In this document: positions 1 to 64,000 of the stretch, piece by piece | Layout: every line of letters starts with the position of its first letter | Position numbering within the stretch: the first letter of the stretch is position 1 | From: Candidatus Parcubacteria bacterium | GTDB taxonomy: Bacteria; Patescibacteriota; Minisyncoccia; Phycocordibacterales; UBA918 | Length of the DNA stretch: 64,000 nucleotides | Direction: 5' to 3' | Assembly (NCBI GenBank): GCA_021731405.1 | Contig: JAKFXN010000001.1 | Location: 29,857-93,856, forward strand | The notes under the pieces: model-generated | Database searches by the model: none | What the model was told of the DNA's origin: nothing | The model's input: the letters and a program-made list of their open reading frames with translations, nothing else | Program-made: the position numbers and the translations under genes

Positions 1-12
1 AGTTACGTATAC

Positions 13-40
13 TTAAAAAAGACCTTGCGGTCTTTTTTTG
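13..40. terminator. Hairpin AAGACC-ttgc-GGTCTT with A-run upstream and T-run downstream; intrinsic terminator at the 3' end of rnc (minus), bidirectional in sequence
   Basis: Inverted repeat at 19-34 followed by tttttttg; rnc stop codon (tta, 42-44) is adjacent. Confidence 0.6.
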
Positions 41-41
41 T

Positions 42-755
42 TTAGTCTTCCCAACCCTTATTGGCGATAGCGGCTTGAGCGGCCTGCTGCTCAGCCTCTT
101 GTTTAGAACGACCTTTACCCTCACCGACTTTTTCGTGTCGTAAAAATACTCCAACCGTAAAGATGCGGTCATGGTCTGGGCCGTCTTGTGAAATAGTGTC
201 GTACGTCGGCGTGATAGAAGCTTTCTCTTGAGAAAGTTCTTGGAAGCGACTCTTGGCATCCTGCCAAAGGCGCTTTTTAACAATGTCATCAGTGGCCGCA
301 AAGAGCCTTGCGGCAATAAAATCTCGCGCAGTTTCATATCCTGAGTCGATGTACATCGCACCGATACACGCCTCAAACACGTTAGCTAAAATGTACTGTC
401 GTGCTCGTCCTTCATCCTTAGCCTCTCCTTTTGACATTAAAAGATATTTGTTGACACCAAGTTGCTCAGACACCGCGGCTAGAGAATTGGTATTAACAAG
501 TGCAGCACGAATGGCGGTAAGATCACCTTCTGGTTTTTCTGGGTATTTTTTAAACAAAAAATCAGTCACTACAAGCTCAAGTACGGCGTCTCCTAGAAAC
601 TCAAGACGCTCATTATGTTCCCACGTAGCTTCACGATGCTCGTTTAAATACGAACGGTGCGTAACCGCAGAGAGGAGAATTTGCGGGTCACGAAACTCAA
701 CTGCAATGAGTTTTTGGAGCATAACCAAATCAGCTTCTATGTTTCTTTCAGACAT
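42..755 (-). CDS. rnc: Ribonuclease III
   Basis: 237 aa. RNase III signature ERLEFLGDAVLELVVTDFLF, a C-terminal dsRBD-like region, ATG start and TAA stop. Confidence 0.93.
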   Translation of the reverse strand: MSERNIEADLVMLQKLIAVEFRDPQILLSAVTHRSYLNEHREATWEHNERLEFLGDAVLELVVTDFLFKKYPEKPEGDLTAIRAALVNTNSLAAVSEQLGVNKYLLMSKGEAKDEGRARQYILANVFEACIGAMYIDSGYETARDFIAARLFAATDDIVKKRLWQDAKSRFQELSQEKASITPTYDTISQDGPDHDRIFTVGVFLRHEKVGEGKGRSKQEAEQQAAQAAIANKGWED

Positions 756-785
756 ACGTAAATCGTTATATTTTTGAGAGTAGCA

Positions 786-1688
786 CTATTTGCTGCGTCT
801 GCCAACCAGCATGGTAATGGCCTTTGTGACAATAGGAAGAATGTCTTCATAAAAATTGAGCTCGAGAATATCAGCTACTCTAAACCACCTTGCGTCGTCC
901 AAACCTCCCTTTTTAGCAAGCACAAGCTCTTGGTATGGAGCCTTAGCTAAGAAGTAGTGCACCTGTTTTCGTACTTTTCCTTTTTCGGGCTGCGTAGCAA
1001 TATATTCATTGTTTCCAAGTTCCGCCTCAATCTCTACAGGAAGTCCTATCTCCTCAAGGAGTGCTCGCATTGCACCTTGTTCTACTGTTTCAGCATCAGC
1101 TACCTTACTCTTAGAGAGAGTCCAGTGTCCAAAGATATCGTGCACGAGCGCAAAGTACATTTGTCCATCTTCTTCTGCATACACAACCGCACCAGAGAGT
1201 CGCTCAATTGGCATCTCATCAAATGGCACTTCTTTTTTGCGTCGTTTGCTGACCTCTTCTTTTCCTGGCTCACCAATTTCTTTATAAACCGCACCAAGTA
1301 CACCGTTTACAAAACGACTACTGTTGTCGCCACCAAATTGCTTTGCGAGTTCAATCGCTTCATTGATTGCCACTTTGGCTGGTACTTCAGAACGTTCCGC
1401 AAAAAGAAGTTCAAAAAGTCCGAGACGAAGGATGTTTCTATCTACTGGTGAAATTCTATCAATTGGCCATTCAGGAGCAGCCTTAGAAATAACCAAGTCG
1501 AGTTCTGTTTGTTTACTTAAAATCCCAGTGAGTAACCGTTCCATAAATGGTCGGTCAGTTTTATTCTGGGCGAATTCTTCAATGTTTCGATCTAGAATTG
1601 AAATAACTTCCTTCTTATCAATTGCATTTAAATCCCACTCAAAGAGGGCCTGAAGAACGATACTGCGTGAAAGGTGCCGATTTGCCAT
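786..1688 (-). CDS. nusB: Transcription antitermination factor NusB fused to a C-terminal Nudix-hydrolase-like domain
   Basis: The N-terminal ~145 aa is a classic NusB (RISPVDRNILRLGLFELLF...AINEAIELAKQFGGDNSSRFVNGVLGAV). The C-terminal ~150 aa has a Nudix fold and a degenerate Nudix box (S-KVADA-E-TVEQGAM-RA-LLEE-IGL) in one continuous ORF. Confidence 0.8.
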   Translation of the reverse strand: MANRHLSRSIVLQALFEWDLNAIDKKEVISILDRNIEEFAQNKTDRPFMERLLTGILSKQTELDLVISKAAPEWPIDRISPVDRNILRLGLFELLFAERSEVPAKVAINEAIELAKQFGGDNSSRFVNGVLGAVYKEIGEPGKEEVSKRRKKEVPFDEMPIERLSGAVVYAEEDGQMYFALVHDIFGHWTLSKSKVADAETVEQGAMRALLEEIGLPVEIEAELGNNEYIATQPEKGKVRKQVHYFLAKAPYQELVLAKKGGLDDARWFRVADILELNFYEDILPIVTKAITMLVGRRSK

Positions 1689-1776
1689 AAAAAATGTACT
1701 AAACTTCTACTGAGAACAGTATATCATCACGTTACTGCGTAAAGGGTTTAAATCCACAAAAAAGTAATATTATTTA

Positions 1777-1800
1777 TAAAAACCCCAGATGGGGTTTTTA
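1777..1800 (-). terminator. Intrinsic terminator downstream of rpmF (AAAAACCCCAGATGGGGTTTTT)
   Basis: GC-rich 5-bp stem with flanking A- and T-runs between the rpmF stop and the nusB start. Confidence 0.6.
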
Positions 1801-1809
1801 GTAAGTAGT

Positions 1810-2076
1810 TTACTTTGCTTCTTCTACTGGAGAGGCTTCTTGTGCTTGACCGCGGATAGCTTCTCGCTTTGCTTCCATTCGGGCATCACGATCCTTCTTC
1901 TTAGTAAGTAAGTCAATCACTACACGGCCTTTGTAAAAACCACAGTTAAGGCACATGTGGTGTGGACGATGATGTCCGCCACAGTTCTTACACACAGCCA
2001 CTTCTGGCGCTGTAAGAGCGTGGTGAGCTCGTCGGTTGGCGGTGTGAGACCGCGTATGTCGCATTCGAATTACCAT
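1810..2076 (-). CDS. rpmF: 50S ribosomal protein L32 (zinc-ribbon type, with a charged C-terminal extension)
   Basis: N-terminus MVIRMRHTRSHTANRRAHHALTAPEVAVCKNCGGHHRPHHMCLNCGFYKGR is the typical L32 with CxxC...CxxC. The extra ~30 aa are K/E-rich. Confidence 0.85.
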   Translation of the reverse strand: MVIRMRHTRSHTANRRAHHALTAPEVAVCKNCGGHHRPHHMCLNCGFYKGRVVIDLLTKKKDRDARMEAKREAIRGQAQEASPVEEAK

Positions 2077-2159
2077 AGTGGGGCAACTATACCAAATCCG
2101 TGTAAAAACGCAACTGTTTAGCCCTGAAACTAGCTATGGTTAGTTCTTTGGTCAAAAGG

Positions 2160-2783
2160 CTACTTTCCTAGTATGTTTCCACAAAAGCTCAGCCGATGCT
2201 CGTCTGAAGGGCCAAATTGCTTGATGGCAACGCGATGTTCAAGAGTCCCATATCCTTTATGTTTAGCAAAATTATAGGCCAAGTAAGGGCTTTTTGAGGC
2301 CAATTTCTCCATATACCTGTCTCGTGTCACTTTAGCCATAATTGAGCCGAGTCCGATCTCGCGCTCACTCAAGTCGCCTTTAATGATAGTTTGCTGACAC
2401 ATATATGTAGCGGGAGCTTTCAATCCCCCATCAAGCTTAATAAAAACGTCAGTCGCAAACTGTATATCCGCATGCCTTTTTTCAAGCCTAGAAAGAGCCC
2501 TGGCTAGCGCTTGTTTAATAGCGATACTAATACCAATAGCATCTATCTTTTTTGCACTTACCATGACCACTTCATAATCCAACACCCCCGCTTTTTGCAG
2601 TGTCCGTGCCGCCAGATAAATGACTTCCCGTTTTTTTGGTGAAAGCGCCTTACTATCGGTTACCCCTGGTAAAAGTTTCCACTTAAAACCTTTTGGTATA
2701 AAAGCTACTCCGACCGCGACTGGTCCAGCGAGCGGTCCTCTGCCTGCTTCGTCTATACCAATAGTATGGGCTGGTTTTTTCAT
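2160..2783 (-). CDS. rnhB: Ribonuclease HII
   Basis: MKKPAHTIGIDEAGRGPLAGPVAVG... carries the RNase HII DEAGRG motif. The start was set at the internal ATG (ending 2783), because the upstream part of the track ORF overlaps dnaE and is not protein-like. Confidence 0.88.
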   Translation of the reverse strand: MKKPAHTIGIDEAGRGPLAGPVAVGVAFIPKGFKWKLLPGVTDSKALSPKKREVIYLAARTLQKAGVLDYEVVMVSAKKIDAIGISIAIKQALARALSRLEKRHADIQFATDVFIKLDGGLKAPATYMCQQTIIKGDLSEREIGLGSIMAKVTRDRYMEKLASKSPYLAYNFAKHKGYGTLEHRVAIKQFGPSDEHRLSFCGNILGK

Positions 2784-2863
2784 AACGTTATTGCAGTATA
2801 CCAAAGCAAGCCTTTTCTGTGTCGTGGTTTGAGGTGCCAGAAGGCGGATGCTATAGTAGTGCC

Positions 2864-5800
2864 ATGTCAGAGTCTGAAACACTTCCGCCGACTTTTGTTC
2901 ACCTCCATGTTCACTCGCACTATTCGCTCTTGAATGCGCTTCCAACCCCAAAAGAGCTAGCTTACGCTGCCAAAGCAGACGGACAGACAGCACTGGCCAT
3001 TACCGACAACGGTGCTCTTTACGGCGCCATTGATTTTTATAAGGCCTGCACCAAAGAAGGTATCAAACCAATTATTGGTATTGACGCTTATTTAGCTCCG
3101 CGCAGTCGACATGACAAAGACGCGCAGATAGACAAACCGCGAGCACGAGTAGTGTTGCTCGCAAAAACATTTAAAGGTTACCAAAACCTCATTCAGCTGG
3201 TGACTCTCTCCAACCTTGAAGGTTTTTACTACAAACCAAGACTTGATGAAGAACTACTGACGAAATATAAAGATGATCTTATCTGTATCATTCCTTCTTT
3301 TGCGGGCGAAGTAGCCAAAGCACTTAAAGATGGCGACGAAGAATATGCGCGCAAAAAACTAACTTGGTACAAAGAAGTTTTTAAAGACGACTGTTACCTC
3401 GAAATCACCCACCATCCAGAAATCCTCGATCATGAAAAAAATCAGGAGCAAATTATAGCGCTTGCACGTGAGACCAACACTGAGCTGGTTGCTGCGCACG
3501 ACGTGTACTATCTCAAGCCCGAGGACCGTACCGCGCGCGAGACTCTGATTAAAATCCAAAATGGTGGAGTGGTTGACCTATCAAACGACATGGGTAGTGA
3601 AGAAGATTTTTCTTTCATTAGCCAAGCGAAAGCGGCCGAGCTATTTAAGGACACACCTGATGCCCTAGCAAACACCCTAAAGATTGCCGAGGCGTGTAAT
3701 GTCTCAATCGAAATCGGGACTCATTGGTACTTCCCTGATTACAAAATTGCCAATAACCGCACAGCAGACGATGAGCTTCAGATCACTGCCTATGCTGGAG
3801 TGCCGTGGCGAAAGCTTGATATTAATGACCCAGTGATTAAGACCCGTCTTGATTACGAACTTGAAGTCATTAAAAACAAAGGGTACTCAAAATACTTCCT
3901 CGTGGTAGGAGACCTCCTTCGTGAATCACGTAAGCGCGGTATTTTGACTACCATTCGAGGGTCAGTGGCGGGTTCACTCACCACCTACGTACTTGGTATT
4001 ACAAACGTAGATCCAATTGAATACAAACTTCCCTTTGAACGTTTCCTTAATCCAGAACGTCCGTCTGCTCCCGACATCGACATGGACTTTGCTGATAATC
4101 GGCGGGATGAAATTATTGAATACGCCAAAGAAAAATACGGCGCCGATAAAGTAGCGCAGATTGGTACGTTTGGAACCATGATGGCACGCGCGGCGGTGCG
4201 TGACGTGGCGCGTGCGCTTGGTCATCCATACTCTACTGGCGACCGTATCGCTAAGCTCATCCCGATGGGTAGCCAGGGTTTCCCGATGACGATTAAAAAG
4301 GCACTTGAGATAGAGCCCGACTTAGCTGAACTCTATAAAAAAGACACGGAGTCACGTGAAGTAATAGATCTCGCAAAACAAATCGAGGGTCGAGTGCGAC
4401 ACCTTGGTGTACATGCGGCTGGTGTCGTAATTGCACCAGAGCCCCTCTCGCAGTTTGTGCCTATTCAACCCGACCCGAAAACAGGAAAGTTCATTACCCA
4501 GTACGAAATGAAGTCGGTAGGTGAAGACGGTGTTGGCCTTTTAAAGTTCGACTTCCTCGGTATCAAAAACCTCGCCATTTTAGCTGACGCGGTAAAGCGA
4601 GTAAAAAAGATTCGCGAGATAGAAGTTGATATTGAAAATATTCCCCTTCAGGACCCGAAGACATTTAATATCCTCGCTCGCGGTGAGACGATGGGACTCT
4701 TCCAGCTCAATGGTTCTGGTATGACTGCCTTCCTCAAGCAGCTGAAGCCTTCAACTATTCACGACATCAATGCGATGGTGGCTCTCTATCGTCCAGGACC
4801 GATGGAATCAATCCCGCAATATATTGAACGTAAACACAATCCTGAACTCGTGTCGTATGTAGACCCACGCCTCAAGCCTATTCTTGAAGTGTCTTATGGT
4901 GTGATTACCTATCAGGACGATGTTATGACTATTGCGCGCGAGCTCGCGGGCTACTCGTGGCTTGAAGCAGACATGCTCCGAAAAGCGATGGGTAAGAAAA
5001 TTCCTGAAGTGATGGCGGCTGAAAAAAATAAACTCCTAACTGGTTTTGTGGAATACGGAAAACTCACCCCAAATATTTCAAATAAACTTTGGAGCCTTAT
5101 TGAACCTTTTGCGGCCTACGGGTTCAACAAAGCGCACGCAGCTTCATATGGTCGAGTGGCCTATCAGACTGCCTATATGAAGGCCAACTTCCCGGTTGAA
5201 TACATGTCAGCGGTTCTCACTGCCGACTCAGGTGATACTGAAAAGATTTCTGAAATTATTCGCGAGTGTGAACGCATGGGGATTGAGGTATTGCCACCAG
5301 ACATCAATGAATCATTTGCTGACTTTTCAGTGGTACCTGGTAAACAAACTATTCGCTTTGGACTCACTACCATCAAAAACTTCGGCGCTGGGGTAGCTGA
5401 TGCCATCATTACTGAGCGAAAGAAAAATGGTTCGTTCACTTCTATCTCTGATTTCCTGTCGCGCGTAAACGATCGCAACCTCAACAAAAAGTCGCTTGAA
5501 GCTCTTATTGTAACGGGAGCGCTTGATAGCTTTAATGAACGAGGCTTACTCTTTGCCAATCTTGAGACTCTTCTCACCTTCAACAAAGAACGTGTGTCAG
5601 AAAAAGAATCAGCCCAAGAATCTCTTTTTAGTTTTGGTGGTACAGTGGCACATGAACTGAATCTCCTACCATTTCCACCGGCCGCTAAACTGCAGAAACT
5701 AATTTGGGAGAAAGAGTTGCTTGGAGTATACGTGTCTGGTCATCCGCTTGATGAATACCAGAGTGAACTTGATAAGCGACCATCTATCCATTCCATTAAA

Positions 5801-6115
5801 CAGGCTGTAGCGGACAAGGAAGAAATCGCCATTCTGCGTATGAAGGGTGACTTGGTTACTGCCGGTATGGTCACCAGCGTTCGCGAGCTCATTACTAAAA
5901 AAGGCGACAAGATGGCTTTTGTTATGCTGGCAGATACCAAAGACGAAATTGAGATGGTAGCATTCCCGCGTACCTACCTCGAACTCAAAGATCTCTTTGT
6001 ACCAGGTACCTGTATTGCTGTTAAGGGCAAACTTTCTATCCGCAACGACGAACCAAGCATTGCTCTTGATAAAGCAAAGCGCTTAGGTGTGCCAGCAAAA
6101 TCTGAAGGGAACTAA
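2864..6115 (+). CDS. dnaE: DNA polymerase III alpha subunit
   Basis: 1084-1098 aa. PHP domain (FVHLHVHSHYSLLNA), polymerase core and OB fold. The ATG at 2864 is preferred over the GTG at 2819. Confidence 0.93.
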   Translation: MSESETLPPTFVHLHVHSHYSLLNALPTPKELAYAAKADGQTALAITDNGALYGAIDFYKACTKEGIKPIIGIDAYLAPRSRHDKDAQIDKPRARVVLLAKTFKGYQNLIQLVTLSNLEGFYYKPRLDEELLTKYKDDLICIIPSFAGEVAKALKDGDEEYARKKLTWYKEVFKDDCYLEITHHPEILDHEKNQEQIIALARETNTELVAAHDVYYLKPEDRTARETLIKIQNGGVVDLSNDMGSEEDFSFISQAKAAELFKDTPDALANTLKIAEACNVSIEIGTHWYFPDYKIANNRTADDELQITAYAGVPWRKLDINDPVIKTRLDYELEVIKNKGYSKYFLVVGDLLRESRKRGILTTIRGSVAGSLTTYVLGITNVDPIEYKLPFERFLNPERPSAPDIDMDFADNRRDEIIEYAKEKYGADKVAQIGTFGTMMARAAVRDVARALGHPYSTGDRIAKLIPMGSQGFPMTIKKALEIEPDLAELYKKDTESREVIDLAKQIEGRVRHLGVHAAGVVIAPEPLSQFVPIQPDPKTGKFITQYEMKSVGEDGVGLLKFDFLGIKNLAILADAVKRVKKIREIEVDIENIPLQDPKTFNILARGETMGLFQLNGSGMTAFLKQLKPSTIHDINAMVALYRPGPMESIPQYIERKHNPELVSYVDPRLKPILEVSYGVITYQDDVMTIARELAGYSWLEADMLRKAMGKKIPEVMAAEKNKLLTGFVEYGKLTPNISNKLWSLIEPFAAYGFNKAHAASYGRVAYQTAYMKANFPVEYMSAVLTADSGDTEKISEIIRECERMGIEVLPPDINESFADFSVVPGKQTIRFGLTTIKNFGAGVADAIITERKKNGSFTSISDFLSRVNDRNLNKKSLEALIVTGALDSFNERGLLFANLETLLTFNKERVSEKESAQESLFSFGGTVAHELNLLPFPPAAKLQKLIWEKELLGVYVSGHPLDEYQSELDKRPSIHSIKQAVADKEEIAILRMKGDLVTAGMVTSVRELITKKGDKMAFVMLADTKDEIEMVAFPRTYLELKDLFVPGTCIAVKGKLSIRNDEPSIALDKAKRLGVPAKSEGN

Positions 6116-6142
6116 ATATCAAAAAAACCAGAAAAGAAAAAA

Positions 6143-6176
6143 GGCACATGCGATTAAGATTGTTAACGCGTGTGCC
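6143..6176 (-). terminator. 10-bp hairpin (GGCACAUGCG...CGCGUGUGCC) with a long A-tract on its plus-strand 5' side; a candidate minus-strand intrinsic terminator (alternatively a U-tract-less stem after dnaE)
   Basis: Stem read directly from the sequence. The T-run lies only on the minus-strand 3' side (plus 6117-6142 is A-rich). Confidence 0.4.
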
Positions 6177-6419
6177 CTTGCTCCTCATTCAAACCCTGGT
6201 ACGTAGGTGTGAGAAGACTTTATTGCTTAGGTCCATATCAATACAATTAGTAAAGAGGTTTGCTGCTCTTTAAACTAACTGGGATGATTTTGAGCACCGG
6301 ACGGTCGCATCGGCGAAGTGGATTCCCGTTTGGGCCACTTGAGACATTGGTCTGATAAGACATCCACTTATCATCACGTTTTCTCAAGCAGAAAAGTAAC
6401 ATAACAATATTATTCAATT

Positions 6420-6448
6420 TTGTCAACAGTGACACTTTTTTCTTAAAT
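6420..6448 (+). promoter_or_regulatory. Candidate sigma70-like promoter for the thrS leader (TTGTCA-N17-TTAAAT)
   Basis: -35-like and -10-like hexamers with 17-nt spacing, about 20 nt upstream of T-box Stem I. Confidence 0.35.
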
Positions 6449-6464
6449 CAGATTGACTTTCCTG

Positions 6465-6672
6465 TTGTGTCCGTTAGGATAGAGAGACTTTCAGAGATTG
6501 TGGTGTCTACCAAACACCAGTCCTTCAAGGACGGAATCTAACTTCCCTAATCTGATCACATAAAGCGCTGCTCTCTTTTTGAGAACAGAAGCTCGGTGGA
6601 ACCGCGGTCTCAATCTGAGATACGTCCGAGTAAAAATATGACAAAGTCATATTTTTACTCGGACGTTTTTTT
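6465..6672 (+). promoter_or_regulatory. T-box riboswitch leader (threonine specifier ACC) with intrinsic terminator, regulating thrS
   Basis: Stem I (GTCC...GGAC) has a GA/AGAGA K-turn motif and a specifier loop ...CUACCAAACACCAG... carrying ACC-A. The conserved T-box AGCTCGGTGGAACCGCGG has a UGGA bulge. The terminator hairpin GTCCGAGTAAAAATATGAC-aaa-GTCATATTTTTACTCGGAC (6624-6664) is followed by GTTTTTTT, and its 5' arm can instead pair with CTCGG to form the antiterminator. Confidence 0.75.
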
Positions 6673-6694
6673 ATCAAATAACTATTTATCTTAT

Positions 6695-8464
6695 ATGTGT
6701 AGCCAACATAACAACACTCTCGAGCAAAAGAGACACACTCTAGCGCACGTCATGGCTAAGGCAATTGTGGATACTTACCCACACGCCAAGCTGACACTCG
6801 GCCCGGCTATCGACACTGGTTTTTACTATGACGTAGATTTCTCTGGCGGAGACACTCTTGGTGACGGTGGCCTCAAAGACATTCAGAAAGCGATGAAGAA
6901 ACTCCTCAACACTTGGACTACATGGTCGCATAGAGAAGTCAGTGTAGAAGAAGCGCGAGCTCAGTTTGCCGGCAACCCATATAAGCTTGAGCTTATCGAA
7001 GAAATTGCGGCGCGTGGCGAAACCATTACCCTTTACACCTGTGGTTCTGGAAAAAGTGAATTTACCGACCTTTGCCGTGGTGGACATACTGAAAACCCAC
7101 AAGCGGAAATTGACTCGGATAGCTTCAAACTCGATAAGGTTGCTGGTGCTTATTGGCGAGGAGATGAGAAAAACCCGATGCTCTCCCGCATCTATGGTCT
7201 CGCTTTTGAAACAAAAGCTGACCTAGAGGCGTACCTCTTCCAGCTTGAAGAAGCAAAGAAGCGCGACCATCGTAAACTTGGAAAAGAACATGACCTCTTC
7301 ACCTTCTCAGAACTGGTCGGTGCCGGACTTCCTCTTTGGACTCCAAAAGGGACAATGATTCGTCACCAGCTTGATACCTACATCTGGCAACTACGTGACA
7401 AACACGGGTACCAGCGGGTAACTATTCCGCACATCACTAAGAAGGATCTCTATGTGACTTCTGGCCATTGGGATAAGTTTGCCGATGAACTTTTCCGTAT
7501 CACAACACGTGAAGGAAAAGAGTACGCGCTTAAGCCGATGAACTGTCCGCACCATACGCAGATTTTTGACCGCCACCCTCACAGTTACCGCGATATGCCG
7601 CAACGCTACGCTGAGACCACGATGGTCTACCGTGACGAGCAGTCAGGTGAACTCGGCGGACTTACTCGTGTACTTTCGATTACCCAAGATGACTCCCATG
7701 TATTTTGTCGTCACTCACAAGTGAAAGAAGAGTTCTTCAAAATCTGGGACATTATCGACACCTTCTACGGTACCTTTGGTTTTGATTTACGGGTCCGACT
7801 TTCCTTCCATGAACCAAGTGAAATGGAAAAGTACCTCGGTACTAAAGAAATCTGGGAGAATGCAGAAAATGCTCTGCGTGAGATTGCTAAGGAACGAAAC
7901 GCTGATTATTTTGAAGCACCAGGCGAAGCCGCGATGTACGGACCAAAGCTCGACTTCATGGCCAAAGATTCGCTCGGCCGTGAACATCAGGTTGCAACTA
8001 TTCAGCTGGATATGAATTTACCCGAGCGCTTTGACCTTTCTTGTATTAATGAGAAAGGAGAAAAAGAGAGGATTGTAATGATCCACTGCGCGATTATGGG
8101 TTCTATCGAACGCTTCAGTGCAGTTCTTATCGAACACCTCGGTGGAAACTTCCCACTTTGGCTCGCCCCTGAGCAAGTACATATCATTCCTGTTGCTGAA
8201 GTACACCATGCGTATGCTGATCAGGTCTACCACGCACTCAAAGCAGTTGGTATCCGCGTTCATCTTGATGACAGTAATGACTCGATGGGTAAGAAGATTA
8301 GAGCAGCGAAGCAAGGCAAAGTTCCTTACTTTATTGTAATTGGTGACGTAGAAGTTGAGGCTAAAAATGTCACTATCGAAAATCGTAGTGGCGAGTCACA
8401 GCAAATCGACCTCAATGCACTTGGGAATCACCTCCTGACAGAAATTGAGATGAAGAAAATGTAA
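6695..8464 (+). CDS. thrS: Threonine--tRNA ligase (no TGS domain; begins with the N2 editing domain)
   Basis: HTLAHVMAKAIVDTYPHAKLTLGPAIDTGFYYDVDF is the ThrRS editing domain, followed by a class II catalytic core and an anticodon-binding domain. The start was moved to the ATG at 6695, because the track ORF start lies inside the T-box terminator. Confidence 0.9.
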   Translation: MCSQHNNTLEQKRHTLAHVMAKAIVDTYPHAKLTLGPAIDTGFYYDVDFSGGDTLGDGGLKDIQKAMKKLLNTWTTWSHREVSVEEARAQFAGNPYKLELIEEIAARGETITLYTCGSGKSEFTDLCRGGHTENPQAEIDSDSFKLDKVAGAYWRGDEKNPMLSRIYGLAFETKADLEAYLFQLEEAKKRDHRKLGKEHDLFTFSELVGAGLPLWTPKGTMIRHQLDTYIWQLRDKHGYQRVTIPHITKKDLYVTSGHWDKFADELFRITTREGKEYALKPMNCPHHTQIFDRHPHSYRDMPQRYAETTMVYRDEQSGELGGLTRVLSITQDDSHVFCRHSQVKEEFFKIWDIIDTFYGTFGFDLRVRLSFHEPSEMEKYLGTKEIWENAENALREIAKERNADYFEAPGEAAMYGPKLDFMAKDSLGREHQVATIQLDMNLPERFDLSCINEKGEKERIVMIHCAIMGSIERFSAVLIEHLGGNFPLWLAPEQVHIIPVAEVHHAYADQVYHALKAVGIRVHLDDSNDSMGKKIRAAKQGKVPYFIVIGDVEVEAKNVTIENRSGESQQIDLNALGNHLLTEIEMKKM

Positions 8465-8480
8465 GACAAAGGTAGATACA

Positions 8481-8512
8481 AAAAAGCCGACCCCTAGGGG
8501 TCGGCTTTTTTG
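8481..8512. terminator. Bidirectional intrinsic terminator (AAAAAGCCGACCCCTAGGGGTCGGCTTTTTT) between convergent thrS and the large surface-protein gene
   Basis: Perfect 10-bp GC-rich palindrome flanked by an A-run and a T-run. Confidence 0.85.
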
Positions 8513-8527
8513 TATCAGGCATTGCTA

Positions 8528-11500
8528 TTACGCAACCACCTTAATCGCCTTCATGATAGCCATCTTAACTGCTGAAGCCTCGTCATTGTATGCACCATCA
8601 AGTGCGCCAGTGAGAGCTTCGATCATTTTAAGAATTTGCTCATTTGTAAGAGTCGCTGTTTCCTTCATAAGAAGTTCAGAGGCCTTAGCTTCGATACCAC
8701 GACGGATACGGTACACCGCGTCTAGGTCAGCAGCTGCGTCAGCTAGTGCAAACATTGGACGATTACCAATGAGTTCGTACGCAGCAACCACATTACCAGT
8801 TACAATCGCTTCAGCGAGAGAACCAGCACCTTGTGGTACTACAGCCGGAATGTAAGTAGACTCTACTGCCTTTTGTGCATTTACCGCGCAAACAACACAG
8901 AGTTCTTGCATCCGCTTTTCGTTAAGTACTACCCACCCGTCTTCTGCTGGAAACTGTGCCTTGGCAGCTACAATCACTTGATCAAGAGCGATAGTTCGCT
9001 CTGTTGTAGTGTTTGTAGTAGCGATAAAGTGACGAATAGCATCACTTGAAAGTAGTACGTGCTGTGCATGAGCATGATTTTCAATCATGGTCATTTCACT
9101 ATCATTGATTTGATGAGAAGCAACTTCAGTTACCGCCTCGTCTTCAACATGATTTACGTATCCTACCGCTGGCGTACCAGTTGGTAGATTTGTTGGCAAA
9201 GTTGAGATTGGCATTTCTGGTGCCTTTACACTTGCTACAAATACATCTGGTCGAACCTGTTCAGGAATAAAACGTGTACTTGGTTCTACTGCAGTACGTG
9301 CAAACGTAAGTCCGCCTAATGCATCTCGCTTGATTACAAGGAGGTATGCAACATAGAGGGCCCATGCCATAAGTAATGCGTAGAACAAAAGAGTCAAGAT
9401 TGGTCCAGCTTCAAATCCAGTGTACGGCACTTGAGTAAGTGCAATTCCGGCTACAAGCGGCTGGTCACGAACCTCTGTAATAACAATGTTGTCATCCATC
9501 TCAACATCAACTGTACACTTTCGTGTGGTTGAACCACGCTTCACTGTTAGAACATAAGTCGTATCTTCTTCTGGAGAAACGGTAATTTTTCCATCAAGAA
9601 GTCGATCCTTTGCTGCCTTCAAGAGTCCAGAAGTTGTCACGAGTGTTACGTCCTCTGTTTCATCAACAAGAGTAATATCAGTTGCTCGTGTACTTTCCCA
9701 TGTAAGTACTACCTTGTCTCCAGGATTAATTTTATTGTCAGAAATTGAAAGTTCACAACGTGGAGCAGATGAACCACCTCCGCCTCCACCTGTTCGTACT
9801 GTTACCGGTACTGGACAATTGATTGTCTCAGTTCCGTTTGATGCAGTAAGTGTGTAGGTAGTTGAATCAGTTGGAGACACTGTGGTTGAACCACTAAGGC
9901 CAGTAGCAGTGATTCCGTTATCAAACGAAACTGATGTTATGCCTGTTGTTGTCCAAGTAAGTGTTGATTCTCCACCACGTGTGATTGAGTTTGGATTTGC
10001 ACTGAGACTTACGTTTGCCGCACAAGTAAGCGGTGTTTGAACTGGAGGCTCAACCGGTACAGTCACCACACAACTATCTGAACTTGAAGCGTTTGCTGCA
10101 GTTAGGGTAAATGTCTGTGTTGCCGTAATACCGATGGTTGTAGAACCATTAAGTGCTACAGAACCAATAGTTGGAGCGATAGAAACGCCTGTTGCATTAG
10201 TAGTTGTCCAAGCAAGAGTAACGTTTCCACCTCCTACCGGAAGACTTGTTGGCGTAGCTGTTAGAGCTTCACACTTTGGAGCCTTCACATCTGGTTTTTC
10301 TGTAACCGCAATAGTTGCTGTACAAGTATCCTTTTGGTCACCTACGCCATACGCAGTAAGCGTGTATGTTGTAGTTGCAAGTGGAGTAATTGAACGAGTC
10401 CCTGAAGCTGTTGGTGTAACTTCTCCAAAACCTTGGTCAATAACGACTCGTGTTGCATTAGTAGTTGCCCAAGTAAGAGTAGCTGATTCGCCACGCTCAA
10501 TTGAAGTTGGTGATACAGTAAAGGCATCACAACTCGCTACTGGTACATGACAAGCCTTGTGAACTGACGTTTCAACAGTGTTACTGTAAGCCCAAGCGGT
10601 AAAGTTACTTAATTCGTAAGCTGTTGCTTTAGCAGTGTTTTTAATAATAGTGGTTGTATCACAGGCAAGGTTATCTTTAACCTTTCCTTTCCATACGATA
10701 GTACCTTCTTCACCTGGAGTGAGAGTATTTCCGTTCCAGTAAATGATCTTAGTAGCTGGTACATACACAGGAGTATTTCCATACCCAGCATTTAGATTTG
10801 GAGTATGAGTTTCACTGAGGTACGTGATGTTGGCATCATGAATATCAACAATCTTTACTCCACCGCCAGTACAATCTTTTGTACCAGTATTTTTAATCTT
10901 AATAGTATAGGTAAGTTCATCTCCTGGATTGGCTGTGGTTGATGAAACTGATTTTTCTAGAGTTAGCTCACAGTATTTAACTTCTTTTGGTACTACGGTG
11001 ATATTTGAATGACACTTTACTGTGTCTCCATTAGTACCTACAACAGTAAGTTCGTAGTTGGTGTTAGTCGTTAGCTGACCAGTATTTCTAGTTCCGTTAA
11101 GTGCTACTGCACCAAAACTCGAAAGGTTTGCTGTTGCAGCATTTTCAGTAGTCCAAGTTAGGTCTACTGATTCACCACTATTAATAGTTCGTGTTGCTGG
11201 TGCAAGGGTACACTTTGGTGCAAGTACTACTGGTGGTACACAAGTAACAATTACAGTTGGTTTACAACCAGGCTTTCCATCATGAGTTTCTGCAACAAGG
11301 GTGTAGGTAGTATTGGCTTGGATATTAGTATAGGTTCTTGAACCTGTATTACTCACCGTTTCCCCGTTAATCGTTACTTTAGAGTAACCACTAGTTGACC
11401 ATTCAAGAGTGATACTAGATCCCGCTGTAATAGTAGTAGCGGTAGTAGCGTAAAAGTTACAAGTTCTAAATGTATTGGTGTACGAACTTGATTGTGAAGA

Positions 11501-11959
11501 TGATGACCCTGATAGAGCCGGAATTGTAATTCCTGGAACGGTAAATGTAGGACTAGTGAATGTAGGTGTCGTAAACGTCGAATTATCTGAAAGTGACGGC
11601 ACCGTTAAAGCTGGCGTAGTCGCTTCAGGTACAGCGAGTTCCGGTGTCGAAACTGAAGGAACCTCAAGTACTGGTTCAACTACCTCAGGAACCACGATTA
11701 CTGGCTGAGTCAGGGTTGGAGCTGAAAGTGTTGGCGAACCAAAACTCGGCGTCGTCAGACCTGGAACCACAAGCTGGGCCATAGCCATATCTGGCGTAAG
11801 TACCGTGAGCTCGTTGTACGGATCGTAAGAACCGATATTGAGCGCTCCGAGGATAAACACAAAAAGCACCAATGCTGGTGTTATCTTTTTAAGAAAGTTT
11901 GTAACATTCATACTAAAAAATTTATAATTCATAATTTTTGTACTCCTACCTACACCCAT
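8528..11959 (-). CDS. Large membrane-spanning surface protein: N-terminal signal/anchor, Thr/Pro-rich linker, at least 6 Ig-like repeat domains (G-ES-TLTW-TTNAT...C pattern), a DUF11/CARDB-like domain, a VPYTG+TM+KRD segment, then a 290-aa C-terminal domain
   Basis: 1143 aa with repeated ~90-aa modules and a hydrophobic segment ILTLLFYALLMAWALYVAYLLV. Alternative starts are at 11932 and 11911 (MNVTNFLKK... signal-like). Confidence 0.75.
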   Translation of the reverse strand: MGVGRSTKIMNYKFFSMNVTNFLKKITPALVLFVFILGALNIGSYDPYNELTVLTPDMAMAQLVVPGLTTPSFGSPTLSAPTLTQPVIVVPEVVEPVLEVPSVSTPELAVPEATTPALTVPSLSDNSTFTTPTFTSPTFTVPGITIPALSGSSSSQSSSYTNTFRTCNFYATTATTITAGSSITLEWSTSGYSKVTINGETVSNTGSRTYTNIQANTTYTLVAETHDGKPGCKPTVIVTCVPPVVLAPKCTLAPATRTINSGESVDLTWTTENAATANLSSFGAVALNGTRNTGQLTTNTNYELTVVGTNGDTVKCHSNITVVPKEVKYCELTLEKSVSSTTANPGDELTYTIKIKNTGTKDCTGGGVKIVDIHDANITYLSETHTPNLNAGYGNTPVYVPATKIIYWNGNTLTPGEEGTIVWKGKVKDNLACDTTTIIKNTAKATAYELSNFTAWAYSNTVETSVHKACHVPVASCDAFTVSPTSIERGESATLTWATTNATRVVIDQGFGEVTPTASGTRSITPLATTTYTLTAYGVGDQKDTCTATIAVTEKPDVKAPKCEALTATPTSLPVGGGNVTLAWTTTNATGVSIAPTIGSVALNGSTTIGITATQTFTLTAANASSSDSCVVTVPVEPPVQTPLTCAANVSLSANPNSITRGGESTLTWTTTGITSVSFDNGITATGLSGSTTVSPTDSTTYTLTASNGTETINCPVPVTVRTGGGGGGSSAPRCELSISDNKINPGDKVVLTWESTRATDITLVDETEDVTLVTTSGLLKAAKDRLLDGKITVSPEEDTTYVLTVKRGSTTRKCTVDVEMDDNIVITEVRDQPLVAGIALTQVPYTGFEAGPILTLLFYALLMAWALYVAYLLVIKRDALGGLTFARTAVEPSTRFIPEQVRPDVFVASVKAPEMPISTLPTNLPTGTPAVGYVNHVEDEAVTEVASHQINDSEMTMIENHAHAQHVLLSSDAIRHFIATTNTTTERTIALDQVIVAAKAQFPAEDGWVVLNEKRMQELCVVCAVNAQKAVESTYIPAVVPQGAGSLAEAIVTGNVVAAYELIGNRPMFALADAAADLDAVYRIRRGIEAKASELLMKETATLTNEQILKMIEALTGALDGAYNDEASAVKMAIMKAIKVVA

Positions 11960-12129
11960 GTACGCAAGAGTATTTAAAGCTACGAATTTAAACGTAGTAA
12001 CAAGGAGCTAGAGAACGAGGACTTTCGTACGTTTGATTGTATTCTAATCAAAGCGTTTTGAGAACAATATTACGTAATATAATATATGATTATTTATGGT
12101 TTGTCAAGTTCTGGTCGCCAAAGGCGGCC

Positions 12130-12804
12130 TTAAAATAAAAGGGTCTCAATCAGTTCCGCCTCAACGATATAGCGGTCGTCTGTACTTCCAAAACTATTAC
12201 AGGTAGCAAGAAAAAGACGCTGTGTGTCGCCCGCAATTGGTACTGTCACATCAAGCGCATTCGCTCGATACACTTTGTCGACACGGTACGTAAATCGTCC
12301 TTCTATAGCTTCAATCACAATGGTGTCTCCCCATTTAAGGTTCTGAATACCATTAAAAGCTTGAAAGTTCTTATTTCGAACCGCTGGTAAGTAGCTTGAA
12401 TGACCTAAAATAAAGACTGTTCCGTCTTGTTCAAGTGTAGCTGAATCTGGATGTCGAACCACACCCTCAAGCAAGGAAGCATCAAGATCGGCTACATTTC
12501 GGGAGGTGGGGTTTAACACGGTGATAGTTCTATCAAGCGCTTCAATAGTCATAGTAAGCGGATAGACCGGAGTACTGATTTCTTCTGTCACTGTCAGTGG
12601 CAGGATTTCAGCTGCAGTTACATTTTCAGTAATTTCTTCTTCTACTAACTCTGGTTTTTCAACTTCTCGCACTAGCTCAGGCAAAAAGTCTAGCCACGCC
12701 AAAAGCGCATAACTGGCCAAAAAGACCACAAAAAACGCTACGAGAAAAGCAATTTTGCGTTTCAGCACAGCATCCACAAAATCCGTCCATGAGTGCACTT
12801 CCAT
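12130..12804 (-). CDS. Sortase family transpeptidase (membrane-anchored)
   Basis: N-terminal TM, His motif FILGHSSY, catalytic Cys motif LFLATCNSF (TLxTC-like) and conserved Arg DRYIVEAEL. Confidence 0.8.
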   Translation of the reverse strand: MEVHSWTDFVDAVLKRKIAFLVAFFVVFLASYALLAWLDFLPELVREVEKPELVEEEITENVTAAEILPLTVTEEISTPVYPLTMTIEALDRTITVLNPTSRNVADLDASLLEGVVRHPDSATLEQDGTVFILGHSSYLPAVRNKNFQAFNGIQNLKWGDTIVIEAIEGRFTYRVDKVYRANALDVTVPIAGDTQRLFLATCNSFGSTDDRYIVEAELIETLLF

Positions 12805-12911
12805 ATAGTTATAATAATAGCACGATTTAAGCTAAAAGTCAATATACCTTACCATTCCCCGTTCTTTGAGACAAAAATTGACAAGCTCCCCTGCTGTGGT
12901 AGTTTTTTTGT

Positions 12912-13967
12912 ATGAATAACGTCACAAGAGAGCGCAAGGAGAGCGTTTTGAAGTCACTCGCCCTCATAGGTCTATTAGGAGTAATACTTTTTATTGCATG
13001 GGTTTCAGTCCAAATTGTAGCTGTTTTCCCAACAGCGGTTTCTTCACTAGCCTCACTGGCTGATAGTGTCTATAACTATAATCCCCGTGGAGTTTCTGAT
13101 CTAAAGCTCCAACCGGTAGCAGAGAGTGTTGAGACTGGTGGTGAACTCAGTCTTGCGTGGGACAAACGCTTTGAAACTGGTACATACGCCTTCACCTTCT
13201 TGTGCGAAGAAGGACTTTCCGTAGAAATCAAAACTACCGAGAGTACTTTTGAAAATGCGGAGTGTGGAAAATCATATACACTCGGCACAGTAGATAATGC
13301 GCAAGTGCAGGTAAATTCAGAAAAGAAAGGTCAAGCACCATTTACGTACACAATTAGTTACTTCAAAAACAACGTCTACACTCCATCTTCACAAAGTTCA
13401 CAATCAATTTTGGTAACCAATAGCCGCTTCACTGAACCAGGACCAAATGTAAACGTGGTAAACGTCCCAGCACCAGAACCTGAAACCTCTACCGAAACAA
13501 CCACCGAGACTGCAGCTCCGGAAGTTGTCGTCGTAACTCCAGCACCAGTGGCTGCTGTAAAACCACAGCCAACGTATGAGTATGTGTATCAAGTACCTGT
13601 CTCAGATCCAAAGGGCTTCACTGATCTAAAAGTAACCTACTTAGGTATTGGTTCAAAAAATCGAAACGGCTCCTTTACAAACAGCGGCACGCTTAAGGAA
13701 GGAGTCGCTGGTGTAGTACAGTTCTCAGTTCAAAACATCGGCACAAAGACTTCAGACACATGGTCATTTGAAGCTGAACTGCCTGGAGGAACAGACTACA
13801 CTTCTCGCACACAAAATGCTCTCAAGCCTAACGAGCGAGCTATCTTTACTCTCACCTTCCCCGCTCTATCGAAAACCTCAGTTGAAACTTTCTCAGTCGA
13901 AGCTACAGTAACGGGTGACACCAACACCAAGAACGACACGTTCACTTCCACAACCATTGTTCTTTAA
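12912..13967 (+). CDS. Membrane-anchored secreted protein with a C-terminal CARDB/DUF11-like beta-sandwich domain
   Basis: N-terminal TM (LALIGLLGVILFIAWVSVQIVAVF), a Thr/Glu/Pro linker and a C-terminal segment VQFSVQNIGTKTSDTWSFEAELPGG...ERAIFTLTF. Confidence 0.6.
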   Translation: MNNVTRERKESVLKSLALIGLLGVILFIAWVSVQIVAVFPTAVSSLASLADSVYNYNPRGVSDLKLQPVAESVETGGELSLAWDKRFETGTYAFTFLCEEGLSVEIKTTESTFENAECGKSYTLGTVDNAQVQVNSEKKGQAPFTYTISYFKNNVYTPSSQSSQSILVTNSRFTEPGPNVNVVNVPAPEPETSTETTTETAAPEVVVVTPAPVAAVKPQPTYEYVYQVPVSDPKGFTDLKVTYLGIGSKNRNGSFTNSGTLKEGVAGVVQFSVQNIGTKTSDTWSFEAELPGGTDYTSRTQNALKPNERAIFTLTFPALSKTSVETFSVEATVTGDTNTKNDTFTSTTIVL

Positions 13968-13985
13968 TAATAGTTGCTCAAACAT

Positions 13986-14015
13986 AAAAAGGCGCACCGT
14001 ACGGTGCGCCTTTTT
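13986..14015. terminator. Bidirectional intrinsic terminator (AAAAAGGCGCACCGTACGGTGCGCCTTTTT) between convergent genes
   Basis: Perfect GC-rich palindrome with an A-run and a T-run. Confidence 0.85.
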
Positions 14016-14035
14016 ATATTTTCTGGTTCGAGATA

Positions 14036-16150
14036 TTAAAGATCCAGTGTCGCCATCTTTGCGTTACTTTGGATAAATGACTTTCGACTCGGAACGTCAG
14101 TACCCATCAAAACATCAAACACTCGATCAGCCAAGACAGCGTCTTCAATATTTACTTGTTTGAGAATTCTGAATTCTGGATTCATAGTTGTTTCTCCTAA
14201 TTCATCAGCATTCATTTCGCCCAGACCTTTGTATCGCTGGATACGCACTTTATTGGTCTTCTTTGCTACTTCTTCAGTCGCTCCTTCTTCTTCCCCTTCT
14301 TCTTCAGCCACATCTTCATTTTCTGATACCTCTACTCCCATACTCTTAAGCACGCTAAATTTTTCTTCATCATTAAAAGCATAGTGGAGTTCTTTTCCTC
14401 GTTGAATCTTATAAAGCGGTGGTTGAGCAATGTAGATAAATCCACCTTCAATCAAAGGCTTAAAATAACGGTAGAAGAGTGTTAGGAGTAGTGTACGAAT
14501 ATGAGCACCGTCGACGTCAGCATCAGTAGCAATAATAATCTTATGGTAACGAAGCTTACTGATATCAAACACATCACCAATCGCGGTACCAAGCGCGATC
14601 ACTACGTTTTTAATCTGCTCTGAAGCAAGCATCTTGTCGATACGAGCTCGTTCAACGTTCAGAATCTTTCCGCGAAGTGCCAGGATGGCCTGTGTTTTTC
14701 GGTCACGACCCATCTTAGCAGAGCCTCCCGCTGAGTCCCCCTCCACAATAAAGAGTTCTGAATCTTCTGCTCGCTTGCTCTGGCAGTCAGCCAGCTTACC
14801 TGGAAGGGACATACCTTCAAGCGCTCCTTTACGAAGTACACTATCTTTAGCTGCTTTGGCTGCTTTACGTGCCTTCACCGCAATCACGACTTTATTGATG
14901 ATAGCTTTGGCATCATCAGGATTTTCTTCAAGGTAATTGTTGAATGCTTCACCAAACACTGATTCAACAGCACCACGAGCCTCTACCGAACCAAGCTTGG
15001 CTTTTGTCTGCCCTTCAAATTGGATTTCAGGCATCTTCACTGAGACCACTGCCGTAATACCTTCAAGTACATCGTCTCCAGTAAAACCAGCGTCTTTATC
15101 TTTAACTGAAAAGAAGTTGTTCTTCTTTGCGTAGTTGTTGAGGGTACGAGTGAGTGCAGTTTTAAAACCAGTTATGTGAGTACCATGTTCTGGGTTGTAG
15201 ATGTTGTTAGCATAAGCACTAATACGCGCTGAGATATCATCGACGTATTGCACCGCCACCTCAACCGACATCACCGCTGCATCATAATCGTTTTTCTCAA
15301 CGTAAAAAATATTCTTATGGACTGGCTTCTGGTAGTGGTTGTTGAAAGCTACCAGAGAACGAAGTCCACCTTCAAAGTAAAAGTGCTGGTGTGGCACCTC
15401 TAGGTGTTCATCACTGAGGTATTGCTTACCTTTAAGACCATCGAGGAATTTCACAACCGCTTTGTCTGTTGAAGCATGAATTGAAGCTTCCTCTCCAGCT
15501 GCCAAACGGGCGTCAATAACTGAAATATGCATCGCTTTCACCAGGTACGCTTGTTGGCGGAGATGGTTTACCACTCGCTTATAGTCGTATGTTGTTTCTG
15601 GAAAGATACTGGCGTCTGCTTGGAAGGTCACAATAGTTCCCTTCAATTTTGAAGCGCCCATTTTCTTTACCTTGTACTTCGGCACACCAATTGCGTACTC
15701 TTGCATATGGTACGCACCGTCGCGGTGAACCTCTACAATTACATGTGATGAAAGAGCGTTCATTACAGACACACCTACACCATGGAGACCGCCAGATACT
15801 TTGTACCCAGATCCTTCACCTCCGAACTTACCGCCAGCATGGAGTACAGTAAGAATAGTCTCAAGCGCTGAGACTCCTGTTTGCTTATGCATGTCGACTG
15901 GAATACCACGACCATTATCGACGACACGAACATAGCCTCCTGGTAGAAGTGACACTTCTACTCGGTCAGCAAAACCACCCATGGCTTCATCGCGTGAGTT
16001 GTCGAACACTTCCCAAATAAGATGGTGAAGTCCATCAGGACCAGTGGTCCCAATATACATTCCCGGCCGCTTTCGTACTGGCTCAAGTCCTTCTAGGACC
16101 GAAATGGACGATGCGTCATAGTTGCTCTTTTTCTCTTTTTTTTCTGCCAT
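14036..16150 (-). CDS. gyrB: DNA gyrase subunit B
   Basis: GHKL ATPase motifs (EVFDNSRDEAMGG, GLHGVGVSVMNALS), TOPRIM (LFIVEGDSAGGSAKMGRDR) and a GyrB C-terminal domain. Confidence 0.93.
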   Translation of the reverse strand: MAEKKEKKSNYDASSISVLEGLEPVRKRPGMYIGTTGPDGLHHLIWEVFDNSRDEAMGGFADRVEVSLLPGGYVRVVDNGRGIPVDMHKQTGVSALETILTVLHAGGKFGGEGSGYKVSGGLHGVGVSVMNALSSHVIVEVHRDGAYHMQEYAIGVPKYKVKKMGASKLKGTIVTFQADASIFPETTYDYKRVVNHLRQQAYLVKAMHISVIDARLAAGEEASIHASTDKAVVKFLDGLKGKQYLSDEHLEVPHQHFYFEGGLRSLVAFNNHYQKPVHKNIFYVEKNDYDAAVMSVEVAVQYVDDISARISAYANNIYNPEHGTHITGFKTALTRTLNNYAKKNNFFSVKDKDAGFTGDDVLEGITAVVSVKMPEIQFEGQTKAKLGSVEARGAVESVFGEAFNNYLEENPDDAKAIINKVVIAVKARKAAKAAKDSVLRKGALEGMSLPGKLADCQSKRAEDSELFIVEGDSAGGSAKMGRDRKTQAILALRGKILNVERARIDKMLASEQIKNVVIALGTAIGDVFDISKLRYHKIIIATDADVDGAHIRTLLLTLFYRYFKPLIEGGFIYIAQPPLYKIQRGKELHYAFNDEEKFSVLKSMGVEVSENEDVAEEEGEEEGATEEVAKKTNKVRIQRYKGLGEMNADELGETTMNPEFRILKQVNIEDAVLADRVFDVLMGTDVPSRKSFIQSNAKMATLDL

Positions 16151-16229
16151 GCCGAATATTACTAACCCTTAAAAAATATACCCAAATTATAGCAGATTTT
16201 AGTCCCACTGTCTCCCCAACTTCCCAGAT

Positions 16230-16256
16230 AAAAACCGCCATTTCTGGCGGTTTTTT
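16230..16256. terminator. Intrinsic terminator (AAAAACCGCCATTTCTGGCGGTTTTTT)
   Basis: Hairpin with flanking A- and T-runs, downstream of the 16273..16674 gene and upstream of gyrB. Confidence 0.75.
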
Positions 16257-16272
16257 GACCACAAAGTAGTCC

Positions 16273-16674
16273 TCATGTACTCAGAAATGAGATGAGCGGT
16301 AGAGTGTTCGTGACAGTGGCACAAAAGGCCACCCACCCAACAACATCAGGGATTTTTCTTCTATCAATAAACCAGAGGGCAGATGCTTGCAAAGCGCCGA
16401 GCCAGGTGCCGATGACAAAAGCCATCATCAGGAAGAGAAAGCGTCCGCTCGAAACAATTGGACCAGAGCCGTAAAAAAGCAGTGAGGTTACCACAGCTGT
16501 TACCCACACGACCAAGAGCATGCTTCCTAGAGACCTGTCCTTTTTTACGTAGGAAAACAGTGCTGCTAAGGCCAGTCCGCCGAGGACACCATAACCACTT
16601 GGTGCAATGTCCTTCCACTCAAACACGTAATACAACAGCGCAAGTGCCACATTGTCCAGCGCAAAGAAACGCAT
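16273..16674 (-). CDS. Small integral membrane protein (4 predicted TM helices), function unknown
   Basis: 133 aa, strongly hydrophobic, with an ATG start and a terminator downstream. Confidence 0.5.
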   Translation of the reverse strand: MRFFALDNVALALLYYVFEWKDIAPSGYGVLGGLALAALFSYVKKDRSLGSMLLVVWVTAVVTSLLFYGSGPIVSSGRFLFLMMAFVIGTWLGALQASALWFIDRRKIPDVVGWVAFCATVTNTLPLISFLST

Positions 16675-16756
16675 GTCAGCCTCCGAATAATAGGTGTTAA
16701 AAAAAGAGCGACGACTTCACAGCCTACACTACACAAAAAACACCTTCTCGTAAAGA

Positions 16757-18658
16757 CTAGCGAGCTTCCCAGCCTTGGTTTGCAACCGTTTTATAGAGGT
16801 CATCCATGTGGATTTGTACCTCGCTATCAGTCAGGGTCTTTTCACTTGATTGGAACACTAGACGAAACGCGAGTGACATTTTGCCATCTTTACCAAAGGT
16901 ATCAACATGAGTAACACGTACGCACAGTGGACCGGCCTGGGCTTTCAAAAGTGCTGCTACGCTTTCGGCAGTAACTGCCTCTGGCACCCACATGGCAATA
17001 TCTCGACTAACTGCCGGATAGAGTGAAAATCCTTGGTAGGTAGTCTTTGGTGAAAGAGACGTTTTTTCATATGCAGTAACTTTTGGAAGATGTGTGAGCA
17101 TCTCATCAAGCGAAAATTCAACTATTCCATCTTCTTTGCTTATGAGAGTTATAGAAACTCCTAGGACAGCGGCTAGCGCAGCAAGGGCTTCATCAACAAG
17201 TGGGTCATCGGCCTTGGCTTTGTATGCTGTGCCTGTCTGCACTGCGAAAGCAACCCTAAACTCCTCACTCTCTGTTCCAAACACCGTTCCAATTTCAAAA
17301 ATTTTAACGGCTGGTAGACCAAGCAAATCACGGTGCGGGATGTTGAGAGTACGCGCTTCGCGAAGATTCTCTACTAGTGAGCTACGTAAGTAGCCCTTGT
17401 CGGTCGCAAGTGCGTTCTCAAGCTTTACCACATCCTTAGCTCTAAAACTGCTGGTATATACCTCAGAGAAACCAAGTGTCATTAGGGTCTCGCGAATTTT
17501 TTCAGAATAGTAGTGACGGACGTTTATTTCTGCAACAGCGCCCACTGTTGGAGGGACTGAGACAATATGTCCAAGTCCGTAGATGCGACCAATTTCTTCA
17601 ACAATATCTTCAGCGATAACAAGGTCATCACGCTCAAACGGTGGCGTAACCGTAATACTCTCTCCTGCAGTGGTATACGTATAAGCGAATCGGTTAAGAA
17701 TATCTTCAACATCACTCATTGAAAGAGTTACGCCAAGCAGTGAATTAATTTCAGCCAAGCGAACGGTTACCGGTAGACGTTCTACACTTCCGTCACCAAC
17801 GGCGGTCACGACTTCAGTCGTACCACCTGCTACCTCAAAAATGAGTTCCACCACCCGAGTAAGGGCTATTGGCGCGACAGCGCGGCAAATGCCATTCTCG
17901 TAGCGCTTAGAGGCATCAGTTTGAAGCTTTAGTGACTTGGCAGTCTTTCGAACCGCAAAGCGATCAAAGTGAGCCGATTCAATAATAATGTTTGAGGTAG
18001 CAGCATCAACCGCCGCTACTTTCCCTCCCTTAATGCCCGCGATACCAATAGCTACATCGTTTGTGCCGTCTACGATAAGAGCGTCTGTTGGTTGTAGAGA
18101 GTACTCTTCGCCCGTGAGTGTAGTAATTTTTTCTTCCGCTTTAGCATCACGCACAGTGATGTTGTGACCTCCTAGTTTATCAGCATCAAAAGCGTGGAGT
18201 GGTTGGCCAAGCTCAAACATGACGTAGTTAGTAGCGTCTACTATGTTATTGATAGAACGTTGACCGACAGCAGCTAGTCTTTCCTTAAGCCAGTCTGGGG
18301 AAGCTCCTACCTTAACACCGGTGATTAGTGCTGCACTATAAAAATCACAAGTGGCACTCGTAAGTTCAATCTTAATACCTGAATCCTTACTCAAGGTAAC
18401 AGGATTCAAAAACGGATCAGCCTTTAAGGTATTCTTTGTAATGACCGCAATCTCTTTGGCCATTCCCCGGTGGGACATTAGCCAAGCTGATTTATCAGGC
18501 AGCACCTTCACATCAAGTACTGTGTCCCCTCCTACCGCTATCAGTTCTTCAATCTCAGCCGAGTGGAATGTTATCAAATCACCCAACTCCGCCACAGGCG
18601 GCATTGGCTTTTCTAGCAGTGACCCTAACCAGTTATAAGAAAATTTCATAAGTTTCAA
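16757..18658 (-). CDS. pheT: Phenylalanine--tRNA ligase beta subunit (short form lacking the N-terminal OB tRNA-binding domain)
   Basis: MKFSYNWL... start, B3/B4 region (IVDATNYVMFELGQPLHAFD), B5 and a C-terminal FDX-ACB-like domain. Confidence 0.9.
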   Translation of the reverse strand: MKLMKFSYNWLGSLLEKPMPPVAELGDLITFHSAEIEELIAVGGDTVLDVKVLPDKSAWLMSHRGMAKEIAVITKNTLKADPFLNPVTLSKDSGIKIELTSATCDFYSAALITGVKVGASPDWLKERLAAVGQRSINNIVDATNYVMFELGQPLHAFDADKLGGHNITVRDAKAEEKITTLTGEEYSLQPTDALIVDGTNDVAIGIAGIKGGKVAAVDAATSNIIIESAHFDRFAVRKTAKSLKLQTDASKRYENGICRAVAPIALTRVVELIFEVAGGTTEVVTAVGDGSVERLPVTVRLAEINSLLGVTLSMSDVEDILNRFAYTYTTAGESITVTPPFERDDLVIAEDIVEEIGRIYGLGHIVSVPPTVGAVAEINVRHYYSEKIRETLMTLGFSEVYTSSFRAKDVVKLENALATDKGYLRSSLVENLREARTLNIPHRDLLGLPAVKIFEIGTVFGTESEEFRVAFAVQTGTAYKAKADDPLVDEALAALAAVLGVSITLISKEDGIVEFSLDEMLTHLPKVTAYEKTSLSPKTTYQGFSLYPAVSRDIAMWVPEAVTAESVAALLKAQAGPLCVRVTHVDTFGKDGKMSLAFRLVFQSSEKTLTDSEVQIHMDDLYKTVANQGWEAR

Positions 18659-19375
18659 CTAAAATTGATTGACGAAGCGGAGATCGCCGTTATACATCAG
18701 ACGAATATCGTCAATTCCATACTTCAGCACCGCGAGTCTATCCATTCCCATACCAAAGGCAAAGCCTTGGTATTTTTCCGGATCGATACCGGAAGCACGC
18801 AGTACGTTTGGGTGCACCATCCCAGCTCCCATGATTTCAATCCAGCGACCAGAGAGCTTGTTGTCAGGAGTTGGCGCAATCATCATATCAACCTCAACTC
18901 CTGGCTCCACAAACGGAAAGAAGCTGGGTCTGAAACGCACCTGTACTTCCCCACCAAAAAACCGTGAGAAGAAATATTCAAGTACTCCCTTCATATGACC
19001 AAGTGACACATCCTCGTCAATCATTAAACCTTCAATTTGGAAGAACTGAGCTTCATGAGTAGCGTCTGTCGCTTCGTTTCGAAACACCTTCCCCGGACAA
19101 ATCATCTTGATGGGCGGTGTATGACTTTGCATATGCCGAACTTGTACTGGTGAAGTGTGCGTGCGCATTACCACGTCCCCCGTACCTGCTAGATAAAAAG
19201 TATCTTGCATGTCGCGCGAAGGATGATCTTTAGGCACATTAAGTGCATCAAAGTTAAAGGCTACCAGCTCACGTTCTGGTCCTTCGGCAAAGGTAAAACC
19301 AATCTCAGCAAAGATACTGTTTATCTCAGCGATTACCTGCGAGAGTGGGTGCTTATGTCCTACTGGTGTGTTCAT
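18659..19375 (-). CDS. pheS: Phenylalanine--tRNA ligase alpha subunit (catalytic core only)
   Basis: Class II motifs HPSRDMQDTFY, FRNEATDATHEAQFFQIEG and GFAFGMGMDRLAVLKYGIDDIR. Confidence 0.9.
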   Translation of the reverse strand: MNTPVGHKHPLSQVIAEINSIFAEIGFTFAEGPERELVAFNFDALNVPKDHPSRDMQDTFYLAGTGDVVMRTHTSPVQVRHMQSHTPPIKMICPGKVFRNEATDATHEAQFFQIEGLMIDEDVSLGHMKGVLEYFFSRFFGGEVQVRFRPSFFPFVEPGVEVDMMIAPTPDNKLSGRWIEIMGAGMVHPNVLRASGIDPEKYQGFAFGMGMDRLAVLKYGIDDIRLMYNGDLRFVNQF

Positions 19376-19395
19376 ACAAAAATCCTACCACGTGT

Positions 19396-20526
19396 TTATA
19401 AAACTGGTAGTGCGGTTATGATTTCTAATAACGAAGTGCCTTGCTCTACAAAAATAGAACCTCCGTACACAAGCATTGTAATATCTGTTCCTGGATATAA
19501 AAGCTGGGCGTTTTGCCAAGCACGATCATCAATCTCAACAACGTAGATACCCCTTTCAAGGTGCATCAAAACTAAATCTTCACTATTTGGGAAAAAGGTA
19601 AAATCAATCACAGATTGACCGAGTGCATCCATTTCAATGCTGGTTCGACACTCACGGGTATTGTTAGAAAGTTCGTTTAGGGTATTCTCAAAAAACATCT
19701 CTCCTTCCTCTACAAGCAGTGTCTCCTCTAGGTCAAGCGCTGCTTCAATTTCTACCTGACTCGTACAGAAGTAATGCGGTATCTGGCGACCTACACCAAG
19801 CGCTCCAGCATACACTTTGTCGCCCGACTTATAGAGTGCCACGTTATTACTAATCACCGTGGTAGTAGCGAGCACTTCTTCTTTGGTCGGTGTACTCGTA
19901 GAAAATGAAAAGGCTTCTTCAGGAGCTCCCTTTAGCATTTTTGTGGTAGATGCTTTTTCTAAAAACAAATCCTTAAGAAGCGTATATTCAGAACTCACTC
20001 TATAGGTGCTCGTTGCTACTGATGTTGTGGCTAGGTACGGAATAGTGCTTGAAGCAGAAAGTAAAAGTGCCGGTGTTGATGTGCCGCCAGTAAATACCGC
20101 TTCCCCTTCAATGGTCTCATACGGAGTAATTGGACGCACTTGTGGTACAAGCGGCATATTAAAAGATTCAGCCTCGGTTACGATATGTGGATACACAGTA
20201 AGATTTTTTACCCACGTATGAAGACCCGGTGATTGCACGTGCACGCGGTGCATATTTGGAACGAGCCCTTGAATGTATGAGGCATTTCTAAATACCCGAG
20301 CATTAGTAACTTCAACCTCATTCACAAAAATAGTGCTGTCTGGTGCCTCCGCCGCAATATAAAGTCCACCTGTAGCAGTGATAGATGGCGCACCTGAGAA
20401 GAAGTCGTAGCGATAGCCCGTAGCGTAAAACATGAAGGCTGGCAGACTAAAAAGAAATGCCAAAAGGAGCAGGGTGAAGATAATTTTGCGGTGCCAATAG
20501 GCGAGCGGTTTGACTTGAGGTTTCAT
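19396..20526 (-). CDS. Membrane-anchored extracytoplasmic protein of unknown function (possible partner of the adjacent glycosyltransferase)
   Basis: 376 aa with a single N-terminal TM (IIFTLLLLAFLFSLPAFMFY). No recognisable motif. Confidence 0.5.
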   Translation of the reverse strand: MKPQVKPLAYWHRKIIFTLLLLAFLFSLPAFMFYATGYRYDFFSGAPSITATGGLYIAAEAPDSTIFVNEVEVTNARVFRNASYIQGLVPNMHRVHVQSPGLHTWVKNLTVYPHIVTEAESFNMPLVPQVRPITPYETIEGEAVFTGGTSTPALLLSASSTIPYLATTSVATSTYRVSSEYTLLKDLFLEKASTTKMLKGAPEEAFSFSTSTPTKEEVLATTTVISNNVALYKSGDKVYAGALGVGRQIPHYFCTSQVEIEAALDLEETLLVEEGEMFFENTLNELSNNTRECRTSIEMDALGQSVIDFTFFPNSEDLVLMHLERGIYVVEIDDRAWQNAQLLYPGTDITMLVYGGSIFVEQGTSLLEIITALPVL

Positions 20527-20543
20527 AAAAATAGCCTACCACA

Positions 20544-22100
20544 TTAGCGAGTCTTTGGGGTTACCCAGAAGCCCATGTACTTACCGAACATCAGTCGTGT
20601 CTGAGCATCAAGGCCTGGAATAGCACTAAATACAATCATTGTTGCTGGAACCATAATCCACTGGAGTGCCATCACTAAGTATCTAAACCGACTCGCGGTA
20701 TGAGGTCGAGGTGGAATAAGCGAAAGTGAAATGACAGAAGAGATAACGAGTCCAAACATCGCAAGGATAAGGAGGTCGCGAACCACAATTGGCAGATTGT
20801 ACGAAAGTACCGTCTGGTGAAATTCTTGTCCTCCCAAAAAAATTGGTGCCCAACCGAGAATAAAAAGCATGATTGGGTTTGTAACGAGAGACCAATACCC
20901 TTCGGCTTGCTGAAGCGCTACGTTAACTCGTTGCCTGAGGGGAATATTTTTGTTTTGGGTGAAGTGATACAAGATGTAACAAAGATTTTCTACCCCATAT
21001 GTCCAACGTCGGTGTTGCTTATAGATTTGACCAATCGTCTGCCAGAGATGTGGGGCAGCATTGGCGTCCATTGAAACTGGGTACGAGAGTGGGATGACAC
21101 TGTACTTACCATCGTTCGCAACCAGGAGGTTCCAAAAAATACGCGAATCCTCACTCACCATGTTGCTTTGCCAATACCCTACTTCGTAGAGCGCTTGAAA
21201 GCTCACTGAGTGTGAAGAAAATGTCGCCATTCGTTCTGGACGCTCTTGTTGCACCATTTCCCAAAATGTACTGCTCATCGCTACCACGCGCGAAATAGCC
21301 GGAGCCTCCCAGATGTTGTTATTAAAAATAGGGACTGGCTGGAAAGAACTTTTAAGTGGGTTTTCAGCTGTCATGAAGTGCCAGACCAAGCAGTTGAAAT
21401 AGTCTGGATAGAGTACGGTATCAATATCAAAAATAGACACAATGGTGTCTGTGTATGAAAGTTGATTTTTATCGAGCACCTCCTTTCGGACTTGTTCAGC
21501 TGCGTACGAAGCATTTGATCCTTTCCCAGCCATTTCTCCTGGAACATTAGCTGGGTGGACAGTCAAAAGAAAATGCCCAAAACGAGAACCGTATTTTGCC
21601 TGCATTTCTGCTCCAATTTCATGAGCATGATTTTCCGCCCTCGCTTCCCCAGCGAGCACAATAATAATCTTCTTAGGATCATACTTCACTTGAGACAGCG
21701 CTTTGAGACTCGCTTCAATGACCGCTACTGGTTCTTTATAAAACGGAAGGATAACTACGTGGTGTAAATGTCCATATGAAAAACGTGCCACCATGTCTGA
21801 CCAATCAAGAGACATGTGATGGCGTAGACGTCGCCAGTTATAACGTAAGTGGTATGAGAGAAAAGCAGTCTTCAAAACCCAATACAAAGCAAACGCAATA
21901 ACGAAGTAAGCGGCAATAAACGGCGCGTAGACAGAAAGGAGGACTACTCCAATAAGTGTTGACCACGAAGCAAGGCCAGGGAGGACTTCAAGCACTCTAT
22001 AAAAAAAGCGCCGTTTCCCTTCTAGATTGGTTGCTCGGCCCACATGAAAGTCACTTCTACGGGCATATGGCAACAAATGATTTTGCTCTGGAGCGCTCAT
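20544..22100 (-). CDS. Processive family-2 glycosyltransferase (cellulose/chitin/hyaluronan-synthase-like, membrane-embedded)
   Basis: Multiple TM helices, DIDTV (DxD), SED and the QHRRW (QxxRW) motif typical of processive GT2 synthases. The start was set at the internal ATG (22100); the upstream part of the track ORF has a TTG start. Confidence 0.78.
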   Translation of the reverse strand: MSAPEQNHLLPYARRSDFHVGRATNLEGKRRFFYRVLEVLPGLASWSTLIGVVLLSVYAPFIAAYFVIAFALYWVLKTAFLSYHLRYNWRRLRHHMSLDWSDMVARFSYGHLHHVVILPFYKEPVAVIEASLKALSQVKYDPKKIIIVLAGEARAENHAHEIGAEMQAKYGSRFGHFLLTVHPANVPGEMAGKGSNASYAAEQVRKEVLDKNQLSYTDTIVSIFDIDTVLYPDYFNCLVWHFMTAENPLKSSFQPVPIFNNNIWEAPAISRVVAMSSTFWEMVQQERPERMATFSSHSVSFQALYEVGYWQSNMVSEDSRIFWNLLVANDGKYSVIPLSYPVSMDANAAPHLWQTIGQIYKQHRRWTYGVENLCYILYHFTQNKNIPLRQRVNVALQQAEGYWSLVTNPIMLFILGWAPIFLGGQEFHQTVLSYNLPIVVRDLLILAMFGLVISSVISLSLIPPRPHTASRFRYLVMALQWIMVPATMIVFSAIPGLDAQTRLMFGKYMGFWVTPKTR

Positions 22101-22193
22101 AACAGAACACTGAGTATATACCAAAAAGGGGTTTAAATAAAGGGCTGGAAATGGAGTTTGCAAAGGGCCACCCTAGGGAAATAGTGAGCTTTC

Positions 22194-22329
22194 GCCATCT
22201 GTATTATCTGCGACACAACCCATGGACATCTGTATGCAAAGCATACAGCATGGCCTCACTCGGGTATAGAAAAAGGCCAAGCCGAAATTAAAGCCATCTG
22301 TATCTTCGATACAGCATGGCCTCACTCGG
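22194..22329. repeat. Tandem hairpin repeat units, each beginning (G)CCATCTGTAT and ending CATGGCCTCACTCGG; the hairpin arms mimic the T-arm/acceptor 3' end of the nearby tRNA-Thr
   Basis: Two units share the hairpin CTGTAT(G)C...G(C)ATACAG plus CATGGCCTCACTCGG (22221-22263 and 22293-22329). On the minus strand the motif reads ACAGATGGC, the acceptor 3' strand. Confidence 0.6.
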
Positions 22330-22369
22330 TAATAAGTACGCTAAGGCCACAGCCTTAGCTAGATTAAAG

Positions 22370-22412
22370 AAAAAAGCCCAAAAGAAAGCTAGCTTTCTTT
22401 TGGGCTTTTTTC
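22370..22412. terminator. Bidirectional intrinsic terminator (AAAAAAGCCCAAAAGAAAGCTAGCTTTCTTTTGGGCTTTTTTC)
   Basis: Perfect 17-bp palindrome with an A-run and a T-run. Confidence 0.8.
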
Positions 22413-22458
22413 TTTAATCTTCTCTCGCTATCGCTCGCGACTTACTACCCTCGTGTCG

Positions 22459-22576
22459 GAGCCATCTGTCAGATTTGAACTGAGTATCCAATGAGCGAAC
22501 GAGATATAAAATTCATTTTATATCTCTGAGCGAAGCAGGATACACGGCGTAGCGTACGACCCACGGTTTACAAAAC
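22459..22576 (-). pseudogene. Partial tRNA-Thr copy: anticodon-loop-to-3'-end segment interrupted by a ~72-nt structured insertion, with no 5' half
   Basis: Minus-strand read: GTTTTGTAAACCGTGGGTCGT [72-nt insert with two hairpins] TCAGTTCAAATCTGACAGATGGCTC. Outside the insert it is identical to the intact tRNA 200 bp away. Confidence 0.6.
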
Positions 22577-22634
22577 TTTTAAACAGTCCCCCAGACTGTT
22601 TAAACTCTCCCACCTGAGCATCTCCTTCCATATA

Positions 22635-22666
22635 AAAACCAGGTGGTATCACCACCTGGTTTTTTC
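22635..22666. terminator. Intrinsic terminator hairpin (AAAAACCAGGTGGTATCACCACCTGGTTTTTT) immediately 3' of tRNA-Thr
   Basis: 11-bp palindrome flanked by an A-run and a T-run. Confidence 0.75.
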
Positions 22667-22668
22667 TG

Positions 22669-22741
22669 AGCCATCTGTCAGATTTGAACTGACGACCCAC
22701 GGTTTACAAAACCGTTGCTCTACCAACTGAGCTAAGATGGC
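22669..22741 (-). tRNA. tRNA-Thr (anticodon UGU), 73 nt, CCA not encoded, discriminator U
   Basis: Folded by hand into a full cloverleaf: acceptor GCCATCT/AGATGGC, D arm GCTC-AGTTGGTA-GAGC, anticodon arm ACGGT-TTTGTAA-ACCGT, variable loop GGGTC and T arm GTCAG-TTCAAAT-CTGAC. Confidence 0.92.
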
Positions 22742-22811
22742 AATACTTCCCTCCTTCTACGTTTTCACGTGCCTGCTATTATGCCCGTTTTGAAAAAATT
22801 CGCAACTCTTC

Positions 22812-23258
22812 TTATCCGCGCTCCAACTTCTTTTGGAGAAGCTTCTTTTTTTGAGTTTCGGTAAGGGCGGTAGATGCTTTGTGTTCTGCCACCTGCTCAA
22901 AATGTCCTTGGTTTTGTTTAATTGAACGCTTCTCAACCTTTAGTGTCCGTGCCCGATCTCGGTTACGCATAAAAATGGCTTCAAGGTAATCGTACGCCTT
23001 CACGAGCCCAGTAAGTAACACCTTGAGCACCTTATGGATTCCATAGTACCAAGACAACTTGATAATATGTCTTCCTAGATACAGAAGCTTAGAAGAAACT
23101 GCATTGGTAACAGAGACTACAATTCTATCAAACCAAGCTCTCCCTTTAGCAAGAAAGACTCGGCTGCCCTTACGCTCTTCGTAACGCACAAAAAGTGCGT
23201 ACGTCAGAAACAACACCAAACTCAGTACAAACAATTGTCCGACACTGAGCATAGACAT
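22812..23258 (-). CDS. Hypothetical membrane protein (N-terminal TM plus a basic coiled-coil tail) downstream of tsf
   Basis: 148 aa: TM LFVLSLVLFLTYALFV, then a K/R-rich helical region. Confidence 0.5.
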   Translation of the reverse strand: MSMLSVGQLFVLSLVLFLTYALFVRYEERKGSRVFLAKGRAWFDRIVVSVTNAVSSKLLYLGRHIIKLSWYYGIHKVLKVLLTGLVKAYDYLEAIFMRNRDRARTLKVEKRSIKQNQGHFEQVAEHKASTALTETQKKKLLQKKLERG

Positions 23259-23843
23259 CTATTTTACTGACAGTCGTGAAATTTGAGCGATTGATACGTT
23301 CTCACCAAACTTCTGTACTGCACCTGAAATCATTTCCCCAATAGTAGTATCTGGGTTTTTGATAAATGGTTGCTCCATAAGGATTTGCTCTTTGAAATAT
23401 GAAGCCATCTTTCCTTCAAGAATCTTTGCCCGCATTTCAGCTGGCTTGTCGCCAAGCTCAGTGGTAAATACTTCTTCAGCTTTCTTGAGTGTCTCAGCTG
23501 GTACCTGATCTTTTGAAACGAAAGTTGGGTTGGTAGCCGCTACTTGCATAGCCACTTCGCGCGCCAAAGCTACGAACTCTTGGTTCTTAGATACAAAGTC
23601 AGTCTCACACGCGAGAAGCGCAAAAGCTGCCACCTCGTTGGTGTTGTGTACGTACGCACCAATCGCGCCAGCACCAAGCTCACGATCTGACTTTTTGTCA
23701 GCCGCTTCACTACGCTTCTTCTTAAGAATAATGACTGCCTTCTCCATATCACCCTCTGCTTCTTCAAGGGCACGCTTACATTGCATGACTGAGATACCAG
23801 TCTTGTCACGAAGTTCCTTTAATTGAGCTGAGGTAATTTCCAT
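23259..23843 (-). CDS. tsf: Elongation factor Ts
   Basis: N-terminal UBA-like EF-Ts signature (LKELRDKTGISVMQCKRALEEAEGDMEKA) and a dimerisation core. Confidence 0.9.
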   Translation of the reverse strand: MEITSAQLKELRDKTGISVMQCKRALEEAEGDMEKAVIILKKKRSEAADKKSDRELGAGAIGAYVHNTNEVAAFALLACETDFVSKNQEFVALAREVAMQVAATNPTFVSKDQVPAETLKKAEEVFTTELGDKPAEMRAKILEGKMASYFKEQILMEQPFIKNPDTTIGEMISGAVQKFGENVSIAQISRLSVK

Positions 23844-23920
23844 AGTTTTGATATTAGATTTATTATAGACAGAACAACTTCTTACTCTGACGAACAGGTG
23901 TTCATCAGAAAATACTATAC

Positions 23921-24694
23921 TTATTGTGGTCGAGCTACAGGAGCAGTTGTCCGTGGACGAACTTCTGTTCGTGGTGCTACTGTCTTTGGTACAAAGGCAG
24001 CCTTCCCTTCTGCAATAGCAGATGTGAGTTCTTCAAGCACCAACTTAACACTTCCTTGTAGAGCATCGTTTACAAGCACTGGGTACGTTACAGAAGCAAC
24101 GTTACAGTCAGAGCTCATAATACCGATTACTGGCACACCCATGTGCTGTGCCTCCTTGATTGCAATTGCATCATGACGTGGGTCAACAACCACCATGAAG
24201 TCTGGAGTCTTAGTAACTTTACTGATACCGAAGAAATTGTAGTTAAGCTTTGTGAGGTCACGAGAAAGGAGGAGGCGTTCCTTCTTTGTGTACTTTCGCT
24301 CGAGCTCTCCTGATTCTTGTTCACGAACCAACTCTTCCATGCGATTAATACGCTTCTTGATTTCTGGAAGGTTTGTAATCATTCCTCCAATCCAACGATT
24401 AACTACGTATGGCATTTCAACCTTGAGGGCAGCAGCTTTTACACTGTCTACCACTTCCGTCTTTGTTCCTACAAAGAGAATGGTCTTGCCATTCATTGCA
24501 GCTTCTTTCAAAACTGTCTTTGCGTCGTTAATAAGTTCAGTGGTTTGTTCTAGGTTGAAAATATCATTACCCTCTTTTGTTCCAAAAAGAAACGGGGTAA
24601 CGCTTGGATGACGACGACTCTTTTTGAAGCCGAAGTGTGCACCTACGCCAAAAAGACGTTCGATGAGTGATTGGTTGTTAGTTTGTGTTGACAT
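23921..24694 (-). CDS. rpsB: 30S ribosomal protein S2
   Basis: LFGVGAHFGFKKSRRHPSVTPFLFGTKEGNDIFNLEQT... is the typical S2. The start was set at the internal ATG (24694) to avoid overlapping prfA. Confidence 0.92.
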   Translation of the reverse strand: MSTQTNNQSLIERLFGVGAHFGFKKSRRHPSVTPFLFGTKEGNDIFNLEQTTELINDAKTVLKEAAMNGKTILFVGTKTEVVDSVKAAALKVEMPYVVNRWIGGMITNLPEIKKRINRMEELVREQESGELERKYTKKERLLLSRDLTKLNYNFFGISKVTKTPDFMVVVDPRHDAIAIKEAQHMGVPVIGIMSSDCNVASVTYPVLVNDALQGSVKLVLEELTSAIAEGKAAFVPKTVAPRTEVRPRTTAPVARPQ

Positions 24695-24758
24695 AATTAA
24701 TACTAAGCAAAAAAGCGCACTGCGCTTAAGCCTCGAGAGCTTATCATATATGAAAAAC

Positions 24759-25742
24759 CTACGCAACTGCCTCGTCGCTGCCGGTCGCTACATTTTTAAG
24801 AGCGTCAATTACTGGCTCGAGCTGTCCTCCCATGATTCCCTCTATATTATGCCAAGAGACCTTAATGCGGTGATCAGTAATACGGTTTTGTGGAAAGTTG
24901 TACGTCCGAATCTTTTCTGAGCGATCACCAGTACCAATCTGGTTTTTTCGTACTGAAGCGTGTTTTTTGGCTTCCTCTTCGTCGTGTGCAGCCTCAAGCT
25001 TAGCCACCAAGATACTCATTGCTTTTTCACGGTTTTTGAGTTGAGAACGCTCTGTCTGACTACGGACTTCAATTCCCGTTGGTTTATGGACCAAACGCAC
25101 AGCTGTTTCTACTTTGTTTACGTTTTGACCACCAGCTCCTCCCGAACGTGAAAACTCCATTTCGATATCAGAGAGACTGATCTCAATAGTTGGTTTCTTG
25201 CGGAGCGGCAAGATAGCCACAGAAGCAGTTGAGGTATGGATACGGCCAGCCTTTTCTGTTACTGGGATGCGCTGTACGCGGTGCACACCTGTTTCGTAGC
25301 GTAAGTCGTCATATACTTTTGAGCTCAAAATCTCAAACACCGCTTCTTTATATCCACCCGAAGCGCTACGTGACTCACTTTCAGTGGCATATTGCCACCC
25401 CATGACAGTAGCGTACTGAAGATACATCTGCGCTAACTCCTCAGCAAAAAGTGCAGCTTCATCTCCACCTGCTCCGGCTCGCACTTCAAGTACCACTCCG
25501 TATGGCTTTTCATCATCCACCTTAGCGAGTGTTAAGATGCGCTGCATTTCCTCATAGAGCGCTGATTGCTGAGCAGTGAGAGTCGCCACTTCTTCCGCTG
25601 CCATATCAGCCATTTCTGGATCCTCAGTAGCCATCTCTTCTGCCGCTATAATTTTTTTGGTGAAGTCATCAAACTGCCCCGCCAAAAATTGCGTTTTATG
25701 ATTATCTCTAAAAGATTGTAGTTCTTCTTCGTTGTATTCCAT
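24759..25742 (-). CDS. prfA: Peptide chain release factor 1
   Basis: GGQ motif ([11 protein letters not shown]). The anticodon-mimic region [18 protein letters not shown] (PxT type) identifies RF1 rather than RF2 (SPF). Confidence 0.85.
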
Positions 25743-25772
25743 AAATATTAAATATAGTGTAGCGCAGAAACG

Positions 25773-25812
25773 AAAAGACCGCCTTCACCCAAAGGGTGAA
25801 GGCGGTCTTTTG
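25773..25812 (-). terminator. Intrinsic terminator downstream of rpmE (AAAAGACCGCCTTCACCC-aaa-GGGTGAAGGCGGTCTTTTGGG)
   Basis: Long GC-rich hairpin plus a T-run. Confidence 0.8.
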
Positions 25813-25814
25813 GG

Positions 25815-26084
25815 TTAACCCTTCTTCTTGCGAGCACCTGCTTGAGAAGCTCGAGCCTTGAATCGCTCTACGCGTCCGGCAGTGTCCATAACCTTCTCCT
25901 GTCCAGTATAGAAAGGATGTGAAGCACTTGATACGTCCACTGACGCAGTTGGGTACTCTACACCATCAGTCCATTTGTCGGTCGCTGTCGTTTCGATGGT
26001 TGAACCAACGAGAAAACGCTCGCCACTTGAGTTGTCCTTGAAGATTACCAGTCTATAATTTTTTGGGTGAATATCTGCTTTCAT
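25815..26084 (-). CDS. rpmE: 50S ribosomal protein L31 (non-zinc type)
   Basis: MKADIHPKNYRLVIFKDNSSGERFLVGS... is the L31 family, with no CxxC pair. Confidence 0.88.
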   Translation of the reverse strand: MKADIHPKNYRLVIFKDNSSGERFLVGSTIETTATDKWTDGVEYPTASVDVSSASHPFYTGQEKVMDTAGRVERFKARASQAGARKKKG

Positions 26085-26124
26085 ATGTGGGCAACACTAT
26101 AACAAATATCTGTATTTTCGCAAC

Positions 26125-27486
26125 CTATCCGCCAAGGACCTTAATATCTCCGTCTAGTCGCGCCTTACGATTCATCACCTGATCGCCATAAAAGGCGTTA
26201 GCGGGGTTACTAGCTCCTCCCCAACCAGCGTAGTAGCGCAAAGCTGCTCTACGGTCGTTTGCGTACGTACCGTCAGCACCGTTGTCTCGGAGCAAGAGTG
26301 CTGTAGCCAAAAAGGCATCTTGATTATTAAATGGGTTGGCTGGTAAGCCGCTACCATTAATACGACGGATAGCATCGTCCGCCTGGCTGTATGTCCAGCC
26401 GCTGCCGTTATTTATGATACCGCCATAAATGGCCCAAGTGGACGGAATAAACTGCGAAGGACCCATCGCCCCTCCCCAACCGTACCGTTCGCCGTTTGAA
26501 ACAATTGGACAAGAGACCTGCTTTGAGCGAGCATCAAAACCTAGGATAGTAGCAATCGCTACGAAGACAGGAGCGTCTCTGTCTGGATGCATTACCTCTT
26601 TCCCACCACGCATGTCGTTGTATACACAACTACCTAAGTTTGAACCGAGATTAGTCTCTTGTTCCAAGATAGCTAAGATAAGCCCTGCTTGTACTCCAGT
26701 TTGTCTTGAGGCATATTTTGCGAGCTCAACCGCAGTTGGAAAGGCAATTCCCCCGCCACCACCCAGAAGCTGGAAGAGGGCATTTCGAAGTTCAGCAGCG
26801 GTCTTTTGTTGGGATTCGAGTAGCTGTTGGTACGCGCGTTCTTCTCCTTTTGTTACTGCCAAAATTTGCTCTTTCTCACGCTCTTTTTTTTCAATTTCTT
26901 TTTTTTGAAGCTCTTGGATAGTTTTCATCTCCGCTTCTGTCTCTTGCTTGGTAGCCAATTGGTCTTTTTGAGAGATAGTGTCACTTTGAATAGCATGGAG
27001 TGTGACCAGTGATTCGTTGAGTGATTCCTTAAGCGAGTTGAAGGTAGCGACGTCAGTAAAAAATTCTGAGAAACTCTGTTTACTGAGCATTACTTCCACT
27101 AGTGAGTAGTCGGTCATGAGTGACGACTTGCGTACCAGGTCTGCTAAAGCCTCACGCTGCTTCTTAAGTTTTTCTTCCAAAATTGAGAGGACTACCTCTT
27201 TTTCTCCAATCTGATCAGAAAGCTGCATAATAGCTAGCGAGCGTGCTTGAATACCAAGTTGCGCCTGTTTGATTTCACCTTCAATGAGAGATACATCCCG
27301 TTCTAGAGATTTGCGCTCAAGTTGCTTGTCTTCAACCAGACGACTCTGAGTAAGCATTTGACGTTCGACGTTTTGGAGCTCTGTCTCAAGCCGAGTCCGC
27401 CGTTCAGCTTCTGTTTCCGCTCGTACTTCAAATACCGGTCCAAAAACCGAGAGCAAGAAAAGGGCACTGACAAAAACGTTTTTCAT
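26125..27486 (-). CDS. Secreted coiled-coil protein with a C-terminal lytic-transglycosylase (MltB/Slt-like) domain
   Basis: Signal peptide, about 230 aa of heptad-rich coiled coil, then GAMGPSQFIPSTW (MltB-type motif) and Gly/Asn-rich LT-domain features. Start set at the MKNVFV... ATG at 27486. Confidence 0.7.
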   Translation of the reverse strand: MKNVFVSALFLLSVFGPVFEVRAETEAERRTRLETELQNVERQMLTQSRLVEDKQLERKSLERDVSLIEGEIKQAQLGIQARSLAIMQLSDQIGEKEVVLSILEEKLKKQREALADLVRKSSLMTDYSLVEVMLSKQSFSEFFTDVATFNSLKESLNESLVTLHAIQSDTISQKDQLATKQETEAEMKTIQELQKKEIEKKEREKEQILAVTKGEERAYQQLLESQQKTAAELRNALFQLLGGGGGIAFPTAVELAKYASRQTGVQAGLILAILEQETNLGSNLGSCVYNDMRGGKEVMHPDRDAPVFVAIATILGFDARSKQVSCPIVSNGERYGWGGAMGPSQFIPSTWAIYGGIINNGSGWTYSQADDAIRRINGSGLPANPFNNQDAFLATALLLRDNGADGTYANDRRAALRYYAGWGGASNPANAFYGDQVMNRKARLDGDIKVLGG

Positions 27487-27573
27487 TCCAAACAGTATAC
27501 CAAATTTTTTGGGATACAAAGAGCCACCTGACAATTGTCAGGTGGCTCTTTGTATCGGCTTTCAATTTTAGAG

Positions 27574-28194
27574 TTACGCGGCTGGCTCTTCTTCAGTCTT
27601 TCCCTTCTGTTCAGCTGGCACATCTGCTGCAGAAACGCTCTCTACTACTTCTTCTACTTCTTCAGCGATGATTTCAGCTTGTGCCACCATATCGTGCCCA
27701 TCAGCAGTGACTACCACTCCCTTTGGCAGTTTAATATCTGAAACGTGAATCTTGTCTTCAACCGTCACAATAACTGAAAGATCTACATCAAGATGTGATG
27801 GTAGAACGTTTGGCTTACAAGTTACTTCAACTTCATGGAGAATCTTATTAATTACCGCCCCAAGCTTTTCAGCTGGTGCCTCATTAATAAAGTGTAACGG
27901 GATATGGGTAGTGATTTCCTTACCCATCTCAAGCGCGTAGAAGTCTACGTGCATAATGCCACCCTTGATTGGTGAAAAGGCCACATCCTTCACGAGCACT
28001 TCTACAGGACTAGCTAGTCCTTGTAGTTCAATAATAGTTGACTCTCCTGCTGTCTTGAAGGTTTTTGTGAATTCTTTCTTGTCTACTAAAATCGGTGTTG
28101 AAGGAAATTTAGGGCCGTACACTACAGCACTAATTTCTTCTGCGGTCTTACTCACTCCGGCTACTTTAGCTTTAATCGGCAATATTACTGTCAT
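27574..28194 (-). CDS. rplY: 50S ribosomal protein L25 / general stress protein Ctc
   Basis: MTVILPIKAKVAGVSKTAEEISAVVYGPKFPSTPILV... is the L25/Ctc N-domain plus a C-terminal domain, with an acidic tail. Confidence 0.85.
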   Translation of the reverse strand: MTVILPIKAKVAGVSKTAEEISAVVYGPKFPSTPILVDKKEFTKTFKTAGESTIIELQGLASPVEVLVKDVAFSPIKGGIMHVDFYALEMGKEITTHIPLHFINEAPAEKLGAVINKILHEVEVTCKPNVLPSHLDVDLSVIVTVEDKIHVSDIKLPKGVVVTADGHDMVAQAEIIAEEVEEVVESVSAADVPAEQKGKTEEEPAA

Positions 28195-28282
28195 ATGGCT
28201 AAACGATAGCACAAATAGCCCTTGTTGACACTACTCCCCACTTTACCCAAAAATCGGGGTGGCTGATGCTACAATTGAAGCT

Positions 28283-29287
28283 ATGTCAGAACAATATGAT
28301 TTCGTGGCAATCGGTGACATTGTCATAGACGCCTTTATTCAACTAAACAAAGACGCAGCAGACGTGAGTCAAGACATGGATACCGGTCGCCAGACCTTAC
28401 ACATGCCATTTGGAAATAAACTTCCCTATGATGATGTGGTTGTTATTAATGCTGTTGGAAATTCGCCAAACGCTGCCGTATCAGCTAACCGCCTTGGTCT
28501 TAAAACCGCACTTGTAGCCAGTCTTGGACAAGACCGAAACGGAAAAGATTGTCTTGAAGCACTGCGTACTGAAGGAGTTCATACCGACTACGTGAAGCTT
28601 TACGAAGGTAAAATGACTAACTATCATTATGTACTTCGTTACGGACCAGAACGTACCATCCTTATCAAGCACGAAAAGTTTCCTTATACGCTGCCTGATT
28701 TTCAGGTACCGCCTCGATACCTCTACTTCTCATCTATTGGTGAGCACGGCCTGCCGTTCCACTTTGAGATTGCAAAATACGTAAAAGAGCACGACACGAA
28801 GCTCGTATTTCAACCAGGAACTTTCCAAATTAAACTCGGCTACGAAGCACTTAAAGAAGTCTACGAAGCCACCGAAATCTTTTTCTGTAACCTAGAAGAG
28901 GCACAAGAGATTCTCGGGACCGAAGAGCAACACGTTCCTACCCTCCTTAGAAAATTCAAAGAACTAGGTCCAAAACTTCCTGTTATCACTGACGGGCCAC
29001 ACGGAGCATATGTAGTAGACGAAAATGATCAGGCTTGGCACATGCCAATGTACCCAGACCCAGCTGATCCAGTGGACCGCACGGGTGCCGGAGACTCATT
29101 TGCCTCCACCTTTACCGCTGCCATCATCCTTGGTAAAAGTCCGGCCGAAGCGCTGACATGGGGACCAGTAAATTCAATGTCCGTAGTACAGTACATCGGA
29201 GCACAAGAAGGTCTTCTGACACAAGCAGAGCTCAACCAATACCTTGCCGATAAACCTGCTGAGTATGAGGCTAAGATGATTGATTAA
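28283..29287 (+). CDS. PfkB-family carbohydrate/nucleoside kinase (ribokinase-like)
   Basis: The C-terminal motif DRTGAGDSFASTFTAAIILG is the PfkB signature. The N-terminus has the GG-type lid. An alternative GTG start is at 28259. Confidence 0.8.
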   Translation: MSEQYDFVAIGDIVIDAFIQLNKDAADVSQDMDTGRQTLHMPFGNKLPYDDVVVINAVGNSPNAAVSANRLGLKTALVASLGQDRNGKDCLEALRTEGVHTDYVKLYEGKMTNYHYVLRYGPERTILIKHEKFPYTLPDFQVPPRYLYFSSIGEHGLPFHFEIAKYVKEHDTKLVFQPGTFQIKLGYEALKEVYEATEIFFCNLEEAQEILGTEEQHVPTLLRKFKELGPKLPVITDGPHGAYVVDENDQAWHMPMYPDPADPVDRTGAGDSFASTFTAAIILGKSPAEALTWGPVNSMSVVQYIGAQEGLLTQAELNQYLADKPAEYEAKMID

Positions 29288-29310
29288 GAATCGCACCCTA
29301 GAGTAAAAAG

Positions 29311-29348
29311 AAAAGTCCCGAGCCTTAGGCTCGGGACTTTTCTTTTTT
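29311..29348. terminator. Bidirectional intrinsic terminator (AAAAGTCCCGAGCCTTAGGCTCGGGACTTTTCTTTTTT)
   Basis: Perfect palindrome between the convergent kinase and transketolase genes. Confidence 0.85.
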
Positions 29349-29352
29349 AAAA

Positions 29353-30336
29353 CTAGAAGAGTTTTTTGGCAGCAGCGATAATCGCATTTGTGCCCATGCC
29401 GTAGTGTTCAATGAGTTCATCTGGTTCACCCGATTGTCCAAACTGATCATCTACCCCCACTCGGACAATTTTGATTGGATGTACTTCACTGAGATACTCA
29501 GCTACTGCTCCACCAAGTCCACCTGCCTTTTGATGCTCCTCCACGGTTACGATACCGCTATGTTCTTTAGCGAGCGCTACAAGGGCCTTGGTATCAAGCG
29601 GCTTGATAGTTGGCATATGGAGGACTGTTGTTCCTATTCCATCAGCCTCAAGGGCTTGTGCGGCCTTGAGCGCATTAAACAGGAGTGTACCTGTCACTAC
29701 AATAGCGATAGCTGAGGAGTGGGCTTCATTTCGAGTATAAAATACTTCTGCTTTACCAATTTCAAATGGTGATTCAGCCGTGGTTACTACTGGTGTATTA
29801 CTTCTACCAATCCGAATATAAACTGGCCCTTCGTACTTAGCGGCCGCTAGTGTTGCCTTCCTAGCTTCATGTACATCAGCTGGCGCAATTACCACCATGT
29901 TTGGTACCACCCGCATGAGAGCTATGTCTTCTATTGCTTGGTGAGTTGCTCCATCCGGACCCACCGATACGCCGGCGTGTGCACCAATCACTTTTACATT
30001 ACTATCGTTATACGCAATAGTGGTACGAATCTGCTCCCAGTTACGCCCAGGAGAAAACATTGCGTATGAAGCGATGAAAGGAACTTTTCCCATGGCCGCC
30101 ATACCAGAAGCTACCGACGCCATATTTTGTTCAGTGATACCAACTTGGATAAAGCGATCGGGAAAGGCTTCTGCAAACGGTAGCGTGCGTGTAGATTCCG
30201 TTAAGTCCGCAGCCAAAGCAACGACATTGTTGTCTCGTTTTGCTGCTTCAAGAAGCCCTTCTCCGTAGCCATTACGGCTCGGAAGGCTAACCATCTCTTT
30301 AGTATCAAAATTTTTATCGAGGTGAGGTACTAACAT
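29353..30336 (-). CDS. Transketolase, C-terminal (pyrimidine-binding) subunit
   Basis: A 327-aa homolog of the C-terminal half of transketolase (split tkt). Confidence 0.9.
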   Translation of the reverse strand: MLVPHLDKNFDTKEMVSLPSRNGYGEGLLEAAKRDNNVVALAADLTESTRTLPFAEAFPDRFIQVGITEQNMASVASGMAAMGKVPFIASYAMFSPGRNWEQIRTTIAYNDSNVKVIGAHAGVSVGPDGATHQAIEDIALMRVVPNMVVIAPADVHEARKATLAAAKYEGPVYIRIGRSNTPVVTTAESPFEIGKAEVFYTRNEAHSSAIAIVVTGTLLFNALKAAQALEADGIGTTVLHMPTIKPLDTKALVALAKEHSGIVTVEEHQKAGGLGGAVAEYLSEVHPIKIVRVGVDDQFGQSGEPDELIEHYGMGTNAIIAAAKKLF

Positions 30337-30342
30337 ACAGAT

Positions 30343-31239
30343 TTACGAAATATCTTCTTTAGCGATAAGTCCAGCCAGTGTTCGCAATTTTTGTAGCGCC
30401 ACTTCAGCCTGCTTATCTTTTGGTACTCGATCCTCAGGACCTTTCCCTGGTGGATTGCCGTGCCATCTAAAATCTCGTTCAAACACGTCTACACCCTTTG
30501 AAGCAATGGTATGTGCAATGATGAGAGACGGCTGACTATAGACTGCCTGTGCTTTGAGAATAGCGTCATTGAGAGCGCGCATATTGTGACCGTCCACTTC
30601 TTGTACATCAAAATTAAATGCTTCAAATTTTTCAGCTAGTGGTTCAAGCGGCATCACGTCTTTGGTGTAGCCATCAATCTGAATACCGTTTCTATCAACA
30701 ATCACAATTAGGTTATGAAGTTTCTCCTTCCCTGCCTGCAGTGCCGCCTCCCAAATCTGCCCCTCATTTAATTCTCCATCACCAGTAAGACAATAGATGT
30801 ACTTAGACGAATACGGATTATTAATTCGTTCTGCGAGCGCCATCCCAACTGCTTGCGAAAGACCAGAACCAAGTGGTCCAGAGCTAGTCTCAAGACCTGG
30901 TAGGGATTTGCGATGTGGGTGTCCTTGCAAACGTGAACCGAATTTTCTAAGTGTTAGTAATTCTTCAACATCAAAATACCCAGCGTGTGCGAGAGTGGCA
31001 TACAGCACAGGACAGACATGTCCATGTGAAAGCACGAGTCTGTCTCTGTCTTCCCAGAGTGGATTCTTTGGATTGTGCTGCAAAACTTTAAAATACAGGA
31101 GCGTCAAAATATCAGCCATTCCTAGTGGGCCGGCAGTATGTCCGCTCCCAGCCGCTACCAACATCTCAACAATACTCTGCCTTATTTGGTTGGCCTTAAG
31201 TTCCAGATGTTGAACTTCTTTTGAAGTGAGGTAATGCAT
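30343..31239 (-). CDS. Transketolase, N-terminal (TPP-binding) subunit
   Basis: TPP-binding motif GDGELNEGQIWEA and GHTAGPLGMADILTLLY. Confidence 0.9.
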   Translation of the reverse strand: MHYLTSKEVQHLELKANQIRQSIVEMLVAAGSGHTAGPLGMADILTLLYFKVLQHNPKNPLWEDRDRLVLSHGHVCPVLYATLAHAGYFDVEELLTLRKFGSRLQGHPHRKSLPGLETSSGPLGSGLSQAVGMALAERINNPYSSKYIYCLTGDGELNEGQIWEAALQAGKEKLHNLIVIVDRNGIQIDGYTKDVMPLEPLAEKFEAFNFDVQEVDGHNMRALNDAILKAQAVYSQPSLIIAHTIASKGVDVFERDFRWHGNPPGKGPEDRVPKDKQAEVALQKLRTLAGLIAKEDIS

Positions 31240-31289
31240 ATATCGCTTTCAGTATAACACCACAAAAAATACCTTGTAGCTCTTGCCTG

Positions 31290-31937
31290 TTAGTTAATGA
31301 GAGATGAGAGCTCTCTGTGTGCTTCTTTGGGATTTGAGGCTCCTGCAATAGCTGAGCCGCAGATAAATCTATCTACTCCGGCTTTGGCTAACCGAGCAAT
31401 AGTTTCTCTATTTACACTTCCATCCACTGACACCAATAAACGACTATTACTTTCCTTGAGTGTTTTGATTCTCTCAAACACGCGCTCATCAAGCGGTTGT
31501 CCTTGCGCACCAATAGTAGCGATACCCATCACCTGCACATAGTCAGAAAACTCGAGATACGGCAAAAGAGTCTCAAGCGGAGTGTCGTTAAGCGCACAAA
31601 CACCTAGTGAAATTTTGGTGCTTTCCGCAAATCTTTTAAACGCGTCAAGTGAAATTGTTTCAATATGAAAAACGAGCATGTCAGCTCCAGCAGCTACCCA
31701 AACATCCGCCGCCTCAAGAGGGTTTTGCACCATCAAATCAACCTCAAGTGTAAAGCCGTCAGTGACAGGCTTTGTTTGTTCAGGATTACCAACTGGGTTA
31801 TACGGCCAAGAAACACTCGAGACAAATACCCCATCCACCACGTCCACATGCACCTCAGGCGAAAAACTAAATCCTGCCAAGGTACGGACAAGATGTGCAG
31901 CTGAAGTAGGAATAATAGCGGGAACAATAGGAATCAT
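31290..31937 (-). CDS. rpe: Ribulose-phosphate 3-epimerase
   Basis: RPE barrel with the HVDVVDGVFV metal-binding region and C-terminal GSAIAG. Confidence 0.8.
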   Translation of the reverse strand: MIPIVPAIIPTSAAHLVRTLAGFSFSPEVHVDVVDGVFVSSVSWPYNPVGNPEQTKPVTDGFTLEVDLMVQNPLEAADVWVAAGADMLVFHIETISLDAFKRFAESTKISLGVCALNDTPLETLLPYLEFSDYVQVMGIATIGAQGQPLDERVFERIKTLKESNSRLLVSVDGSVNRETIARLAKAGVDRFICGSAIAGASNPKEAHRELSSLIN

Positions 31938-32419
31938 AGTGTACGAGCATCACGTGTTAGCTTTTCAATCTTTTGATTGCGGCGCTTATACTTTTCATCA
32001 GTTAAAACTGGGCTCGAGAGCCAGAGCACAATCCCCTCTTTGACTTCTTCAATCGGTACAAAGCGTGCGCCGATAGAAAGTACATTAGCATCATTATGAG
32101 CTCGTGACAGCGCAATGATGTCGAGCTGTCCACCGTAGTAGACCGTTGCCCGAACTTGCTTGTAGCGATTAGCGAGCATCGCTTCCCCCTGTCCTGATCC
32201 TCCAAAAACAATTCCGCGGGCTGTTTCCGGTGAAGCGCTCACAGCGGCAGCTGCCAGACTAATGAAGTCTGGGAAGTCATCTCCCACGTCATACACTTTT
32301 GCGCCATGATCAACAATCTTAAGCCCTTCTTCCTTCAACCATTCCGAGATAATTTCTTTGTACTCAAAACCAGCATGGTCAGAAGCGAGGTGAATAGTTT
32401 TGCTGGTATCAAGCGACAT
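31934..32419 (-). CDS. rpiB: Ribose-5-phosphate isomerase B
   Basis: RpiB/LacAB family (IHLASDHAGFEYKEII...GIVFGGSGQGEAMLANR). Its stop overlaps rpe by 4 bp. Confidence 0.88.
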   Translation of the reverse strand: MSLDTSKTIHLASDHAGFEYKEIISEWLKEEGLKIVDHGAKVYDVGDDFPDFISLAAAAVSASPETARGIVFGGSGQGEAMLANRYKQVRATVYYGGQLDIIALSRAHNDANVLSIGARFVPIEEVKEGIVLWLSSPVLTDEKYKRRNQKIEKLTRDARTL

Positions 32420-32425
32420 AGTGTT

Positions 32426-33451
32426 TTAGCCGACATGCTTGGCAGATTCACGTACATGCTCAACGAGGGTTTGGGTGTAACTTGTTTCGTTGTCGTACCA
32501 AGCGAGTACCTTCACAAGATTTCCATCTACTACCTTGGTAAAAGATAAGTCAGCAATTGAACCGACGCGTGAACCGATAATATCAGTTGAAACAATCTCC
32601 TCACTGGTAACTGCAAAGAGGTGCTTCCATCTTGGTTCTGAGGCAGCTTTCAAAAGCGCGTTGTTTACTTCTTCGACTGTCGTATTTCGACTAGCAATAA
32701 AGGTGACGTCAACAATTGATCCAACTGGCACAGGTACCCGCATTGCGATACCATCAAACTTATCTTTAAGTTCAGGGTGTGCCAGTGTGGTCGCAATAGC
32801 TGCTCCAGTAGTACTTGGTACGATATTAAGTGCCGCAGCTCTACCAGCTCTAAAGTCTTTCTTGCTTGGTCCATCAACCAGTGTCTGCGAAGCGGTGTAG
32901 GCGTGCACTGTATTGAGTACAGCTTTATCAATGCCAATTGCCTCTTTAAGAATTGCGATAAGTGGACTAGTAGCGTTTGTGGTACAAGAGGCATTTGAAG
33001 AAACCTGACAAGTCTTAAGTAAATCATGGTTTACGCCCATCAGCACTGTTGCTCCGGTAATACCGATAGCAGCAGGATCTCCCTTTACCGGAGCTGAGAC
33101 AACCACCCGTTTTGCACCCGCATCAAGGTGCAACTTTGAACCCTCATAACTCACAAAGAAACCAGTGGATTCAACCACGATATCAATCGCCCAGTCGCGC
33201 CATGGAAGTTTGTTTGGTTCTTTCTCTTGAGCAAAAGAGATTTTTTTGCCGCCAACCATGAGGGCTCCGTCAATTACTTCAACCGAAAAAGGTGCTCGCC
33301 CGTAAACAGAATCGTACTCGAGGAGATACGCCAAGTTTGCTAAATCTCCGAGGTCGTTTATAGCAACTACTTCAAAATCAGGGTTGCCATATGCCAACCT
33401 GAAAAAAGTTCTACCGATTCTTCCAAAACCATTAATTGCTACTCGTACCAT
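32426..33451 (-). CDS. gap: Glyceraldehyde-3-phosphate dehydrogenase
   Basis: NAD motif INGFGRIGR and active-site SNASCTTNA. Confidence 0.93.
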   Translation of the reverse strand: MVRVAINGFGRIGRTFFRLAYGNPDFEVVAINDLGDLANLAYLLEYDSVYGRAPFSVEVIDGALMVGGKKISFAQEKEPNKLPWRDWAIDIVVESTGFFVSYEGSKLHLDAGAKRVVVSAPVKGDPAAIGITGATVLMGVNHDLLKTCQVSSNASCTTNATSPLIAILKEAIGIDKAVLNTVHAYTASQTLVDGPSKKDFRAGRAAALNIVPSTTGAAIATTLAHPELKDKFDGIAMRVPVPVGSIVDVTFIASRNTTVEEVNNALLKAASEPRWKHLFAVTSEEIVSTDIIGSRVGSIADLSFTKVVDGNLVKVLAWYDNETSYTQTLVEHVRESAKHVG

Positions 33452-33509
33452 AGAAAATAAACTTTATGACTAACTACCACTACTATAGCGAGAAATTGCT
33501 ATATCTTCA

Positions 33510-35081
33510 CTACCGATTATCCTCAGTCGCTTTTGACCGACGGTACAAAATAAAGAATAAGAGCACAAGCGCCAGAAGAAGTAGAGAAATGGTAGAGAAA
33601 AATGGTCTAACAGCCTCAACTAATTTGTCAGGAAACATCACCTCAGCAACGCTACCTACACTAGGTATAAACATGACTGGCTGACGATAGCGTCCGATAA
33701 CACTTCGTTCGTAATCAAAGATTTCAACTTGAATTCGTGACGGACCACTCGCTTGAAGCGGTGCGATGACTGCCTCATACGCATCTCCAGCTTTATTGAT
33801 ACGAAGTAAAAACGAATAGCTCCGATTTGGGTTAGTTGGGTCTACCAAAGTAACGATAATTGATTTCAAATTATCAGGCAGTGCTTCTTTTTTAATACTA
33901 ATGATAAAAGCTTCGTTTTCTAAAAGCTCAATGTTTTCACTTTTGAAGCTAAAAGTTTTGTCTCCCTGATTAAGGGTAACCGCATCAGTAGAAAAATTGA
34001 AATACGGAAGCTCAATTATGGGTTCTTCGGGTACAACCTCTGGTTCTAAGGGTTCACCGGTCCCGGTCGAAGTTGCTCTTTTGGTAGCTTTTGCTACCGC
34101 ACCAGAAGAAACCGAACCGTCGTTCGAGATAACAAAGGCGGTGTAGTAGAGTGTTGAGTAATTAGAAAACGCGCCACTATCAAGAAACGTTAGTGCGCTA
34201 CCTTCGTACACCACGGCTCCATCATACGGATCAAGTGGGTAACCCAAATGACTACGAACAATCCTAACCACAGCGTTTGGTACCGAAGGTGGAGTTATGT
34301 AGCTTAGACGCACGTCATTTTGCAGTGGAGTAGCAGTAAAGTTCCGTACGTTGGCAGGTGTCAGGTTCTCTCGAGCGATGGTTGTAAACTGACCTGAACG
34401 AAGCTCGAGGACTCGTCCGTTGGCAGCATAGCCAATGAGTTCATAGAGATACGTAGTTCCTGGCTCAAGATCAGTGATGAGCGTCTGTTGTTCTTTGCGG
34501 TAGATATCATTAATGATATATCCCTCGTCAAAACTATTGTTTCTTCCCCAGCGTAGCGCGTACCGTGCTGGCATACTAGTCTCCCACTCAAATAGTGCAC
34601 TGTTGGTGTCGGGTGTTATATCTAGATTGAGTAGTCGAAAAACAAGCGTCCCTGAACTTCCATTTTCGGTAGAGGTTGCCTGGGGAGGAGCGACTGGCTG
34701 CGCTGGCGTAGTTGTAGACAGAGCGTTTGAGGTAGTTGAAATATTATAGAAACTATCAAACGCGTATACTTCATATTCGTATAGTGTTTCAGCCAAGAGT
34801 CCGGTATCAGCAAAAGAAGTGAGTGTAGTTGTAGCAATCGCGAATCCGTCCCGCAAAAGCACGTACCCACCAAGCAAGAGGTTATCGGTAGCCACACTCC
34901 AAACAACATCAATCTGAGTTGCTGCTGTTGGGGTAACTGATAGAAGGGTTGGTGTGGTTGGTGGCTCAAGATCTTCACCGCCTTGTACCGTGATAGTAAA
35001 CTGCGAAGTGGTTGCACCAAAAACTAAGCTTGGAAACAAGACAAAGAAGGCAAAAATAAAGCGTGGGAAGATGTACATCAT
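33510..35081 (-). CDS. Cell-surface protein with fibronectin-III-like repeats, an N-terminal signal peptide and a C-terminal TM anchor
   Basis: 523 aa with Fn3-like segments (PTTPTLLSVTPTAATQIDVVWS; PANVRNFTATPLQNDVRLSYI) and a C-terminal LLLLALVLLFFILYRRSK. Confidence 0.6.
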   Translation of the reverse strand: MMYIFPRFIFAFFVLFPSLVFGATTSQFTITVQGGEDLEPPTTPTLLSVTPTAATQIDVVWSVATDNLLLGGYVLLRDGFAIATTTLTSFADTGLLAETLYEYEVYAFDSFYNISTTSNALSTTTPAQPVAPPQATSTENGSSGTLVFRLLNLDITPDTNSALFEWETSMPARYALRWGRNNSFDEGYIINDIYRKEQQTLITDLEPGTTYLYELIGYAANGRVLELRSGQFTTIARENLTPANVRNFTATPLQNDVRLSYITPPSVPNAVVRIVRSHLGYPLDPYDGAVVYEGSALTFLDSGAFSNYSTLYYTAFVISNDGSVSSGAVAKATKRATSTGTGEPLEPEVVPEEPIIELPYFNFSTDAVTLNQGDKTFSFKSENIELLENEAFIISIKKEALPDNLKSIIVTLVDPTNPNRSYSFLLRINKAGDAYEAVIAPLQASGPSRIQVEIFDYERSVIGRYRQPVMFIPSVGSVAEVMFPDKLVEAVRPFFSTISLLLLALVLLFFILYRRSKATEDNR

Positions 35082-35845
35082 AGTGGAGTAGCCGTCAGTG
35101 TAGTGGTGGCAATATACGTACCAATTATCACTCCAGCTGAACCGCCAATGCCAACTCTAAAATTAAGGGTGGTGGTGGCACCAGCAGGCTGATTGGCTGA
35201 CCCTTGCGCAATAATAATATCGCTTGTAGATAAGCCCTGCCAACACGCAAGGGCGGTATCGAAGCTTCCTACTCCGCACGTACCACCATTGTCTCTAAAC
35301 TCAGCCACAATATCACTTCCTTCAGGTGAAAATCCAAACTGCGCATCAGTGGCTCCTGTCACAAAAGAAAAGTCTGCCGCTGGGTCAACAGTAGAAACAT
35401 AGTCCGCAATAGTATACGGGTCATTTTGCATGGCAGGAGCAGACTCTGCTGCAATAGTAAGTTCGTATCCACTCGGGCTATCGGTAAGCACCACCACGCT
35501 GGTGGAGCCGTTTGAAGTACCCCCTGTCAGTCCACCCAGTGCTGGCAAGAGCGTAACGTCAGCCGCCTCGGTGATACTCAAAAAGACTTCCTGCATTTGC
35601 TGATACCCAGCTCGTAGGCGGTAGTTAGAACTATCCGAATCACCACTTGCCACTTCTCCAGCAGTACTCTCAAGTGAATAATTAGTAGAAGTTGAAAGAC
35701 CACCGCCAAAGTTTATACTGTCGCTCTGTAGTTGATAGGTTGGACTAGTGCGTACTTGCGCTACTGATACAGATAACAGCGATACACAAAGTACCGTTAA
35801 TACGACTGTCTGTAGAAACAATGTGTAGAAAGAACGAAATGACAT
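35078..35845 (-). CDS. Small secreted protein, paralog of 36939..37658; WxL-domain-like but lacking the Trp residues
   Basis: Signal peptide, LTGGTSNGSTSVVV.TDSPSGY, and a C-terminus ...TLNFRVGIGGSAGVIIGTYIATTTLTATPL that resembles WxL C-termini (Y.G.LTW.L.DAP). Confidence 0.5.
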   Translation of the reverse strand: MSFRSFYTLFLQTVVLTVLCVSLLSVSVAQVRTSPTYQLQSDSINFGGGLSTSTNYSLESTAGEVASGDSDSSNYRLRAGYQQMQEVFLSITEAADVTLLPALGGLTGGTSNGSTSVVVLTDSPSGYELTIAAESAPAMQNDPYTIADYVSTVDPAADFSFVTGATDAQFGFSPEGSDIVAEFRDNGGTCGVGSFDTALACWQGLSTSDIIIAQGSANQPAGATTTLNFRVGIGGSAGVIIGTYIATTTLTATPL

Positions 35846-35849
35846 ATGG

Positions 35850-36917
35850 TTAGCCGCGACGCTTGAACTCAAATGTTCTAAAGAAAAATCGTAAAGTAAA
35901 GAGAATAATAAAGATGCCAAGGAAAATACCCCCTACCACTTTCCAAGGTAAGACCCAGAAGGTAAAGCTAAACTCATCAACAATATCATCGTAGCCACGG
36001 TTAATAAGTGCTGTAGCGGTATAACGACCAAACAACAGCTCTCTGTCCCAACTAATATCGCGAGTGCGAAGTGACTTAGGTAACACAAACCAAGGCTCAA
36101 GCTCTACAAAGCCTACCTCCTCACCAAACAAATTGGTAATACGAACTTCACCATATGGGTTCACATGTACCGATCCGGTATTTTCATACAAAATCCGCAT
36201 ATCGATAGGACCTTTCTCAAACCACCATGAGGGACGCGCGAGTGAAAAATCTTTTGTTTCACCCCCCTTCACTACTTCTCCTGGTACTGTAATAAAAAAT
36301 AAGGTTCCGATGCGAGCTACAATCGGCGAACGAGCCGTGCCAGCGCCGCCGTTGTCACCTTCATCTTTGACGGTAGACACCAAAACACCGCCGTAATATC
36401 CGCCTGGCTCAGCGTCAGCTGGAATACTAATAGTTACAGGCACACGAGCCCGTTCCCCTAGATTAAGGGTAAACGAATTTTCTGGAAAACTAATGTAGTC
36501 TTTGATTGTGTGTGGGCCGCGCTCCTCACCCAAAAACACCATTGCTCGAGAAGCATCATTACTTCCTGCAATATCCTCAACCACCAGTTCAAACCTGCGG
36601 CCGTCACTGATGCGGTTTGAAACTGATATTTCGTAGACAACTGTCTGCCCAGGCTTAACTTCAATTTCTGCTCGACCAGGGCCAACCACAAAGTCCCCCT
36701 GATTCACCGTCCCAGAAAGCTTCTCGAGTTTATACCAAGGTGCAGCAGGTGCGGCCTCCTCAGTAGTTGAAGTGGCTTCTGTCTCTACAGACAAAACACT
36801 CTCGTCTTCTAAGACTTGAGTATTTTCTTGTGCAGATACTGCAAGCACTCCTATTGTGAACACAAAGAGTGTGAAGGCAGTTTTATAAGCTAATGTAATA
36901 ACATTTTGTGTAGTCAT
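35850..36917 (-). CDS. Surface protein with DUF916/DUF3324-like (CscC-like) architecture: signal peptide, beta-sandwich region, C-terminal TM plus a basic tail
   Basis: 355 aa. Central segment ISFPENSFTLNLGERARVPVTISIPADAEPGGYYGGVLVS and C-terminal KVVGGIFLGIFIILFTLRFFFRTFEFKRRG. Confidence 0.5.
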   Translation of the reverse strand: MTTQNVITLAYKTAFTLFVFTIGVLAVSAQENTQVLEDESVLSVETEATSTTEEAAPAAPWYKLEKLSGTVNQGDFVVGPGRAEIEVKPGQTVVYEISVSNRISDGRRFELVVEDIAGSNDASRAMVFLGEERGPHTIKDYISFPENSFTLNLGERARVPVTISIPADAEPGGYYGGVLVSTVKDEGDNGGAGTARSPIVARIGTLFFITVPGEVVKGGETKDFSLARPSWWFEKGPIDMRILYENTGSVHVNPYGEVRITNLFGEEVGFVELEPWFVLPKSLRTRDISWDRELLFGRYTATALINRGYDDIVDEFSFTFWVLPWKVVGGIFLGIFIILFTLRFFFRTFEFKRRG

Positions 36918-36938
36918 AGGTATGAGACTACACTACCG

Positions 36939-37658
36939 CTATTGTGGAGCTACCGTCAAGGTTGCGGTTGCAGTGTAGGTGTCGACAACGAGACCTGGAT
37001 TTGGATTATTGGGTACATGAACACGGAAATGAAGGGTTGAAGTAGCACCAGTTACCGCATCTGTATCTCGGTCAATGATTTGGAAGGTGGTCGTCGCTGG
37101 TGTCATCCAACATCGATCAACAGTGTATCCCCCACCAGCATTGCAAATTGTACCGTTATTAAGGAAAGATTGATCGAGGTCAGAGCTATCAGCTGCACTC
37201 ATAGTATAAGCAAAAACAGCGGCTGTACTGGCAGTTGAGAAGAGGAATGATGGCTCAAATGGATTAGTAGTACTACCGGTAGTACTTGCTGGGTAATCGC
37301 GGATAGCGCTACTACCAGTAATCTCTCCTTCCATTGTTTGGAGGGTGCCGTTATCGAAAAAGGCAATGTCCATAGTGTAGCCTGTTGGACTGTTGGTTTG
37401 TACCACTACTGTAGTAGAGCCGTTTGCTGTACCTCCTGTAATACCGTTTAGAGAACCAGAGAGCGTTGTATTATTAGCATCAACAATGAACGATGTTTCA
37501 CCAACAATTTCTTGTGAGATAGTGAATGGACCACTAGTATCCTGTGCCCTACCGACACGAGGCTCCGCAAAGAAATATAAAGCAAAGAGTACTGCCACAA
37601 TAAGGACGGCGGCAATAAATGCTTGCGTGAGTGAAGTTAAATAAAATTTTGTGTTCAT
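36939..37658 (-). CDS. Small secreted protein, paralog of 35078..35845 (WxL-like without Trp)
   Basis: Shared motifs ITGGTANGSTTVVVQTNSPTGY and TSTLHFRVHV...TYTATATLTVAPQ. Confidence 0.5.
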   Translation of the reverse strand: MNTKFYLTSLTQAFIAAVLIVAVLFALYFFAEPRVGRAQDTSGPFTISQEIVGETSFIVDANNTTLSGSLNGITGGTANGSTTVVVQTNSPTGYTMDIAFFDNGTLQTMEGEITGSSAIRDYPASTTGSTTNPFEPSFLFSTASTAAVFAYTMSAADSSDLDQSFLNNGTICNAGGGYTVDRCWMTPATTTFQIIDRDTDAVTGATSTLHFRVHVPNNPNPGLVVDTYTATATLTVAPQ

Positions 37659-37792
37659 ACGTATAATGTTGTTGTTAATACTTTATCCTTTAATTTTAGC
37701 AAAAAATGCGACTTTTTCTGAGCTTTTTTTGCTTGTTTTTGTGTATAACTTAAGCAGAAATAACGAGCACAAAGTGCGAGTATATTTTGCTT

Positions 37793-37858
37793 ATGCAGGC
37801 GCTTAGCCATGATTCGACCCCACAGGGAGAATCTGGCTGTAGCGAGCTGCAAAGTAGA
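37793..37858 (+). repeat. Copy 1 of a duplicated ~65-nt element (core ATGCAGGCGCTTAGCCATGATTCGACCCCACAGGGAGA + ..GCTGCAAAG.AGAA)
   Basis: The 38-nt core is identical to 37985-38022. Lies in the intergenic region downstream of the 2040-aa gene. Confidence 0.7.
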
Positions 37859-37984
37859 AGCTGTAAATCATCAGCCGACTATATTTTGCTTGACCTAATT
37901 TTTAAGGAGTGAAGCGACTAAAAAAATGTGAGGTGAATTGCGGAGCAAGAGAAAATGCCCTGGGGTAGAAATACTCTTGTGGTG

Positions 37985-38051
37985 ATGCAGGCGCTTAGCC
38001 ATGATTCGACCCCACAGGGAGAAAATGATGTATGTGGGCTGCAAAGCAGAA
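37985..38051 (+). repeat. Copy 2 of the duplicated ~65-nt element
   Basis: The core is 38/38 identical to copy 1 and the tail is partly conserved. Confidence 0.7.
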
Positions 38052-38079
38052 ACAAGGAGGCTATAGCCTCCTTGTTTTT
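38051..38079 (+). terminator. Plus-strand intrinsic terminator (AACAAGGAGGCTATAGCCTCCTTGTTTTT)
   Basis: 11-bp perfect stem with the T-run only on the plus side, immediately after repeat copy 2. This implies a short plus-strand transcript. Confidence 0.6.
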
Positions 38080-38108
38080 GGCTAATTTTTCACTTACAAT
38101 TCTAACCT

Positions 38109-41100
38109 TTAAATACCTCCACCGCCGCCAGAGCTACCGCCGCCTGCTTGGTGATACACCCTGACCTCAAGAGCATCTAGACGAATGGTATTGGAAGCTG
38201 GTTGCGCCGATACTCGAAGTCGGAAATTAGCTCCGCTAAACTGAGCTGCTGTCCAAGACCGTCCCCAAAGATCACTCGCACCACCCACAAGGTAGACTAC
38301 GTCAGAACCTGCCATAGTTGGAGTAGCTTTAGCAGTAGTGTATGAGTTACCACTATCCCAAGAGAGTGAGACATCAATTGTTCCAGCTGCCGTACTACCA
38401 GAAGCATCGAGCTTCACCGCAATACCTTGAATAGTATTTCCGTCAGGAACATTGAAGTTAAAGCCATTGTATGACTGACGAAGATTGGTTGAAGCGGCAG
38501 TGGCATAGGTACCATCAGACAAGAGGGCGTTTTCTCCATTAGTCCACTCATTATGACTGTCTCCAGTCGCGTTTGGACGAGCGAAGTCTGGGTCAGCAGC
38601 AATATTTTCTCCGTCTTCTTCCTCGCCAGCGCCCACTCCTCCACCAGTCTCACCTCCCTCAACAACACCTGCTCCTGCTGGTGCAGGATCTCCAATACGG
38701 GCAACATTACCTCCTCCACCTCCGCTACTATTCCTAAAATGTTGGGAAGTATTCACCGTCGTTAAAATGACCGGTGCGTAAACCGAGGTGGCCCCAAGAG
38801 CAGTTAACCCGAGTGCTGGAAGACTGAAGACTACCGAGTCTCCAAGCTGGGTCCCAGTAGTGTCAGCAGTGACCAGGTAATTGACTGACGTAGAGGCAAC
38901 AAAGTTTTGACTGAAGGTCACTGCACCATGTTGTCCATTGAAAGTCAGAATTCCGTCTCCATCAAGAAGGAGGTCTCCTCCATCCAAAACTCCATCGCTA
39001 TCATTGTCACGATAGAGATTGAAGTCGGAAAGATTGCTACTATCAAGACCTTGTACCCCACTAAGAGAGACCACCAGGTCAGTCACCGTTATCACTTCAC
39101 TCTGTCCGACCAGATTGAAGGCAAAGAGCGGAACATCATCTTTGTTTTGAGCACTAAACTCATTTTCTACTTGTCCCGCTGCATGATTTGCAATCGTAAC
39201 ACTGCCAGTAATACGGATTGTTTGTGTATCAAGTGCTGCTGGTTCACCGGCTGTATTACCGTCTGTATGAAGCTCAAAAGCGCTCGTAGTGGTAGAGACA
39301 GCGGCAAAAGATCCGGCCGTTATTCCGTTTACAATAAGCGTATCTGAGGCAGCGAAGTTTTCTGTCACGGTAAGCACCAGAGTTGCTCCGGCTTCTTCAT
39401 AAGATGCTGTAGTTGAAACCTTCCCCGCTGCCGTTCCGCCAAAGGTAAGATTGGTCGTACCGGTATTGAAACGGAAGTTTGAAGTAGTGGTCGCAATACT
39501 GATGCGAATATCATTTGCTGTAGTTATAGACGGACTAACACTCTCGGCAATAACCACTGCTCCGAGTGTGGTTGTGGCCTGCCCAACATAGAAGTGATAC
39601 GGGGCGGCAGAATAAAATTCTATTGCTTCTGCTGGCGTAAACGGCCAATTCACATTGTTGCCACTATCAAGACATCCTATATCACAAACCACAGTAGATA
39701 CATTAACGTTGTTTGAATCTTTTACATCTATGTTTGCTAAAGTTGTAGTAGCTGGATTTACATACCAATATTGACCATTTGTGCTTGAACGTAACAAATG
39801 CCTTTCACTTGAACTCGTTCCGGTAAAATTCCATTCTCCTTCAATAGTGGTAAGGGTACCTGCTCCGAAAGTGGTGGTGGCAGTTACTGTCGCATTCTTT
39901 GTCAGGTCAAAAAATGTCGTTGTTCCATTAAGGGCATGTACAGCACCAAGCAGGATAACTTCGCCCCCATTTGCGTCAAAAGCACCGTTATTAGTAAAGT
40001 CTCCGTTTGTGACCGAAAGCGCGCTTGAGGGTGCTGTAACACTCTTTCCCGCAGCCACTGTGAAACTTGTCGTTGAAGCAGTCGCTGTCAAAGTAACTCC
40101 GCCACCTCGACGAAGCACTGCGTCATCATCACCAACATACAAAGTTCCTCTACTGGTATCTATAGTCATCGCCCCAGTAAAGGTGGTGTCGCTTATAGTC
40201 TGGACCAAAGCCCAGTCAGCAGCAGAGTCACAGGCTGTAGATGTCTCACAACGAAACAAAATTTGTCCAGAACCAAAGCCACCAGCGTACAAAAAACCAT
40301 GACCTGAATCAAATTGGAGTGCGGTTATACCACCTAAAGTATCTCCCACATCCGTATCAAGTCCAGTAATGGTAGTAAAATCACCTGAAGCATTACAATC
40401 ACTGGAGAGTGGGCAGCGATAGATAATATCTGAAGATCCACCCCCGCCAGCGTACAAAACTTGATTGGTTGTATCAATTTCTATTGGAGTAAGATAGTCT
40501 ATTCCAGCATTATTGATCACAAATGAGAAGTCGCCATTTGCGTCACAGCTTGAGGATAGGACGCAGCGATAGATAGCACCAGCCCCACCATACCCGACAG
40601 TCACATACATCACATCGTTTACCTCATCAATTACAACATCACCCGAGTATCCAGAAATGGCAAAGCTTGAGAAATCACCTTGGGCATTACAGTCACTGGA
40701 AAGTGGGCAGCGGTAAAAGACGTTGTAATCACCACCGTATAAAACATTATTTTGTGTATCTATACCGAGGGCATAAAAACCATTTCCGTCTGCGTCATAC
40801 ACTTCACTAAAGTCACCCGAAGCATTACAGTCTGAAGACAAGACACAGCGATAAAGAGCACCTGAAGCAGGACTTCCAACACCAACATACAGAGCACCGT
40901 TTACTTCATCTACTACTATTGAGTAGACAATCTGATGTGTCGTATCATACGCCACTGCAAAGTCTCCACTGGCGTCACAGTTTGTGGTGAGGATACAGCG
41001 ATATAAGATTCCGTTGTCTCCCGAACCCGCATACAAGACGTCATTCGTTTCATCAATTGCAAAGACTCGGAACCATACCTGTCCACTTGCGTAAGCAGTA

Positions 41101-44100
41101 GTAAATGTCTCAGTCCCTACTCCAGAAACTTCAAGGTTTGCAAAAGCTGAAGTCCCAGTCATTGTCCCAGAAGCTACTCCTCCCAACGATGTTAAGAATA
41201 CCGTCCCGTTATTGGCATCAAAAGTTCCGCTATTTACATAATTCCCATTTACGATTAATTCCGCTGGTGCCTCGACAGTACCCTGCGTAATGGTTAAATT
41301 ATTCACTTCGGTGCTGGTTCCGAGGAGTAAGCCCGACCCGCCAACAGTAAGATGATTAAGGGCATTTGCCCCAACTAAGTCTCCCGAAAATTCTGGAGAA
41401 AGTTGGAAAGACATAATCTCACAACCAATAGCTGAGCCAGTGACAGATGAACAAGCGGTAAGACTTCCTTCTTTACCGAGGTAGAGATAATTACCACCAA
41501 CACTTAATGCCCCCATTGCAACCACTCCCGTTGCACCGGTAGGAGAACCGTTTGAGTCACGACCCGCGACATAGATAGGGTTTGTAGAAGAAGCGAGGTT
41601 ATAGACTTGCAGTTCACAACCAACGGCTGAATCTGGAATTTGGGAACAGGTCGTAGCATTATCTTCTTTACCAAGAAAGAGATGCTCATTTTTTATCACG
41701 ACTGAATATACTAACCCGGTAAACGTACCAACAGAACCACCGACGTCACGACCGGCACGATAAATAGGGTTCGTACTTGAAGAAATATCGTACACCTGAA
41801 GTTCGCAGTTATATGCTGCGCCTGCAACTTGAGAACAGGCAGAAGAACCTCCAGCGTTGGCAATATATAAATAATTGCCTGACTTGGCCATGCTTAAAAA
41901 TACATTGCCACTACTTCCTCCAGCATCTCCCTCAGCGTCACGACCGGCACGATAAATAGGGTTTGTACTTGAAGAAATATCGTACACCTGAAGCTCGCAA
42001 CCCGCCGCTGAACCTGGTGTCGGAGAACAAGCTGCAGTGTCACCGCCCGTACTGGCATACAGATAATCCCCATTAACAACTAAACTATAGACACTATTTA
42101 CACCCGAACCTGTTGATGACCCAGTACTATCACGTCCCGCCACATAGACCATATTTGTACTTGAAGAGATATCAAACACCATCAGTTCACAGCCGTCTCC
42201 CGCACCTGACGTTTGCCCGCACGAAGCACTGTTGAGTTCCTTCCCTGCATACAAATAATTACCTGACGCCGCTAAACTTAAGAAAAATAGCTGTGAGTTA
42301 CCATTGAGTGCACCATCATGATCTATTGAGGTAAGGAAGACAGGGTTTGTCGGATCAGTAATATCAAAAGACATCAGTTCACAACCCTGAGCGTTGGTCC
42401 CACTTTGGGTACAAGCGGTATTTACCCCTCCCTTACCAACAAACAAAATGTTGTCTTTAATGGTAAATGAAGAAATAAACTCCGCAAAGTTACCGTCCGC
42501 GGATCCGTCCACATCTCGCCCCGCGACGTAAATCATGTTGGTTGGATCAGAAACATCATACACTTGAATCTCACAGCCGATCGCCGAACCAGGAGTTTGT
42601 GAACAAGGAGTAGCCTCCCCAGCAGTACCAATAAATAAATAGTTGCCGTAGGTGATTGATTTATTGATAGTAACTGCGTCGGTACCTGTTGCTGATCCGT
42701 CCATATCCACCGCTCCAGAAAAACCAACAAGTGCTGTATCTGTATATATCTGTCCACCATTATTATCGAAGGTGCCTCCGTTGTGAAAGCTTCCAACAGT
42801 TAAATTTGTTGGCGCAACAAGACTTGAGCCAGCGCTGATGTAAAGATTTGAAGTTGAAGCAGAAGTAGTAGCAATGCTGTACGATGAAGAATTATCAAAA
42901 TCTAATGTAGAAAAGCTACTAGTTGCTGTCAAAATCCCATCAACCACTCCCGACCCAGTCATGTATACCACACCACCATTAGCATTAAATATTCCTCTAT
43001 TGATGAAATCCCCAGAAGCTTGTATAGATGGTGCTGAAACAAATTCTCCCCTGCTAATCAAAAAATCTCCATTAGAAACAAATTCTTCTCCGTTTAAGAA
43101 ATGAAGAATATCCGCATCAGACACAGTGTCGTAAGTAAAGTTAAGCGGATTTATTTGTACCGTAGATGAAGCACCGTACGCAATCACATGCTCATAGTAA
43201 AGCGGTATATTTCGTACCCCTATCCCCGTACTATACCCACTTACGAACGTAGTGGCGTCATTAGCATCACCATCAAGCCATATTACAAAAGGGGTACCGC
43301 TCGTAGCTGAAGAAACGTCTGCATTTGAAAATTCCCAAGCGCCACTACTATTTGTGGTAGTACTAAAAATACTTGGCGTTGAAGTACCGACCCACATCTT
43401 GATAGTTTTTCCCGAACCAGCGGTCGTTACGCCTGCGTCAGTGTACAATGTACCGGCAAAGTACGGAGACGGGGTTTCGCGGATAGCTAAGTGAATAGCC
43501 GCTGCGTCGTCAGTTGTGGCGTAGGTATAACCAACCGATCGTGCGCCTTGGCCAGCGGTAGTTTCCCGACCGAGCATACTAGCCTGCGTAGCAGCGAGCA
43601 CAATACTCTGCAGCGCAGTTGTGTTTGCGCCAGCAGTTAGGGCTGTGTTTCTACCAGTATAGGCTCCTACATACCGCATACTATTAGTACCCAAAGAACC
43701 ATCGTCTACTGACTGTTCACTGTACGCTAGGTTGTTTTGGAGTAATACATATCCGGTTGTTTCTGTATTCCCTGCTGCTTGTACAGAAGCTGCATTTGCG
43801 TACATTACCGTTGCATTATTGGTACGTGTTACCTCAATAGTCTGACTCCCCGTTGGGACACTTGACCCAAGAAAGAATGCGGTCACTCGAGCAGGTTCAG
43901 TGGTAGTGTCGATAGCCTCTGACACTTGCGTCATTGTTACTCCACCATAAGTTACTGAAGTAATGTAGTCTGCATTTGCTATTGTAGTCACAAACACGAG
44001 CACACCTTCAGGTGAGCCGGTATCTCCATGTGTCCAACTAAATGAAGTGGAGGAAGCGTTACCGCTTGTACCAGTATGACTTTCTGAAGAAGTACTGTGG

Positions 44101-44231
44101 GACACCGCCGCTAAAGCACTTGGTGCAAAGAGAACAAAATACGCAAAAGTAAAAAATAGAACCAGAAGAAAACCGAGGCTTTTTTTAGTTGCTTGGTTAG
44201 CGGTTTTGGTTGTGGTGATTGTTGTGTACAT
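38109..44231 (-). CDS. Giant (2040 aa) secreted repeat protein: 8 LVIVD-like beta-propeller repeats (C.L.VYD.S.STNP.Y.AGRD), 8 Cys-pair repeats (YRC.LSSDC.A.GDF), Ig-like regions and a Gly-rich C-terminus
   Basis: Signal peptide LGFLLVLFFTFAYFVLFAPSALA. The periodic repeats were read directly from the translation. Confidence 0.7.
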   Translation of the reverse strand: MYTTITTTKTANQATKKSLGFLLVLFFTFAYFVLFAPSALAAVSHSTSSESHTGTSGNASSTSFSWTHGDTGSPEGVLVFVTTIANADYITSVTYGGVTMTQVSEAIDTTTEPARVTAFFLGSSVPTGSQTIEVTRTNNATVMYANAASVQAAGNTETTGYVLLQNNLAYSEQSVDDGSLGTNSMRYVGAYTGRNTALTAGANTTALQSIVLAATQASMLGRETTAGQGARSVGYTYATTDDAAAIHLAIRETPSPYFAGTLYTDAGVTTAGSGKTIKMWVGTSTPSIFSTTTNSSGAWEFSNADVSSATSGTPFVIWLDGDANDATTFVSGYSTGIGVRNIPLYYEHVIAYGASSTVQINPLNFTYDTVSDADILHFLNGEEFVSNGDFLISRGEFVSAPSIQASGDFINRGIFNANGGVVYMTGSGVVDGILTATSSFSTLDFDNSSSYSIATTSASTSNLYISAGSSLVAPTNLTVGSFHNGGTFDNNGGQIYTDTALVGFSGAVDMDGSATGTDAVTINKSITYGNYLFIGTAGEATPCSQTPGSAIGCEIQVYDVSDPTNMIYVAGRDVDGSADGNFAEFISSFTIKDNILFVGKGGVNTACTQSGTNAQGCELMSFDITDPTNPVFLTSIDHDGALNGNSQLFFLSLAASGNYLYAGKELNSASCGQTSGAGDGCELMVFDISSSTNMVYVAGRDSTGSSTGSGVNSVYSLVVNGDYLYASTGGDTAACSPTPGSAAGCELQVYDISSSTNPIYRAGRDAEGDAGGSSGNVFLSMAKSGNYLYIANAGGSSACSQVAGAAYNCELQVYDISSSTNPIYRAGRDVGGSVGTFTGLVYSVVIKNEHLFLGKEDNATTCSQIPDSAVGCELQVYNLASSTNPIYVAGRDSNGSPTGATGVVAMGALSVGGNYLYLGKEGSLTACSSVTGSAIGCEIMSFQLSPEFSGDLVGANALNHLTVGGSGLLLGTSTEVNNLTITQGTVEAPAELIVNGNYVNSGTFDANNGTVFLTSLGGVASGTMTGTSAFANLEVSGVGTETFTTAYASGQVWFRVFAIDETNDVLYAGSGDNGILYRCILTTNCDASGDFAVAYDTTHQIVYSIVVDEVNGALYVGVGSPASGALYRCVLSSDCNASGDFSEVYDADGNGFYALGIDTQNNVLYGGDYNVFYRCPLSSDCNAQGDFSSFAISGYSGDVVIDEVNDVMYVTVGYGGAGAIYRCVLSSSCDANGDFSFVINNAGIDYLTPIEIDTTNQVLYAGGGGSSDIIYRCPLSSDCNASGDFTTITGLDTDVGDTLGGITALQFDSGHGFLYAGGFGSGQILFRCETSTACDSAADWALVQTISDTTFTGAMTIDTSRGTLYVGDDDAVLRRGGGVTLTATASTTSFTVAAGKSVTAPSSALSVTNGDFTNNGAFDANGGEVILLGAVHALNGTTTFFDLTKNATVTATTTFGAGTLTTIEGEWNFTGTSSSERHLLRSSTNGQYWYVNPATTTLANIDVKDSNNVNVSTVVCDIGCLDSGNNVNWPFTPAEAIEFYSAAPYHFYVGQATTTLGAVVIAESVSPSITTANDIRISIATTTSNFRFNTGTTNLTFGGTAAGKVSTTASYEEAGATLVLTVTENFAASDTLIVNGITAGSFAAVSTTTSAFELHTDGNTAGEPAALDTQTIRITGSVTIANHAAGQVENEFSAQNKDDVPLFAFNLVGQSEVITVTDLVVSLSGVQGLDSSNLSDFNLYRDNDSDGVLDGGDLLLDGDGILTFNGQHGAVTFSQNFVASTSVNYLVTADTTGTQLGDSVVFSLPALGLTALGATSVYAPVILTTVNTSQHFRNSSGGGGGNVARIGDPAPAGAGVVEGGETGGGVGAGEEEDGENIAADPDFARPNATGDSHNEWTNGENALLSDGTYATAASTNLRQSYNGFNFNVPDGNTIQGIAVKLDASGSTAAGTIDVSLSWDSGNSYTTAKATPTMAGSDVVYLVGGASDLWGRSWTAAQFSGANFRLRVSAQPASNTIRLDALEVRVYHQAGGGSSGGGGGI

Positions 44232-44252
44232 ATATGAGTGTTTTCTTTTGGA

Positions 44253-47200
44253 CTACACTACTGGTTCTTCACTTGGTTCTTCGACCGGGGCTTCAGGTTC
44301 TTCTTCAGGAGTCGGCTCTTCGGTCTCTTCTTCTGCAGGTTCTTCTGTTTCCTCCTCTTCGGTTTCTATAGTAGTTTCTTCTACAACTTCTTCATTCATC
44401 TCTTCGTCAATTGGTTCTTCCAGTGGTGGCGGTGTCTCCTCTTCTGCAACCTCCCCGTCGTTTGTTTCTTCTCCACTTGGTTCTTCCTCTACTTCTTCGT
44501 CTGGTGCAGGTTCTTCTCCGCTTGGCTCCTCTGCTGGTTCTTGAGGTACTACTTGCTCATCAAGCAGTCGCCGCAAGTCTTCCGCGTTGAGACATACTCC
44601 ATCCACACAAATCTCTTCCTTCACTTCCACTCGGTCTGCTTTCAAGGTAAGGATTGAGAGAACACCATCCACGAAGTTATTTGCTAAAGTAACAAGGCGA
44701 TTCCAAACTGTTTCTTCGCCTACCTCCCCTTCAATATCAAGCGCACCTGCTACCAGTGCGGCAATCATCGTCTTTCCTTCTTCGTCCAAGAATCGTTCGT
44801 TGAGTGAAACAAACATTACAATCTGTCCAACACGTACTTCCTCTCCACTATCCAAAGTCACTCGCTCGCTGCGAATATTTTTGAGCGCTGCCAATGCCGC
44901 CGCTTGCGCTTCAGCTTCAGCGAGCATTTGTGCTTCTTCTGCTTGTCCATCGGTTGAAGTAGCGATAAGTGGTACACATGGCGCTTCACCCGAAGCGCTT
45001 CCAGCGCCGTAGTAACAACCGTCATTAATACGCGGGTCGTTATCTTTATTGATAGGAGTTACTACCGGGTCAACCAAGTCATCTCCGAATTGATTAATAT
45101 ATGTATCTGAGTACGCTCGTGTCGCTTCAAAATCTTCAAGCGCAATACCAACCACCATTCCAGTTGAAGAAGCCTTCATTGCCACACCTGGTACTGAAGA
45201 AAGCATAAGCTCATCACCTGCTTTGATTTCTCCGTTTTCGTTTGAAAGTCGGACTGGCACACGTCCAGCTAAAGCTACTCCGTATCCTTCTTCACCAGCA
45301 CTGAGTGAACTGTCGTCAAATCCGAGGAGGAGACCCGGCTTTGTGGTCACAACTCCGATAACTTTTTCTTCTGTCTCTTCGCTCGCTTTACCAATTGAAA
45401 GTCCGTTCTTGAGGTACACAATTTCACCCGTCTTAAGAGACTCATTTGAGAAGTACATTTCCGCTAAGTCGGAATTACCCGTGTGATATGAAACTGCTGA
45501 GATACGCCCAGTGGTTGAAGCATTGCAACTACCGTCGTTATCAACACAGATACCACCGTACCCAATCTGGAGTCCAGCGTTGTTATTAGTTGTCCCGTCT
45601 CCGATAGTCGTCATACCGCGCGCACCAACAGTGAAGAGTGAGGTGCCAGCATTTTGGAGATCAATGTACTTTGAAGCAGTTGTTGAAGAGAATGAACCAC
45701 CTCCGTTTCCAAAGTTCATAAGTAGCCCCGTACCCACATAGGTCGAAGTGTCTTGGAAGAGCTTGAGGAGTGCAGCAGTGGTGATAGTCGAAGAGTAGCC
45801 ACGAAGTGCATTGCCTTGAGTAGTACCTTGCGTCTCTCCGTACACACCAGCTGGCTCAAAGGTACCGCCAGCATCACCCGCTGTGGTACCACGTACACCA
45901 AACGTTCGCGCAAAGCCTGAGAGCGCAGTGTTTTCTCCACGAGTGTTGTTTCCTCTATCGGTCTGTACTTCGAGTCCACGGACCGTGTTACCAAATGTGG
46001 TACTGTCTTCAAGTCTAAAGATGTTGCCTACGATAGTAGTTGTAGCGGTGGTGGTAGCGTAGAGATAAGTGTTGTTACCAAACTGCACTGCACTTGGCGT
46101 ACTGTTGGTGAAAGTAAAATATTGCTCAAGCCCTGCAGTACCCGCAGTATTAAAGTTGCGTCGTTCAATTGCTAAACGGGCACCTGGAGTAGTGGTACCG
46201 ATACCCACGTTTCCTGAAGATAGTGTGGAATCAATACCATCAACTCCGGTACCAAAGATAAGGTTGCCGATATTGAGAGTATTGTCTGCTGAAGCAGATA
46301 CGGCATCTATGTCATACCCGATGATGATGTTGTTGTTTCCGGTGGTGAGGTTGTCCGCCGTAAATGCTCCCAAGGCAATGTTACCTTCACCAGTCTCACT
46401 ATTTTCCAAAGCACTTACTCCAAGCGCTGTATTTCGCCGACCAGTTGTATTAGAAGCTAAAACACCTCTACCTATTGCGGTATTATCAGCACCAGTTGTA
46501 TTTGCAATCATTGTGAAGAAACCCAGCGCTGTGTTACTACCACCAGTTGTGGTGTTACTCATTGAGCTTTGCCCTACCGCGGTATTAGTACCACCAGTTG
46601 TTAAGGAACTGAGAGCGTACGAACCAATACCAACGTTATCAAGTCCTATGAACTGGTTGGTAGAAGAACCCAGTGTAAAGTTACCAGCCTGACGACCCAT
46701 AAAGATATTATCGCCATAAGTGTCGTCTAACGCGTAAGTATGAATAAAGCGATCACTTCCTACATTAAGTACCCCCGCAGCACCCCCACTTGTGGTTTCT
46801 GGAATATCTATATTCCCAGTCACACTCACATTACCAGCGACCGTGAGCTTTGAGCCCGGAGTTGAAGTACCAATACCCACATTACCTGAAGATAAGGTTG
46901 TCCCTGTACCATCAAGCCCAGTACCAAAGATAAGGTTGCCGATGTTGAGTACATTGTCAGCTGTGGCTGTGATGTTGTCGATATCGTAGCCGATGATGAT
47001 GTTGTTGTTTCCGGTGGTGAGGTTATCAGCAGCTTGGTAGCCGAGGAGAATGTTGTTGTCTGCACCAGTAGCCATGTTATATCCTGCACGGCGTCCAATC
47101 ACGGTAAAGTTACTTGCTTGATAATTAACACCATTGCCAAACGCCGCATTAGTTCCCAGAGCAACTGAATTAGAAGACGTGGCGGCATGGAAAGCAGAAT

Positions 47201-50200
47201 AAGCACCGATAAAAGAATTATCATTACCAGCACGAAGCTGGTCTCCTGCTGCTGCTCCAAGGAAAGAGTTAGCATAACCAGAGCTCACGCTACTTCCTGC
47301 TGCATATCCTAGAGCAGTGTTATGAGAACCGTCTGTTTCACCAGCCAATGCAAAGGTACCGATACCGATGTTGAAGCCACCTGTGGTTATTTGCCGACCA
47401 GCTAAGGCACCCATCAAGATATTGCTATCTGAAGCGCCCGTAAGACTTTCTCCAGCGCGGTAACCAAAAAGATAGGCACCTATGGTAGATGAAGCACTGA
47501 TGACCCGTTCACCACCAAACGCAATACCAGTAGTGCTACCCAGTGCAAGATCGGTGCCATTAAACGTAAAGTCTGCACTATCAACAAGTGCGGTTGCTCC
47601 TGAGTTTGTATACATAATGCGGTTAGCCGTGTATGAAGAAGGGGTATCAGTAAGTGCGAGGAACGTAGTTGCGCCACCACCAATACCAAGCGTACTTGTA
47701 GCTACCCAACGAGTTGAGGTGCCGGTGGTTTGGAGAATCATACCGAGAGTACCCGACGCATTTGCTCCGTCGCGGAAGGCGCCGGTGAGACGAATGTCTC
47801 CAGCGATTGAAAGCTTGCTTGCAGGAGTTGAAGTACCTATTCCAACGTTCCCTGACGCAAGCGTTGTCCCTGTACCATCAAGACCAGTACCAAAGATAAG
47901 GTTGCCGATGTTGAGTACATTGTCAGCTGTGGCTGTGATGTTGTCGATATCGTAGCCGATGATGATGTTGTTGTTTCCGGTGGTGAGATTGTCGGCTGCG
48001 CGGTAGCCAAGGAGTACATTATTATTAGCACCTGTTTGTGCGTTGTATCCGGCCTGGAAACCGATTGCGGTGTTGTTAGTAGCTTGAAATGGTGTGCCTA
48101 CATTTACAGCCGCAGAACCTCCGCGCAACGCTCCGCTACCAATAGCGATAGTAGCTGATGCTTGGAGCAAACCAGCTGCCTCAAGTCCTATAAACTCATT
48201 GTAGTTACCACTGTTTCTATACCCTGCCCCTGCACCGAAGAAGTTACTAAACGATCCTGTAGTTGAAGCACCTGCCGCAAAACCAATTATGTTGTTGAAA
48301 CTACCTGAACTGAAAGCTCCAGCGTTGCTACCAAACATATTATTGTAATCACCAGTACTTTCCCCTCCAGCGTAAAATCCAATAGCGTTGTTTTCATCAC
48401 CGGTGTTATTTTGACCAGTGTAATACCCAACAGCAACAAGACGACTTCCGGTGTTATTTTCGCCTGCAGAAAAACCGAGAGCATTGAGGTTTGCGCCAGT
48501 ATTGTCTTGTCCAGCAGCCGTACCTACCAAAGCACTGTATCCTCCAGTGTTATTTTGACCAGCGTTATGACCAATAATTGTTGAGCCGTCAGACTGATTA
48601 TAGGTACCTCCACCCACCAGCACATTATCGTTACCGCTATTTGAAAACCCTACACTCTGACCAATCATTATGTTATTTTCTCCGTAATTGTTATAACCTG
48701 CTTGGTAGCCGATAAATATATTTTCACTGGAAGTACTATTAAGACCTGCTTCCCGTCCAATCTTTATTACATCTATAGAGGATGAAGCGGTAAACATTCG
48801 CGTACCGCCAAATGAGATGCCGTCATCATTACCCAACCCAAGGTTAGTTCCATTAAACGTGAGATCAGCTGAATCAATAAGCGCAGTTGCACCGGAGTTT
48901 GTGTACATGATGCGATTAGCGGTAAATGACGACGGTGTGTCAGTGAGTGCCAAGAAAGTTGAAACGCCACCAATACCAAGCGTACTTGTAGCTACCCAAC
49001 GAGTTGAGGTGCCCGTGGTTTGAAGAACCATCCCAAGAGTTCCAGACGCGTTTGCGCCGTCACGGAACGCGCCGGTGAGGCGCATACCCCCGACCACTGT
49101 AAGTTCAGAAGACGGAGTGGTAGTACCGATACCTAAACGTCCACTCACATCAAATACACTAAGTGGTGTCCCTGCACTGTTACGTAATTCTAAAAGGCTG
49201 GCTGTTTGAGTAGAGGTCGCCTGTGCCAAGATAGTAGGAATAGTAGTACTTGAAGAACGCACATCAAAAACTCCCTGTACATCAACTGTGTTAAGACCAA
49301 GTAGTCCTGGTTCACCAAGGATAAGGCGTGTCTGACCACCAAATGTAAAGGCCGAGTAGTAATCCGTTAGATTAATTGTCCCGACATTTCCGTTATTATT
49401 AGAAGAGAGCGCTAGGCCGGTAGTGGTGTAGTTATATCCAATTGTCCCAACATTGTTTCCGTTACCAGAATCAAGAGTGATCAAGTCACCGAGCGGACCG
49501 CGAATATAGAGAGGTGTCGAAGGATCATCGATACCATACCCCATACCAACATATCCATTATGAAGGACAGTCATAAGAGAATCCCCAGTTGATGACGCCA
49601 CGACAAACGGATTACTACTACCTGTCCCTACAACAGTAAGTCTATTATTTGGCGTTGAAGTACCAATACCTACATTTCCACTCGCTAGAGTAGTACCTGT
49701 ACCATCAAGACCAGTACCGAAGATGAGGTTACCGATGTTGAGACGGTTGTCGGCAGTAGCAGTTACGTTATCAATATCGTAACCAATAATGATGTTGTTA
49801 TTTCCGGTCGTGAGGTTGTCGGCTGCACGATATCCAAGGAGGATATTGTTGTCTGAGCCAGCCTGTGCAGCATAGCCTGCCCGGTAGCCAAGAGCGACGT
49901 TGTTGGTTGCATTAAAAGGTGAGGTTCCCGAACCTCCTCGATAGGCTTCCCCTCCGATGATTACAGAAGAAGTGGCTCTGAGGTTATATCCAGCTTCATA
50001 ACCAAGCATTTGGTTATATACGCCCTGATTAAAATATCCAGCCTGATAACCAATAAGTTCGTTATATGAACCTGTATTGCTATACCCTGCATAATTACCG
50101 ATAAGAGAGTTAAACGTACCAGTATTATTAGTTCCCGCGTGGCCACCTAGTCTTAGAACGCCATTGCTTGGATCAGCGCTAATCGCTCGAGTACCACCAA

Positions 50201-53200
50201 AAGCAATTCCCGTAGTAGCATTAAATCCTAAATTAGTGCCATCAAACGTAAAGTTAGATGCATCTGTGAGCGCTGTCCCACCACTGTTGGTGAAGATAAC
50301 TCTATTAGCAGTGAGTGAGTTTTGGGTATCAGAAAGACCAGTAAAAGTATTGTCTCCAAAACCAAGGGTTGAGGTAGCAACCCAGCGAGTTGAGGTGCCG
50401 GTGGTTTGGAGAATCATGCCGAGTGTTCCAGAGGCGTTTGCTCCGTCACGGAAGGCGCCAGTAATATATGTGTCTCCTACTATAGTAAGCCTGCTACTTG
50501 GAGTAGTCGTACCAATACCAACGTTTCCATTACTATCAACATTGATGCGACGATTACCTTGGCCGTCAGCGATGATGATGTTGTTTGAAAGTGATGAAGA
50601 AAGGCCAGAAACATTTGCCCCAAGAATGGTGTTGTAATCACCAGTGACAATACCCAGGCCAGTTTCATTACCGATAATAGTGTTATTCTCTCCATCTACA
50701 ATGTTGCTTCCAGTGGTGCGTCCTATACCAATGTTTCCTCCTCCTGTAGCCGCATTAAGAGCATAGTATCCGATACCCACATTACCCCAACTGGTTGAGT
50801 TAGAACCAACTGCCAATCCTCCGATAGCAACATTGTAGTTACCAGTAGTATTTTGATCTAAAGCATTGTATCCAACAGCGGTGTTATGCTCGCCAAGAGT
50901 ATTGTTCACCAGCGCAATAGAACCAACAGCGGTATTGAACTGTCCCGCAGTATTGTCTGCCAGCGCGGCATTTCCGACTGCAGTGTTATTAGAAGATGAA
51001 GTACTAACCATAAGAGCATTAGTACCAAGTGCTGTATTAGAATTACCAGTTATGTTTTGCTGTAAGGCATACCGACCCATGGCGATATTGCTGTAGCCAG
51101 TGGTTGTAAACTGCATCGCCCCTTGCCCGACAACAGTGTTATCAGAACCGGTAGTCAAAGCACCAAGTGCAAACCTACCAACACCCAAGTTATCAATTCC
51201 GAGGAACTGATTGGTACTCGAGCCAAGGGTAAAGTTACCAGCCTGATACCCCATGAACTGGTTAGTTCCATATGTATTATCTAGAATATAACCATGAATG
51301 AAGCGTTCGCCATCAATATTAAGTACTCCAGCCGCACCGCCTGCAGTAGTACTGAGAAGATTAACGTTATTTGTGACACTAATTGTGCCCGCCACACTGA
51401 GCCTAGAAGCTGGTGTTGAGGTACCAATACCAAAATTAGTGCCATCAAAGATTAAACTAGCAGAGTCTGTAAGTGACGTACCACCACTATTAGTGAAGAT
51501 AACTCTATTAGCAGTGAGTGAGTTTTGAGTATCAGAGAGACCGGTAAAAGTATTGTCTCCAAAACCAAGCGTTGAAGTCGCTACCCAGCGTGTTGAGGTG
51601 CCGGTGGTTTGGAGAATCATGCCGAGTGTTCCTGAGGCATTTGCTCCGTCACGGAAGGCACCGGTGAGACGAAGAGTGCTCAAAAACGCATCTCCAGACA
51701 CTGAGAGATTTGTAGTAGAGGCGTTTCCTAGAGTTGAAGCCCCACTCACAGAAAGTGCTCCAGAGGTCAAGGTACCGCCGTTTAAGTTAAGTGGCGTTGC
51801 TCCGCCAGTAGTATATAGACCATAGTCTATGAGTGCTTGACGTAAATCTGCTGTTGCTCCCGCCTTTACTATTGGAGTAGCCCCAAAGAAACCGAGTTGT
51901 GAAGCGCTGAGATTATCTTTAATTGAAATAACTGTACCTAGTCCTGACAAAAGGTTTATTGTTCCGTTCTGACCACTGCCGTCTCCTAATCCTGCAGATA
52001 ACTCAAGATTTCCTCCTTCTCCATCAAAACCAGCTTCAGCTGACCCACCAAAAAATCCGAAGTTTCCTCCTCTGGTGCGACCGGTACCTCCAAAAGCTTG
52101 CATCTCTCCACCAATTCCACCTCCAAAGAGCGCATTACCACCAGATAAATAGACTGAGTTTGCGGAACCAGACGTTACCGCAGCAGCTTGAATTTCTAAG
52201 TTTGTGCCAGGAAGAGACTCTATATATCTTGTGTAGACAGTGCCTGTAGATGTGACGTTTCCACCAACATACGCATTCCCTCCCACTGTAAGTCGTGAGC
52301 CAGGAGTAGTACTTCCAATACCGAGATTAGTCCCATCAAAAACAAAGCTGGCAGAATCAGTAAGTGACGTACCGCCACTATTGGTGAAGATAACTCTATT
52401 AGCGGTAAATGAAGACTGGGTATCACTGAGTCCCAGATACGTGCCGTTACCGAGACCAAGAGTTGAAGTCGCTACCCAACTGGTACCGATACCTGTACTA
52501 CTCAGAATCTGCCCAACTGTACCAGACGCATTTAGGGTGTCACGGAAAGAGCCGGTGAGGCGAAGGTCGCCAACAACTGAAAGCGTACTGCCCGGAGTTG
52601 TTGTGCCGATACCAACTCTGCCGGCGCTAGTGACTGTAATTCGGTTAGTACCAGCAGTAGCAAAACCGAGACCTGTTCCTTCCATGTACATACCAGTACT
52701 CGTATCTCCTGTCCAAGAGTACTTTGGTGCTGCGGCAGTGCCAGCTCCGACCATCTGGAATTGTCCTACCCCTCCATTGAGAGCCCAACGCATTCTTTCT
52801 GCACCACCAAGAGAAAGACTAAACTGGGAGGCAGCACTTCTGTACAGACCTACGTCCGAGCCCAATGCGATACCTCCCGTTGCAGAAGTACTGTCGGCGA
52901 GTGTGAGGGTTGAGTATGGAGTAGTTGTCCCAATACCAATGTTTCCGCTACTGAGCACTGTAAAGACTTCTGTCACCCCACTAAAAAGTGCGAGTACTTT
53001 TCCGACACCATTTTGAATAATTGAAAGAATTGGTGAAGACGACGTAGCCTGCATGGTGTCCGCTTCATCAGAACGAAGGAACGAGGTGGTCGCTATACCA
53101 GCTAGTGTCTGAGCATTTTCTGCTTCAAACGCAGCGGGTACGGCACCAAGGATTTTTCGTGGACTCATTTCTCCGTCCCATACTGGTGTAGTAGTACTAA

Positions 53201-53558
53201 TGCCGCCAATCTCAACTCCAAGATATAGCGTCTGATTGAAGTTGACGTTTGTCAGAGTAGAGACGTCTCCGAGCATAACTGAAAAGAGACCGTTTTGAAC
53301 TTGGACACGGTTTCCGCTCGTGCGCACCTCACTCCATACCGCAGTAGAAGTAGCGCCAACGTCCGTTGGTACAAGCCAAAAATTCATGTTGTAAAGACCG
53401 TCTGGCACCGCCACACCAGAAGCGTTCGTAAGCTTTCCTTGGTAATTTATTTCAGGATTAAATTGCGCAAACGAAGTAGTTGGGACAAGGGCAAGGAGCA
53501 ACAACCCTACGAGCGTAGGAAGAATATATCGGTTTAGGTTGTTACTAAAAAAGATCAT
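44253..53558 (-). CDS. Giant (3101 aa) secreted protein with phage tail-fibre / YadA-head-like beta-roll repeats (NTA[VI]G..AL..NTTG), repeated GIGTTTP..L.V.G motifs, a putative C-terminal intramolecular-chaperone (peptidase S74-like) region and a polyacidic tail
   Basis: N-terminal signal peptide, hundreds of ~14-aa Asn/Gly/Thr-rich repeats, four ~60-aa near-identical modules (ADNLTTGNNNIIIGYDIDNITATADNVLNIGNLIFGTGLDGTGTTLASGNVGIGTSTP) and a C-terminal E/P-rich tail. Confidence 0.7.
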   Translation of the reverse strand: MIFFSNNLNRYILPTLVGLLLLALVPTTSFAQFNPEINYQGKLTNASGVAVPDGLYNMNFWLVPTDVGATSTAVWSEVRTSGNRVQVQNGLFSVMLGDVSTLTNVNFNQTLYLGVEIGGISTTTPVWDGEMSPRKILGAVPAAFEAENAQTLAGIATTSFLRSDEADTMQATSSSPILSIIQNGVGKVLALFSGVTEVFTVLSSGNIGIGTTTPYSTLTLADSTSATGGIALGSDVGLYRSAASQFSLSLGGAERMRWALNGGVGQFQMVGAGTAAAPKYSWTGDTSTGMYMEGTGLGFATAGTNRITVTSAGRVGIGTTTPGSTLSVVGDLRLTGSFRDTLNASGTVGQILSSTGIGTSWVATSTLGLGNGTYLGLSDTQSSFTANRVIFTNSGGTSLTDSASFVFDGTNLGIGSTTPGSRLTVGGNAYVGGNVTSTGTVYTRYIESLPGTNLEIQAAAVTSGSANSVYLSGGNALFGGGIGGEMQAFGGTGRTRGGNFGFFGGSAEAGFDGEGGNLELSAGLGDGSGQNGTINLLSGLGTVISIKDNLSASQLGFFGATPIVKAGATADLRQALIDYGLYTTGGATPLNLNGGTLTSGALSVSGASTLGNASTTNLSVSGDAFLSTLRLTGAFRDGANASGTLGMILQTTGTSTRWVATSTLGFGDNTFTGLSDTQNSLTANRVIFTNSGGTSLTDSASLIFDGTNFGIGTSTPASRLSVAGTISVTNNVNLLSTTAGGAAGVLNIDGERFIHGYILDNTYGTNQFMGYQAGNFTLGSSTNQFLGIDNLGVGRFALGALTTGSDNTVVGQGAMQFTTTGYSNIAMGRYALQQNITGNSNTALGTNALMVSTSSSNNTAVGNAALADNTAGQFNTAVGSIALVNNTLGEHNTAVGYNALDQNTTGNYNVAIGGLAVGSNSTSWGNVGIGYYALNAATGGGNIGIGRTTGSNIVDGENNTIIGNETGLGIVTGDYNTILGANVSGLSSSLSNNIIIADGQGNRRINVDSNGNVGIGTTTPSSRLTIVGDTYITGAFRDGANASGTLGMILQTTGTSTRWVATSTLGFGDNTFTGLSDTQNSLTANRVIFTNSGGTALTDASNFTFDGTNLGFNATTGIAFGGTRAISADPSNGVLRLGGHAGTNNTGTFNSLIGNYAGYSNTGSYNELIGYQAGYFNQGVYNQMLGYEAGYNLRATSSVIIGGEAYRGGSGTSPFNATNNVALGYRAGYAAQAGSDNNILLGYRAADNLTTGNNNIIIGYDIDNVTATADNRLNIGNLIFGTGLDGTGTTLASGNVGIGTSTPNNRLTVVGTGSSNPFVVASSTGDSLMTVLHNGYVGMGYGIDDPSTPLYIRGPLGDLITLDSGNGNNVGTIGYNYTTTGLALSSNNNGNVGTINLTDYYSAFTFGGQTRLILGEPGLLGLNTVDVQGVFDVRSSSTTIPTILAQATSTQTASLLELRNSAGTPLSVFDVSGRLGIGTTTPSSELTVVGGMRLTGAFRDGANASGTLGMVLQTTGTSTRWVATSTLGIGGVSTFLALTDTPSSFTANRIMYTNSGATALIDSADLTFNGTNLGLGNDDGISFGGTRMFTASSSIDVIKIGREAGLNSTSSENIFIGYQAGYNNYGENNIMIGQSVGFSNSGNDNVLVGGGTYNQSDGSTIIGHNAGQNNTGGYSALVGTAAGQDNTGANLNALGFSAGENNTGSRLVAVGYYTGQNNTGDENNAIGFYAGGESTGDYNNMFGSNAGAFSSGSFNNIIGFAAGASTTGSFSNFFGAGAGYRNSGNYNEFIGLEAAGLLQASATIAIGSGALRGGSAAVNVGTPFQATNNTAIGFQAGYNAQTGANNNVLLGYRAADNLTTGNNNIIIGYDIDNITATADNVLNIGNLIFGTGLDGTGTTLASGNVGIGTSTPASKLSIAGDIRLTGAFRDGANASGTLGMILQTTGTSTRWVATSTLGIGGGATTFLALTDTPSSYTANRIMYTNSGATALVDSADFTFNGTDLALGSTTGIAFGGERVISASSTIGAYLFGYRAGESLTGASDSNILMGALAGRQITTGGFNIGIGTFALAGETDGSHNTALGYAAGSSVSSGYANSFLGAAAGDQLRAGNDNSFIGAYSAFHAATSSNSVALGTNAAFGNGVNYQASNFTVIGRRAGYNMATGADNNILLGYQAADNLTTGNNNIIIGYDIDNITATADNVLNIGNLIFGTGLDGTGTTLSSGNVGIGTSTPGSKLTVAGNVSVTGNIDIPETTSGGAAGVLNVGSDRFIHTYALDDTYGDNIFMGRQAGNFTLGSSTNQFIGLDNVGIGSYALSSLTTGGTNTAVGQSSMSNTTTGGSNTALGFFTMIANTTGADNTAIGRGVLASNTTGRRNTALGVSALENSETGEGNIALGAFTADNLTTGNNNIIIGYDIDAVSASADNTLNIGNLIFGTGVDGIDSTLSSGNVGIGTTTPGARLAIERRNFNTAGTAGLEQYFTFTNSTPSAVQFGNNTYLYATTTATTTIVGNIFRLEDSTTFGNTVRGLEVQTDRGNNTRGENTALSGFARTFGVRGTTAGDAGGTFEPAGVYGETQGTTQGNALRGYSSTITTAALLKLFQDTSTYVGTGLLMNFGNGGGSFSSTTASKYIDLQNAGTSLFTVGARGMTTIGDGTTNNNAGLQIGYGGICVDNDGSCNASTTGRISAVSYHTGNSDLAEMYFSNESLKTGEIVYLKNGLSIGKASEETEEKVIGVVTTKPGLLLGFDDSSLSAGEEGYGVALAGRVPVRLSNENGEIKAGDELMLSSVPGVAMKASSTGMVVGIALEDFEATRAYSDTYINQFGDDLVDPVVTPINKDNDPRINDGCYYGAGSASGEAPCVPLIATSTDGQAEEAQMLAEAEAQAAALAALKNIRSERVTLDSGEEVRVGQIVMFVSLNERFLDEEGKTMIAALVAGALDIEGEVGEETVWNRLVTLANNFVDGVLSILTLKADRVEVKEEICVDGVCLNAEDLRRLLDEQVVPQEPAEEPSGEEPAPDEEVEEEPSGEETNDGEVAEEETPPPLEEPIDEEMNEEVVEETTIETEEEETEEPAEEETEEPTPEEEPEAPVEEPSEEPVV
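46896..47012. repeat. Intragenic direct DNA repeat, copy A (~115-130 nt, nearly identical to copy B 973 bp downstream)
   Basis: GTACCAAAGATAAGGTTGCCGATGTTGAGTACATTGTCAGCTGTGGCTGTGATGTTGTCGATATCGTAGCCGATGATGATGTTGTTGTTTCCGGTGGTGAG. Confidence 0.8.
47869..47988. repeat. Intragenic direct DNA repeat, copy B
   Basis: Same ~105-nt string as copy A with at most 1-2 mismatches. More diverged copies lie near 46230-46350 and 49690-49830. Confidence 0.8.
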
Positions 53559-53564
53559 ACGATT

Positions 53565-54350
53565 TTATTCGCTGGCTTTATTACGTTCTTCCTCAACACC
53601 CGAAACAGGTACCGTCACAAATGGATATTCCACTACCTCACCCTCATTTTTTTTGTATTCAATCACTCCATCAGCATCTTCACTAAACACCACACTGACT
53701 TCATCTGAAAAAAGATTCTGCACGTCTTCTACTGTTTTAATATCTCCTTCACTTGGAAGAATAAAAATTCCCTCCACTCCTTCTCTATCCATTCTTCGCA
53801 CCTCACTTTCATCCTCAAAAAGTGGGTACTCCATGACCGTTGAGTACAGAGTCGTTGGTTGCGGCTCTGCAGTAGCAAAATTCTCAGAGGTCACTACCGG
53901 CAACTCTTCAACTATCGAAACCTCACCAGCCCCGCTGAGACGAGCCATGTTTATGTGTTGAGGTAAAAGTGCTGAGGAGGTGTACAGCCCTGTCCCGATC
54001 ATGAGCCCCAGACCAAGTGCGAGCGTGGCTGCTAACTGGGCACGAACTCGGACAAGCTTCACTTTTCCCCGAGCTGTTTTTTTGATCACCCCCACTTCCT
54101 GCTTCACGGTCTGCTCGCGCTTGCGCTCGAGACTGAGCTGCTGTTTTCGAACCGTCTGTTCGAGCTCTGCTGTCTCAGCAAAATTTCGAAGTGAGGTGGT
54201 GTCGATAAACCACTGTCGTCCGATTTGTGAAGCGACGATTTTTTGTTCACGGGCGAGACGAGCTACATAGTCACGCGAATACGAAACAAGCTTGGACGCA
54301 TCCTTGATTGGAAGAAAGGTAGCTCCGTTTATTTCTACTTGTGTCGACAT
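53565..54350 (-). CDS. Membrane-anchored protein with an N-terminal excisionase/MerR-type HTH (HTH_17-like), a central TM and an acidic C-terminal domain
   Basis: FLPIKDASKLVSYSRDYVARLAREQKIVASQIGRQWFIDTTSL matches the excisionase-family HTH pattern. TM LAATLALGLGLMIGTGLY. Confidence 0.55.
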   Translation of the reverse strand: MSTQVEINGATFLPIKDASKLVSYSRDYVARLAREQKIVASQIGRQWFIDTTSLRNFAETAELEQTVRKQQLSLERKREQTVKQEVGVIKKTARGKVKLVRVRAQLAATLALGLGLMIGTGLYTSSALLPQHINMARLSGAGEVSIVEELPVVTSENFATAEPQPTTLYSTVMEYPLFEDESEVRRMDREGVEGIFILPSEGDIKTVEDVQNLFSDEVSVVFSEDADGVIEYKKNEGEVVEYPFVTVPVSGVEEERNKASE

Positions 54351-54413
54351 ACTGATTTAGCTTTAATTATAAAGCTAGTTCAGTACATTTTTATATTTAA
54401 AATGTTGATAACT

Positions 54414-55346
54414 TTAGCGTGAAAAAAGTGCCAGAAGAGCAGTTAGTGACTCAGTTGAAAAATGGATACTCCAGTCGTAAGAAGTGACACTCGCCTCAAC
54501 GGTACTCTCAGCAAAAAATACCACTATGAGAAGGACTGCGAGCGCAGTGCTGATAGTCACAAGGGTTACTCGCACATAGCCACTTTCTATTTCGTCATTC
54601 TCTACTTCTTCTAACACCTCCAAAACCTCAGTTGTGCTGATTTTGGTAGGACGTGGGATGCTTTTGAGCGGTACAGGACGTAAAATATCTCTTTTTTGTA
54701 AAGGAGCATGATGCAAAACGGGCTTTTTTGGAGCTGTTGGCATCATTTCTGGTTCAGGTAGGTCTATCTCGGAAATTTCTTCAAGATCTTGATAATCTTC
54801 TTCAATCGAAGCCACCATTACTTTCCCCTTGAGTGACACGGTAGGCAGATCTTCTGCAATAAGGTTAGTGATTTTGGAGCTTGTTTTTATAGCTAGTTCG
54901 GATGATTCAGCCAAATCAATCTTTACTCTTCGAGCTGGTACTTCAGCTCGAAGCTGCGGCAAAAGCGCGGTCTCGTCCACTTCGTACTTAAGCGGTTTCC
55001 AATCAATTCGCTTGGCAAAATGCTTGTTTTGCTCTGTAGACATTCGAACAGTGTTTTTGGACACGACAGGTTCTACGTCTAGCCGAGATAATGTTACTTC
55101 ATAACCTTTTTCTTCAGCCTTGCTCTCTTTGACTTCCACCTTAGCTGCCGCTTTTGTATTAGCATAACGACCTTCTTTGTGCGCAGTGAGTGAGATTGGA
55201 TTTACATACCAACTTCTACCTACGAGCTGGGCATCAACCTTTTTGGCACGGCAGAGCTGGCCGATATAATCAGTGGTATAGCGAAACTGCTTTGCTAGAC
55301 TAGAAGCTGGCAGATACTCAACTCCCCCAATCGTTATCCCTTTCAT
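54414..55346 (-). CDS. Paralogous membrane-anchored excisionase-type HTH protein (TM near the C-terminus)
   Basis: YLPASSLAKQFRYTTDYIGQLCRAKKVDAQLVGRSWYVNPISL, and TM VTLVTISTALAVLLIVVFFA. Confidence 0.55.
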   Translation of the reverse strand: MKGITIGGVEYLPASSLAKQFRYTTDYIGQLCRAKKVDAQLVGRSWYVNPISLTAHKEGRYANTKAAAKVEVKESKAEEKGYEVTLSRLDVEPVVSKNTVRMSTEQNKHFAKRIDWKPLKYEVDETALLPQLRAEVPARRVKIDLAESSELAIKTSSKITNLIAEDLPTVSLKGKVMVASIEEDYQDLEEISEIDLPEPEMMPTAPKKPVLHHAPLQKRDILRPVPLKSIPRPTKISTTEVLEVLEEVENDEIESGYVRVTLVTISTALAVLLIVVFFAESTVEASVTSYDWSIHFSTESLTALLALFSR

Positions 55347-55411
55347 GACTTTATTATAGCAGAGACAACTACAAAAATCGGCTACCTAAGTAGCCGAGAT
55401 GTGTATATGCA

Positions 55412-56842
55412 TTAAGCTTTTCTCGCCTCTTCCAGTCGCTGCTTAAGCAACTCCTGCAGTAATGCTGGGTTAGCAGTTCCGCGACTTTTCTTCATTCCTT
55501 GTCCAATCATAAACTGGATGGAGGCTTCCTTACCGGCATAGTACTCTGCGACCACAGCTTCATTTTCGACCAAGATTGAGTCAATTATCTCCAATAGTGC
55601 ACTTGGATCAGATGACTGGAGTAAACCCCTCTCTGACGCAATTTTGAGCGGACTAGCGTCTGCAAAAAGGAGTTCCTTAAGAAGGTCTTTTGCCACTCTT
55701 GAGTTTACTCTGTTGTCACTCACCATCTCCATAAGCTCAGCAAAATGCTCACCTGATAATTGAAGTTTCTCTTCTGGTCGAGCACTCATCTCAGCCAGCG
55801 CGTCAGAGGTAAGATAGTTGGCAGCGTTCTTCAACACTTCACTGCCTACAGCGGGTATAGAGGTGAGGTAAGAAAAATATGCATCTATCTCTTTGAGACT
55901 AATGAGTAGTTCAATCTGTTTACTCGGCAAACCGATATTTGCATACTTTTCCCTTTTATTACTTGGCAATTCGGGCATTATCTCGGATAGGCGAGACTCT
56001 GAGAAATATGGGTTTTCACTGGTAATTATTTTTGGAATATCTGGGTCTGGGAAATAACGGTAATCTTTTGCTGTTTCTTTTGTTCGTTGTGTGTAGGTCC
56101 TTAATTTTACCTCGTCCCATCCTCTTGTCTCCTGATTTATAGCCTTTCCAGCCTCCAAATCAGCAATCTGGCGCGCTACTTCAAAGGCAATTGCGCTTTC
56201 TACCGAGCGAAATGAGTTTAAATTCTTCACTTCAACCTTGGTGCCGAGATTCTCGTCTTTGCTTACCGATATGTTGGCTTCGACACGCATCTCCCCTCGC
56301 TCCATCTGAGCATTTGAAATCCCAAGGGTCTTAAGCAAAAGTTGCAATTCACGGGCAAACCTTCCCGCTGTTTCAGCATCATGAATGACAGGCTCGGTGA
56401 CAAGTTCCATAAGTGGTACTCCCGCTCGGTTAAAATCTACCAAACTTACGCCATCATGTTCATGCTGACTTCGAGCAGTATCTTCTTCCAAATGCACTCG
56501 AGTAAGCTCAACTCCACAAAGAGATCCCCCCGTTAAAAACGGAAAAGCATACTGACTTATCTGATAGGCTTTTGGAATGTCAGGATAGAAATAATTTTTT
56601 CTATCAAACTCAGAGAAATTTGCGCGTTTAGCTCCGACAGCTTGTCCGAACAAAAGTACCTTCGCAATTGCTTCCTCATTTGGTACAGGAAGTGATCCGG
56701 GATGCGCCAGACACACGGGACAGGTATAGGCATTTGGTTCTCCCTCATGCGGGTCATTTTTACACCCACAAAACATCTTACTTTTGGTGTGAAGCTCAGC
56801 ATGGACTTCAAGTCCGATAGTCGTTTTGTAGGTCTGACTCAT
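55412..56842 (-). CDS. gatB: Aspartyl/glutamyl-tRNA(Asn/Gln) amidotransferase subunit B
   Basis: MSQTYKTTIGLEVHAELHTKSKMFCGC... is a canonical GatB. Confidence 0.92.
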   Translation of the reverse strand: MSQTYKTTIGLEVHAELHTKSKMFCGCKNDPHEGEPNAYTCPVCLAHPGSLPVPNEEAIAKVLLFGQAVGAKRANFSEFDRKNYFYPDIPKAYQISQYAFPFLTGGSLCGVELTRVHLEEDTARSQHEHDGVSLVDFNRAGVPLMELVTEPVIHDAETAGRFARELQLLLKTLGISNAQMERGEMRVEANISVSKDENLGTKVEVKNLNSFRSVESAIAFEVARQIADLEAGKAINQETRGWDEVKLRTYTQRTKETAKDYRYFPDPDIPKIITSENPYFSESRLSEIMPELPSNKREKYANIGLPSKQIELLISLKEIDAYFSYLTSIPAVGSEVLKNAANYLTSDALAEMSARPEEKLQLSGEHFAELMEMVSDNRVNSRVAKDLLKELLFADASPLKIASERGLLQSSDPSALLEIIDSILVENEAVVAEYYAGKEASIQFMIGQGMKKSRGTANPALLQELLKQRLEEARKA

Positions 56843-56920
56843 AAATAATAGTGATTTAAAAATGATAAAGAATGAACCTGGAGACCAGGTTCACAATGTG
56901 CTCTATTTACACTAGATATT

Positions 56921-57889
56921 TTACGATTGTCTGAGGTGTTGTACAAGCGAATCACGTAGTTCTTTCACTCCCTCACCCGTTTCTGTGGAGATTACAAACA
57001 CACGATTCTCATTTTTGTCAATATCTTTGAGCAAGCTCTCTAGATAGCTTTGATTTACAAGGTCCTTTTTAGTTAAAATAATCCACTCATCCTTCTCTGT
57101 AAGCTCCTTACTGAAGGCCGCAAGCTCTTTTCTAATGGTCTCGTAACGAGAAAGTGCATCTTCGGACTCAAGCGATACGAGATGAAGGAGCATTTTTGTA
57201 CGACTTACGTGTCGCAAAAAGGTGTATCCGAGACCCTTCCCTGCTGCAGCGCCTTCAATAAGACCTGGGATATCAGCAATTGTGTACCCGTAAAAATCTC
57301 CGAGGTGAGGCTCAAGTGTAGTAAAAGGAAAAGCACCAATTTTTGAACGCGCATTTGTGAAAGTATTGAGGAGTGTCGACTTGCCTGCGTTTGGCATTCC
57401 AATCAATCCGACATCAACCACTAGAGAAAGAGCGATCTCAAGTTCACCTTCTTCACCAGCTCTTCCGAGAGTACTCTCTTCTGGAGAACGATTGGTAGCA
57501 GATTTAAAATGTTCATTACCGAGACCCCCACCACCTCCCTTGAATACACGTTCAACCTGGCCTTCTTCGAGAAGCTCATATGTTCTCCCTCGCTCCCTAT
57601 CAGTAATAAACGAACCGACAGGCACATCAATGTAGAGGTCTTCCCCATTTCTACCAAAAAGACTTCCGGCTCCGCCACTCACTCCTGACTCAGCTTCGAA
57701 TGCTTTTGAGCCGGTGTACTTAGCGAGGAGGTTTACATCACGAACCGCTCGGAGAATAATGTCTCCTCCCTTTCCGCCGTTACCACCAGCTGGTCCAGCC
57801 ATCGGTCGAAACTTTTCGTGTCGCCAGCGAGTTACGCCGTCGCCGCCGTTTCCAGCTTTTGCATAAATTGTAAGTTGATCAACAAACAT
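56921..57889 (-). CDS. obg: GTPase Obg
   Basis: MFVDQLTIYAKAGNGGDG (Obg fold) and G domain GLIGMPNAGKSTLLN. The start was set at the MFVDQ ATG; an upstream GTG is the alternative. Confidence 0.9.
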   Translation of the reverse strand: MFVDQLTIYAKAGNGGDGVTRWRHEKFRPMAGPAGGNGGKGGDIILRAVRDVNLLAKYTGSKAFEAESGVSGGAGSLFGRNGEDLYIDVPVGSFITDRERGRTYELLEEGQVERVFKGGGGGLGNEHFKSATNRSPEESTLGRAGEEGELEIALSLVVDVGLIGMPNAGKSTLLNTFTNARSKIGAFPFTTLEPHLGDFYGYTIADIPGLIEGAAAGKGLGYTFLRHVSRTKMLLHLVSLESEDALSRYETIRKELAAFSKELTEKDEWIILTKKDLVNQSYLESLLKDIDKNENRVFVISTETGEGVKELRDSLVQHLRQS

Positions 57890-58076
57890 GACCCATAGTG
57901 ATACCACAAATATTTTGTGCTGTACAGAATAATCCTCAATCGCTATCTATATAAGTATGCTCACTTTTTGTTACTCATATAAAACAAAACCACCTGCTAG
58001 AGGTGGTTTTGTTTGTACTTTGTCTTTTCCTGAACGTCTCGGCTTACCAGTATACCTATTAAAATATAGGGATACC

Positions 58077-58409
58077 TTAAATATATTTATTGAGAAGTGT
58101 GCTAGCTGCAGAAACTATGAGAGAGCCTAAGAGGGCATGCCAGAAACTGGCGACCGTAAAACCATCGATAAACGTTGCGGCAAAAAAGAATAACGCGGCG
58201 TTGATAACGAAGACAAACAGCCCTAAGGTGACAATGGTTATCGGGAACGTAAGGATAAGCAGAATTGGTCTTACGATCGTATTTAAGAGTCCAAGGATTA
58301 TGGCGGCTATGAGAGCGGCGTAGAATCCTGTCACCTCAATTCCTGGAATATACTCTGCAACAATCAGAAGTACGAGGGCGGTCAAGAGTAAGCGAGTGAT
58401 TAATTTCAT
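58077..58409 (-). CDS. Phage-holin-family / DUF360 (YvlD-like) small membrane protein
   Basis: 110 aa, 3-4 TM helices, pattern PGI.V.GF..A.IAA.ILG.LN..V.P.L..L..P.T..TLG. Confidence 0.6.
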   Translation of the reverse strand: MKLITRLLLTALVLLIVAEYIPGIEVTGFYAALIAAIILGLLNTIVRPILLILTFPITIVTLGLFVFVINAALFFFAATFIDGFTVASFWHALLGSLIVSAASTLLNKYI

Positions 58410-58420
58410 ATTTTATTGTA

Positions 58421-60943
58421 TTACTTTGAAATAATCTTCCATGTTCCAGTAGACAAAAGTGTCTCTGCTTTTTTGTATTTTACCACTTGTGTCTCTGTGC
58501 CATCTGAAATAGTTACGAGGTCGTTTCGCCCAATAGTGTTTGTAGCTTTTGCCGGTCCGCTCACTTTCTTCTTTTCTCCTGTCTCACCCGCTGCTGCCTG
58601 AGCTGCTTCTGATTGTTGCTTCATCACCGCTTCTTCGCGCTCAACAATAACCGGTTGTAATTTTGGAAGTACTTCTGCGATACGCATCAAAATGACCTGC
58701 TGCATTTCTTTGAAGAGACGAGTTCCTTCTTTTCGGTATTCGATGAGAGGGTCCCGCTGACCGTAGGCCCGTAAATTTACACTTGAGCGTGTGTACGCCA
58801 TTACCTCAAGATGTTCTACCCAAAGGGTGTCGATCATCTGGAGCGCCAGTCGTCTGAAGAGATTCCTAAATACCGCGACACCTAGCTCATTTGCCTTAGA
58901 CTCAATCGCGGAGGCACTTTCTTCGCTTATATCTTTTATCTCAGTGAGGAGGGTGTCTATTTCTGCCTCATCCCCTACCAAAAGTTTGTGTCGCCGAGCA
59001 TAGACTAACATACGCTGTTGGTTGAGCACGTCGTCATACGCCAAGATTTGCTTGCGAGCGTCAAAGTGGAAACCTTCGATACGTGTCTGTGCACTTTCAA
59101 GGGTACTAGCCAGCATCTTCATTTCAATTGGTTGATCTTCTGGAATACCAAAGGTACCCATGAGGTTTTTGACTCGCTCTCCCCCGAAGACACGCATCAG
59201 GCTATCTTCCATTGATACATAGAACTGAGTCTCTCCAGTGTCACCTTGACGGCCTGAACGACCACGAAGCTGGTTATCAATGCGTCGTGCCTCATGACGC
59301 TCTGTACCGAGCACAAACAGGCCTCCTAAGGCCTTTACAGCCTCTGCTTGCTCCTTAGTAGCTTCTGGGCCACCAAGCTTAATGTCCACTCCACGGCCAG
59401 CCATGTTGGTAGCAAGTGTTACAGCGGAGATGCGTCCGGCAGCTGCAATAATCTCTCCTTCTCGTTCGTGATTCTTGGCATTAAGCATTTGGTGTACTAC
59501 CCCCGCTTGAGTGAGCGCCGTTGAGAGACGTTCGTTTGATTCGATAGAAGCAGTACCGATAAGAATCGGTTGTCCTTTTTTATTGATTTCTTTTACCTTT
59601 GAGATAATAGCCGTGAACTTTCCCTTTTCGTTTTGGTAGATAAGATCCGTGTGGTCGAGTCGGGCAATCGGGCGATTGGTTGGAATTGGAATAACTTCCA
59701 GTTTGTATACCGTAAAAAATTCTTCTTGAGAAGTGAGTGCTGTACCAGTCATACCAGACAGTTTCTCGTACATACGGAAGTAGTTTTGGTACGTGATAGA
59801 AGCAAAGGTCTTTGACTCTTTTTGTATCGCCACCCCTTCTTTAGCCTCTACAGCCTGATGGAGCCCATCTGACCAACGACGGCCTGGTTGGAGTCGGCCG
59901 GTAAATTCATCGACAATAACTACCTCGCCATCACGCACCACATATTCTTTATCTTTTGTATAAAGCGCTTTTGCCCTAACAGCTGTTTCAAGGTGATGAA
60001 CGTACTTAATCCCTTTTTCCGTATAGATATTATCAATACCGAGCATCTTCTCAGCCGCTTCAATACCACCGTCGGTGAGTGTTGCACTCTTTAACTTTTC
60101 ATCAATAGTGTAGTGTGTCTCGTGCTTCAAATCGCGGGCAATACCAGCAAAAAGGCCATAGAGGTTTTCTGAATCATTAGCGGGAGCGGAGATAATAAGC
60201 GGTGTACGCGCTTCATCAATCAGGATAGAGTCGATTTCGTCGATAATAGCGTACGCATGACCGCGCTGACGAAGATGCTCTGCCTCGTATTCAATATTGT
60301 CGCGCAGGAAGTCGAAGCCAAACTCACTGTTTGTTCCGTAGGTAATATCAGCTGCGTATGCTTCTTGTCGTGTGCACGGGCGCAAAAACTCATACACAAT
60401 CTTGTATGAACCAACAGCATCTCGCACGGCGTCCACTTCAAGGTGTGCAGGATCGTATACGTATGAAGCATCGTGATTGATGACTCCAACTGAAAGTCCG
60501 AGAGCGGCATAAATCTGCCCCATCCAAACCGCGTCGCGACGAGAAAGGTAGTCGTTAACGGTTACCACATGCACTCCTTCACCCTTTAGTGCATTGAGAT
60601 AGCCTGGAAGCGTCCCTACAAGCGTCTTACCTTCTCCTGTACGCATCTCAGTTATATTGCCCCGATGCAGAATAATCCCACCAATAAGCTGCACGTCGTA
60701 GTGTCTGAGGCCAAGAGTACGCTTAGCTGATTCACGAGTAAGTGCAAAGGCATCTACAAGAAGATCGTCTACTGTCTCTCCTTTTGCGAGCCGCTCTTTA
60801 AGAAGACTTGTCTGCTTTGGCAGATCTTCGAGTGCCAAGGCTTCAAACTCAGCCTCTTTAGCATTAATAGCCGCCACAAGCGGACTAACTGATTTAAGCT
60901 CTTTTTCGTAGGTTGGGCCGAAGAATTTATCTAAAAATGACAT
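58421..60943 (-). CDS. secA: Preprotein translocase ATPase SecA
   Basis: 840 aa with DEAD motor motifs, a preprotein cross-linking domain and a helical scaffold. Confidence 0.95.
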   Translation of the reverse strand: MSFLDKFFGPTYEKELKSVSPLVAAINAKEAEFEALALEDLPKQTSLLKERLAKGETVDDLLVDAFALTRESAKRTLGLRHYDVQLIGGIILHRGNITEMRTGEGKTLVGTLPGYLNALKGEGVHVVTVNDYLSRRDAVWMGQIYAALGLSVGVINHDASYVYDPAHLEVDAVRDAVGSYKIVYEFLRPCTRQEAYAADITYGTNSEFGFDFLRDNIEYEAEHLRQRGHAYAIIDEIDSILIDEARTPLIISAPANDSENLYGLFAGIARDLKHETHYTIDEKLKSATLTDGGIEAAEKMLGIDNIYTEKGIKYVHHLETAVRAKALYTKDKEYVVRDGEVVIVDEFTGRLQPGRRWSDGLHQAVEAKEGVAIQKESKTFASITYQNYFRMYEKLSGMTGTALTSQEEFFTVYKLEVIPIPTNRPIARLDHTDLIYQNEKGKFTAIISKVKEINKKGQPILIGTASIESNERLSTALTQAGVVHQMLNAKNHEREGEIIAAAGRISAVTLATNMAGRGVDIKLGGPEATKEQAEAVKALGGLFVLGTERHEARRIDNQLRGRSGRQGDTGETQFYVSMEDSLMRVFGGERVKNLMGTFGIPEDQPIEMKMLASTLESAQTRIEGFHFDARKQILAYDDVLNQQRMLVYARRHKLLVGDEAEIDTLLTEIKDISEESASAIESKANELGVAVFRNLFRRLALQMIDTLWVEHLEVMAYTRSSVNLRAYGQRDPLIEYRKEGTRLFKEMQQVILMRIAEVLPKLQPVIVEREEAVMKQQSEAAQAAAGETGEKKKVSGPAKATNTIGRNDLVTISDGTETQVVKYKKAETLLSTGTWKIISK

Positions 60944-60979
60944 AGTGGAGCTAGTATATACGCACTGACTTATAAATAC

Positions 60980-61009
60980 AAAAAAGCAAAATCGCCTCTA
61001 AAGGCGATT
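60980..61009 (-). terminator. Intrinsic terminator downstream of the lysine-rich small gene (AATCGCC-tctaaa-GGCGATT, followed on the minus strand by TTTGCTTTTTTGT)
   Basis: 7-bp hairpin plus a T-rich tract on the minus strand. Confidence 0.55.
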
Positions 61010-61054
61010 ATGCTATAAGTTTTATCGGTAAATGGATTACTCCATTTACAGCGA

Positions 61055-61210
61055 TTACTTTTTTGCTTTCTTCTTTGGAGCAGCTTTCTTTGCAGTCTTC
61101 TTTACTGCCTTCTTAGCTACCTTCTTCACAGCCTTCTTGACAGTCTTCTTTACTGCCTTCTTGACAGTCTTCTTTGCGGTCTTCTTTACTGCCTTTTTCT
61201 TTGTTGCCAT
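61055..61210 (-). CDS. Lysine-rich histone-H1-like small basic protein (51 aa: MATKKKAVKKTAKKTVKKAVKKTVKKAVKKVAKKAVKKTAKKAAPKKKAKK)
   Basis: Translated by hand from the minus strand. It is absent from the ORF track (under 60 aa). The listed +strand ORF 61032..61232 (Phe-rich) is its antisense artefact. ATG start and TAA stop. Confidence 0.6.
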   Translation of the reverse strand: MATKKKAVKKTAKKTVKKAVKKTVKKAVKKVAKKAVKKTAKKAAPKKKAKK

Positions 61211-61314
61211 AAAAATGTGGTGGGAGTATTAGTGAATAAAATTCGACCGCAACACCTTCTCGATTTGAAAGAACAATTCGGAGAGAGAAGATATTTGCTT
61301 ACATATATTATCGC

Positions 61315-61333
61315 GTGTAAAAAAATTTTACAC
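61315..61333. promoter_or_regulatory. Perfect inverted repeat GTGTAAAA-aaa-TTTTACAC upstream of the lysine-rich gene (candidate operator)
   Basis: 8-bp arms, about 105 bp upstream of the minus-strand start codon. Confidence 0.3.
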
Positions 61334-61366
61334 AATCACTTTTTTTAAAACTGTGTGTGGATAAAT

Positions 61367-61416
61367 AAAAGCGTGAAAAAGTTTTTATAAAATCTTTTTC
61401 ACGCTTTTATTTTTTA
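61367..61416 (-). terminator. Intrinsic terminator downstream of murB (AAAAGCGTGAAAAAG...CTTTTTCACGCTTTT plus a T-run)
   Basis: 15-bp arms with flanking A- and T-runs. Confidence 0.75.
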
Positions 61417-61441
61417 AAAAATATTTTTGTTGATACTTTTT

Positions 61442-62470
61442 TTATTTTGTTTCGATGTACTGCACTTCTGGAGTGATGATAATTTTTGTTTTTCGAAACA
61501 CAACGTCAATAATTGTTTGTGCAAATTTTTTGATTTCTTCAGTAGACGCATCTCCATAATTTACTAATACGAGCGCCTGTTGTTCGTAGAGTCCGACATT
61601 GCCATACCGTATCCCTTTAAGCCTACACACCTTATCGAGCACGTATCCTAAGGGTATTTTAAACATTCCCATACCAGCCTCATACATTGGGAGCTCAGGG
61701 AATTGTTTCTTAAGCGTATCTGCATGCTCCTCATCAATGACTGGATTTTTAAAAAATGAACCAGCAGTGCCGATCACATTCCAGTCTGGAAACTTTTCGC
61801 TACGAATAGAAATAATTGCTTCACGAACTTTTACGAGAGTTGGTTCTTCACCGAGAAATCTTTTTTGTAGATCAGCGTAAGCAATTTTTGGTGTCGAATT
61901 TTTCTTTAGACGAATGTACACAGTTGTGATGAAATATTTTTTTCCTTTATCAGTTTTGAAAAATGATTCACGATATGCAAATTCACACTCCTCAACTGAA
62001 AAATATTTTACTGAAAGTTCCTTCATGTCATACACATCTACACCAACAATCACGTTACTCATTTCGACTCCATACGCTCCGACATTTTGGACAGGTGTCG
62101 CTCCAACAGTACCCGGAATTGCTGAAAGGTTTTCTAGACCCCAGTACCCTTTTTGTACAGTCTCACTGACCACCTCATCAAACACCTCCCCTGCACCGGC
62201 TTCGAGAATAATCTCGTCTTCCGTCTCCTCTAGATACGACACTCCTTTAAGCTGATTGAGGATAACTACACCCGCAAAACCCTCGTCAGGTACCAATATA
62301 TTTGAACCTCCTCCAATCACGAGGTACGAGAGTTTCTTTTCCGCAATAAAGCGTGCTGCTTCCTCTAGTTCAGCGAGATTGGTGACAGTTAGTACATAGC
62401 GCGCAACACCACCTGTTTTTAAGGTGGTGTATGGCTTAAGCGCTATATTTTCTTGAATTAAAAGCGACAT
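61442..62470 (-). CDS. murB: UDP-N-acetylenolpyruvoylglucosamine reductase
   Basis: FAD-binding PCMH domain (TLKTGGVARYVLTV...VIGGGSNILV) and a MurB C-terminal domain. The start was set at the internal ATG (62470). Confidence 0.85.
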   Translation of the reverse strand: MSLLIQENIALKPYTTLKTGGVARYVLTVTNLAELEEAARFIAEKKLSYLVIGGGSNILVPDEGFAGVVILNQLKGVSYLEETEDEIILEAGAGEVFDEVVSETVQKGYWGLENLSAIPGTVGATPVQNVGAYGVEMSNVIVGVDVYDMKELSVKYFSVEECEFAYRESFFKTDKGKKYFITTVYIRLKKNSTPKIAYADLQKRFLGEEPTLVKVREAIISIRSEKFPDWNVIGTAGSFFKNPVIDEEHADTLKKQFPELPMYEAGMGMFKIPLGYVLDKVCRLKGIRYGNVGLYEQQALVLVNYGDASTEEIKKFAQTIIDVVFRKTKIIITPEVQYIETK

Positions 62471-62477
62471 AGGGCTT

Positions 62478-63998
62478 TTATTGGCAACCGAGCTGAGGCT
62501 CTCGGCCGGCCTCAATGTTATCTGCAATACAATTGGCAGAGAGCGTAAACTTAGGAATCTTACGTCCTGCCTCCCTCAGCGTCTCTACGGCTGAGGCTGT
62601 ATCTCCTGCTTGGTTATACAAGAACGCGAGCGAAGCCCAGTCTTGTTCATTCTCTGGGTTTTGGTCAATCCGAGCCTTGTAGAGTTCTATCATAAAGAGG
62701 AAGTCTCCTGCTTGATTCACGGTATTAATCAGAAAATCATTGAGTGCAAAACGATTAAGCTGAATTTCATTGGTCACGAGCTTCTTCGCCTCCTCGCCTT
62801 CACCATTTAAGAAAAGCATCGCTGCATAAAACTCACGCGCTTCATTGTTTCGGGTATCAAGATCAAGTGCTTCTTTAAACAAGTCACGCGCGAGTGGGAT
62901 ATTACCCTGACTATACGCAATAATTGCCTGCTGTGAGATGATTGACTGTTTTTTTGGTGATAAATCACGCGCTATATTCATGTGTGTGGTAGCTGCCTCT
63001 AAGTCCCCAATAGCACGGTAAAATGAACCTATAAAGACGTGAATACGGGCATCTCCCGGCTTATCAATAGCCAATTGCCGCAATTCACTCTCAGCTAAAG
63101 CAACATACTGACCCCGAATCTCTTCAGACACATTTGGGTCTCGCACCACACCCATTGCCTGCTGCGCTACCTGCTCAGCAAGCTCTTGCTTTGCAAATGA
63201 ACCCCGCTCAGTGGCGACTCTGAAGGCAGCCAACTTGTCAGCCGGAGTGGCCGCCCGATAACCGTCAATAATATCTTTTGCGGCATTCATATTTGGCACA
63301 TGCATGGTGTAGATAAGTGCAACCACAACCACCGCAGCAACCGGTGCCACAAACTGTACTACTAGCTGCCTATCCATCTTAAACGAATCAATTTTTGGCA
63401 ATCTAATTCCCACTCGACTATGGATGAGAGCAAGAATGAGGGCAAAGAATAGATAACTGACGATATTATCGAACACCACAAGGTTGTGGGTGAAGTACCC
63501 CGCCAAAATACCAAGAAGCACTCCCCGCTCCAACACCGTAAATTGGTCTTCTCCTTTCTTAAGTAACGGTGCGACAAATATATAATACACACAAGCAGCG
63601 AAGATTGAGAGGTACGCTATAAGGCCCAAGAACCCACCGGCTATCAACCAGTCCATAAAGATATTGTGCGCTCTATCAAACCACTGCTCTTGATCAAACA
63701 AAAACGGCTTATACTTCTCGTTAAAAACGTAATTGAAGTTACCTTGTCCATAGCCAAGCAGTGGCCGTTCTTTCACCCCTTCCCACGCCATGCCCCAGAT
63801 AGTACCGCGTACTCTAAGGTCATTCCCAAGATCAATATTTGCTACACGGGCAAGGTTTGGATTATCTTGAATGAAGTCAGTATCCTTACCTAAAATAAGC
63901 GTTCCAGCGCCTAAAATAAGGACAATGAACGCTCCGATCGCATAGCGGCGAAACTCTTTGTACTTTGAACCAAAGAGCATAATATACGTCACCATCAC
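62478..63998 (-). CDS. O-antigen-ligase (Wzy_C)-family membrane protein fused to C-terminal TPR repeats; N-terminus lies beyond the window edge
   Basis: Multi-TM region, GYGQGNF motif and at least 6 TPR-like repeats at the C-terminus. The ORF runs off the window end. Confidence 0.7.
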   Translation of the reverse strand: MMVTYIMLFGSKYKEFRRYAIGAFIVLILGAGTLILGKDTDFIQDNPNLARVANIDLGNDLRVRGTIWGMAWEGVKERPLLGYGQGNFNYVFNEKYKPFLFDQEQWFDRAHNIFMDWLIAGGFLGLIAYLSIFAACVYYIFVAPLLKKGEDQFTVLERGVLLGILAGYFTHNLVVFDNIVSYLFFALILALIHSRVGIRLPKIDSFKMDRQLVVQFVAPVAAVVVVALIYTMHVPNMNAAKDIIDGYRAATPADKLAAFRVATERGSFAKQELAEQVAQQAMGVVRDPNVSEEIRGQYVALAESELRQLAIDKPGDARIHVFIGSFYRAIGDLEAATTHMNIARDLSPKKQSIISQQAIIAYSQGNIPLARDLFKEALDLDTRNNEAREFYAAMLFLNGEGEEAKKLVTNEIQLNRFALNDFLINTVNQAGDFLFMIELYKARIDQNPENEQDWASLAFLYNQAGDTASAVETLREAGRKIPKFTLSANCIADNIEAGREPQLGCQ

Positions 63999-64000
63999 CG

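What the first reader, a model, noticed from the sequence alone, without database searches (positions are those of the whole stretch)
33510..55346. 22-kb co-oriented surface-protein locus: HTH membrane pair, two giant repeat proteins, WxL/DUF916-like trio and an Fn3 protein
Nine consecutive minus-strand genes have only short or overlapping intergenic gaps: 6 bp, 21 bp, a 4-bp overlap and 4 bp. Nearly all encode signal-peptide or TM proteins. They run from two membrane-anchored HTH proteins, through a 3101-aa tail-fibre-like protein and a 2040-aa beta-propeller repeat protein, to a small/large/small secreted trio and an Fn3 protein. This looks like a dedicated cell-envelope adhesion or attachment module. 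A giant tail-fibre-like protein placed next to a WxL/DUF916-type complex is not a described combination. It occupies about one third of the window.
Basis: partly seen in the sequence, partly recalled or inferred. Interest (0 to 1): 0.7.

Follow-up and report, generated by a model that had tools for sequence, protein, structure and literature searches.

The report
Pam/WxL-like pilus cassette with giant adhesins
This stretch of a tiny-genome (Paceibacteria/CPR) bacterium encodes a conserved four-gene kit for building a thin surface fibre without an outer-membrane pore, flanked by two huge, variable adhesin-like proteins and two membrane-tethered DNA-binding proteins. It is a compact relative of the recently described CPR "Pam" pilus, and one of its proteins is also related to the WxL surface-protein clusters of Gram-positive bacteria.

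Summary
The gene block is real, but it holds eight ORFs, not nine. A 450-bp spacer with a strong hairpin splits it into two probable units: HTH-HTH-3101aa-2040aa, then 239-355-255-523 aa. The last four genes are the conserved core. All four were detected in 69 of 80 related species loci, always collinear.

- **239-aa protein:** a paralogue of the 255-aa protein.
- **355-aa protein:** signal peptide, DUF916 domain, second beta domain and C-terminal TM helix. It is homologous to the Firmicute WxL-interacting protein (profile E 4e-12 to PDB EfmWxLIP1).
- **523-aa protein:** two Fn3 domains plus a C-terminal TM helix, like PamR.
- **Giants:** they vary in number, sequence and position but mostly stay next to the cassette.

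Best reading: an usher-less donor-strand fibre or anchoring module that displays giant adhesins. The WxL call for the small proteins failed. The "undescribed combination" claim is overtaken by a 2026 Pam-pilus preprint. I class it as a new variant of a known kind.

The parts
54414..55346 (-). 310-aa protein with an N-terminal HTH (paralogous to the next gene's HTH) and a C-terminal TM segment (residues 256-289). First gene after the GatB terminator.
   Evidence: (33% identity over the first 55 aa, E 2e-10)
53565..54350 (-). 261-aa protein with an N-terminal HTH_17/excisionase-type domain, a weak mid-protein hydrophobic segment and an acidic C-terminal part. It lies 6 bp upstream of the 3101-aa gene.
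   Evidence: PF12728, E 1e-5; 121 homologues, many carrying PF12728
44253..53558 (-). 3101-aa secreted tail-fibre-like giant. It has a signal-like N-terminus, at least 5 repeated modules (GIGTxTP, RWVATSTLG, NTAxG repeats), a conserved C-terminal ~650 aa and an acidic Glu/Pro tail. It has no LPxTG motif and no C-terminal TM segment.
   Evidence: C-terminus 62-88% identical in relatives; PHROG tail spike, E 1e-40
38109..44231 (-). 2040-aa secreted giant with repeats (orthologues carry faint or weak LVIVD Pfam marks), YRCxLSSDC repeats and a conserved C-terminal ~670 aa. No anchor motif. Residues 1416-1532 match the part fused to a PamT-like module in locus L091.
38047..38080 (.). Palindromic hairpin (15-bp stem, 4-nt loop) 28 bp after the 2040-aa stop codon. 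Probable terminator separating the two units.
37793..38023 (-). Two exact 39-nt direct repeats (37793-37831 and 37985-38023), 192 nt apart, in the leader of the cassette. A close relative has one copy.
36939..37658 (-). 239-aa secreted single-domain pilin-like subunit, paralogue of the 255-aa protein. It has a conserved N-terminal FTIxQTITxEISF strand and two Cys.
   Evidence: (A2 profile, E 1e-54)
35850..36917 (-). 355-aa chaperone-like protein: signal peptide, acidic linker, DUF916/WxLIP-PGBD-like domain, a second highly conserved beta domain, a C-terminal TM helix and a conserved FEFKRK tail.
35078..35845 (-). 255-aa PamT homologue. It has a signal peptide and a 55-aa extension with three xxYxL motifs that is disordered in the monomer model yet the most conserved part. 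A donor-strand pilin fold with a conserved Cys pair follows.
33510..35081 (-). 523-aa protein: signal peptide, short N-terminal strand, two Fn3 domains (about residues 28-126 and 150-265), a further beta region and a C-terminal TM helix. PamR-like architecture. It overlaps the 255-aa gene by 4 bp.
55378..55397 (-). Terminator-like hairpin with a T-run, just after gatB. It marks the start of the unit that begins with the 310-aa gene.

Best explanation
The conserved core is the last four genes (239, 355, 255 and 523 aa). I read them as an usher-less, Sec-dependent donor-strand assembly module of a single-membrane CPR bacterium. It would be a compact Paceibacteria version of the CPR Pam pilus, and its chaperone-like component is homologous to the WxL-interacting protein of Firmicutes.

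Proposed steps (inferred, except where marked):
1. The 239-aa and 255-aa subunits are exported by Sec.
2. Their pilin-type fold is shown, by model, for the 255-aa protein. It is inferred for the 239-aa paralogue.
3. The membrane-anchored 355-aa protein binds and stabilises them by inserting a strand. This is what PamC/PamD are proposed to do and what WxLIP is predicted to do for WxL.
4. Subunits are then joined by strand exchange into a thin fibre or stalk. The 255-aa PamT homologue sits at the distal or adaptor position. The 239-aa protein is the repeating unit. The 523-aa Fn3/TM protein is the membrane-proximal anchor.
5. The neighbouring giant secreted proteins have no anchor of their own. 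They are the likely adhesive cargo mounted on this module.
6. The two membrane-tethered HTH proteins at the head of the giant-gene unit are probably one-component regulators. This is the weakest step.
For: PamT link:
- The 255-aa protein hits NCBIfam NF058579 (CPR_pilus_PamT) at E 1.6e-13.
- All 120 members of its family sampled do the same.

Pilin fold:
- The alignment-based AlphaFold2 model has pLDDT above 90 for most of residues 85-255.
- Its Foldseek hits are almost all chaperone-usher pilins such as PapE, the PapG pilin domain, FimG, CsuA/B and CfaB, with probability up to 1.0.
- Residues 30-87 are disordered in the monomer model. They are nevertheless more conserved than the folded domain (0.84 against 0.71 mean top-residue frequency), as expected for a segment that folds on a partner.
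- The family has an invariant Cys pair, C190 and C201.
- The 239-aa protein is a paralogue.

Chaperone-like protein:
- The 355-aa family profile matches PDB EfmWxLIP1 at E 4.2e-12, and PF06030 in 32 of 57 members.
- It has a signal peptide and a C-terminal TM helix, the architecture reported for PamC/PamD and WxLIP.

Anchor:
- The 523-aa protein has two Fn3 domains and a C-terminal TM helix, like PamR.

Synteny:
- The cassette is collinear in 69 of 69 loci.
- Giants are adjacent in most loci. They stay with the cassette when the order changes. In seven loci the giant follows the Fn3 gene, with a 3-bp gap in L076 and a 4-bp overlap in L090.
- In L091 a 2040-like segment is fused to a complete PamT-like module.
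- The Pam preprint reports a tail-fibre-like protein co-localised with pam operons.
Against: - The PamT match is far below the model's equivalog cut-off (50.6 against 240 bits). It covers only residues 13-136, which include the signal peptide.
- No NCBIfam model for any other Pam component was hit by the 239-, 355- or 523-aa proteins, or by 57 relatives of the 355-aa protein.
- No two-domain PamA/PamB-type pilin exists in the 64-kb window.
- The only model of the 355-aa protein was made without an alignment and is unusable (pLDDT 43). Its PapD-like shape is therefore inferred from WxLIP homology and the literature.
- Only its first domain shows significant similarity to WxLIP.
- Polymerisation, strand exchange and giant-protein attachment were not tested. 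No multimer prediction was available.
- The 355-aa protein is 58-78% identical across the relatives aligned. By my own judgement that is unusually high for a pilus chaperone.
- Three loci (L031, L034, L038) have no giant between the HTH genes and the cassette.
- The HTH pair always sits next to gatB as well, so its link to the module cannot be separated from general collinearity.
Confidence: 0.6

Rival explanations
1. A WxL-cluster-like, non-polymerising surface complex. The membrane-anchored WxLIP homologue (355 aa) simply holds the two small incomplete beta-sandwich proteins at the envelope by strand complementation. This forms a static platform, with no fibre, that tethers or organises the giant proteins.
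For: - There is true sequence homology to WxLIP.
- The composition of one WxLIP plus two small paralogous secreted proteins matches the commonest WxL cluster as defined in PMC10599100.
- The gene order and sizes mirror an Enterococcus plasmid locus: WxL 238 aa, WxLIP 335 aa, then a 1492-aa BspA surface protein.
- AlphaFold in that paper predicts that a WxLIP strand completes the WxL sandwich.
- Nothing here proves polymerisation.
Against: - The small proteins have no W-x-L motif, no Pfam WxL hit in 121 members and no hhalign similarity to a WxL protein.
- Their best structural matches are polymerising pilins.
- The 255-aa family matches PamT.
- The giants lack a C-terminal domain like the small proteins, unlike large WxL proteins.
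- DUF3324 was not detected.
Confidence: 0.25
2. These are unrelated envelope genes that are neighbours only because gene order in this chromosome region is conserved in the clade. There is no shared function between the HTH pair, the giants and the cassette.
For: The flanking housekeeping genes are equally syntenic in relatives: SecA-Obg-GatB upstream and GAPDH-RpiB-Rpe-transketolase downstream. A terminator-like hairpin and 450 bp separate the giants from the cassette.
Against: - In six loci of the 80, and in the distant L090, the downstream GAPDH block is lost. A giant nevertheless sits directly after the Fn3 gene, 3 bp away in L076 and overlapping by 4 bp in L090.
- Non-homologous giants occupy the same slot in L072.
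- L091 fuses a 2040-like segment to a PamT-like module.
- Within the cassette the gaps are 21, 4 and -4 bp.
Confidence: 0.1
3. A prophage or tail-fibre remnant. On this view the 3101-aa protein is a phage tail fibre and the block is mobile DNA.
For: PHROG tail-spike and virion-structural hits to residues of about 766-997.
Against: - There are no other phage genes.
- The flanks are housekeeping genes.
- GC content is uniform at 0.44-0.48 across the block.
- The locus sits at the same chromosomal place in 80 species.
- The PHROG hits fall in generic fibre repeats.
Confidence: 0.02

Closest known systems
Pam pilus of Candidatus Mycosynbacter amalyticus (Saccharimonadia), bioRxiv 10.64898/2026.03.03.709456
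   Same: - It is a CPR bacterium, and all components carry Sec signal peptides.
- There is a PamT homologue of similar size (255 aa against a 241-position model; PamT is 25.6 kDa).
- There is a chaperone-like two-beta-domain protein with a C-terminal TM helix.
- There is a tandem-FnIII protein with an extra N-terminal strand and a C-terminal TM helix.
- There is no usher and no trans-envelope machine.
- A tail-fibre-like protein is encoded alongside.
   Different: - There are no two-domain PamA/PamB/PamE pilins, only two single-domain subunits.
- There is one chaperone-like gene instead of two.
- The Fn3 protein is much larger (523 aa against PamR at 32.8 kDa).
- The PamT match is far below the NCBIfam cut-off.
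- The lineage is Paceibacteria, which that preprint's text does not mention.
- The neighbours are GatB and GAPDH rather than ATP synthase, CorB and MFS genes.
WxL gene clusters of Firmicutes (WxLIP = DUF916 + DUF3324 + TM helix, with small and large WxL proteins), PMC10599100
   Same: - The 355-aa protein is homologous to the WxLIP first domain and has the same overall layout and length range (337-365 aa).
- It is flanked by two small secreted paralogues of about 240 aa.
- A very large surface protein is encoded next door.
- The partner is predicted to be completed by strand insertion.
   Different: - The small proteins lack the dual W-x-L motif and any detectable WxL-domain similarity.
- DUF3324 was not detected.
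- The giants have no C-terminal domain like the small proteins.
- An Fn3/TM protein is present, and there is no LPXTG protein.
Archaic (sigma) chaperone-usher pili, such as Csu of Acinetobacter baumannii and CupE of Pseudomonas aeruginosa
   Different: The locus has no outer membrane, no usher and no PapD-family (Pfam) chaperone. Sequence identity is only 11-16%.

Membership tests
CPR Pam pilus system | Single-domain truncated-Ig tip pilin PamT | tested here: met
   NF058579 hit at E 1.6e-13 for the 255-aa protein and for 120 of 120 family members. The model has a donor-strand pilin fold. Caveat: the score of 50.6 bits is far below the equivalog cut-off of 240, so this is a distant homologue, not an equivalog.
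CPR Pam pilus system | Two-domain major pilins (PamA/PamB: N-terminal beta-sandwich, linker donor strand, C-terminal truncated Ig domain) | tested here: not met
   Only two single-domain subunits (239 and 255 aa) are present. Profile scans of all 215 window ORFs of 70 aa or more found no further pilin-like protein.
CPR Pam pilus system | FimC/PapD-like chaperone carrying a C-terminal TM helix (PamC/PamD) | tested here: inconclusive
   The architecture fits: signal peptide, two beta regions, C-terminal TM segment at 318-349. The fold could not be verified because the single-sequence model had pLDDT 43. No NCBIfam Pam chaperone model was hit, and no M. amalyticus sequences were available for direct comparison.
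CPR Pam pilus system | RbmA-like tandem-FnIII protein with a C-terminal TM helix (PamR) | tested here: met
   Two Fn3 domains (profile positions 28-126, E 2e-21, and 150-265) and a TM segment at 487-518. This was tested as architecture only, not as orthology.
CPR Pam pilus system | Filament assembled by donor-strand exchange | not testable with these tools
   It needs multimer prediction or cryo-EM. The only indirect support is the conserved but monomer-disordered extension.
WxL gene cluster (Firmicutes) | WxLIP: DUF916 (PGBD) + DUF3324 (HBD) + TM helix | tested here: inconclusive
   DUF916 homology is solid (E 4.2e-12 to EfmWxLIP1, PF06030 in 32 of 57 members, hhalign probability 91%) and the TM helix is present. 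DUF3324 was not detected in any scan.
WxL gene cluster (Firmicutes) | At least two proteins with a WxL domain (dual Trp-x-Leu motif) | tested here: not met
   There is no W-x-L in the 239- or 255-aa proteins, which have one Trp each. There is no WxL-domain Pfam hit among 121 members at E up to 1. hhalign against an Enterococcus WxL protein gave E 0.83.
WxL gene cluster (Firmicutes) | Large surface protein ending in the same domain as the small proteins | tested here: not met
   The profile of the small-protein family does not match either giant (E 0.015 or worse). Such a fusion exists only in the distant locus L091.
Classical chaperone-usher pili | Outer-membrane usher and periplasmic PapD-family chaperone | tested here: not met
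   No usher or PapD-family Pfam hit in any of the eight proteins.
Prophage / phage tail module | Neighbouring phage structural, packaging or integration genes | tested here: not met
   The flanks are GAPDH, GatB, Obg and SecA. PHROG hits are limited to fibre repeats and Fn3. GC content is uniform.

The most novel reading that the evidence does not exclude
The Paceibacteria cassette combines, in one operon, a PamT homologue and a true WxLIP (DUF916) homologue. It could therefore be the link showing that Firmicute WxL clusters and CPR Pam pili are one ancient family of usher-less, membrane-anchored chaperone/donor-strand systems of single-membrane bacteria. In Paceibacteria this would be a near-universal apparatus that mounts hypervariable giant adhesins, with the PamT-like module as the attachment point. 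The papers I could search make neither connection.
Probability: 0.35. Interest if true: 0.8.

Novelty: new variant of a known kind. Interest (0 to 1): 0.6.

Why it matters
Paceibacteria (Parcubacteria) are a very large, almost entirely uncultured group. How they hold on to hosts or surfaces is unknown.

- **A concrete target.** A four-gene cassette was found in every one of 80 related species loci sampled, and its 355-aa protein is 58-78% identical across the relatives aligned. That gives cryo-ET, metaproteomics and heterologous expression something specific to look for.
- **Host specificity.** The adjacent giant proteins differ even between close relatives, which makes them natural candidates for host or substrate specificity.
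- **The WxL connection.** If the homology to WxLIP reflects a shared mechanism, WxL clusters of Enterococcus, Listeria and lactobacilli, which are linked to adhesion and virulence, would be donor-strand systems too. The Pam pilus would then have relatives well outside the CPR.
- **Annotation.** The thousands of proteins related to these four are named "hypothetical protein" wherever the sources I saw give a name. They could be annotated.

Tried and rejected
- **Structure of the 355-aa protein.** A single-sequence AlphaFold2 run gave pLDDT 43 and was discarded. This used one of the two prediction jobs, so its PapD-likeness stayed untested.
- **AlphaFold database search.** Foldseek against afdb50 was unavailable.
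- **Locus search with the diverse alignment.** Alignment A3 was too divergent for the locus search, so A1 was used instead.
- **Other Pam models.** NCBIfam scans of the 239-, 355- and 523-aa proteins and of 57 relatives of the 355-aa protein gave no other Pam model.
- **Direct PDB sequence searches.** Both giants gave nothing. The 255-aa protein gave only chance hits such as MlaD.
- **WxL test of the small proteins.** Pfam, hhalign and a motif search were all negative. A PDB sequence search with an Enterococcus WxL protein found no solved WxL domain to compare folds with.
- **RNA families.** Rfam found nothing in 33000-56000.
- **The 39-nt repeat.** It is absent from all other loci except one close relative. 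It is therefore a lineage-specific duplication, not a conserved regulatory element.
- **Long metagenomic proteins joining adjacent cassette genes.** P0041, P0256 and P0303 look like fusions, but P0256 and P0303 retain the internal TM and signal segments. They look like read-through or gene-call artefacts of adjacent genes, and I do not use them as evidence.
- **A ninth gene.** Rejected. The only ORFs in the spacer are translations of the duplicated repeat.
- **Prophage reading.** Rejected on context.
- **An ORF-neighbour script.** My first version mis-ranked nested ORFs. I replaced it with hit-based classification and direct ORF lists.

Full report
**1. What is in the sequence**

Between 33510 and 55346 the minus strand carries eight ORFs of 80 aa or more: 310, 261, 3101, 2040, 239, 355, 255 and 523 aa. 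The 255-aa gene starts at the ATG at 35845, as 120 homologues of the same length confirm. It does not start at the upstream TTG that the ORF list reports.

The gaps are 63, 6, 21, 450, 21, 4 and -4 bp.

That spacer begins with a 15-bp-stem palindromic hairpin (38047-38080), 28 bp after the 2040-aa stop. A second terminator-like hairpin follows gatB at 55397-55378. The likely transcription units are therefore [310-261-3101-2040] and [239-355-255-523].

Co-orientation is not distinctive. The flanking housekeeping genes are on the same strand. GC content is uniform. The flanks are GAPDH, RpiB, Rpe and transketolase on one side and GatB, Obg and SecA on the other. This is chromosomal DNA of a small-genome bacterium. 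Its closest relatives are labelled Candidatus Kaiserbacteria, Nomurabacteria, Paceibacteria and Parcubacteria.

**2. The four-gene cassette is the conserved core**

The 355-aa and 255-aa proteins each have well over a thousand homologues, typically 60-70% identical and of nearly fixed length. An exhaustive profile search found 6604 clusters (at 50% identity) related to the 355-aa protein.

I fetched 80 loci, each from a different GTDB species genome, using the 355-aa family.
- All four genes were detected in 69 loci. In all 69 they are collinear on one strand within 4.5 kb.
- The other 11 loci lack a detected copy of at least one gene. Several are cut by contig ends.

**3. What the cassette proteins are**

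*The 255-aa protein.*
- It matches NCBIfam NF058579, "CPR-type pilus protein PamT". The E-value is 1.6e-13 and the score 50.6 bits, well under the equivalog cut-off of 240. The match covers residues 13-136.
- All 120 sampled family members match that model too.
- An AlphaFold2 model built on a 121-sequence alignment is confident for most of residues 85-255 (pLDDT above 90) and disordered for 32-83.
- Foldseek against the PDB returns almost only chaperone-usher pilins, plus TasA and CanA fibres.
- The disordered extension (residues 30-87) carries three xxYxL motifs. It is the most conserved part of the protein (0.84 against 0.71 mean top-residue frequency). That pattern is expected for a segment that folds only on a partner.
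- A Cys pair (C190, C201) is invariant.

*The 239-aa protein.* It is a paralogue of the pilin-like domain (36% identity, E 3e-20). It lacks the long extension but has a conserved N-terminal FTIxQTITxEISF strand.

*The 355-aa protein.* It has a signal-like N-terminus and a C-terminal TM helix. Its first domain is homologous to DUF916, the first domain of the Firmicute WxL-interacting protein.
- PF06030 is hit by 27 of 32 close and 32 of 57 distant family members.
- The diverse family profile matches the solved EfmWxLIP1 (PDB 9i25, 9i1y) at E 4.2e-12.
- hhalign against an Enterococcus plasmid DUF916/DUF3324 protein gives 91% probability.

*The 523-aa protein.* It has two genuine Fn3 domains and a C-terminal TM helix.

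**4. Comparison with known systems**

*The Pam pilus.* A 2026 preprint (bioRxiv 10.64898/2026.03.03.709456) solved filaments of the Saccharimonadia bacterium Ca. Mycosynbacter amalyticus and defined this system.
- PamA, PamB and PamE are two-domain pilins joined by donor-strand exchange.
- PamT is a single-domain tip pilin.
- PamC and PamD are FimC/PapD-like chaperones that carry a C-terminal TM helix.
- PamR is a tandem-FnIII protein with an extra N-terminal strand and a C-terminal TM helix.
- There is no usher.
- The preprint notes a tail-fibre-like protein consistently co-localised with pam operons.

The present cassette has a PamT homologue, one TM-anchored chaperone-like protein and a PamR-like protein. 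It lacks two-domain pilins, and profile scans of all window ORFs find no further pilin-like gene. It is therefore a compact variant, not a straightforward member.

*WxL clusters.* PMC10599100 describes WxLIP as two Ig-like domains set at right angles, followed by a TM helix. AlphaFold in that paper predicts that a WxLIP strand fills a gap in the WxL beta-sandwich. The commonest cluster is one WxLIP plus two WxL proteins, and a large surface protein is usually one of them. An Enterococcus plasmid locus I fetched shows WxL (238 aa), WxLIP (335 aa) and a 1492-aa BspA protein in that order.

The parallel with this locus is close, but the small proteins here fail the WxL test.
- They have no W-x-L motif.
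- None of 121 family members hits a WxL Pfam model.
- hhalign found no similarity to an Enterococcus WxL protein.

*A possible link.* The Pam preprint's text does not mention WxL, DUF916 or Paceibacteria. I found no paper linking WxL clusters to donor-strand systems or to Patescibacteria.

**5. The giants and the HTH pair**

*The two giants.* The 3101-aa protein has fibre-type repeats that hit PHROG tail-spike and virion families (E 1e-40). It also has repeated GIGTxTP, RWVATSTLG and NTAxG modules. Orthologues of the 2040-aa protein carry faint or weak LVIVD marks. Neither giant has an LPxTG motif, a C-terminal TM segment or a domain like the small proteins.

Their C-terminal 650-670 residues are conserved in the relatives I compared (51-88% identity). 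The repeat regions vary, even in a relative whose chaperone-like protein is 96% identical (3229 and 1852 aa there).

*Position relative to the cassette.* Fifty loci have at least 3 kb of sequence upstream of the cassette.

| Immediately upstream of the cassette | Loci |
|---|---|
| 2040-type C-terminus | 25 |
| 3101-type C-terminus | 6 |
| HTH gene | 8 |
| Something else | 11 |

- In six of the eight HTH loci a giant with a 3101-like N-terminus instead follows the Fn3 gene, and the GAPDH block is gone. In L076 the gap is 3 bp.
- The "something else" class includes unrelated giants of 1803 and 995 aa in L072.
- A distant Parcubacteria locus (L090, chaperone-like protein 39% identical) has the order GatB, HTH, HTH, cassette, then a 3857-aa giant overlapping the Fn3 gene by 4 bp.

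The giants therefore travel with the cassette when gene order changes. That argues against mere collinearity.

*A fusion lead.* In the still more distant L091, the chaperone-like gene is followed by three tandem small pilin-like genes. A divergent 712-aa protein there joins a segment 39% identical to 2040-aa residues 1416-1532 to a complete PamT-like module: three xxYxL motifs plus the pilin domain (profile E 1.6e-18). This is a single example. It nevertheless points to the PamT-like subunit as the place where adhesin and fibre meet, as in FimH/PapG or large WxL proteins.

*The HTH pair.* Both proteins have an excisionase/HTH_17-type N-terminus. The pair lies between gatB and the giants or cassette in every locus where that region was reached. 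Because gatB is always there too, a functional link is only suggested. The 6-bp spacing to the 3101-aa gene and the terminator upstream of the pair add some support.

**6. Most likely mechanism, with shown and inferred steps**

Shown:
- the homologies and the pilin fold;
- the membrane topology, from hydrophobicity;
- the conservation of the disordered extension;
- the synteny.

Inferred:
1. Sec exports the subunits.
2. The membrane-anchored 355-aa protein stabilises them by strand insertion.
3. Strand exchange then links the 255-aa protein (distal or adaptor), the 239-aa protein (repeating) and the 523-aa protein (membrane anchor) into a thin fibre or stalk.
4. The giants are mounted on that fibre.
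5. The HTH proteins regulate the unit.

I put 0.6 on the donor-strand module reading. The main rival, at 0.25, is a static WxL-like anchoring complex with no polymer. It shares the strand-complementation idea and cannot be excluded without multimer models or imaging.

**7. Verdict**

The DUF916 call was a good one. The WxL label for the small proteins and the claim of an undescribed combination do not hold. The locus is a new, compact Paceibacteria variant of the newly described Pam system. Its chaperone-like protein is also homologous to the Firmicute WxL-interacting protein, which is a possible link between the two systems.

Noticed in passing
window 37793-37831 and 37985-38023 (minus strand), within spacer 37659-38108: Two exact 39-nt direct repeats (TTCTCCCTGTGGGGTCGAATCATGGCTAAGCGCCTGCAT) lie 192 nt apart, each preceded by CTTTGCAGC. 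A close relative (L004) has a single copy with 2 mismatches at the same place upstream of the 239-aa gene. The window genome therefore carries a roughly 190-bp tandem duplication of the cassette leader. There is no Rfam hit, and the 450-nt spacer folds with z = -4.7. The element is absent from the other loci fetched.
   Followed up: partly
L091 559-2697 (minus) and 5034-8678 (plus): A distant relative has the chaperone-like gene followed by three tandem small pilin-like genes (240, 244 and 256 aa) and no adjacent Fn3 gene. A divergent 712-aa protein there fuses a 2040-like beta-helix segment to a full PamT-like module.
   Followed up: partly
window 35850-35950 (C-terminus of the 355-aa protein): The TM helix and short cytoplasmic tail (WVLPWK...FFRTFEFKRK) of the chaperone-like protein are highly conserved across 61 species, more than a plain membrane anchor would need. 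This hints at an interaction inside or under the membrane.
   Followed up: no
proteins P0041, P0256, P0303 (short metagenomic contigs): Some database proteins of 549-596 aa join adjacent cassette genes (239-like plus chaperone-like, or chaperone-like plus PamT-like). P0256 and P0303 keep the internal TM and signal segments. These are probably read-through or assembly artefacts rather than true fusions.
   Followed up: partly
window 8528-11959 (minus): A further large envelope-type protein (1143 aa) with a DUF11 repeat domain lies 21 kb from the locus, among housekeeping genes.
   Followed up: no
window 58077-58409 (minus): A 110-aa four-TM-like protein of the Phage_holin_4_2 family sits between secA and obg. 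It is conserved at that position in several relatives, so it is a chromosomal membrane protein, not a prophage remnant.
   Followed up: no
loci L008-L087 (record titles): Many MAG records titled 'uncultured Candidatus Saccharibacteria bacterium' carry a cassette 50-70% identical to those of Kaiserbacteria, Nomurabacteria and Paceibacteria genomes, with the same synteny. Those titles look like generic or wrong taxonomic labels.
   Followed up: no
L006 10804-19732: In one relative the gene caller reports only small opposite-strand genes across about 9 kb downstream of the HTH gene, where other genomes have a giant gene. This may be a disrupted or miscalled giant gene.
   Followed up: no

Follow-up and report, generated by a model that had tools for sequence, protein, structure and literature searches.

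Analysis of a 64-kb stretch of DNA (hereafter the window) from a monoderm bacterium that belongs to the Paceibacteria, a large group within the ultra-small CPR bacteria, identifies four adjacent genes, S1, M, S2 and R, that are conserved across this group and probably constitute a minimal operon for a thin surface fiber or short stalk. Its assembly would rely on donor-strand complementation aided by a chaperone, and the system would be related to the Pam pilus but divergent from it. The middle protein M is a remote homologue of the WxLIP proteins of Firmicutes, while the small proteins that flank it are predicted to have a pilin-like fold. This kinship of M is the interesting part, as it joins two surface systems that have previously been treated as unrelated.

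A conserved four-gene cassette

The cassette is composed of the following genes:

36939..37658, minus strand: S1, a 239-aa secreted protein, predicted pilin-like subunit (ORF, paralogy, ortholog alignment and public gene call)
35850..36917, minus strand: M, a 355-aa WxLIP/CscA-like protein (profiles, predicted structure and conservation)
35078..35845, minus strand: S2, a 255-aa predicted pilin-like subunit and distant relative of PamT (homologues, AlphaFold model and Foldseek)
33510..35081, minus strand: R, an FN3 protein of 523 aa whose TM helix lies at the C-terminus (Pfam, NCBIfam and ortholog alignment)

A preliminary description of this DNA had recognized a trio of secreted open reading frames at 35078-37658, and these are real, with S1, M and S2 occupying exactly that interval on the minus strand. 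The trio does keep its order among relatives, but it is only the core of a larger conserved unit that consists of four genes: S1-M-S2-R occurs in the same order and on one strand in 71 of 80 species-level Paceibacteria loci, and R is found together with the trio in 71-79 of the 80. The genes are separated by 21 nt and then 4 nt, after which the start of R overlaps the stop of S2 by 4 nt. This tight spacing, together with the order retained in 71 of the 80 loci, indicates functional coupling of the four proteins. The flanking paralogs had been described as ~240-280 aa in length, which is accurate for S1 (239 aa, also in the public gene call) but not for S2, whose start is ATG 35845 (255 aa) and not TTG 35920 (280 aa), since close homologues are all ~255 aa at 100% coverage and the public gene call is likewise 255 aa. 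Adjoining the cassette are genes for GAPDH-RpiB-Rpe-transketolase, and GAPDH and pentose-phosphate genes lie directly downstream of it in at least 61 of the 80 loci.

M is a remote homologue of WxLIP

The AlphaFold model of M (mean pLDDT 81.7) contains an N-terminal signal-peptide helix, two beta-sandwich domains (63-184 and 203-322) and a TM helix (325-350) that is followed by a conserved, cytoplasmic basic tail, RTFEFKRRG. All of the elements that the preliminary description had assigned to the 355-aa protein are thus present, with its beta-sandwich region resolved into two domains. Conservation is strong at the TM helix, the cytoplasmic tail and a segment spanning 129-147.

The proposal that the middle protein has a DUF916/DUF3324 architecture outside Firmicutes is supported by several lines of evidence. 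M matches PF06030 at 18.5 bits, which is below the gathering score of 27.3 bits, and 30 of 35 M family members match this model at E<=0.01, also sub-threshold, the best at 2.2e-6; PF11797 (gathering score 28.9 bits) was not matched by M in the Pfam scan. When searched against the PDB, the M family profile detects EfmWxLIP1 at 7e-5, and at 3.5e-8 with a broader profile. Comparison with Firmicute WxLIPs by hhalign gives probabilities of 83.6%, 93.8% and 97.2% as profile diversity grows, the latter two with alignments of 256 columns including the TM helix and 222 columns, respectively, that both span both domains. WxLIP structures also top the Foldseek list for M against the PDB, namely 9i25_C (3.7e-11), which is the solved E. 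faecium WxLIP, and 9i1y (~4e-11). M therefore holds as a remote yet consistent homologue of WxLIP/CscA (DUF916+DUF3324+TM) outside Firmicutes. The label "CscC (DUF916)" used earlier is a misnomer, as DUF916 corresponds to CscA in the Csc nomenclature (PMC1534035).

Ranking after WxLIP are chaperones of the chaperone-usher type (CfaA, Caf1M, SafB, EcpB, FaeE and DraB, with E values of 4e-8 to 1e-5), which reach target-normalized TM-scores of 0.48-0.54. Neither M nor its 35 relatives match PF00345/PF02753 (PapD_N/PapD_C), so likeness to these chaperones is structural only, and M matches none of the NCBIfam Pam models. We propose that M, tethered to the membrane, acts as a chaperone or holder of the two small proteins. 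RbmA, a protein with two FnIII domains, also scores highly (7e-10); this match speaks against the fiber model, since it means that M could be an anchor and not a chaperone.

S1 and S2 are paralogs with a predicted pilin-like fold

S1 and S2 are indeed paralogs, as had been suggested, with 36% identity over 158 aa by BLASTP (E=3e-20) and a probability of 100% (E=2.5e-43) in a profile-profile comparison. S2 consists of a signal peptide (1-29), an N-terminal extension of ~60 residues (30-88) with three S..Y.L-type strand motifs, and a confidently modeled domain (89-254) that carries invariant Cys190/Cys201 and a C-terminal strand, Y.ATTTLTA.PL. The extension is the best-conserved segment of the protein, with a mean top-residue frequency of 0.76-0.77 versus 0.66 for the domain (81 species), and it is unstructured in the monomer model (pLDDT <50). 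Conserved but unstructured in the monomer, it behaves in the model as would be expected of a donor strand. S1 is a paralog that lacks most of this extension. The ortholog alignment indicates a signal peptide and one short conserved N-terminal strand (FTI.Q.I..E.SF), followed by a beta-sandwich with two invariant Cys and an invariant C-terminal strand, YTATATLT; S1 has no Pfam or NCBIfam match.

The preliminary description had regarded the small proteins as possible WxL-domain proteins on the basis of their endings, ...TLTATPL and ...TLTVAPQ. These endings are present and lie within the C-terminal strand, which is invariant in both families, but a relationship to WxL domains does not follow. 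There is no PF13731 match at E<=1 among S1, S2 and 36 S2 relatives, and hhalign against a 32-sequence WxL profile gives probabilities of 0.2-0.5%, equal to negative controls, with the C-terminal likeness reduced to a local alignment of 13 columns that is not significant. Tryptophan W-x-L motifs are absent from the sequences of both proteins, and the solved WxL chain, 9i25_A, is missing from the best structural matches to S2. Nor does anything support attachment of the small proteins to peptidoglycan, as the idea of non-covalent surface anchoring had it. What the model of the S2 domain resembles instead are pilins: its best Foldseek matches are PapE (1n12), CfaE, PapA and the PapG pilin domain, and the match lists are dominated by donor-strand pilins (CsuA/B, PapE, FimG, Fim/Pap pilins and TasA-like proteins). 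A match to pilins had been named beforehand as the outcome that would count against a WxL assignment. A pilin-like fold is thus predicted for S2; fimbrial Pfam families give no sequence-level match for the cassette proteins or their relatives.

These proteins belong to a wider S-type family that forms 1197 clusters when grouped at 50% identity. Extension and domain are also found together as a C-terminal unit in LamG, DUF2341 and FN3 proteins, a placement on large proteins that follows the same logic as in two-domain pilins and adhesins. Two-domain S-type relatives exist in other organisms, and the N-terminal domain of one relative weakly matches TafC.

R is a putative membrane anchor

R begins with a signal peptide and a conserved N-terminal F-x-I-x-V strand, as defined by ortholog alignment, and further contains FN3 domains (Pfam fn3 4.8e-6, with an NCBIfam FN3-like stretch), a C-terminal TM helix and a basic tail, YRRSKATEDNR. 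The fn3 match is the only family above cut-off among the cassette proteins. By analogy with PamR, whose architecture it resembles, we propose that R may serve as membrane anchor or terminator.

Comparison with the Pam pilus

The recently described Pam pilus has been experimentally visualized in Candidatus Mycosynbacter amalyticus (Saccharimonadia, CPR), and its description includes chaperones anchored by TM helices, a single-domain pilin and an FnIII+TM anchor that carries an additional strand at its N-terminus (10.64898/2026.03.03.709456). S2 matches NF058579 (CPR-type pilus protein PamT) with 50.6 bits (E=1.6e-13) relative to an equivalog cut-off of 240 bits. The match covers model positions 8-130 of 241, corresponding to the signal peptide, extension and first domain strands of S2, and this model is matched by 36 of 36 S2 relatives, all sub-cut-off. 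Judged by sequence, S2 is a PamT relative and not an equivalog. PamT has been described as a tip pilin without a linker strand (10.64898/2026.03.03.709456), and for that reason it is a poor fit with S2 as a polymerizing subunit.

Both systems occur in CPR hosts without an outer membrane, lack an usher and have subunits exported by Sec; the truncated Ig-like fold of Pam pilins, which accepts a donated strand, is predicted for the pilin-like S proteins as well. M is a candidate counterpart of PamC/PamD, PapD/FimC-like chaperones that end in a TM helix, as its two Ig-like domains and its own TM helix fit in architecture and fold. R is a candidate counterpart of PamR, an RbmA-like FnIII protein that has a TM helix at its C-terminus and one more strand at its N-terminus, given its fn3 match, TM helix and conserved F-x-I-x-V strand. 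The systems differ in that Pam includes the two-domain pilins PamA/PamB/PamE, with a linker strand between the N-terminal sandwich and the C-terminal domain in PamA/PamB; an HMM scan of all ORFs in the 64-kb window found no pilins of the PamA/PamB type, only the single-domain S1 and S2. Pam also has two chaperone-like genes and the cassette one (M). The neighborhoods differ as well, with GAPDH and pentose-phosphate genes beside the cassette and no ATP synthase gene noted among the portions of the window inspected. Finally, the host lineage here, Paceibacteria, is absent from the Pam preprint (10.64898/2026.03.03.709456).

Alternative interpretations

The four proteins could instead form a static surface complex in which strand complementation by M, like that proposed for WxLIP-WxL, keeps S1 and/or S2 permanently at the membrane and R is a separate membrane stalk, yielding an adhesion or docking platform, possibly for giant proteins, without head-to-tail polymerization. 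WxLIP, the closest relative of M, has been described as a stable partner of WxL (PMC10599100) and 9i25 is a complex of the two; only two small subunits are encoded, and the strong conservation of the M TM helix and tail suggests a role beyond a transient one. Such a complex is nevertheless rather unlikely, as the long, highly conserved S2 extension would be superfluous for simple capping by a chaperone, the S fold matches that of polymerizing pilins, S2 is related to a component of a visualized pilus and R has a conserved N-terminal strand of its own.

We consider it still less likely that the cassette is a divergent WxL/Csc cluster, with S1 and S2 being WxL proteins that have lost their tryptophans, bind peptidoglycan non-covalently and are stabilized by M. 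In Firmicutes, the Csc families are CscA (WxLIP, with DUF916+DUF3324+TM), CscB (small WxL), CscC (large WxL) and CscD (short LPxTG) (PMC1534035, PMC10599100). M is homologous to WxLIP across both domains, DUF916 (PGBD) and DUF3324 (HBD), as well as the TM region, and is like it in length (355 versus 320-380 aa) and in having a signal peptide, a TM helix and a basic tail, although its domains fall below Pfam gathering scores, unlike those of WxLIP proper. Both systems are four-family operons of surface proteins only, and the Firmicute order of small protein, WxLIP-like protein and second surface protein is mirrored here, with flanking proteins of ~240 aa that fall within the CscB size range (190-280 aa; PMC1534035). 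S-type units are also C-terminal in large lectin-domain proteins, as WxL is in CscC (PMC1534035), and the best local hhalign matches, while insignificant, are collinear and fall on the two WxL-motif strands. Furthermore, a parallel strand contributed by WxLIP is predicted to fill out the WxL sandwich (PMC10599100), which is the same principle as proposed for M. However, the definition of a WxL cluster calls for one or more WxLIP and two or more WxL proteins (PF13731, with dual W-x-L motifs) within four genes (Hassan et al. 2023), and neither sequence nor fold ranking detects a WxL domain in S1 or S2, the motifs that define this domain being absent. None of the four cassette proteins has an LPxTG motif; the putative anchor is a 523-aa TM protein, whereas CscD is a 90-140-aa LPxTG peptide that is usual though not obligatory. 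The hosts also differ, CPR versus Firmicutes.

Finally, it is very improbable that the cassette encodes secreted proteins of unrelated beta-sandwich type, such as accessories for binding or uptake of carbohydrates that share a transcript with GAPDH-RpiB-Rpe-transketolase, and that any pilin or WxLIP likeness is generic to Ig folds. The position upstream of these genes, the original proposal of sugar acquisition for Csc clusters (PMC1534035) and the many weak structural matches typical of a generic Ig fold are outweighed by an M-WxLIP kinship that rests on sequence profiles as well as fold, by the specific match of S2 to donor-strand filament subunits, by its sequence-based relationship to PamT and by the absence of any catalytic or sugar-binding family at E<=1 (Pfam, NCBIfam) in the cassette proteins.

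Proposed assembly of a fiber

The preferred fiber model draws on chaperone-usher pili (archaic Csu/CupE, P, type 1, CFA/I and Caf1), whose chaperones have the same two-domain geometry as M and whose subunits resemble the S proteins in their Cys pair and in the conservation of their C-terminal strand, and S2 in an N-terminal extension that is a candidate donor strand. Those systems have an usher and an outer membrane; the cassette has neither, with its chaperone-like M tethered to the membrane, and no usher family is matched among the five proteins from the 2040-aa protein upstream of S1 to R (Pfam, NCBIfam). The S2 extension, ~60 residues with three strand motifs, also differs from the one short Nte of chaperone-usher pili. 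TasA/TLP filaments, archaeal bundling pili, cannulae and haloarchaeal Tat-fimbriae are donor-strand filaments too but have no dedicated chaperone, while here a WxLIP-like protein is strictly co-encoded.

Their signal peptides show that all four proteins are exported by Sec. M would remain in the membrane by its C-terminal helix with two Ig-like domains outside, where, as a PapD/Caf1M/CfaA-type fold and homology to WxLIP, itself solved in complex with a WxL protein, suggest, it may lend a strand to the incomplete beta-sandwich of S1 and S2 and so capture them just after export. The N-terminal extension of S2 would then displace the chaperone strand in a neighboring subunit, joining subunits head to tail. 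Polymerization of S2 is a prediction from genes and monomer models; to our knowledge, these organisms have no reported filaments. S1 is probably the distal or cap subunit because it has just a short N-terminal strand, and this is the weakest step of the model. At the other end, by analogy with PamR, the N-terminal strand of R may enter the proximal subunit so that its TM helix ties the structure to the membrane.

Upstream genes and signals

The region upstream of S1 contains the following features:

38109..44231, minus strand: 2040-aa secreted giant protein, directly upstream of S1
38047..38080, minus strand: hairpin with a 15-bp stem, 3' of the 2040-aa gene
37878..37905, minus strand: sigma-70-like promoter match, TTAAAA-16-TATAGT, ~220 nt upstream of the S1 start

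The hairpin is likely a terminator that parts the 2040-aa gene from the S1-M-S2-R transcription unit. The promoter match is a weak candidate for the promoter of this unit, the count of such matches being no higher than shuffle expectation. The 2040-aa protein ends in a conserved domain and a Gly-rich tail, ...DALEVRVYHQAGGGSSGGGGGI, and a pattern for this type of tail places such proteins immediately ahead of S1 in 21 of 62 related loci, with two more by eye, so the link of giant proteins to the cassette is frequent but not universal. We speculate that the 2040-aa protein is cargo or an adhesin of the fiber, and that the variable giant proteins from upstream genes may cooperate with this fiber or be displayed on it. 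In P0259 and P0320, the C-terminal domain of the giant protein occurs in fusion with S-type domains.

Gene organization of the cassette

The trio of small, large and small secreted proteins recognized in the preliminary description is real, with the coordinates, the paralogy of the small proteins and the architecture of the middle protein all confirmed. It is nevertheless incomplete, as the unit includes a fourth gene, which overlaps the last of the three. The cassette thus comprises the following genes:

37658-36939, minus strand: S1, small secreted protein of 239 aa; open reading frame packed tightly with M and S2
36917-35850, minus strand: M, middle protein of 355 aa; open reading frame
35920/35845-35078, minus strand: S2, small secreted paralog of S1; open reading frame with an ATG start at 35845
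35081-33510, minus strand: R, protein of 523 aa with FN3 and TM segments; 4-nt overlap with the S2 stop

S1 and S2 share 36% identity over 158 residues by BLASTP (E=3e-20) and are aligned by profile-profile comparison with a probability of 100% (E=2.5e-43). The 280-aa length initially given to S2 stems from a mechanical open reading frame beginning at a TTG, as approximately 120 close homologs are 251-262 aa long and align over their whole length when the ATG at 35845 is taken as the start. The public gene call for S2 is 255 aa.

M as a relative of the WxLIP/CscA family

In an AlphaFold model of M (mean pLDDT 81.7), a signal-peptide helix leads via a low-complexity linker into two beta-sandwich domains (residues 63-184 and 203-322), after which come the TM helix (325-350) and the basic tail, in agreement with the architecture first proposed. 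The suggested kinship with WxLIP/CscA proteins, the DUF916, DUF3324 and TM component of Firmicute WxL/Csc surface clusters, is borne out by Pfam, profile searches, hhalign and Foldseek, and every line of this sequence and model evidence points to that family. The Pfam WxLIP_PGBD model scores the window M at 18.5 bits (E=0.002), which is below threshold, and matches 30 of 35 M relatives (best 2.2e-6). The solved E. faecium WxLIP1 was matched at 0.003 by the single M sequence, at 7e-5 by a family profile and at 3.5e-8 by a more diverse profile. Alignment by hhalign to six WxLIP proteins from Enterococcus, Lactococcus and Lactiplantibacillus plasmids gave a probability of 83.6% with a shallow M profile (N-terminal domain only), 93.8% over 256 columns once divergent metagenome orthologs were added, now taking in the second domain and the TM helix, and 97.2% (E=3.9e-11, 222 columns, both domains) with a still more diverse profile. 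Foldseek placed the WxLIP structures 9i25_C and 9i1y at the top (~4e-11), followed by RbmA and then by the chaperone-usher chaperones CfaA, Caf1M, SafB, EcpB, FaeE and DraB. Target-normalized TM-scores to M were better for the chaperones, at 0.48-0.54. At the sequence level, M matched neither the PapD families nor any of the NCBIfam Pam models.

The short cytoplasmic tail of M, RTFEFKR (residues 347-355, window 35850-35876; next to TM residues 325-346), has a top-residue frequency of 0.77 across 74 species, equal to that of the best extracellular segments. Such conservation would be surprising in a simple anchor and may reflect a partner inside the cell or contact with lipids. Elsewhere in the window, a 224-aa membrane protein (12130-12804, minus strand) has a sortase-like ...LATC... 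motif and adjoins a 351-aa secreted, Thr/Pro-rich and beta-rich protein (12912-13967, plus strand). In the fiber cassette itself we noticed no LPxTG substrate.

No sign of a WxL domain in the small proteins

The small proteins had been likened to WxL proteins on the basis of their C-termini, an assignment that did not survive profile comparison. The Pfam WxL model gave no match at E<=1 to S1, S2 or any of 36 S2 relatives. Comparisons by hhalign drew on a WxL alignment of 7 sequences, a WxL profile of 32 sequences and, on the S side, a diversified profile (Neff 4.5), with local as well as global alignment. They returned probabilities of 0.2-0.5%, equal to the M-versus-WxL and R-versus-WxL negative controls. 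What stands of the C-terminal resemblance is that a 13-column strand forms the sole local hhalign alignment, but at probabilities of control level. The solved WxL chain 9i25_A, which is present in the PDB set searched, fell outside both top structural lists for S2, and structural matches for S2 were modest. Searching the PDB by sequence with S1, S2 and the S2 profile yielded nothing meaningful, with a match to MlaD reducible to signal peptide and low complexity. A weak match of the S2 extension within a 376-aa ORF (19396-20526) was likewise discarded as Ser/Thr low complexity.

S2 and all 36 of the 36 relatives match the NCBIfam model NF058579, "CPR-type pilus protein PamT" (best 1.6e-13), which describes a component of the Pam pilus of Saccharimonadia. 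This match lies far below the equivalog cut-off and spans the signal peptide, N-terminal extension and first domain strands. An NCBIfam scan of ten diverse S2 relatives returned sub-threshold PamT only, and a scan of genome contigs with the S2 alignment recovered close Paceibacteria orthologs only, with no Mycosynbacter pam operon.

A candidate donor strand and the wider S superfamily

Residues 30-88 of S2 contain three strand-like motifs (S.TYQLQS, TNYSLES and SNYRLRA) and constitute the most conserved part of the protein among 81 species, with a mean top-residue frequency of 0.76-0.77 versus 0.66 for the domain. In the monomer model this same segment has a pLDDT below 50. Conservation paired with poor confidence in an isolated model is the behavior expected of a segment that would fold solely against a partner. 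S1 retains only the last of the three motifs, R exhibits a conserved F-x-I-x-V strand directly after its signal peptide, and the S1 and S2 families have in common a C-terminal strand and a Cys pair, both of them invariant.

The S superfamily comprises 1197 clusters at 50% identity, with 216 at E<=1e-30. The unit of extension plus domain also occurs at the C-terminus of LamG, DUF2341 or FN3 proteins of up to 2187 aa, where the S-type extension serves as the inter-domain linker. These C-terminal units find a parallel in the large WxL (CscC) proteins (PMC1534035), and the linker architecture is that described for PamA and PamB, in which cryo-EM revealed that the linker strand is donated to the next subunit (bioRxiv 10.64898/2026.03.03.709456).

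Fused M-S2 ORFs occur among 16 of the 150 cluster representatives listed (P0250, P0254, P0257, P0258, P0260, P0263, P0265, P0275, P0281, P0287, P0290, P0291, P0296, P0359, P0375 and P0381), in the order M ectodomain, TM, basic loop, S2 signal peptide and S2. They were rejected as Rosetta-stone evidence, as the closest metagenome loci (L092-L095) have separate, overlapping M and S2 genes. These fusions are probably artifacts and may stem from frameshifts, perhaps enriched if, as we assume, representatives favor the longest member; less probably, they are real polyproteins.

Distribution and genomic context

M and S2 each have >1400 homologs (90% clustering), typically 60-80% identical among those listed, which derive from Paceibacteria, Nomurabacteria, Kaiserbacteria and Parcubacteria metagenome-assembled genomes. 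When two peptide patterns taken from S2 were run against species-representative genomes, 132 genomes were identified, and 80 loci were kept. The order S1-M-S2-R on one strand is present in 71 of these 80 loci, and most of the remainder could be explained by contig ends that cut the locus short. Compared with the proteins of the window, those of the 80 loci have a median identity of 58.5% for M, 57.5% for S2, 45% for S1 and 40% for R.

GAPDH follows the cassette in at least 61 of the 80 loci, and is itself followed by RpiB, Rpe and a split transketolase in the four loci with annotated gene calls. This block lies on the same strand as the cassette in the window (29353-33451) and in loci L001 and L009-L011, with only 58 nt separating R from GAPDH in the window. 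The short gap and the synteny suggest that a surface structure and core sugar metabolism are co-transcribed. Many TPA assemblies titled "uncultured Candidatus Saccharibacteria bacterium" (L016, L020, L022, L023, L032 and others) carry the cassette of Paceibacteria-labeled records, and L032, on the contig of L011, has identical flanking GAPDH-pentose phosphate synteny. These titles look generic and are no evidence for occurrence in Saccharimonadia.

Proposed assembly and relationship to known systems

Members of the CPR/Patescibacteria are obligate epibionts, and to our knowledge their host-contact structures are largely unknown. The cassette is a candidate attachment fiber in Paceibacteria, a class outside the discussion of the Pam preprint. 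Sec export of all four proteins is the step that our analysis supports directly, together with the relationships to known families. We infer the subsequent steps from the WxLIP-WxL complex 9i25, from an AlphaFold prediction in which the WxL sandwich is completed by a parallel strand from WxLIP (PMC10599100), from chaperone-usher biology and from the Pam model. Once exported, membrane-tethered M would capture S1 and S2 through strand complementation, its strand would be swapped for the N-terminal extension of the next S2 subunit, and R would terminate and anchor the fiber. The complementing strand may come from the first domain of M, where the conserved segment GP(Y/H)TIKDYISFP (residues 134-145) is a candidate. 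Whether S1 or S2 is the distal subunit is uncertain. The kinship of S2 with PamT is at odds with the simplest assignment. The main alternative to such a polymerizing fiber is a static surface complex of M with the S proteins.

Being devoid of WxL domains, the cassette fails the definition of a WxL cluster. It differs from Pam in falling below the PamT equivalog threshold and in having no PamA/B-type pilins, and it therefore lies outside both families as currently defined. Functionally it would work most like the Pam system, and with the WxL system it has one homologous component in common.

WxL/Csc clusters have been known since 2006 and are tied to virulence in Enterococcus and Listeria and to adhesion in Lactiplantibacillus, and we know of no clear account of their assembly logic. 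The solid homology of M to WxLIP provides a testable hypothesis for these clusters, namely that WxLIP is a tethered chaperone acting via strand complementation. WxL, DUF916 and Paceibacteria are all absent from the Pam preprint (bioRxiv 10.64898/2026.03.03.709456), and searches of the accessible literature for WxL with "donor strand" or "chaperone-usher" returned general reviews only and no paper linking WxL/WxLIP to chaperone-usher-like or Pam assembly. Thus, both the M-WxLIP link and the hypothesis of tethered-chaperone strand complementation in Csc/WxL clusters appear to be new to the literature. A more speculative idea, which we regard as rather unlikely at present, is that Firmicute WxL/Csc clusters and CPR Pam-type fibers are two branches of one ancient monoderm system of chaperone-assisted assembly by strand complementation. 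Under such common ancestry CscA/WxLIP may be a chaperone tethered to the bacterial membrane and not an adhesin inserting into the host membrane, WxL proteins may be strand-accepting subunits, and CscD, a tiny LPxTG protein anchored in the wall, may be the equivalent of the terminator R/PamR with its TM anchor. In that case the Paceibacteria cassette may be a bridging form in which a WxLIP-type chaperone acts on pilin-type subunits.

The region upstream of S1

Features encoded upstream of S1 are as follows:

37793-37829 and 37985-38021, minus strand: perfect 37-nt direct repeat CTCCCTGTGGGGTCGAATCATGGCTAAGCGCCTGCAT, two copies with starts 192 nt apart
38109-38500: C-terminus of a 2040-aa protein, with a conserved ~130-aa domain and glycine tail
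44253-53558, minus strand: 3101-aa secreted protein with long internal repeats (e.g. GAFRDGANASGTLGMILQTTGTSTRWVATSTLG recurring) and an acidic Pro/Glu-rich tail
53565-54350 and 54414-55346, minus strand: paralogous-looking pair with an N-terminal HTH_17-like domain (GYSRDYV.RLARE.KI...IGR.WF) and a TM segment

A strong hairpin 3' of the 2040-aa gene is followed by a 450-nt spacer before S1, and S1-M-S2-R therefore looks like a separate transcription unit. Promoter matches upstream of S1 were not above shuffle expectation, and an Rfam scan of this region found no family. The 37-nt repeat, located in this spacer, is not expected by chance and has no Rfam match. It may have a regulatory role or represent a small repeat element.

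The 2040-aa protein ends in ...NF.LRV...PS.NT..LDALEVRVYHQAGGGGxGGGGxI-COOH. The same domain and Gly-rich tail terminate the gene preceding S1 in 21 of 62 loci by pattern and in two more by eye (including L014, L015, L017, L018, L022 and L025). Representatives P0259 and P0320 carry this domain fused to S-type pilin domains. The ending may serve as a signal for sorting or attachment, joining adhesin-like giant proteins to the fiber. By BLASTP, S2 has no common domain with the 2040-aa protein, the 3101-aa protein or R, and the giants are thus not "large" S-family members in this window.

Gene content 5' of S1 is variable across loci. In some, S1 is preceded by a protein with a Pro/Glu-rich tail resembling that of the 3101-aa protein, and in others by an HTH_17-type membrane protein comparable to that at 53565-54350 (L033, L034, L045, L050, L069 and L070). 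Relatives of the HTH_17-like pair have a C-terminal ...FVVVPV motif. The 3101-aa protein has no Pfam match, and its relative in L010 has a weak Peptidase_S74 match, which recalls the "tail fibre-like protein" reported beside pam operons.

Follow-up and report, generated by a model that had tools for sequence, protein, structure and literature searches.

Patescibacteria, which are ultrasmall bacteria, account for a large share of bacterial diversity. Among bacterial adhesins outside this group, Pseudomonas PilY1 is a propeller-bearing adhesin of the type IV pilus, while giant adhesins of the SiiE, MpIBP and Embp type have long Ig-like/BIg arrays and T1SS or LPXTG anchoring. It is known that all cultivated Patescibacteria live attached to other microbes and that their host-recognition molecules are largely unknown (PMC11623550). 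In the cultivated Saccharibacterium TM7x, the minor pilin PilX2 has a heptabladed propeller, reported with RCC1 repeats, and efficient binding to the host requires it (PMC11623550). Another type of propeller repeat, LVIVD, was described from cell-surface proteins of archaea and bacteria (Adindla 2007, cited in PMC3192720); no ligand is known for it, and no experimental structure was available as of 2021.

In the window (the whole stretch of 64 kb that was analysed), the minus strand of 38109..44231 was found to be one complete ORF of 2040 codons plus a stop codon. A single NCBI-derived protein, P0006, encoded on a contig of 178,368 bp, has the identical sequence. Both the single ORF and the 21-bp gap to the upstream gene, a 3101-aa ORF on the same strand, are as an earlier note had described them. 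The features of the locus are as follows, in the order of the protein, with the two flanking features at the end.

44109..44231, minus strand: N-terminal Sec-type signal or signal-anchor (..KKSLGFLLVLFFTFAYFVLFAPSALA/AV..), aa 1-41; translation inspected by eye.
43467..44108, minus strand: N-terminal globular domain with no assigned family, aa 42-255; from the N-termini of relatives.
42741..43466, minus strand: conserved stalk (GTLYTDAGVTTAGSGKTIK..GTSTPS..), aa 256-497, ending in the first copy of a spacer motif (aa 458-500); common to 15 relatives, the closest 54-60 % identical.
41388..42740, minus strand: predicted LVIVD-type seven-bladed beta-propeller with 64-aa blades and one C-x9-C pair per blade, aa 498-948; from PF08309 and the model.
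41115..41387, minus strand: inter-propeller spacer module with the second copy of the spacer motif, aa 949-1039; common to 13 relatives, 38-60 % identity.
40104..41114, minus strand: predicted beta-propeller of an unnamed YRC / C-x5-C type, six canonical blades and one degenerate blade, aa 1040-1376.
39597..40103, minus strand: third spacer motif together with a conserved module (..DVKDSNNVNVSTVVCDIGCLDSGNNVNW..) containing a C-x3-C pair, aa 1377-1545; common to 17 relatives, the closest 62-65 % identical.
38742..39596, minus strand: conserved C-terminal beta-rich region, possibly Ig-like, aa 1546-1830; closest relatives 73-75 % identical.
38580..38741, minus strand: Gly/Glu-rich linker, aa 1831-1884; from the sequence.
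38112..38579, minus strand: conserved C-terminal domain ending in a poly-Gly tail (..YHQAGGGSSGGGGGI), aa 1885-2040; closest relatives 84-86 % identical, with the same poly-Gly tail across the family.
44253..53558, minus strand: upstream 3101-aa secreted fibre-like repeat protein, a neighbour and not a homologue, 21 bp away.
38047..38080, no strand assigned: hairpin with a 15-bp stem about 30 nt 3′ of the stop codon, a likely terminator of the transcription unit.

The protein carries two distinct tandem repeats, and the motifs quoted for them in the earlier note were recovered. The units were delimited with unit HMMs, and both repeats stand out well beyond chance. The mean pairwise local BLOSUM62 score is 143 for the repeat 1 units (25 when shuffled; mean identity 42 %) and 94 for the repeat 2 units (23 when shuffled; mean identity 40 %). 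A TRF run on the DNA gave no tandem repeat at the nucleotide level. Thus, the protein repeats are old and are neither a recent DNA duplication nor an assembly artefact. A common origin of the two repeats was also considered and rejected (hhalign probability of 15 %). For both arrays a beta-propeller fold is predicted, as had been proposed. The proposed eightfold symmetry was not supported, and the models together with the family-wide counts point to a seven-bladed propeller for repeat 1 and to a probably seven-bladed one for repeat 2. Instead of eight LVIVD-like copies of about 55 residues there are seven units with a period of 63-65 aa, and instead of eight YRC copies of about 45 residues there are six Cys-pair units with a period of 46-55 aa, followed by a degenerate seventh. 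The Cys pair thought to mark the second repeat is indeed there, but the first repeat has one as well, an invariant C-x9-C. Every one of the protein's 28 cysteines belongs to a short-range pair (seven C-x9-C, six C-x5-C and one C-x3-C), and the Cys columns are invariant in all units that passed the HMM filter (448/448 for repeat 2, 110/110 for repeat 1). Such complete pairing looks like the signature of an extracellular protein and would be consistent with disulfide formation.

For repeat 1, the LVIVD-like character was supported by a PF08309 search with aa 500-960 alone, which gave 34.9 bits against a cut-off of 20.2 (E 9.7e-9); the relatives have precomputed PF08309 matches. Scans of the full-length protein against Pfam, NCBIfam and PDB sequences gave no match, and LVIVD emerged only from the domain-wise scan. 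LVIVD matches may stay hidden when whole giant proteins are scanned. The unit HMM found six full units and a C-terminal half unit, with a weakly matching piece at the N-terminal flank; the array consists of seven 64-aa units, six whole and one split over both ends. The seven C-E-[LI] motifs lie at aa 553, 617, 681, 745, 809, 872 and 937. In the AF2 model (pLDDT 89.7, pTM 0.91), 28 strands form seven four-stranded blades, the ring is closed by the N-terminal strand, and the Foldseek matches are propellers. Repeat 1 shares with LVIVD the core strand-turn motif ..L.V[FY]D[IV]S.P.NP.., a score above the gathering threshold and a predicted beta-propeller fold within a putatively secreted or cell-surface protein. 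It differs in length, 64 aa against the 42 positions of the Pfam model, and its best stretch spans just 10 of these. Judging from the unit sequences, the additional residues seem to make up a loop shut by the invariant C-x9-C before the LVIVD strand. In relatives, the repeat 1 arrays nearly always have seven units, and their Cys columns are invariant in 15 arrays.

For repeat 2, the YRC motifs of the six Cys-pair units lie at aa 1077-1326, and the degenerate unit, at aa 1349-1376, is free of cysteine. The consensus is ..D..N.VLYAG....G.IYRC..STGCD..GDW. The view that this family cannot be assigned to a named one was confirmed, as no match was found in Pfam, NCBIfam or PDB sequences. When aa 1040-1400 were compared with WD40, YWTD/Ldl_recept_b, NHL, Kelch, RCC1, Lactonase, Reg_prop and DUF5122, none matched at E up to 10, and the NCBIfam models gave nothing. 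Ten diverse strong members of the family likewise had nothing above the Pfam cut-offs over the repeat region, and Rax2/DUF5122 or WD40 were reached by weak-tail hits only. A search with the profile of repeat 2 found about 490 protein clusters, mostly from Patescibacteria, 86 of them at E 1e-30 or better. No array exceeds seven units in the 140 proteins counted. The repeat occurs within giant modular proteins and is also joined to N-termini of type IV pilins; in the relatives fused to pilins, the number of Cys-pair units is exactly seven. Loci with such a pilin or giant protein include ones in Saccharibacteria.

Prepilin N-termini are joined to repeat 2 propellers in P0001 and P0003, as well as in P0059 and P0080; N_methyl and T2SSG are above the Pfam cut-offs in the latter two. 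A pilus-operon setting was rejected for these pilin-propeller relatives, whose genes sit among housekeeping genes. In these relatives a pilin-type N-terminus is joined to a pilin head and, at the C-terminus, to a propeller of seven units, an organisation that resembles TM7x PilX2 and PilY1 in architecture and in probable role. The TM7x precedent is an analogy and not a demonstrated homology, since PilX2 is reported to be of the RCC1 type and repeat 2 has no Pfam match, RCC1 included. The 2040-aa protein itself differs from PilX2 and PilY1 in being four times larger and in lacking a prepilin motif.

The giant relatives retain the stalk and the C-terminal region, while the number and type of their propellers differ; on the same scaffold there are one to four LVIVD arrays or one to three repeat 2 arrays. 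Some relatives have other types of repeats, which look propeller-like by eye. In the comparison with the closest relatives, P0007 and P0009, identity is highest in the C-terminal domain (86/84 %), decreases through the two preceding conserved regions (75/73 % and 62/65 %) and the stalk (54/60 %), and is about 48 % in the propeller. P0007 is also 3101 aa long, like the upstream ORF, which is a coincidence. The full combination of LVIVD and repeat 2 was found only here among the 140 repeat 2 proteins. It is not unique, as a colinear homologue with a frameshift is present in a related genome. The order at a related Paceibacterota locus is stalk, LVIVD, repeat 2, repeat 2 and C-terminus.

Outside the propellers, the N-terminus is Sec-like by eye, with a basic stretch, a hydrophobic core and ..PSALA/AV. 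It begins MYTTITTTK..KKSLGFLLVLFF..ALA/AV and has neither a prepilin methylation motif (G/FTLIE..) nor an N_methyl match. The following domain, aa 42-255, recurs with 50-61 % identity at the N-termini of giant proteins outside the Patescibacteria, for example in Gallionella, and homologous domains elsewhere in bacteria begin directly after similar leaders; Pfam and PDB scans and profile searches with it gave noise only. The segments bracketing each propeller had been called Ig-like. The domain-wise Pfam scan gave no significant match to an Ig family for them; they share a motif of about 55 aa, ASTTNLTI..G..V.AP..L.V.G.F.N.G.F..N.G.V. The sole match of aa 1546-1830 is a weak one to BppU_IgG (E 0.093), and for the C-terminal domain, aa 1885-2040, searches of PDB and Pfam, profile searches included, returned noise only. 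The C-terminal end, ..RVYHQAGGGSSGGGGGI, shows no sorting signal of the LPXTG, PEP-CTERM or GlyGly-CTERM type and has no hydrophobic helix, and no sorting-domain family matched in Pfam or NCBIfam. An LPXTG motif, a C-terminal TM helix and the N-terminus of a pilin are all absent from the protein. It is like the SiiE, MpIBP and Embp type in being a very large, apparently secreted protein with a repetitive extender and terminal or embedded modules that may bind ligands. It differs from them in its short scaffold with beta-propeller heads in series, in its Sec-type leader and in its uncharacterised C-terminal domain with a poly-Gly tail.

I propose, with a probability of roughly 0.6, that the protein is a Sec-exported modular surface adhesin whose two seven-bladed propeller heads serve attachment to a host or substrate. 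A conserved scaffold (N-terminal domain, stalk and a C-terminal region of about 650 aa with the poly-Gly tail) would bear two independently folding propellers in series, each flanked on both sides by the same spacer motif of about 55 aa. In the first, the LVIVD blades would be extended to 64 aa through a loop clasped by C-x9-C; in the second, a C-x5-C loop would lie between the third and fourth strands of each blade. Displayed on the surface, the propellers may act as ligand-binding heads by which the cell, presumably an episymbiont, attaches to its host or substrate. It is the variation of propeller number and type, together with the fusion to pilin N-termini, that makes ligand-binding heads the most likely role. 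The part of PilX2 in host binding and the origin of LVIVD in cell-surface proteins also speak for adhesion. What weighs against it is the lack of the anchoring features named above, the setting of the pilin-propeller genes among housekeeping genes, the RCC1 type reported for PilX2 and the enzymes among the structural neighbours. The variation and the fusion to pilins bear, too, on the unlikely case that this is a structural envelope or S-layer-type protein, in which the propellers would serve the envelope as lattice elements or spacers and not as ligand-binding heads. Propellers that vary so strongly in number and type among close relatives, and are the least conserved part, would be unusual in a lattice-forming protein, and the presence of the same propeller on pilin N-termini suits a terminal binding module better. 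A secreted enzyme is quite improbable as well. At least one propeller would then have a lactonase, cycloisomerase, phosphotriesterase or lyase-like activity, directed at substrates of the host envelope or the environment. Among the top structural neighbours there are indeed enzymes, with lactonases near repeat 2 and a phosphotriesterase near repeat 1, but identity to such enzymes is just 7-12 % and there is no match at the sequence level. The seven-bladed lactonase/YVTN class (PpgL 6igb, 6PGL 6nau, YncE 3vgz, Lp49 3bws and the Methanosarcina S-layer protein 1l0q) shows 8-12 % identity, no sequence-level relationship and, in none of its members, the per-blade C-x5-C loop of repeat 2. Since WD40 and integrin propellers score nearly equally, what is shared with this class is the general fold; coatomer propellers score as well as the enzymes too, which again points to a generic match. 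Moreover, the conserved Cys pair, Tyr, Gly and Asp recur in each blade, which fits structural positions and not a single active site.

The adhesin reading also has to be set against a phage origin. The upstream gene had been called a fibre gene, and PHROG families of tail spikes and virion structural proteins do match its product (E 1e-40 to 1e-31). If the two genes, only 21 bp apart, formed a prophage or phage-derived tail-fibre module, both could encode receptor-binding proteins. This is very improbable, as the 2040-aa protein has no match in PHROG and the genes of the window are all of the housekeeping or surface-protein kind, with neither a capsid nor a portal, terminase or integrase gene among them. 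The 2040-aa protein thus has neither the structural-family match nor the phage neighbourhood that characterise a phage tail fibre or tail spike. Homology between the 2040-aa protein and the upstream ORF was rejected (best E 12). The homologues of the 2040-aa protein are chromosomal genes in many MAGs of Patescibacteria, and the GC content is even across the 64 kb. The neighbours include GatB, Obg, SecA, MurB, a split transketolase, GAPDH, RpiB, RPE, DnaE, GyrB and aminoacyl-tRNA synthetases; the SecA shares 76-81 % identity with its named relatives, which come from Candidatus Paceibacterota, Nomurabacteria and Parcubacteria. The fibre-like label may stand for the upstream product, but the locus is part of a Paceibacterota chromosome rather than a phage. 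Two downstream paralogues of 239 and 280 aa gave no match in a Pfam scan. Judging from the sequence, co-transcription with the upstream gene is plausible, given the 21-bp gap and a hairpin found solely after the 2040-aa gene.

These results amend the earlier reading of the locus and do not overturn it. What is new is the unnamed family of propeller repeats; the rest is a familiar architecture, that of a secreted modular protein with propeller heads. A wider reading is rather doubtful: the YRC / C-x5-C propeller would be a head devoted to host recognition in Patescibacteria, a cassette swapped between subunits of the type IV pilus and giant surface proteins outside it, with the flanking spacer motif as its boundary, its fast-evolving face would set the host range, and the C-terminal domain with the poly-Gly tail would be a previously undescribed surface anchor of the phylum. 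The repeat 2 profile could become a family model for annotating giant proteins now called hypothetical. The presence of this module on both pilins and giant modular proteins makes it a concrete candidate for the host-recognition heads of Patescibacteria.

The gene for the 2040-aa protein and the features around it, in window coordinates, are as follows.

44253-53558, minus strand: gene for a secreted 3101-aa giant protein, upstream of the 2040-aa gene
38109-44231, minus strand: gene for the 2040-aa protein
43467-44108, minus strand: its N-terminal domain (aa 42-255)
38112-38579, minus strand: its C-terminal domain (aa 1885-2040)
38047-38080: palindromic hairpin with a 15-bp stem, AAACAAGGAGGC-TATA-GCCTCCTTGTTT, about 30 nt 3′ of the 2040-aa stop codon
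37793-37831 and 37985-38023, minus strand: two copies of a perfect 39-bp direct repeat, TTCTCCCTGTGGGGTCGAATCATGGCTAAGCGCCTGCAT
33510-37658, minus strand: downstream cluster of four genes for secreted or membrane proteins
8528-11959, minus strand: gene for a probable surface protein of 1143 aa that has a DUF11 domain

The 2040-aa ORF, which the earlier note took to encode a secreted protein, is intact and starts with a secretion-type leader. By inspection, a basic stretch is followed by a 24-residue hydrophobic core and ..PSALA|AV, which looks like a Sec signal. A gap of 21 bp separates the end of the 3101-aa ORF from the start codon. The hairpin is probably the terminator of this gene pair, and since the same-strand gap is so short and the hairpin lies past the 2040-aa stop codon, a two-gene transcription unit is plausible. 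A 450-bp spacer comes after the hairpin. The copies of the 39-bp repeat lie 192 bp apart inside this spacer, where none would be expected by chance, and the repeat has no family match in Rfam.

Using motif and HMM scans, I found C-E-[LI] of the first repeat (aa 498-948) at aa 553, 617, 681, 745, 809, 872, and 937, with a period of 63-65 aa. This array has six full units and a C-terminal half unit, and the other half was weakly matched in the N-terminal flank. In the second repeat (aa 1040-1376), '[YF]RC' recurs in six units (aa 1077-1326, period 46-55 aa), which are followed by a degenerate seventh unit without cysteines (aa 1349-1376). Thus, the two motifs, the two distinct families, and the conserved cysteine pair of the second one (C-x5-C in six units) had been recognized correctly, but the eight plus eight copies and the periods of ~55 and ~45 aa were wrong. 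The mean identity of units within a family is 40-42% for both repeats, and pairwise local alignment of units gave 94-143 versus ~24 when shuffled. Since Tandem Repeats Finder detected no tandem repeat in the DNA, both arrays are old protein repeats and not an artefact. The protein has 28 cysteines, all in short-range pairs: repeat 1 has seven C-x9-C pairs, repeat 2 has six C-x5-C pairs, and a single C-x3-C pair lies at aa 1516/1520. A common origin of the two repeats was rejected (hhalign probability 15%).

The full-length protein had no match in Pfam or NCBIfam. When aa 500-960 were searched alone, PF08309 (LVIVD) was matched with 34.9 bits (cut-off 20.2, E 9.7e-9), which bears out the reading of repeat 1 as LVIVD-like. 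LVIVD domains are also precomputed for relatives, among them a protein annotated as 'LVIVD repeat protein [Parcubacteria bacterium OLB19]'. The AlphaFold2 model of repeat 1, for which 15 arrays of relatives were aligned, has a pLDDT of 89.7 and a pTM of 0.91. It shows 28 strands forming seven four-stranded blades, the last of which is completed by the N-terminal strand. Among the 16 arrays of relatives with at least six units, 13 have seven units, while the remaining three have six, six, and eight. On this modelling, repeat 1 forms a seven-bladed propeller of the LVIVD type; propellers were predicted as anticipated, but without the eight-fold symmetry. Foldseek found only generic propellers (the best was the phosphotriesterase 5hrm), and the PDB contains no sequence with a detectable relationship. 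At 64 aa, the blade is longer than the Pfam LVIVD model (42 positions), and the additional residues appear to form a loop between the two invariant cysteines. No ligand of LVIVD is known, and in 2021 the family was still among the repeat families without an experimental structure.

Repeat 2 was rightly called unassignable. Searching aa 1040-1400 against Pfam (E up to 10) gave no meaningful match, and repeat 2 has no match in NCBIfam and no relative among PDB sequences. A word-indexed search found only five relatives, each of ~550 aa; four of them have a prepilin-type N-terminus (GFTLIELLIV..), then a pilin head, and then exactly seven Cys-pair units. A profile search run exhaustively on 1.84 billion cluster representatives found 487 proteins at E ≤1e-3, 183 at 1e-10, and 86 at 1e-30. 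Rax2/DUF5122, WD40, or Reg_prop was reached only by its weak tail, and strong members have no Pfam match across the repeat region. Two further pilin fusions exceed Pfam cut-offs (N_methyl; T2SSG). The consensus is IySL.fDstNgVLYAG.g..GiIYRC.tSTGCDasGDWTt (448 units from 93 proteins), and both cysteines are present in all 448 units that passed the filter. In the genome collection, the module was seen in Saccharibacteria, Paceibacteria, Microgenomates, Lloydbacteria, Colwellbacteria, Doudnabacteria, and other Patescibacteria, plus a few Desulfobacterota and Elusimicrobia MAGs.

The AlphaFold2 model of repeat 2, from a six-sequence alignment only, has a pLDDT of 75 and a pTM of 0.77. It has six confident four-stranded blades, and the Cys loop, which lies between strands C and D, makes a short helical turn in every one of them. 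Unit 7 is of low confidence. The seven-unit pilin forms are circularly shifted relative to this array. Taking the model and the pilin forms together, the best reading is a ring of seven blades that is closed by a degenerate one, with six blades as the alternative for this protein. Eight blades are excluded. In 140 fetched repeat-2 proteins, the unit HMM found arrays of at most seven units (35 arrays have six units and 37 have seven). Overall, the protein is of a familiar kind. What is new is an unnamed, Patescibacteria-centred 'YRC / C-x5-C' propeller repeat present on both pilins and giant proteins.

Whole-protein search and per-segment BLAST placed the 2040-aa protein in a modular family of giant Patescibacteria proteins. 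The family has a common stalk (GTLY.D.G.T.A..GK.IK...GTSTPS..), a ~55-aa spacer motif flanking every propeller (ASTTNLTI..G..V.AP..L.V.G.F.N.G.F..N.G.V), a ~650-aa C-terminal region, and a terminal ..YHQAGGGG.GGGG.I tail. In relatives, the number of propellers between stalk and C-terminus ranges from one to four for the LVIVD type or from one to three for repeat 2; some relatives have other repeat types that resemble propellers by eye. Of all segments, the propellers show the strongest divergence and shuffling (identities below).

Identity of segments of the 2040-aa protein to P0007/P0009, its closest Patescibacteria relatives
C-terminal domain: 86/84%
Preceding C-terminal region: 75/73%
C1 module (aa 1377-1545; third spacer motif and C-x3-C pair): 62/65%
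Stalk (aa 256-497): 54/60%
LVIVD propeller: about 48%

Among the 140 repeat-2 proteins, only the 2040-aa protein has a full LVIVD array as well. However, a locus of a related genome, Candidatus Paceibacterota AC1.72 (L011, JAWKSQ010000001.1), carries a colinear, frameshift-broken homologue (stalk, LVIVD, repeat 2, repeat 2, C-terminus). Thus, the combination is rare but not unique. This homologue (1838-10337) is spread across at least five reading frames, owing either to pseudogenization or to sequencing errors in the assembly.

Neither terminal domain has a named or solved relative in Pfam or PDB. Giant proteins of unrelated bacteria, including one from Gallionella and one labelled MshQ by JGI, have N-termini that share 50-61% identity with the N-terminal domain, whereas P0007 and P0009 have a different N-terminal region by eye; this suggests exchange of the domain across phyla. 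The C-terminal domain (~150 aa) always closes with ..Y[HT]QAGGGG.GGGG.I in this protein and in P0007-P0025; it could serve giant proteins of Patescibacteria as a sorting or anchoring signal not described before. An additional Cys-containing repeat (..YVYVTG.C..CG..G..A.YT.KY.K..G..VWATTTD..) was found in P0017 (aa ~800-1250) and at the P0025 N-terminus, suggesting more unnamed, possibly propeller-type cassettes on the same scaffold.

The window encodes GatB, Obg, SecA, MurB, RF, L25, GAPDH, RpiB, RPE, a split transketolase, DnaE, ThrRS, GyrB, and PheRS, with uniform GC content. Its SecA is identical to an NCBI protein, and the 2040-aa protein also has an exact match, P0006. The named relatives of the SecA (76-81% identical) are Candidatus Paceibacterota, Nomurabacteria, and Parcubacteria. 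Judged by these genes, the window is Patescibacteria chromosome. In the downstream cluster, the 239-aa and 280-aa proteins are apparent paralogues with a common ..TGGT.NGST.VVV.T.SP.GY.. and the C-termini ..TYTATATLTVAPQ and ..TYIATTTLTATPL, respectively. The 355-aa protein between them has a sub-threshold match to the WxL-interacting PG-binding domain (PF06030, E 0.002), and next comes an fn3 protein of 523 aa that has a TM helix at its C-terminus. This cluster appears to resemble a Firmicutes Csc/WxL surface-complex cluster.

The 3101-aa protein contains 'GNVGIGTTTP..RLTV.G..RLTGAFRD..ASGT.G..LQTTGTSTRWVATSTLG' units in reiterated form and has a highly acidic tail rich in Glu and Pro. Its beta-helix-like 'NTA.G..AL..NT.G' stretches match PHROG tail-spike families (E 1e-40), and it also matches PHROG virion structural families. 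The 2040-aa protein has no sequence similarity to it and no PHROG match, and no phage structural or integration genes were found within the 64-kb window. Three rivals of the adhesin reading, namely a phage-derived fibre module, an envelope or S-layer structural role, and enzymatic propellers, are each supported to some degree, but agree less well than an adhesin with the modularity, the conservation pattern, and the chromosomal context.

The evidence points to a putative surface adhesin or recognition protein, since a Sec-type leader is combined with exclusively paired cysteines, a conserved scaffold carries variable propeller cassettes, the repeat-2 propeller also occurs on pilin N-termini, and cultivated Patescibacteria live as epibionts. 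The closest functional precedent is PilX2 of TM7x: this minor pilin carries a heptabladed propeller, and host binding fell by half when the pilin was deleted (PMC11623550). The parallel is architectural and not one of homology, because the PilX2 propeller is reported as RCC1-type (PMC11623550). In such an adhesin, the propellers would act as exchangeable ligand-binding heads.
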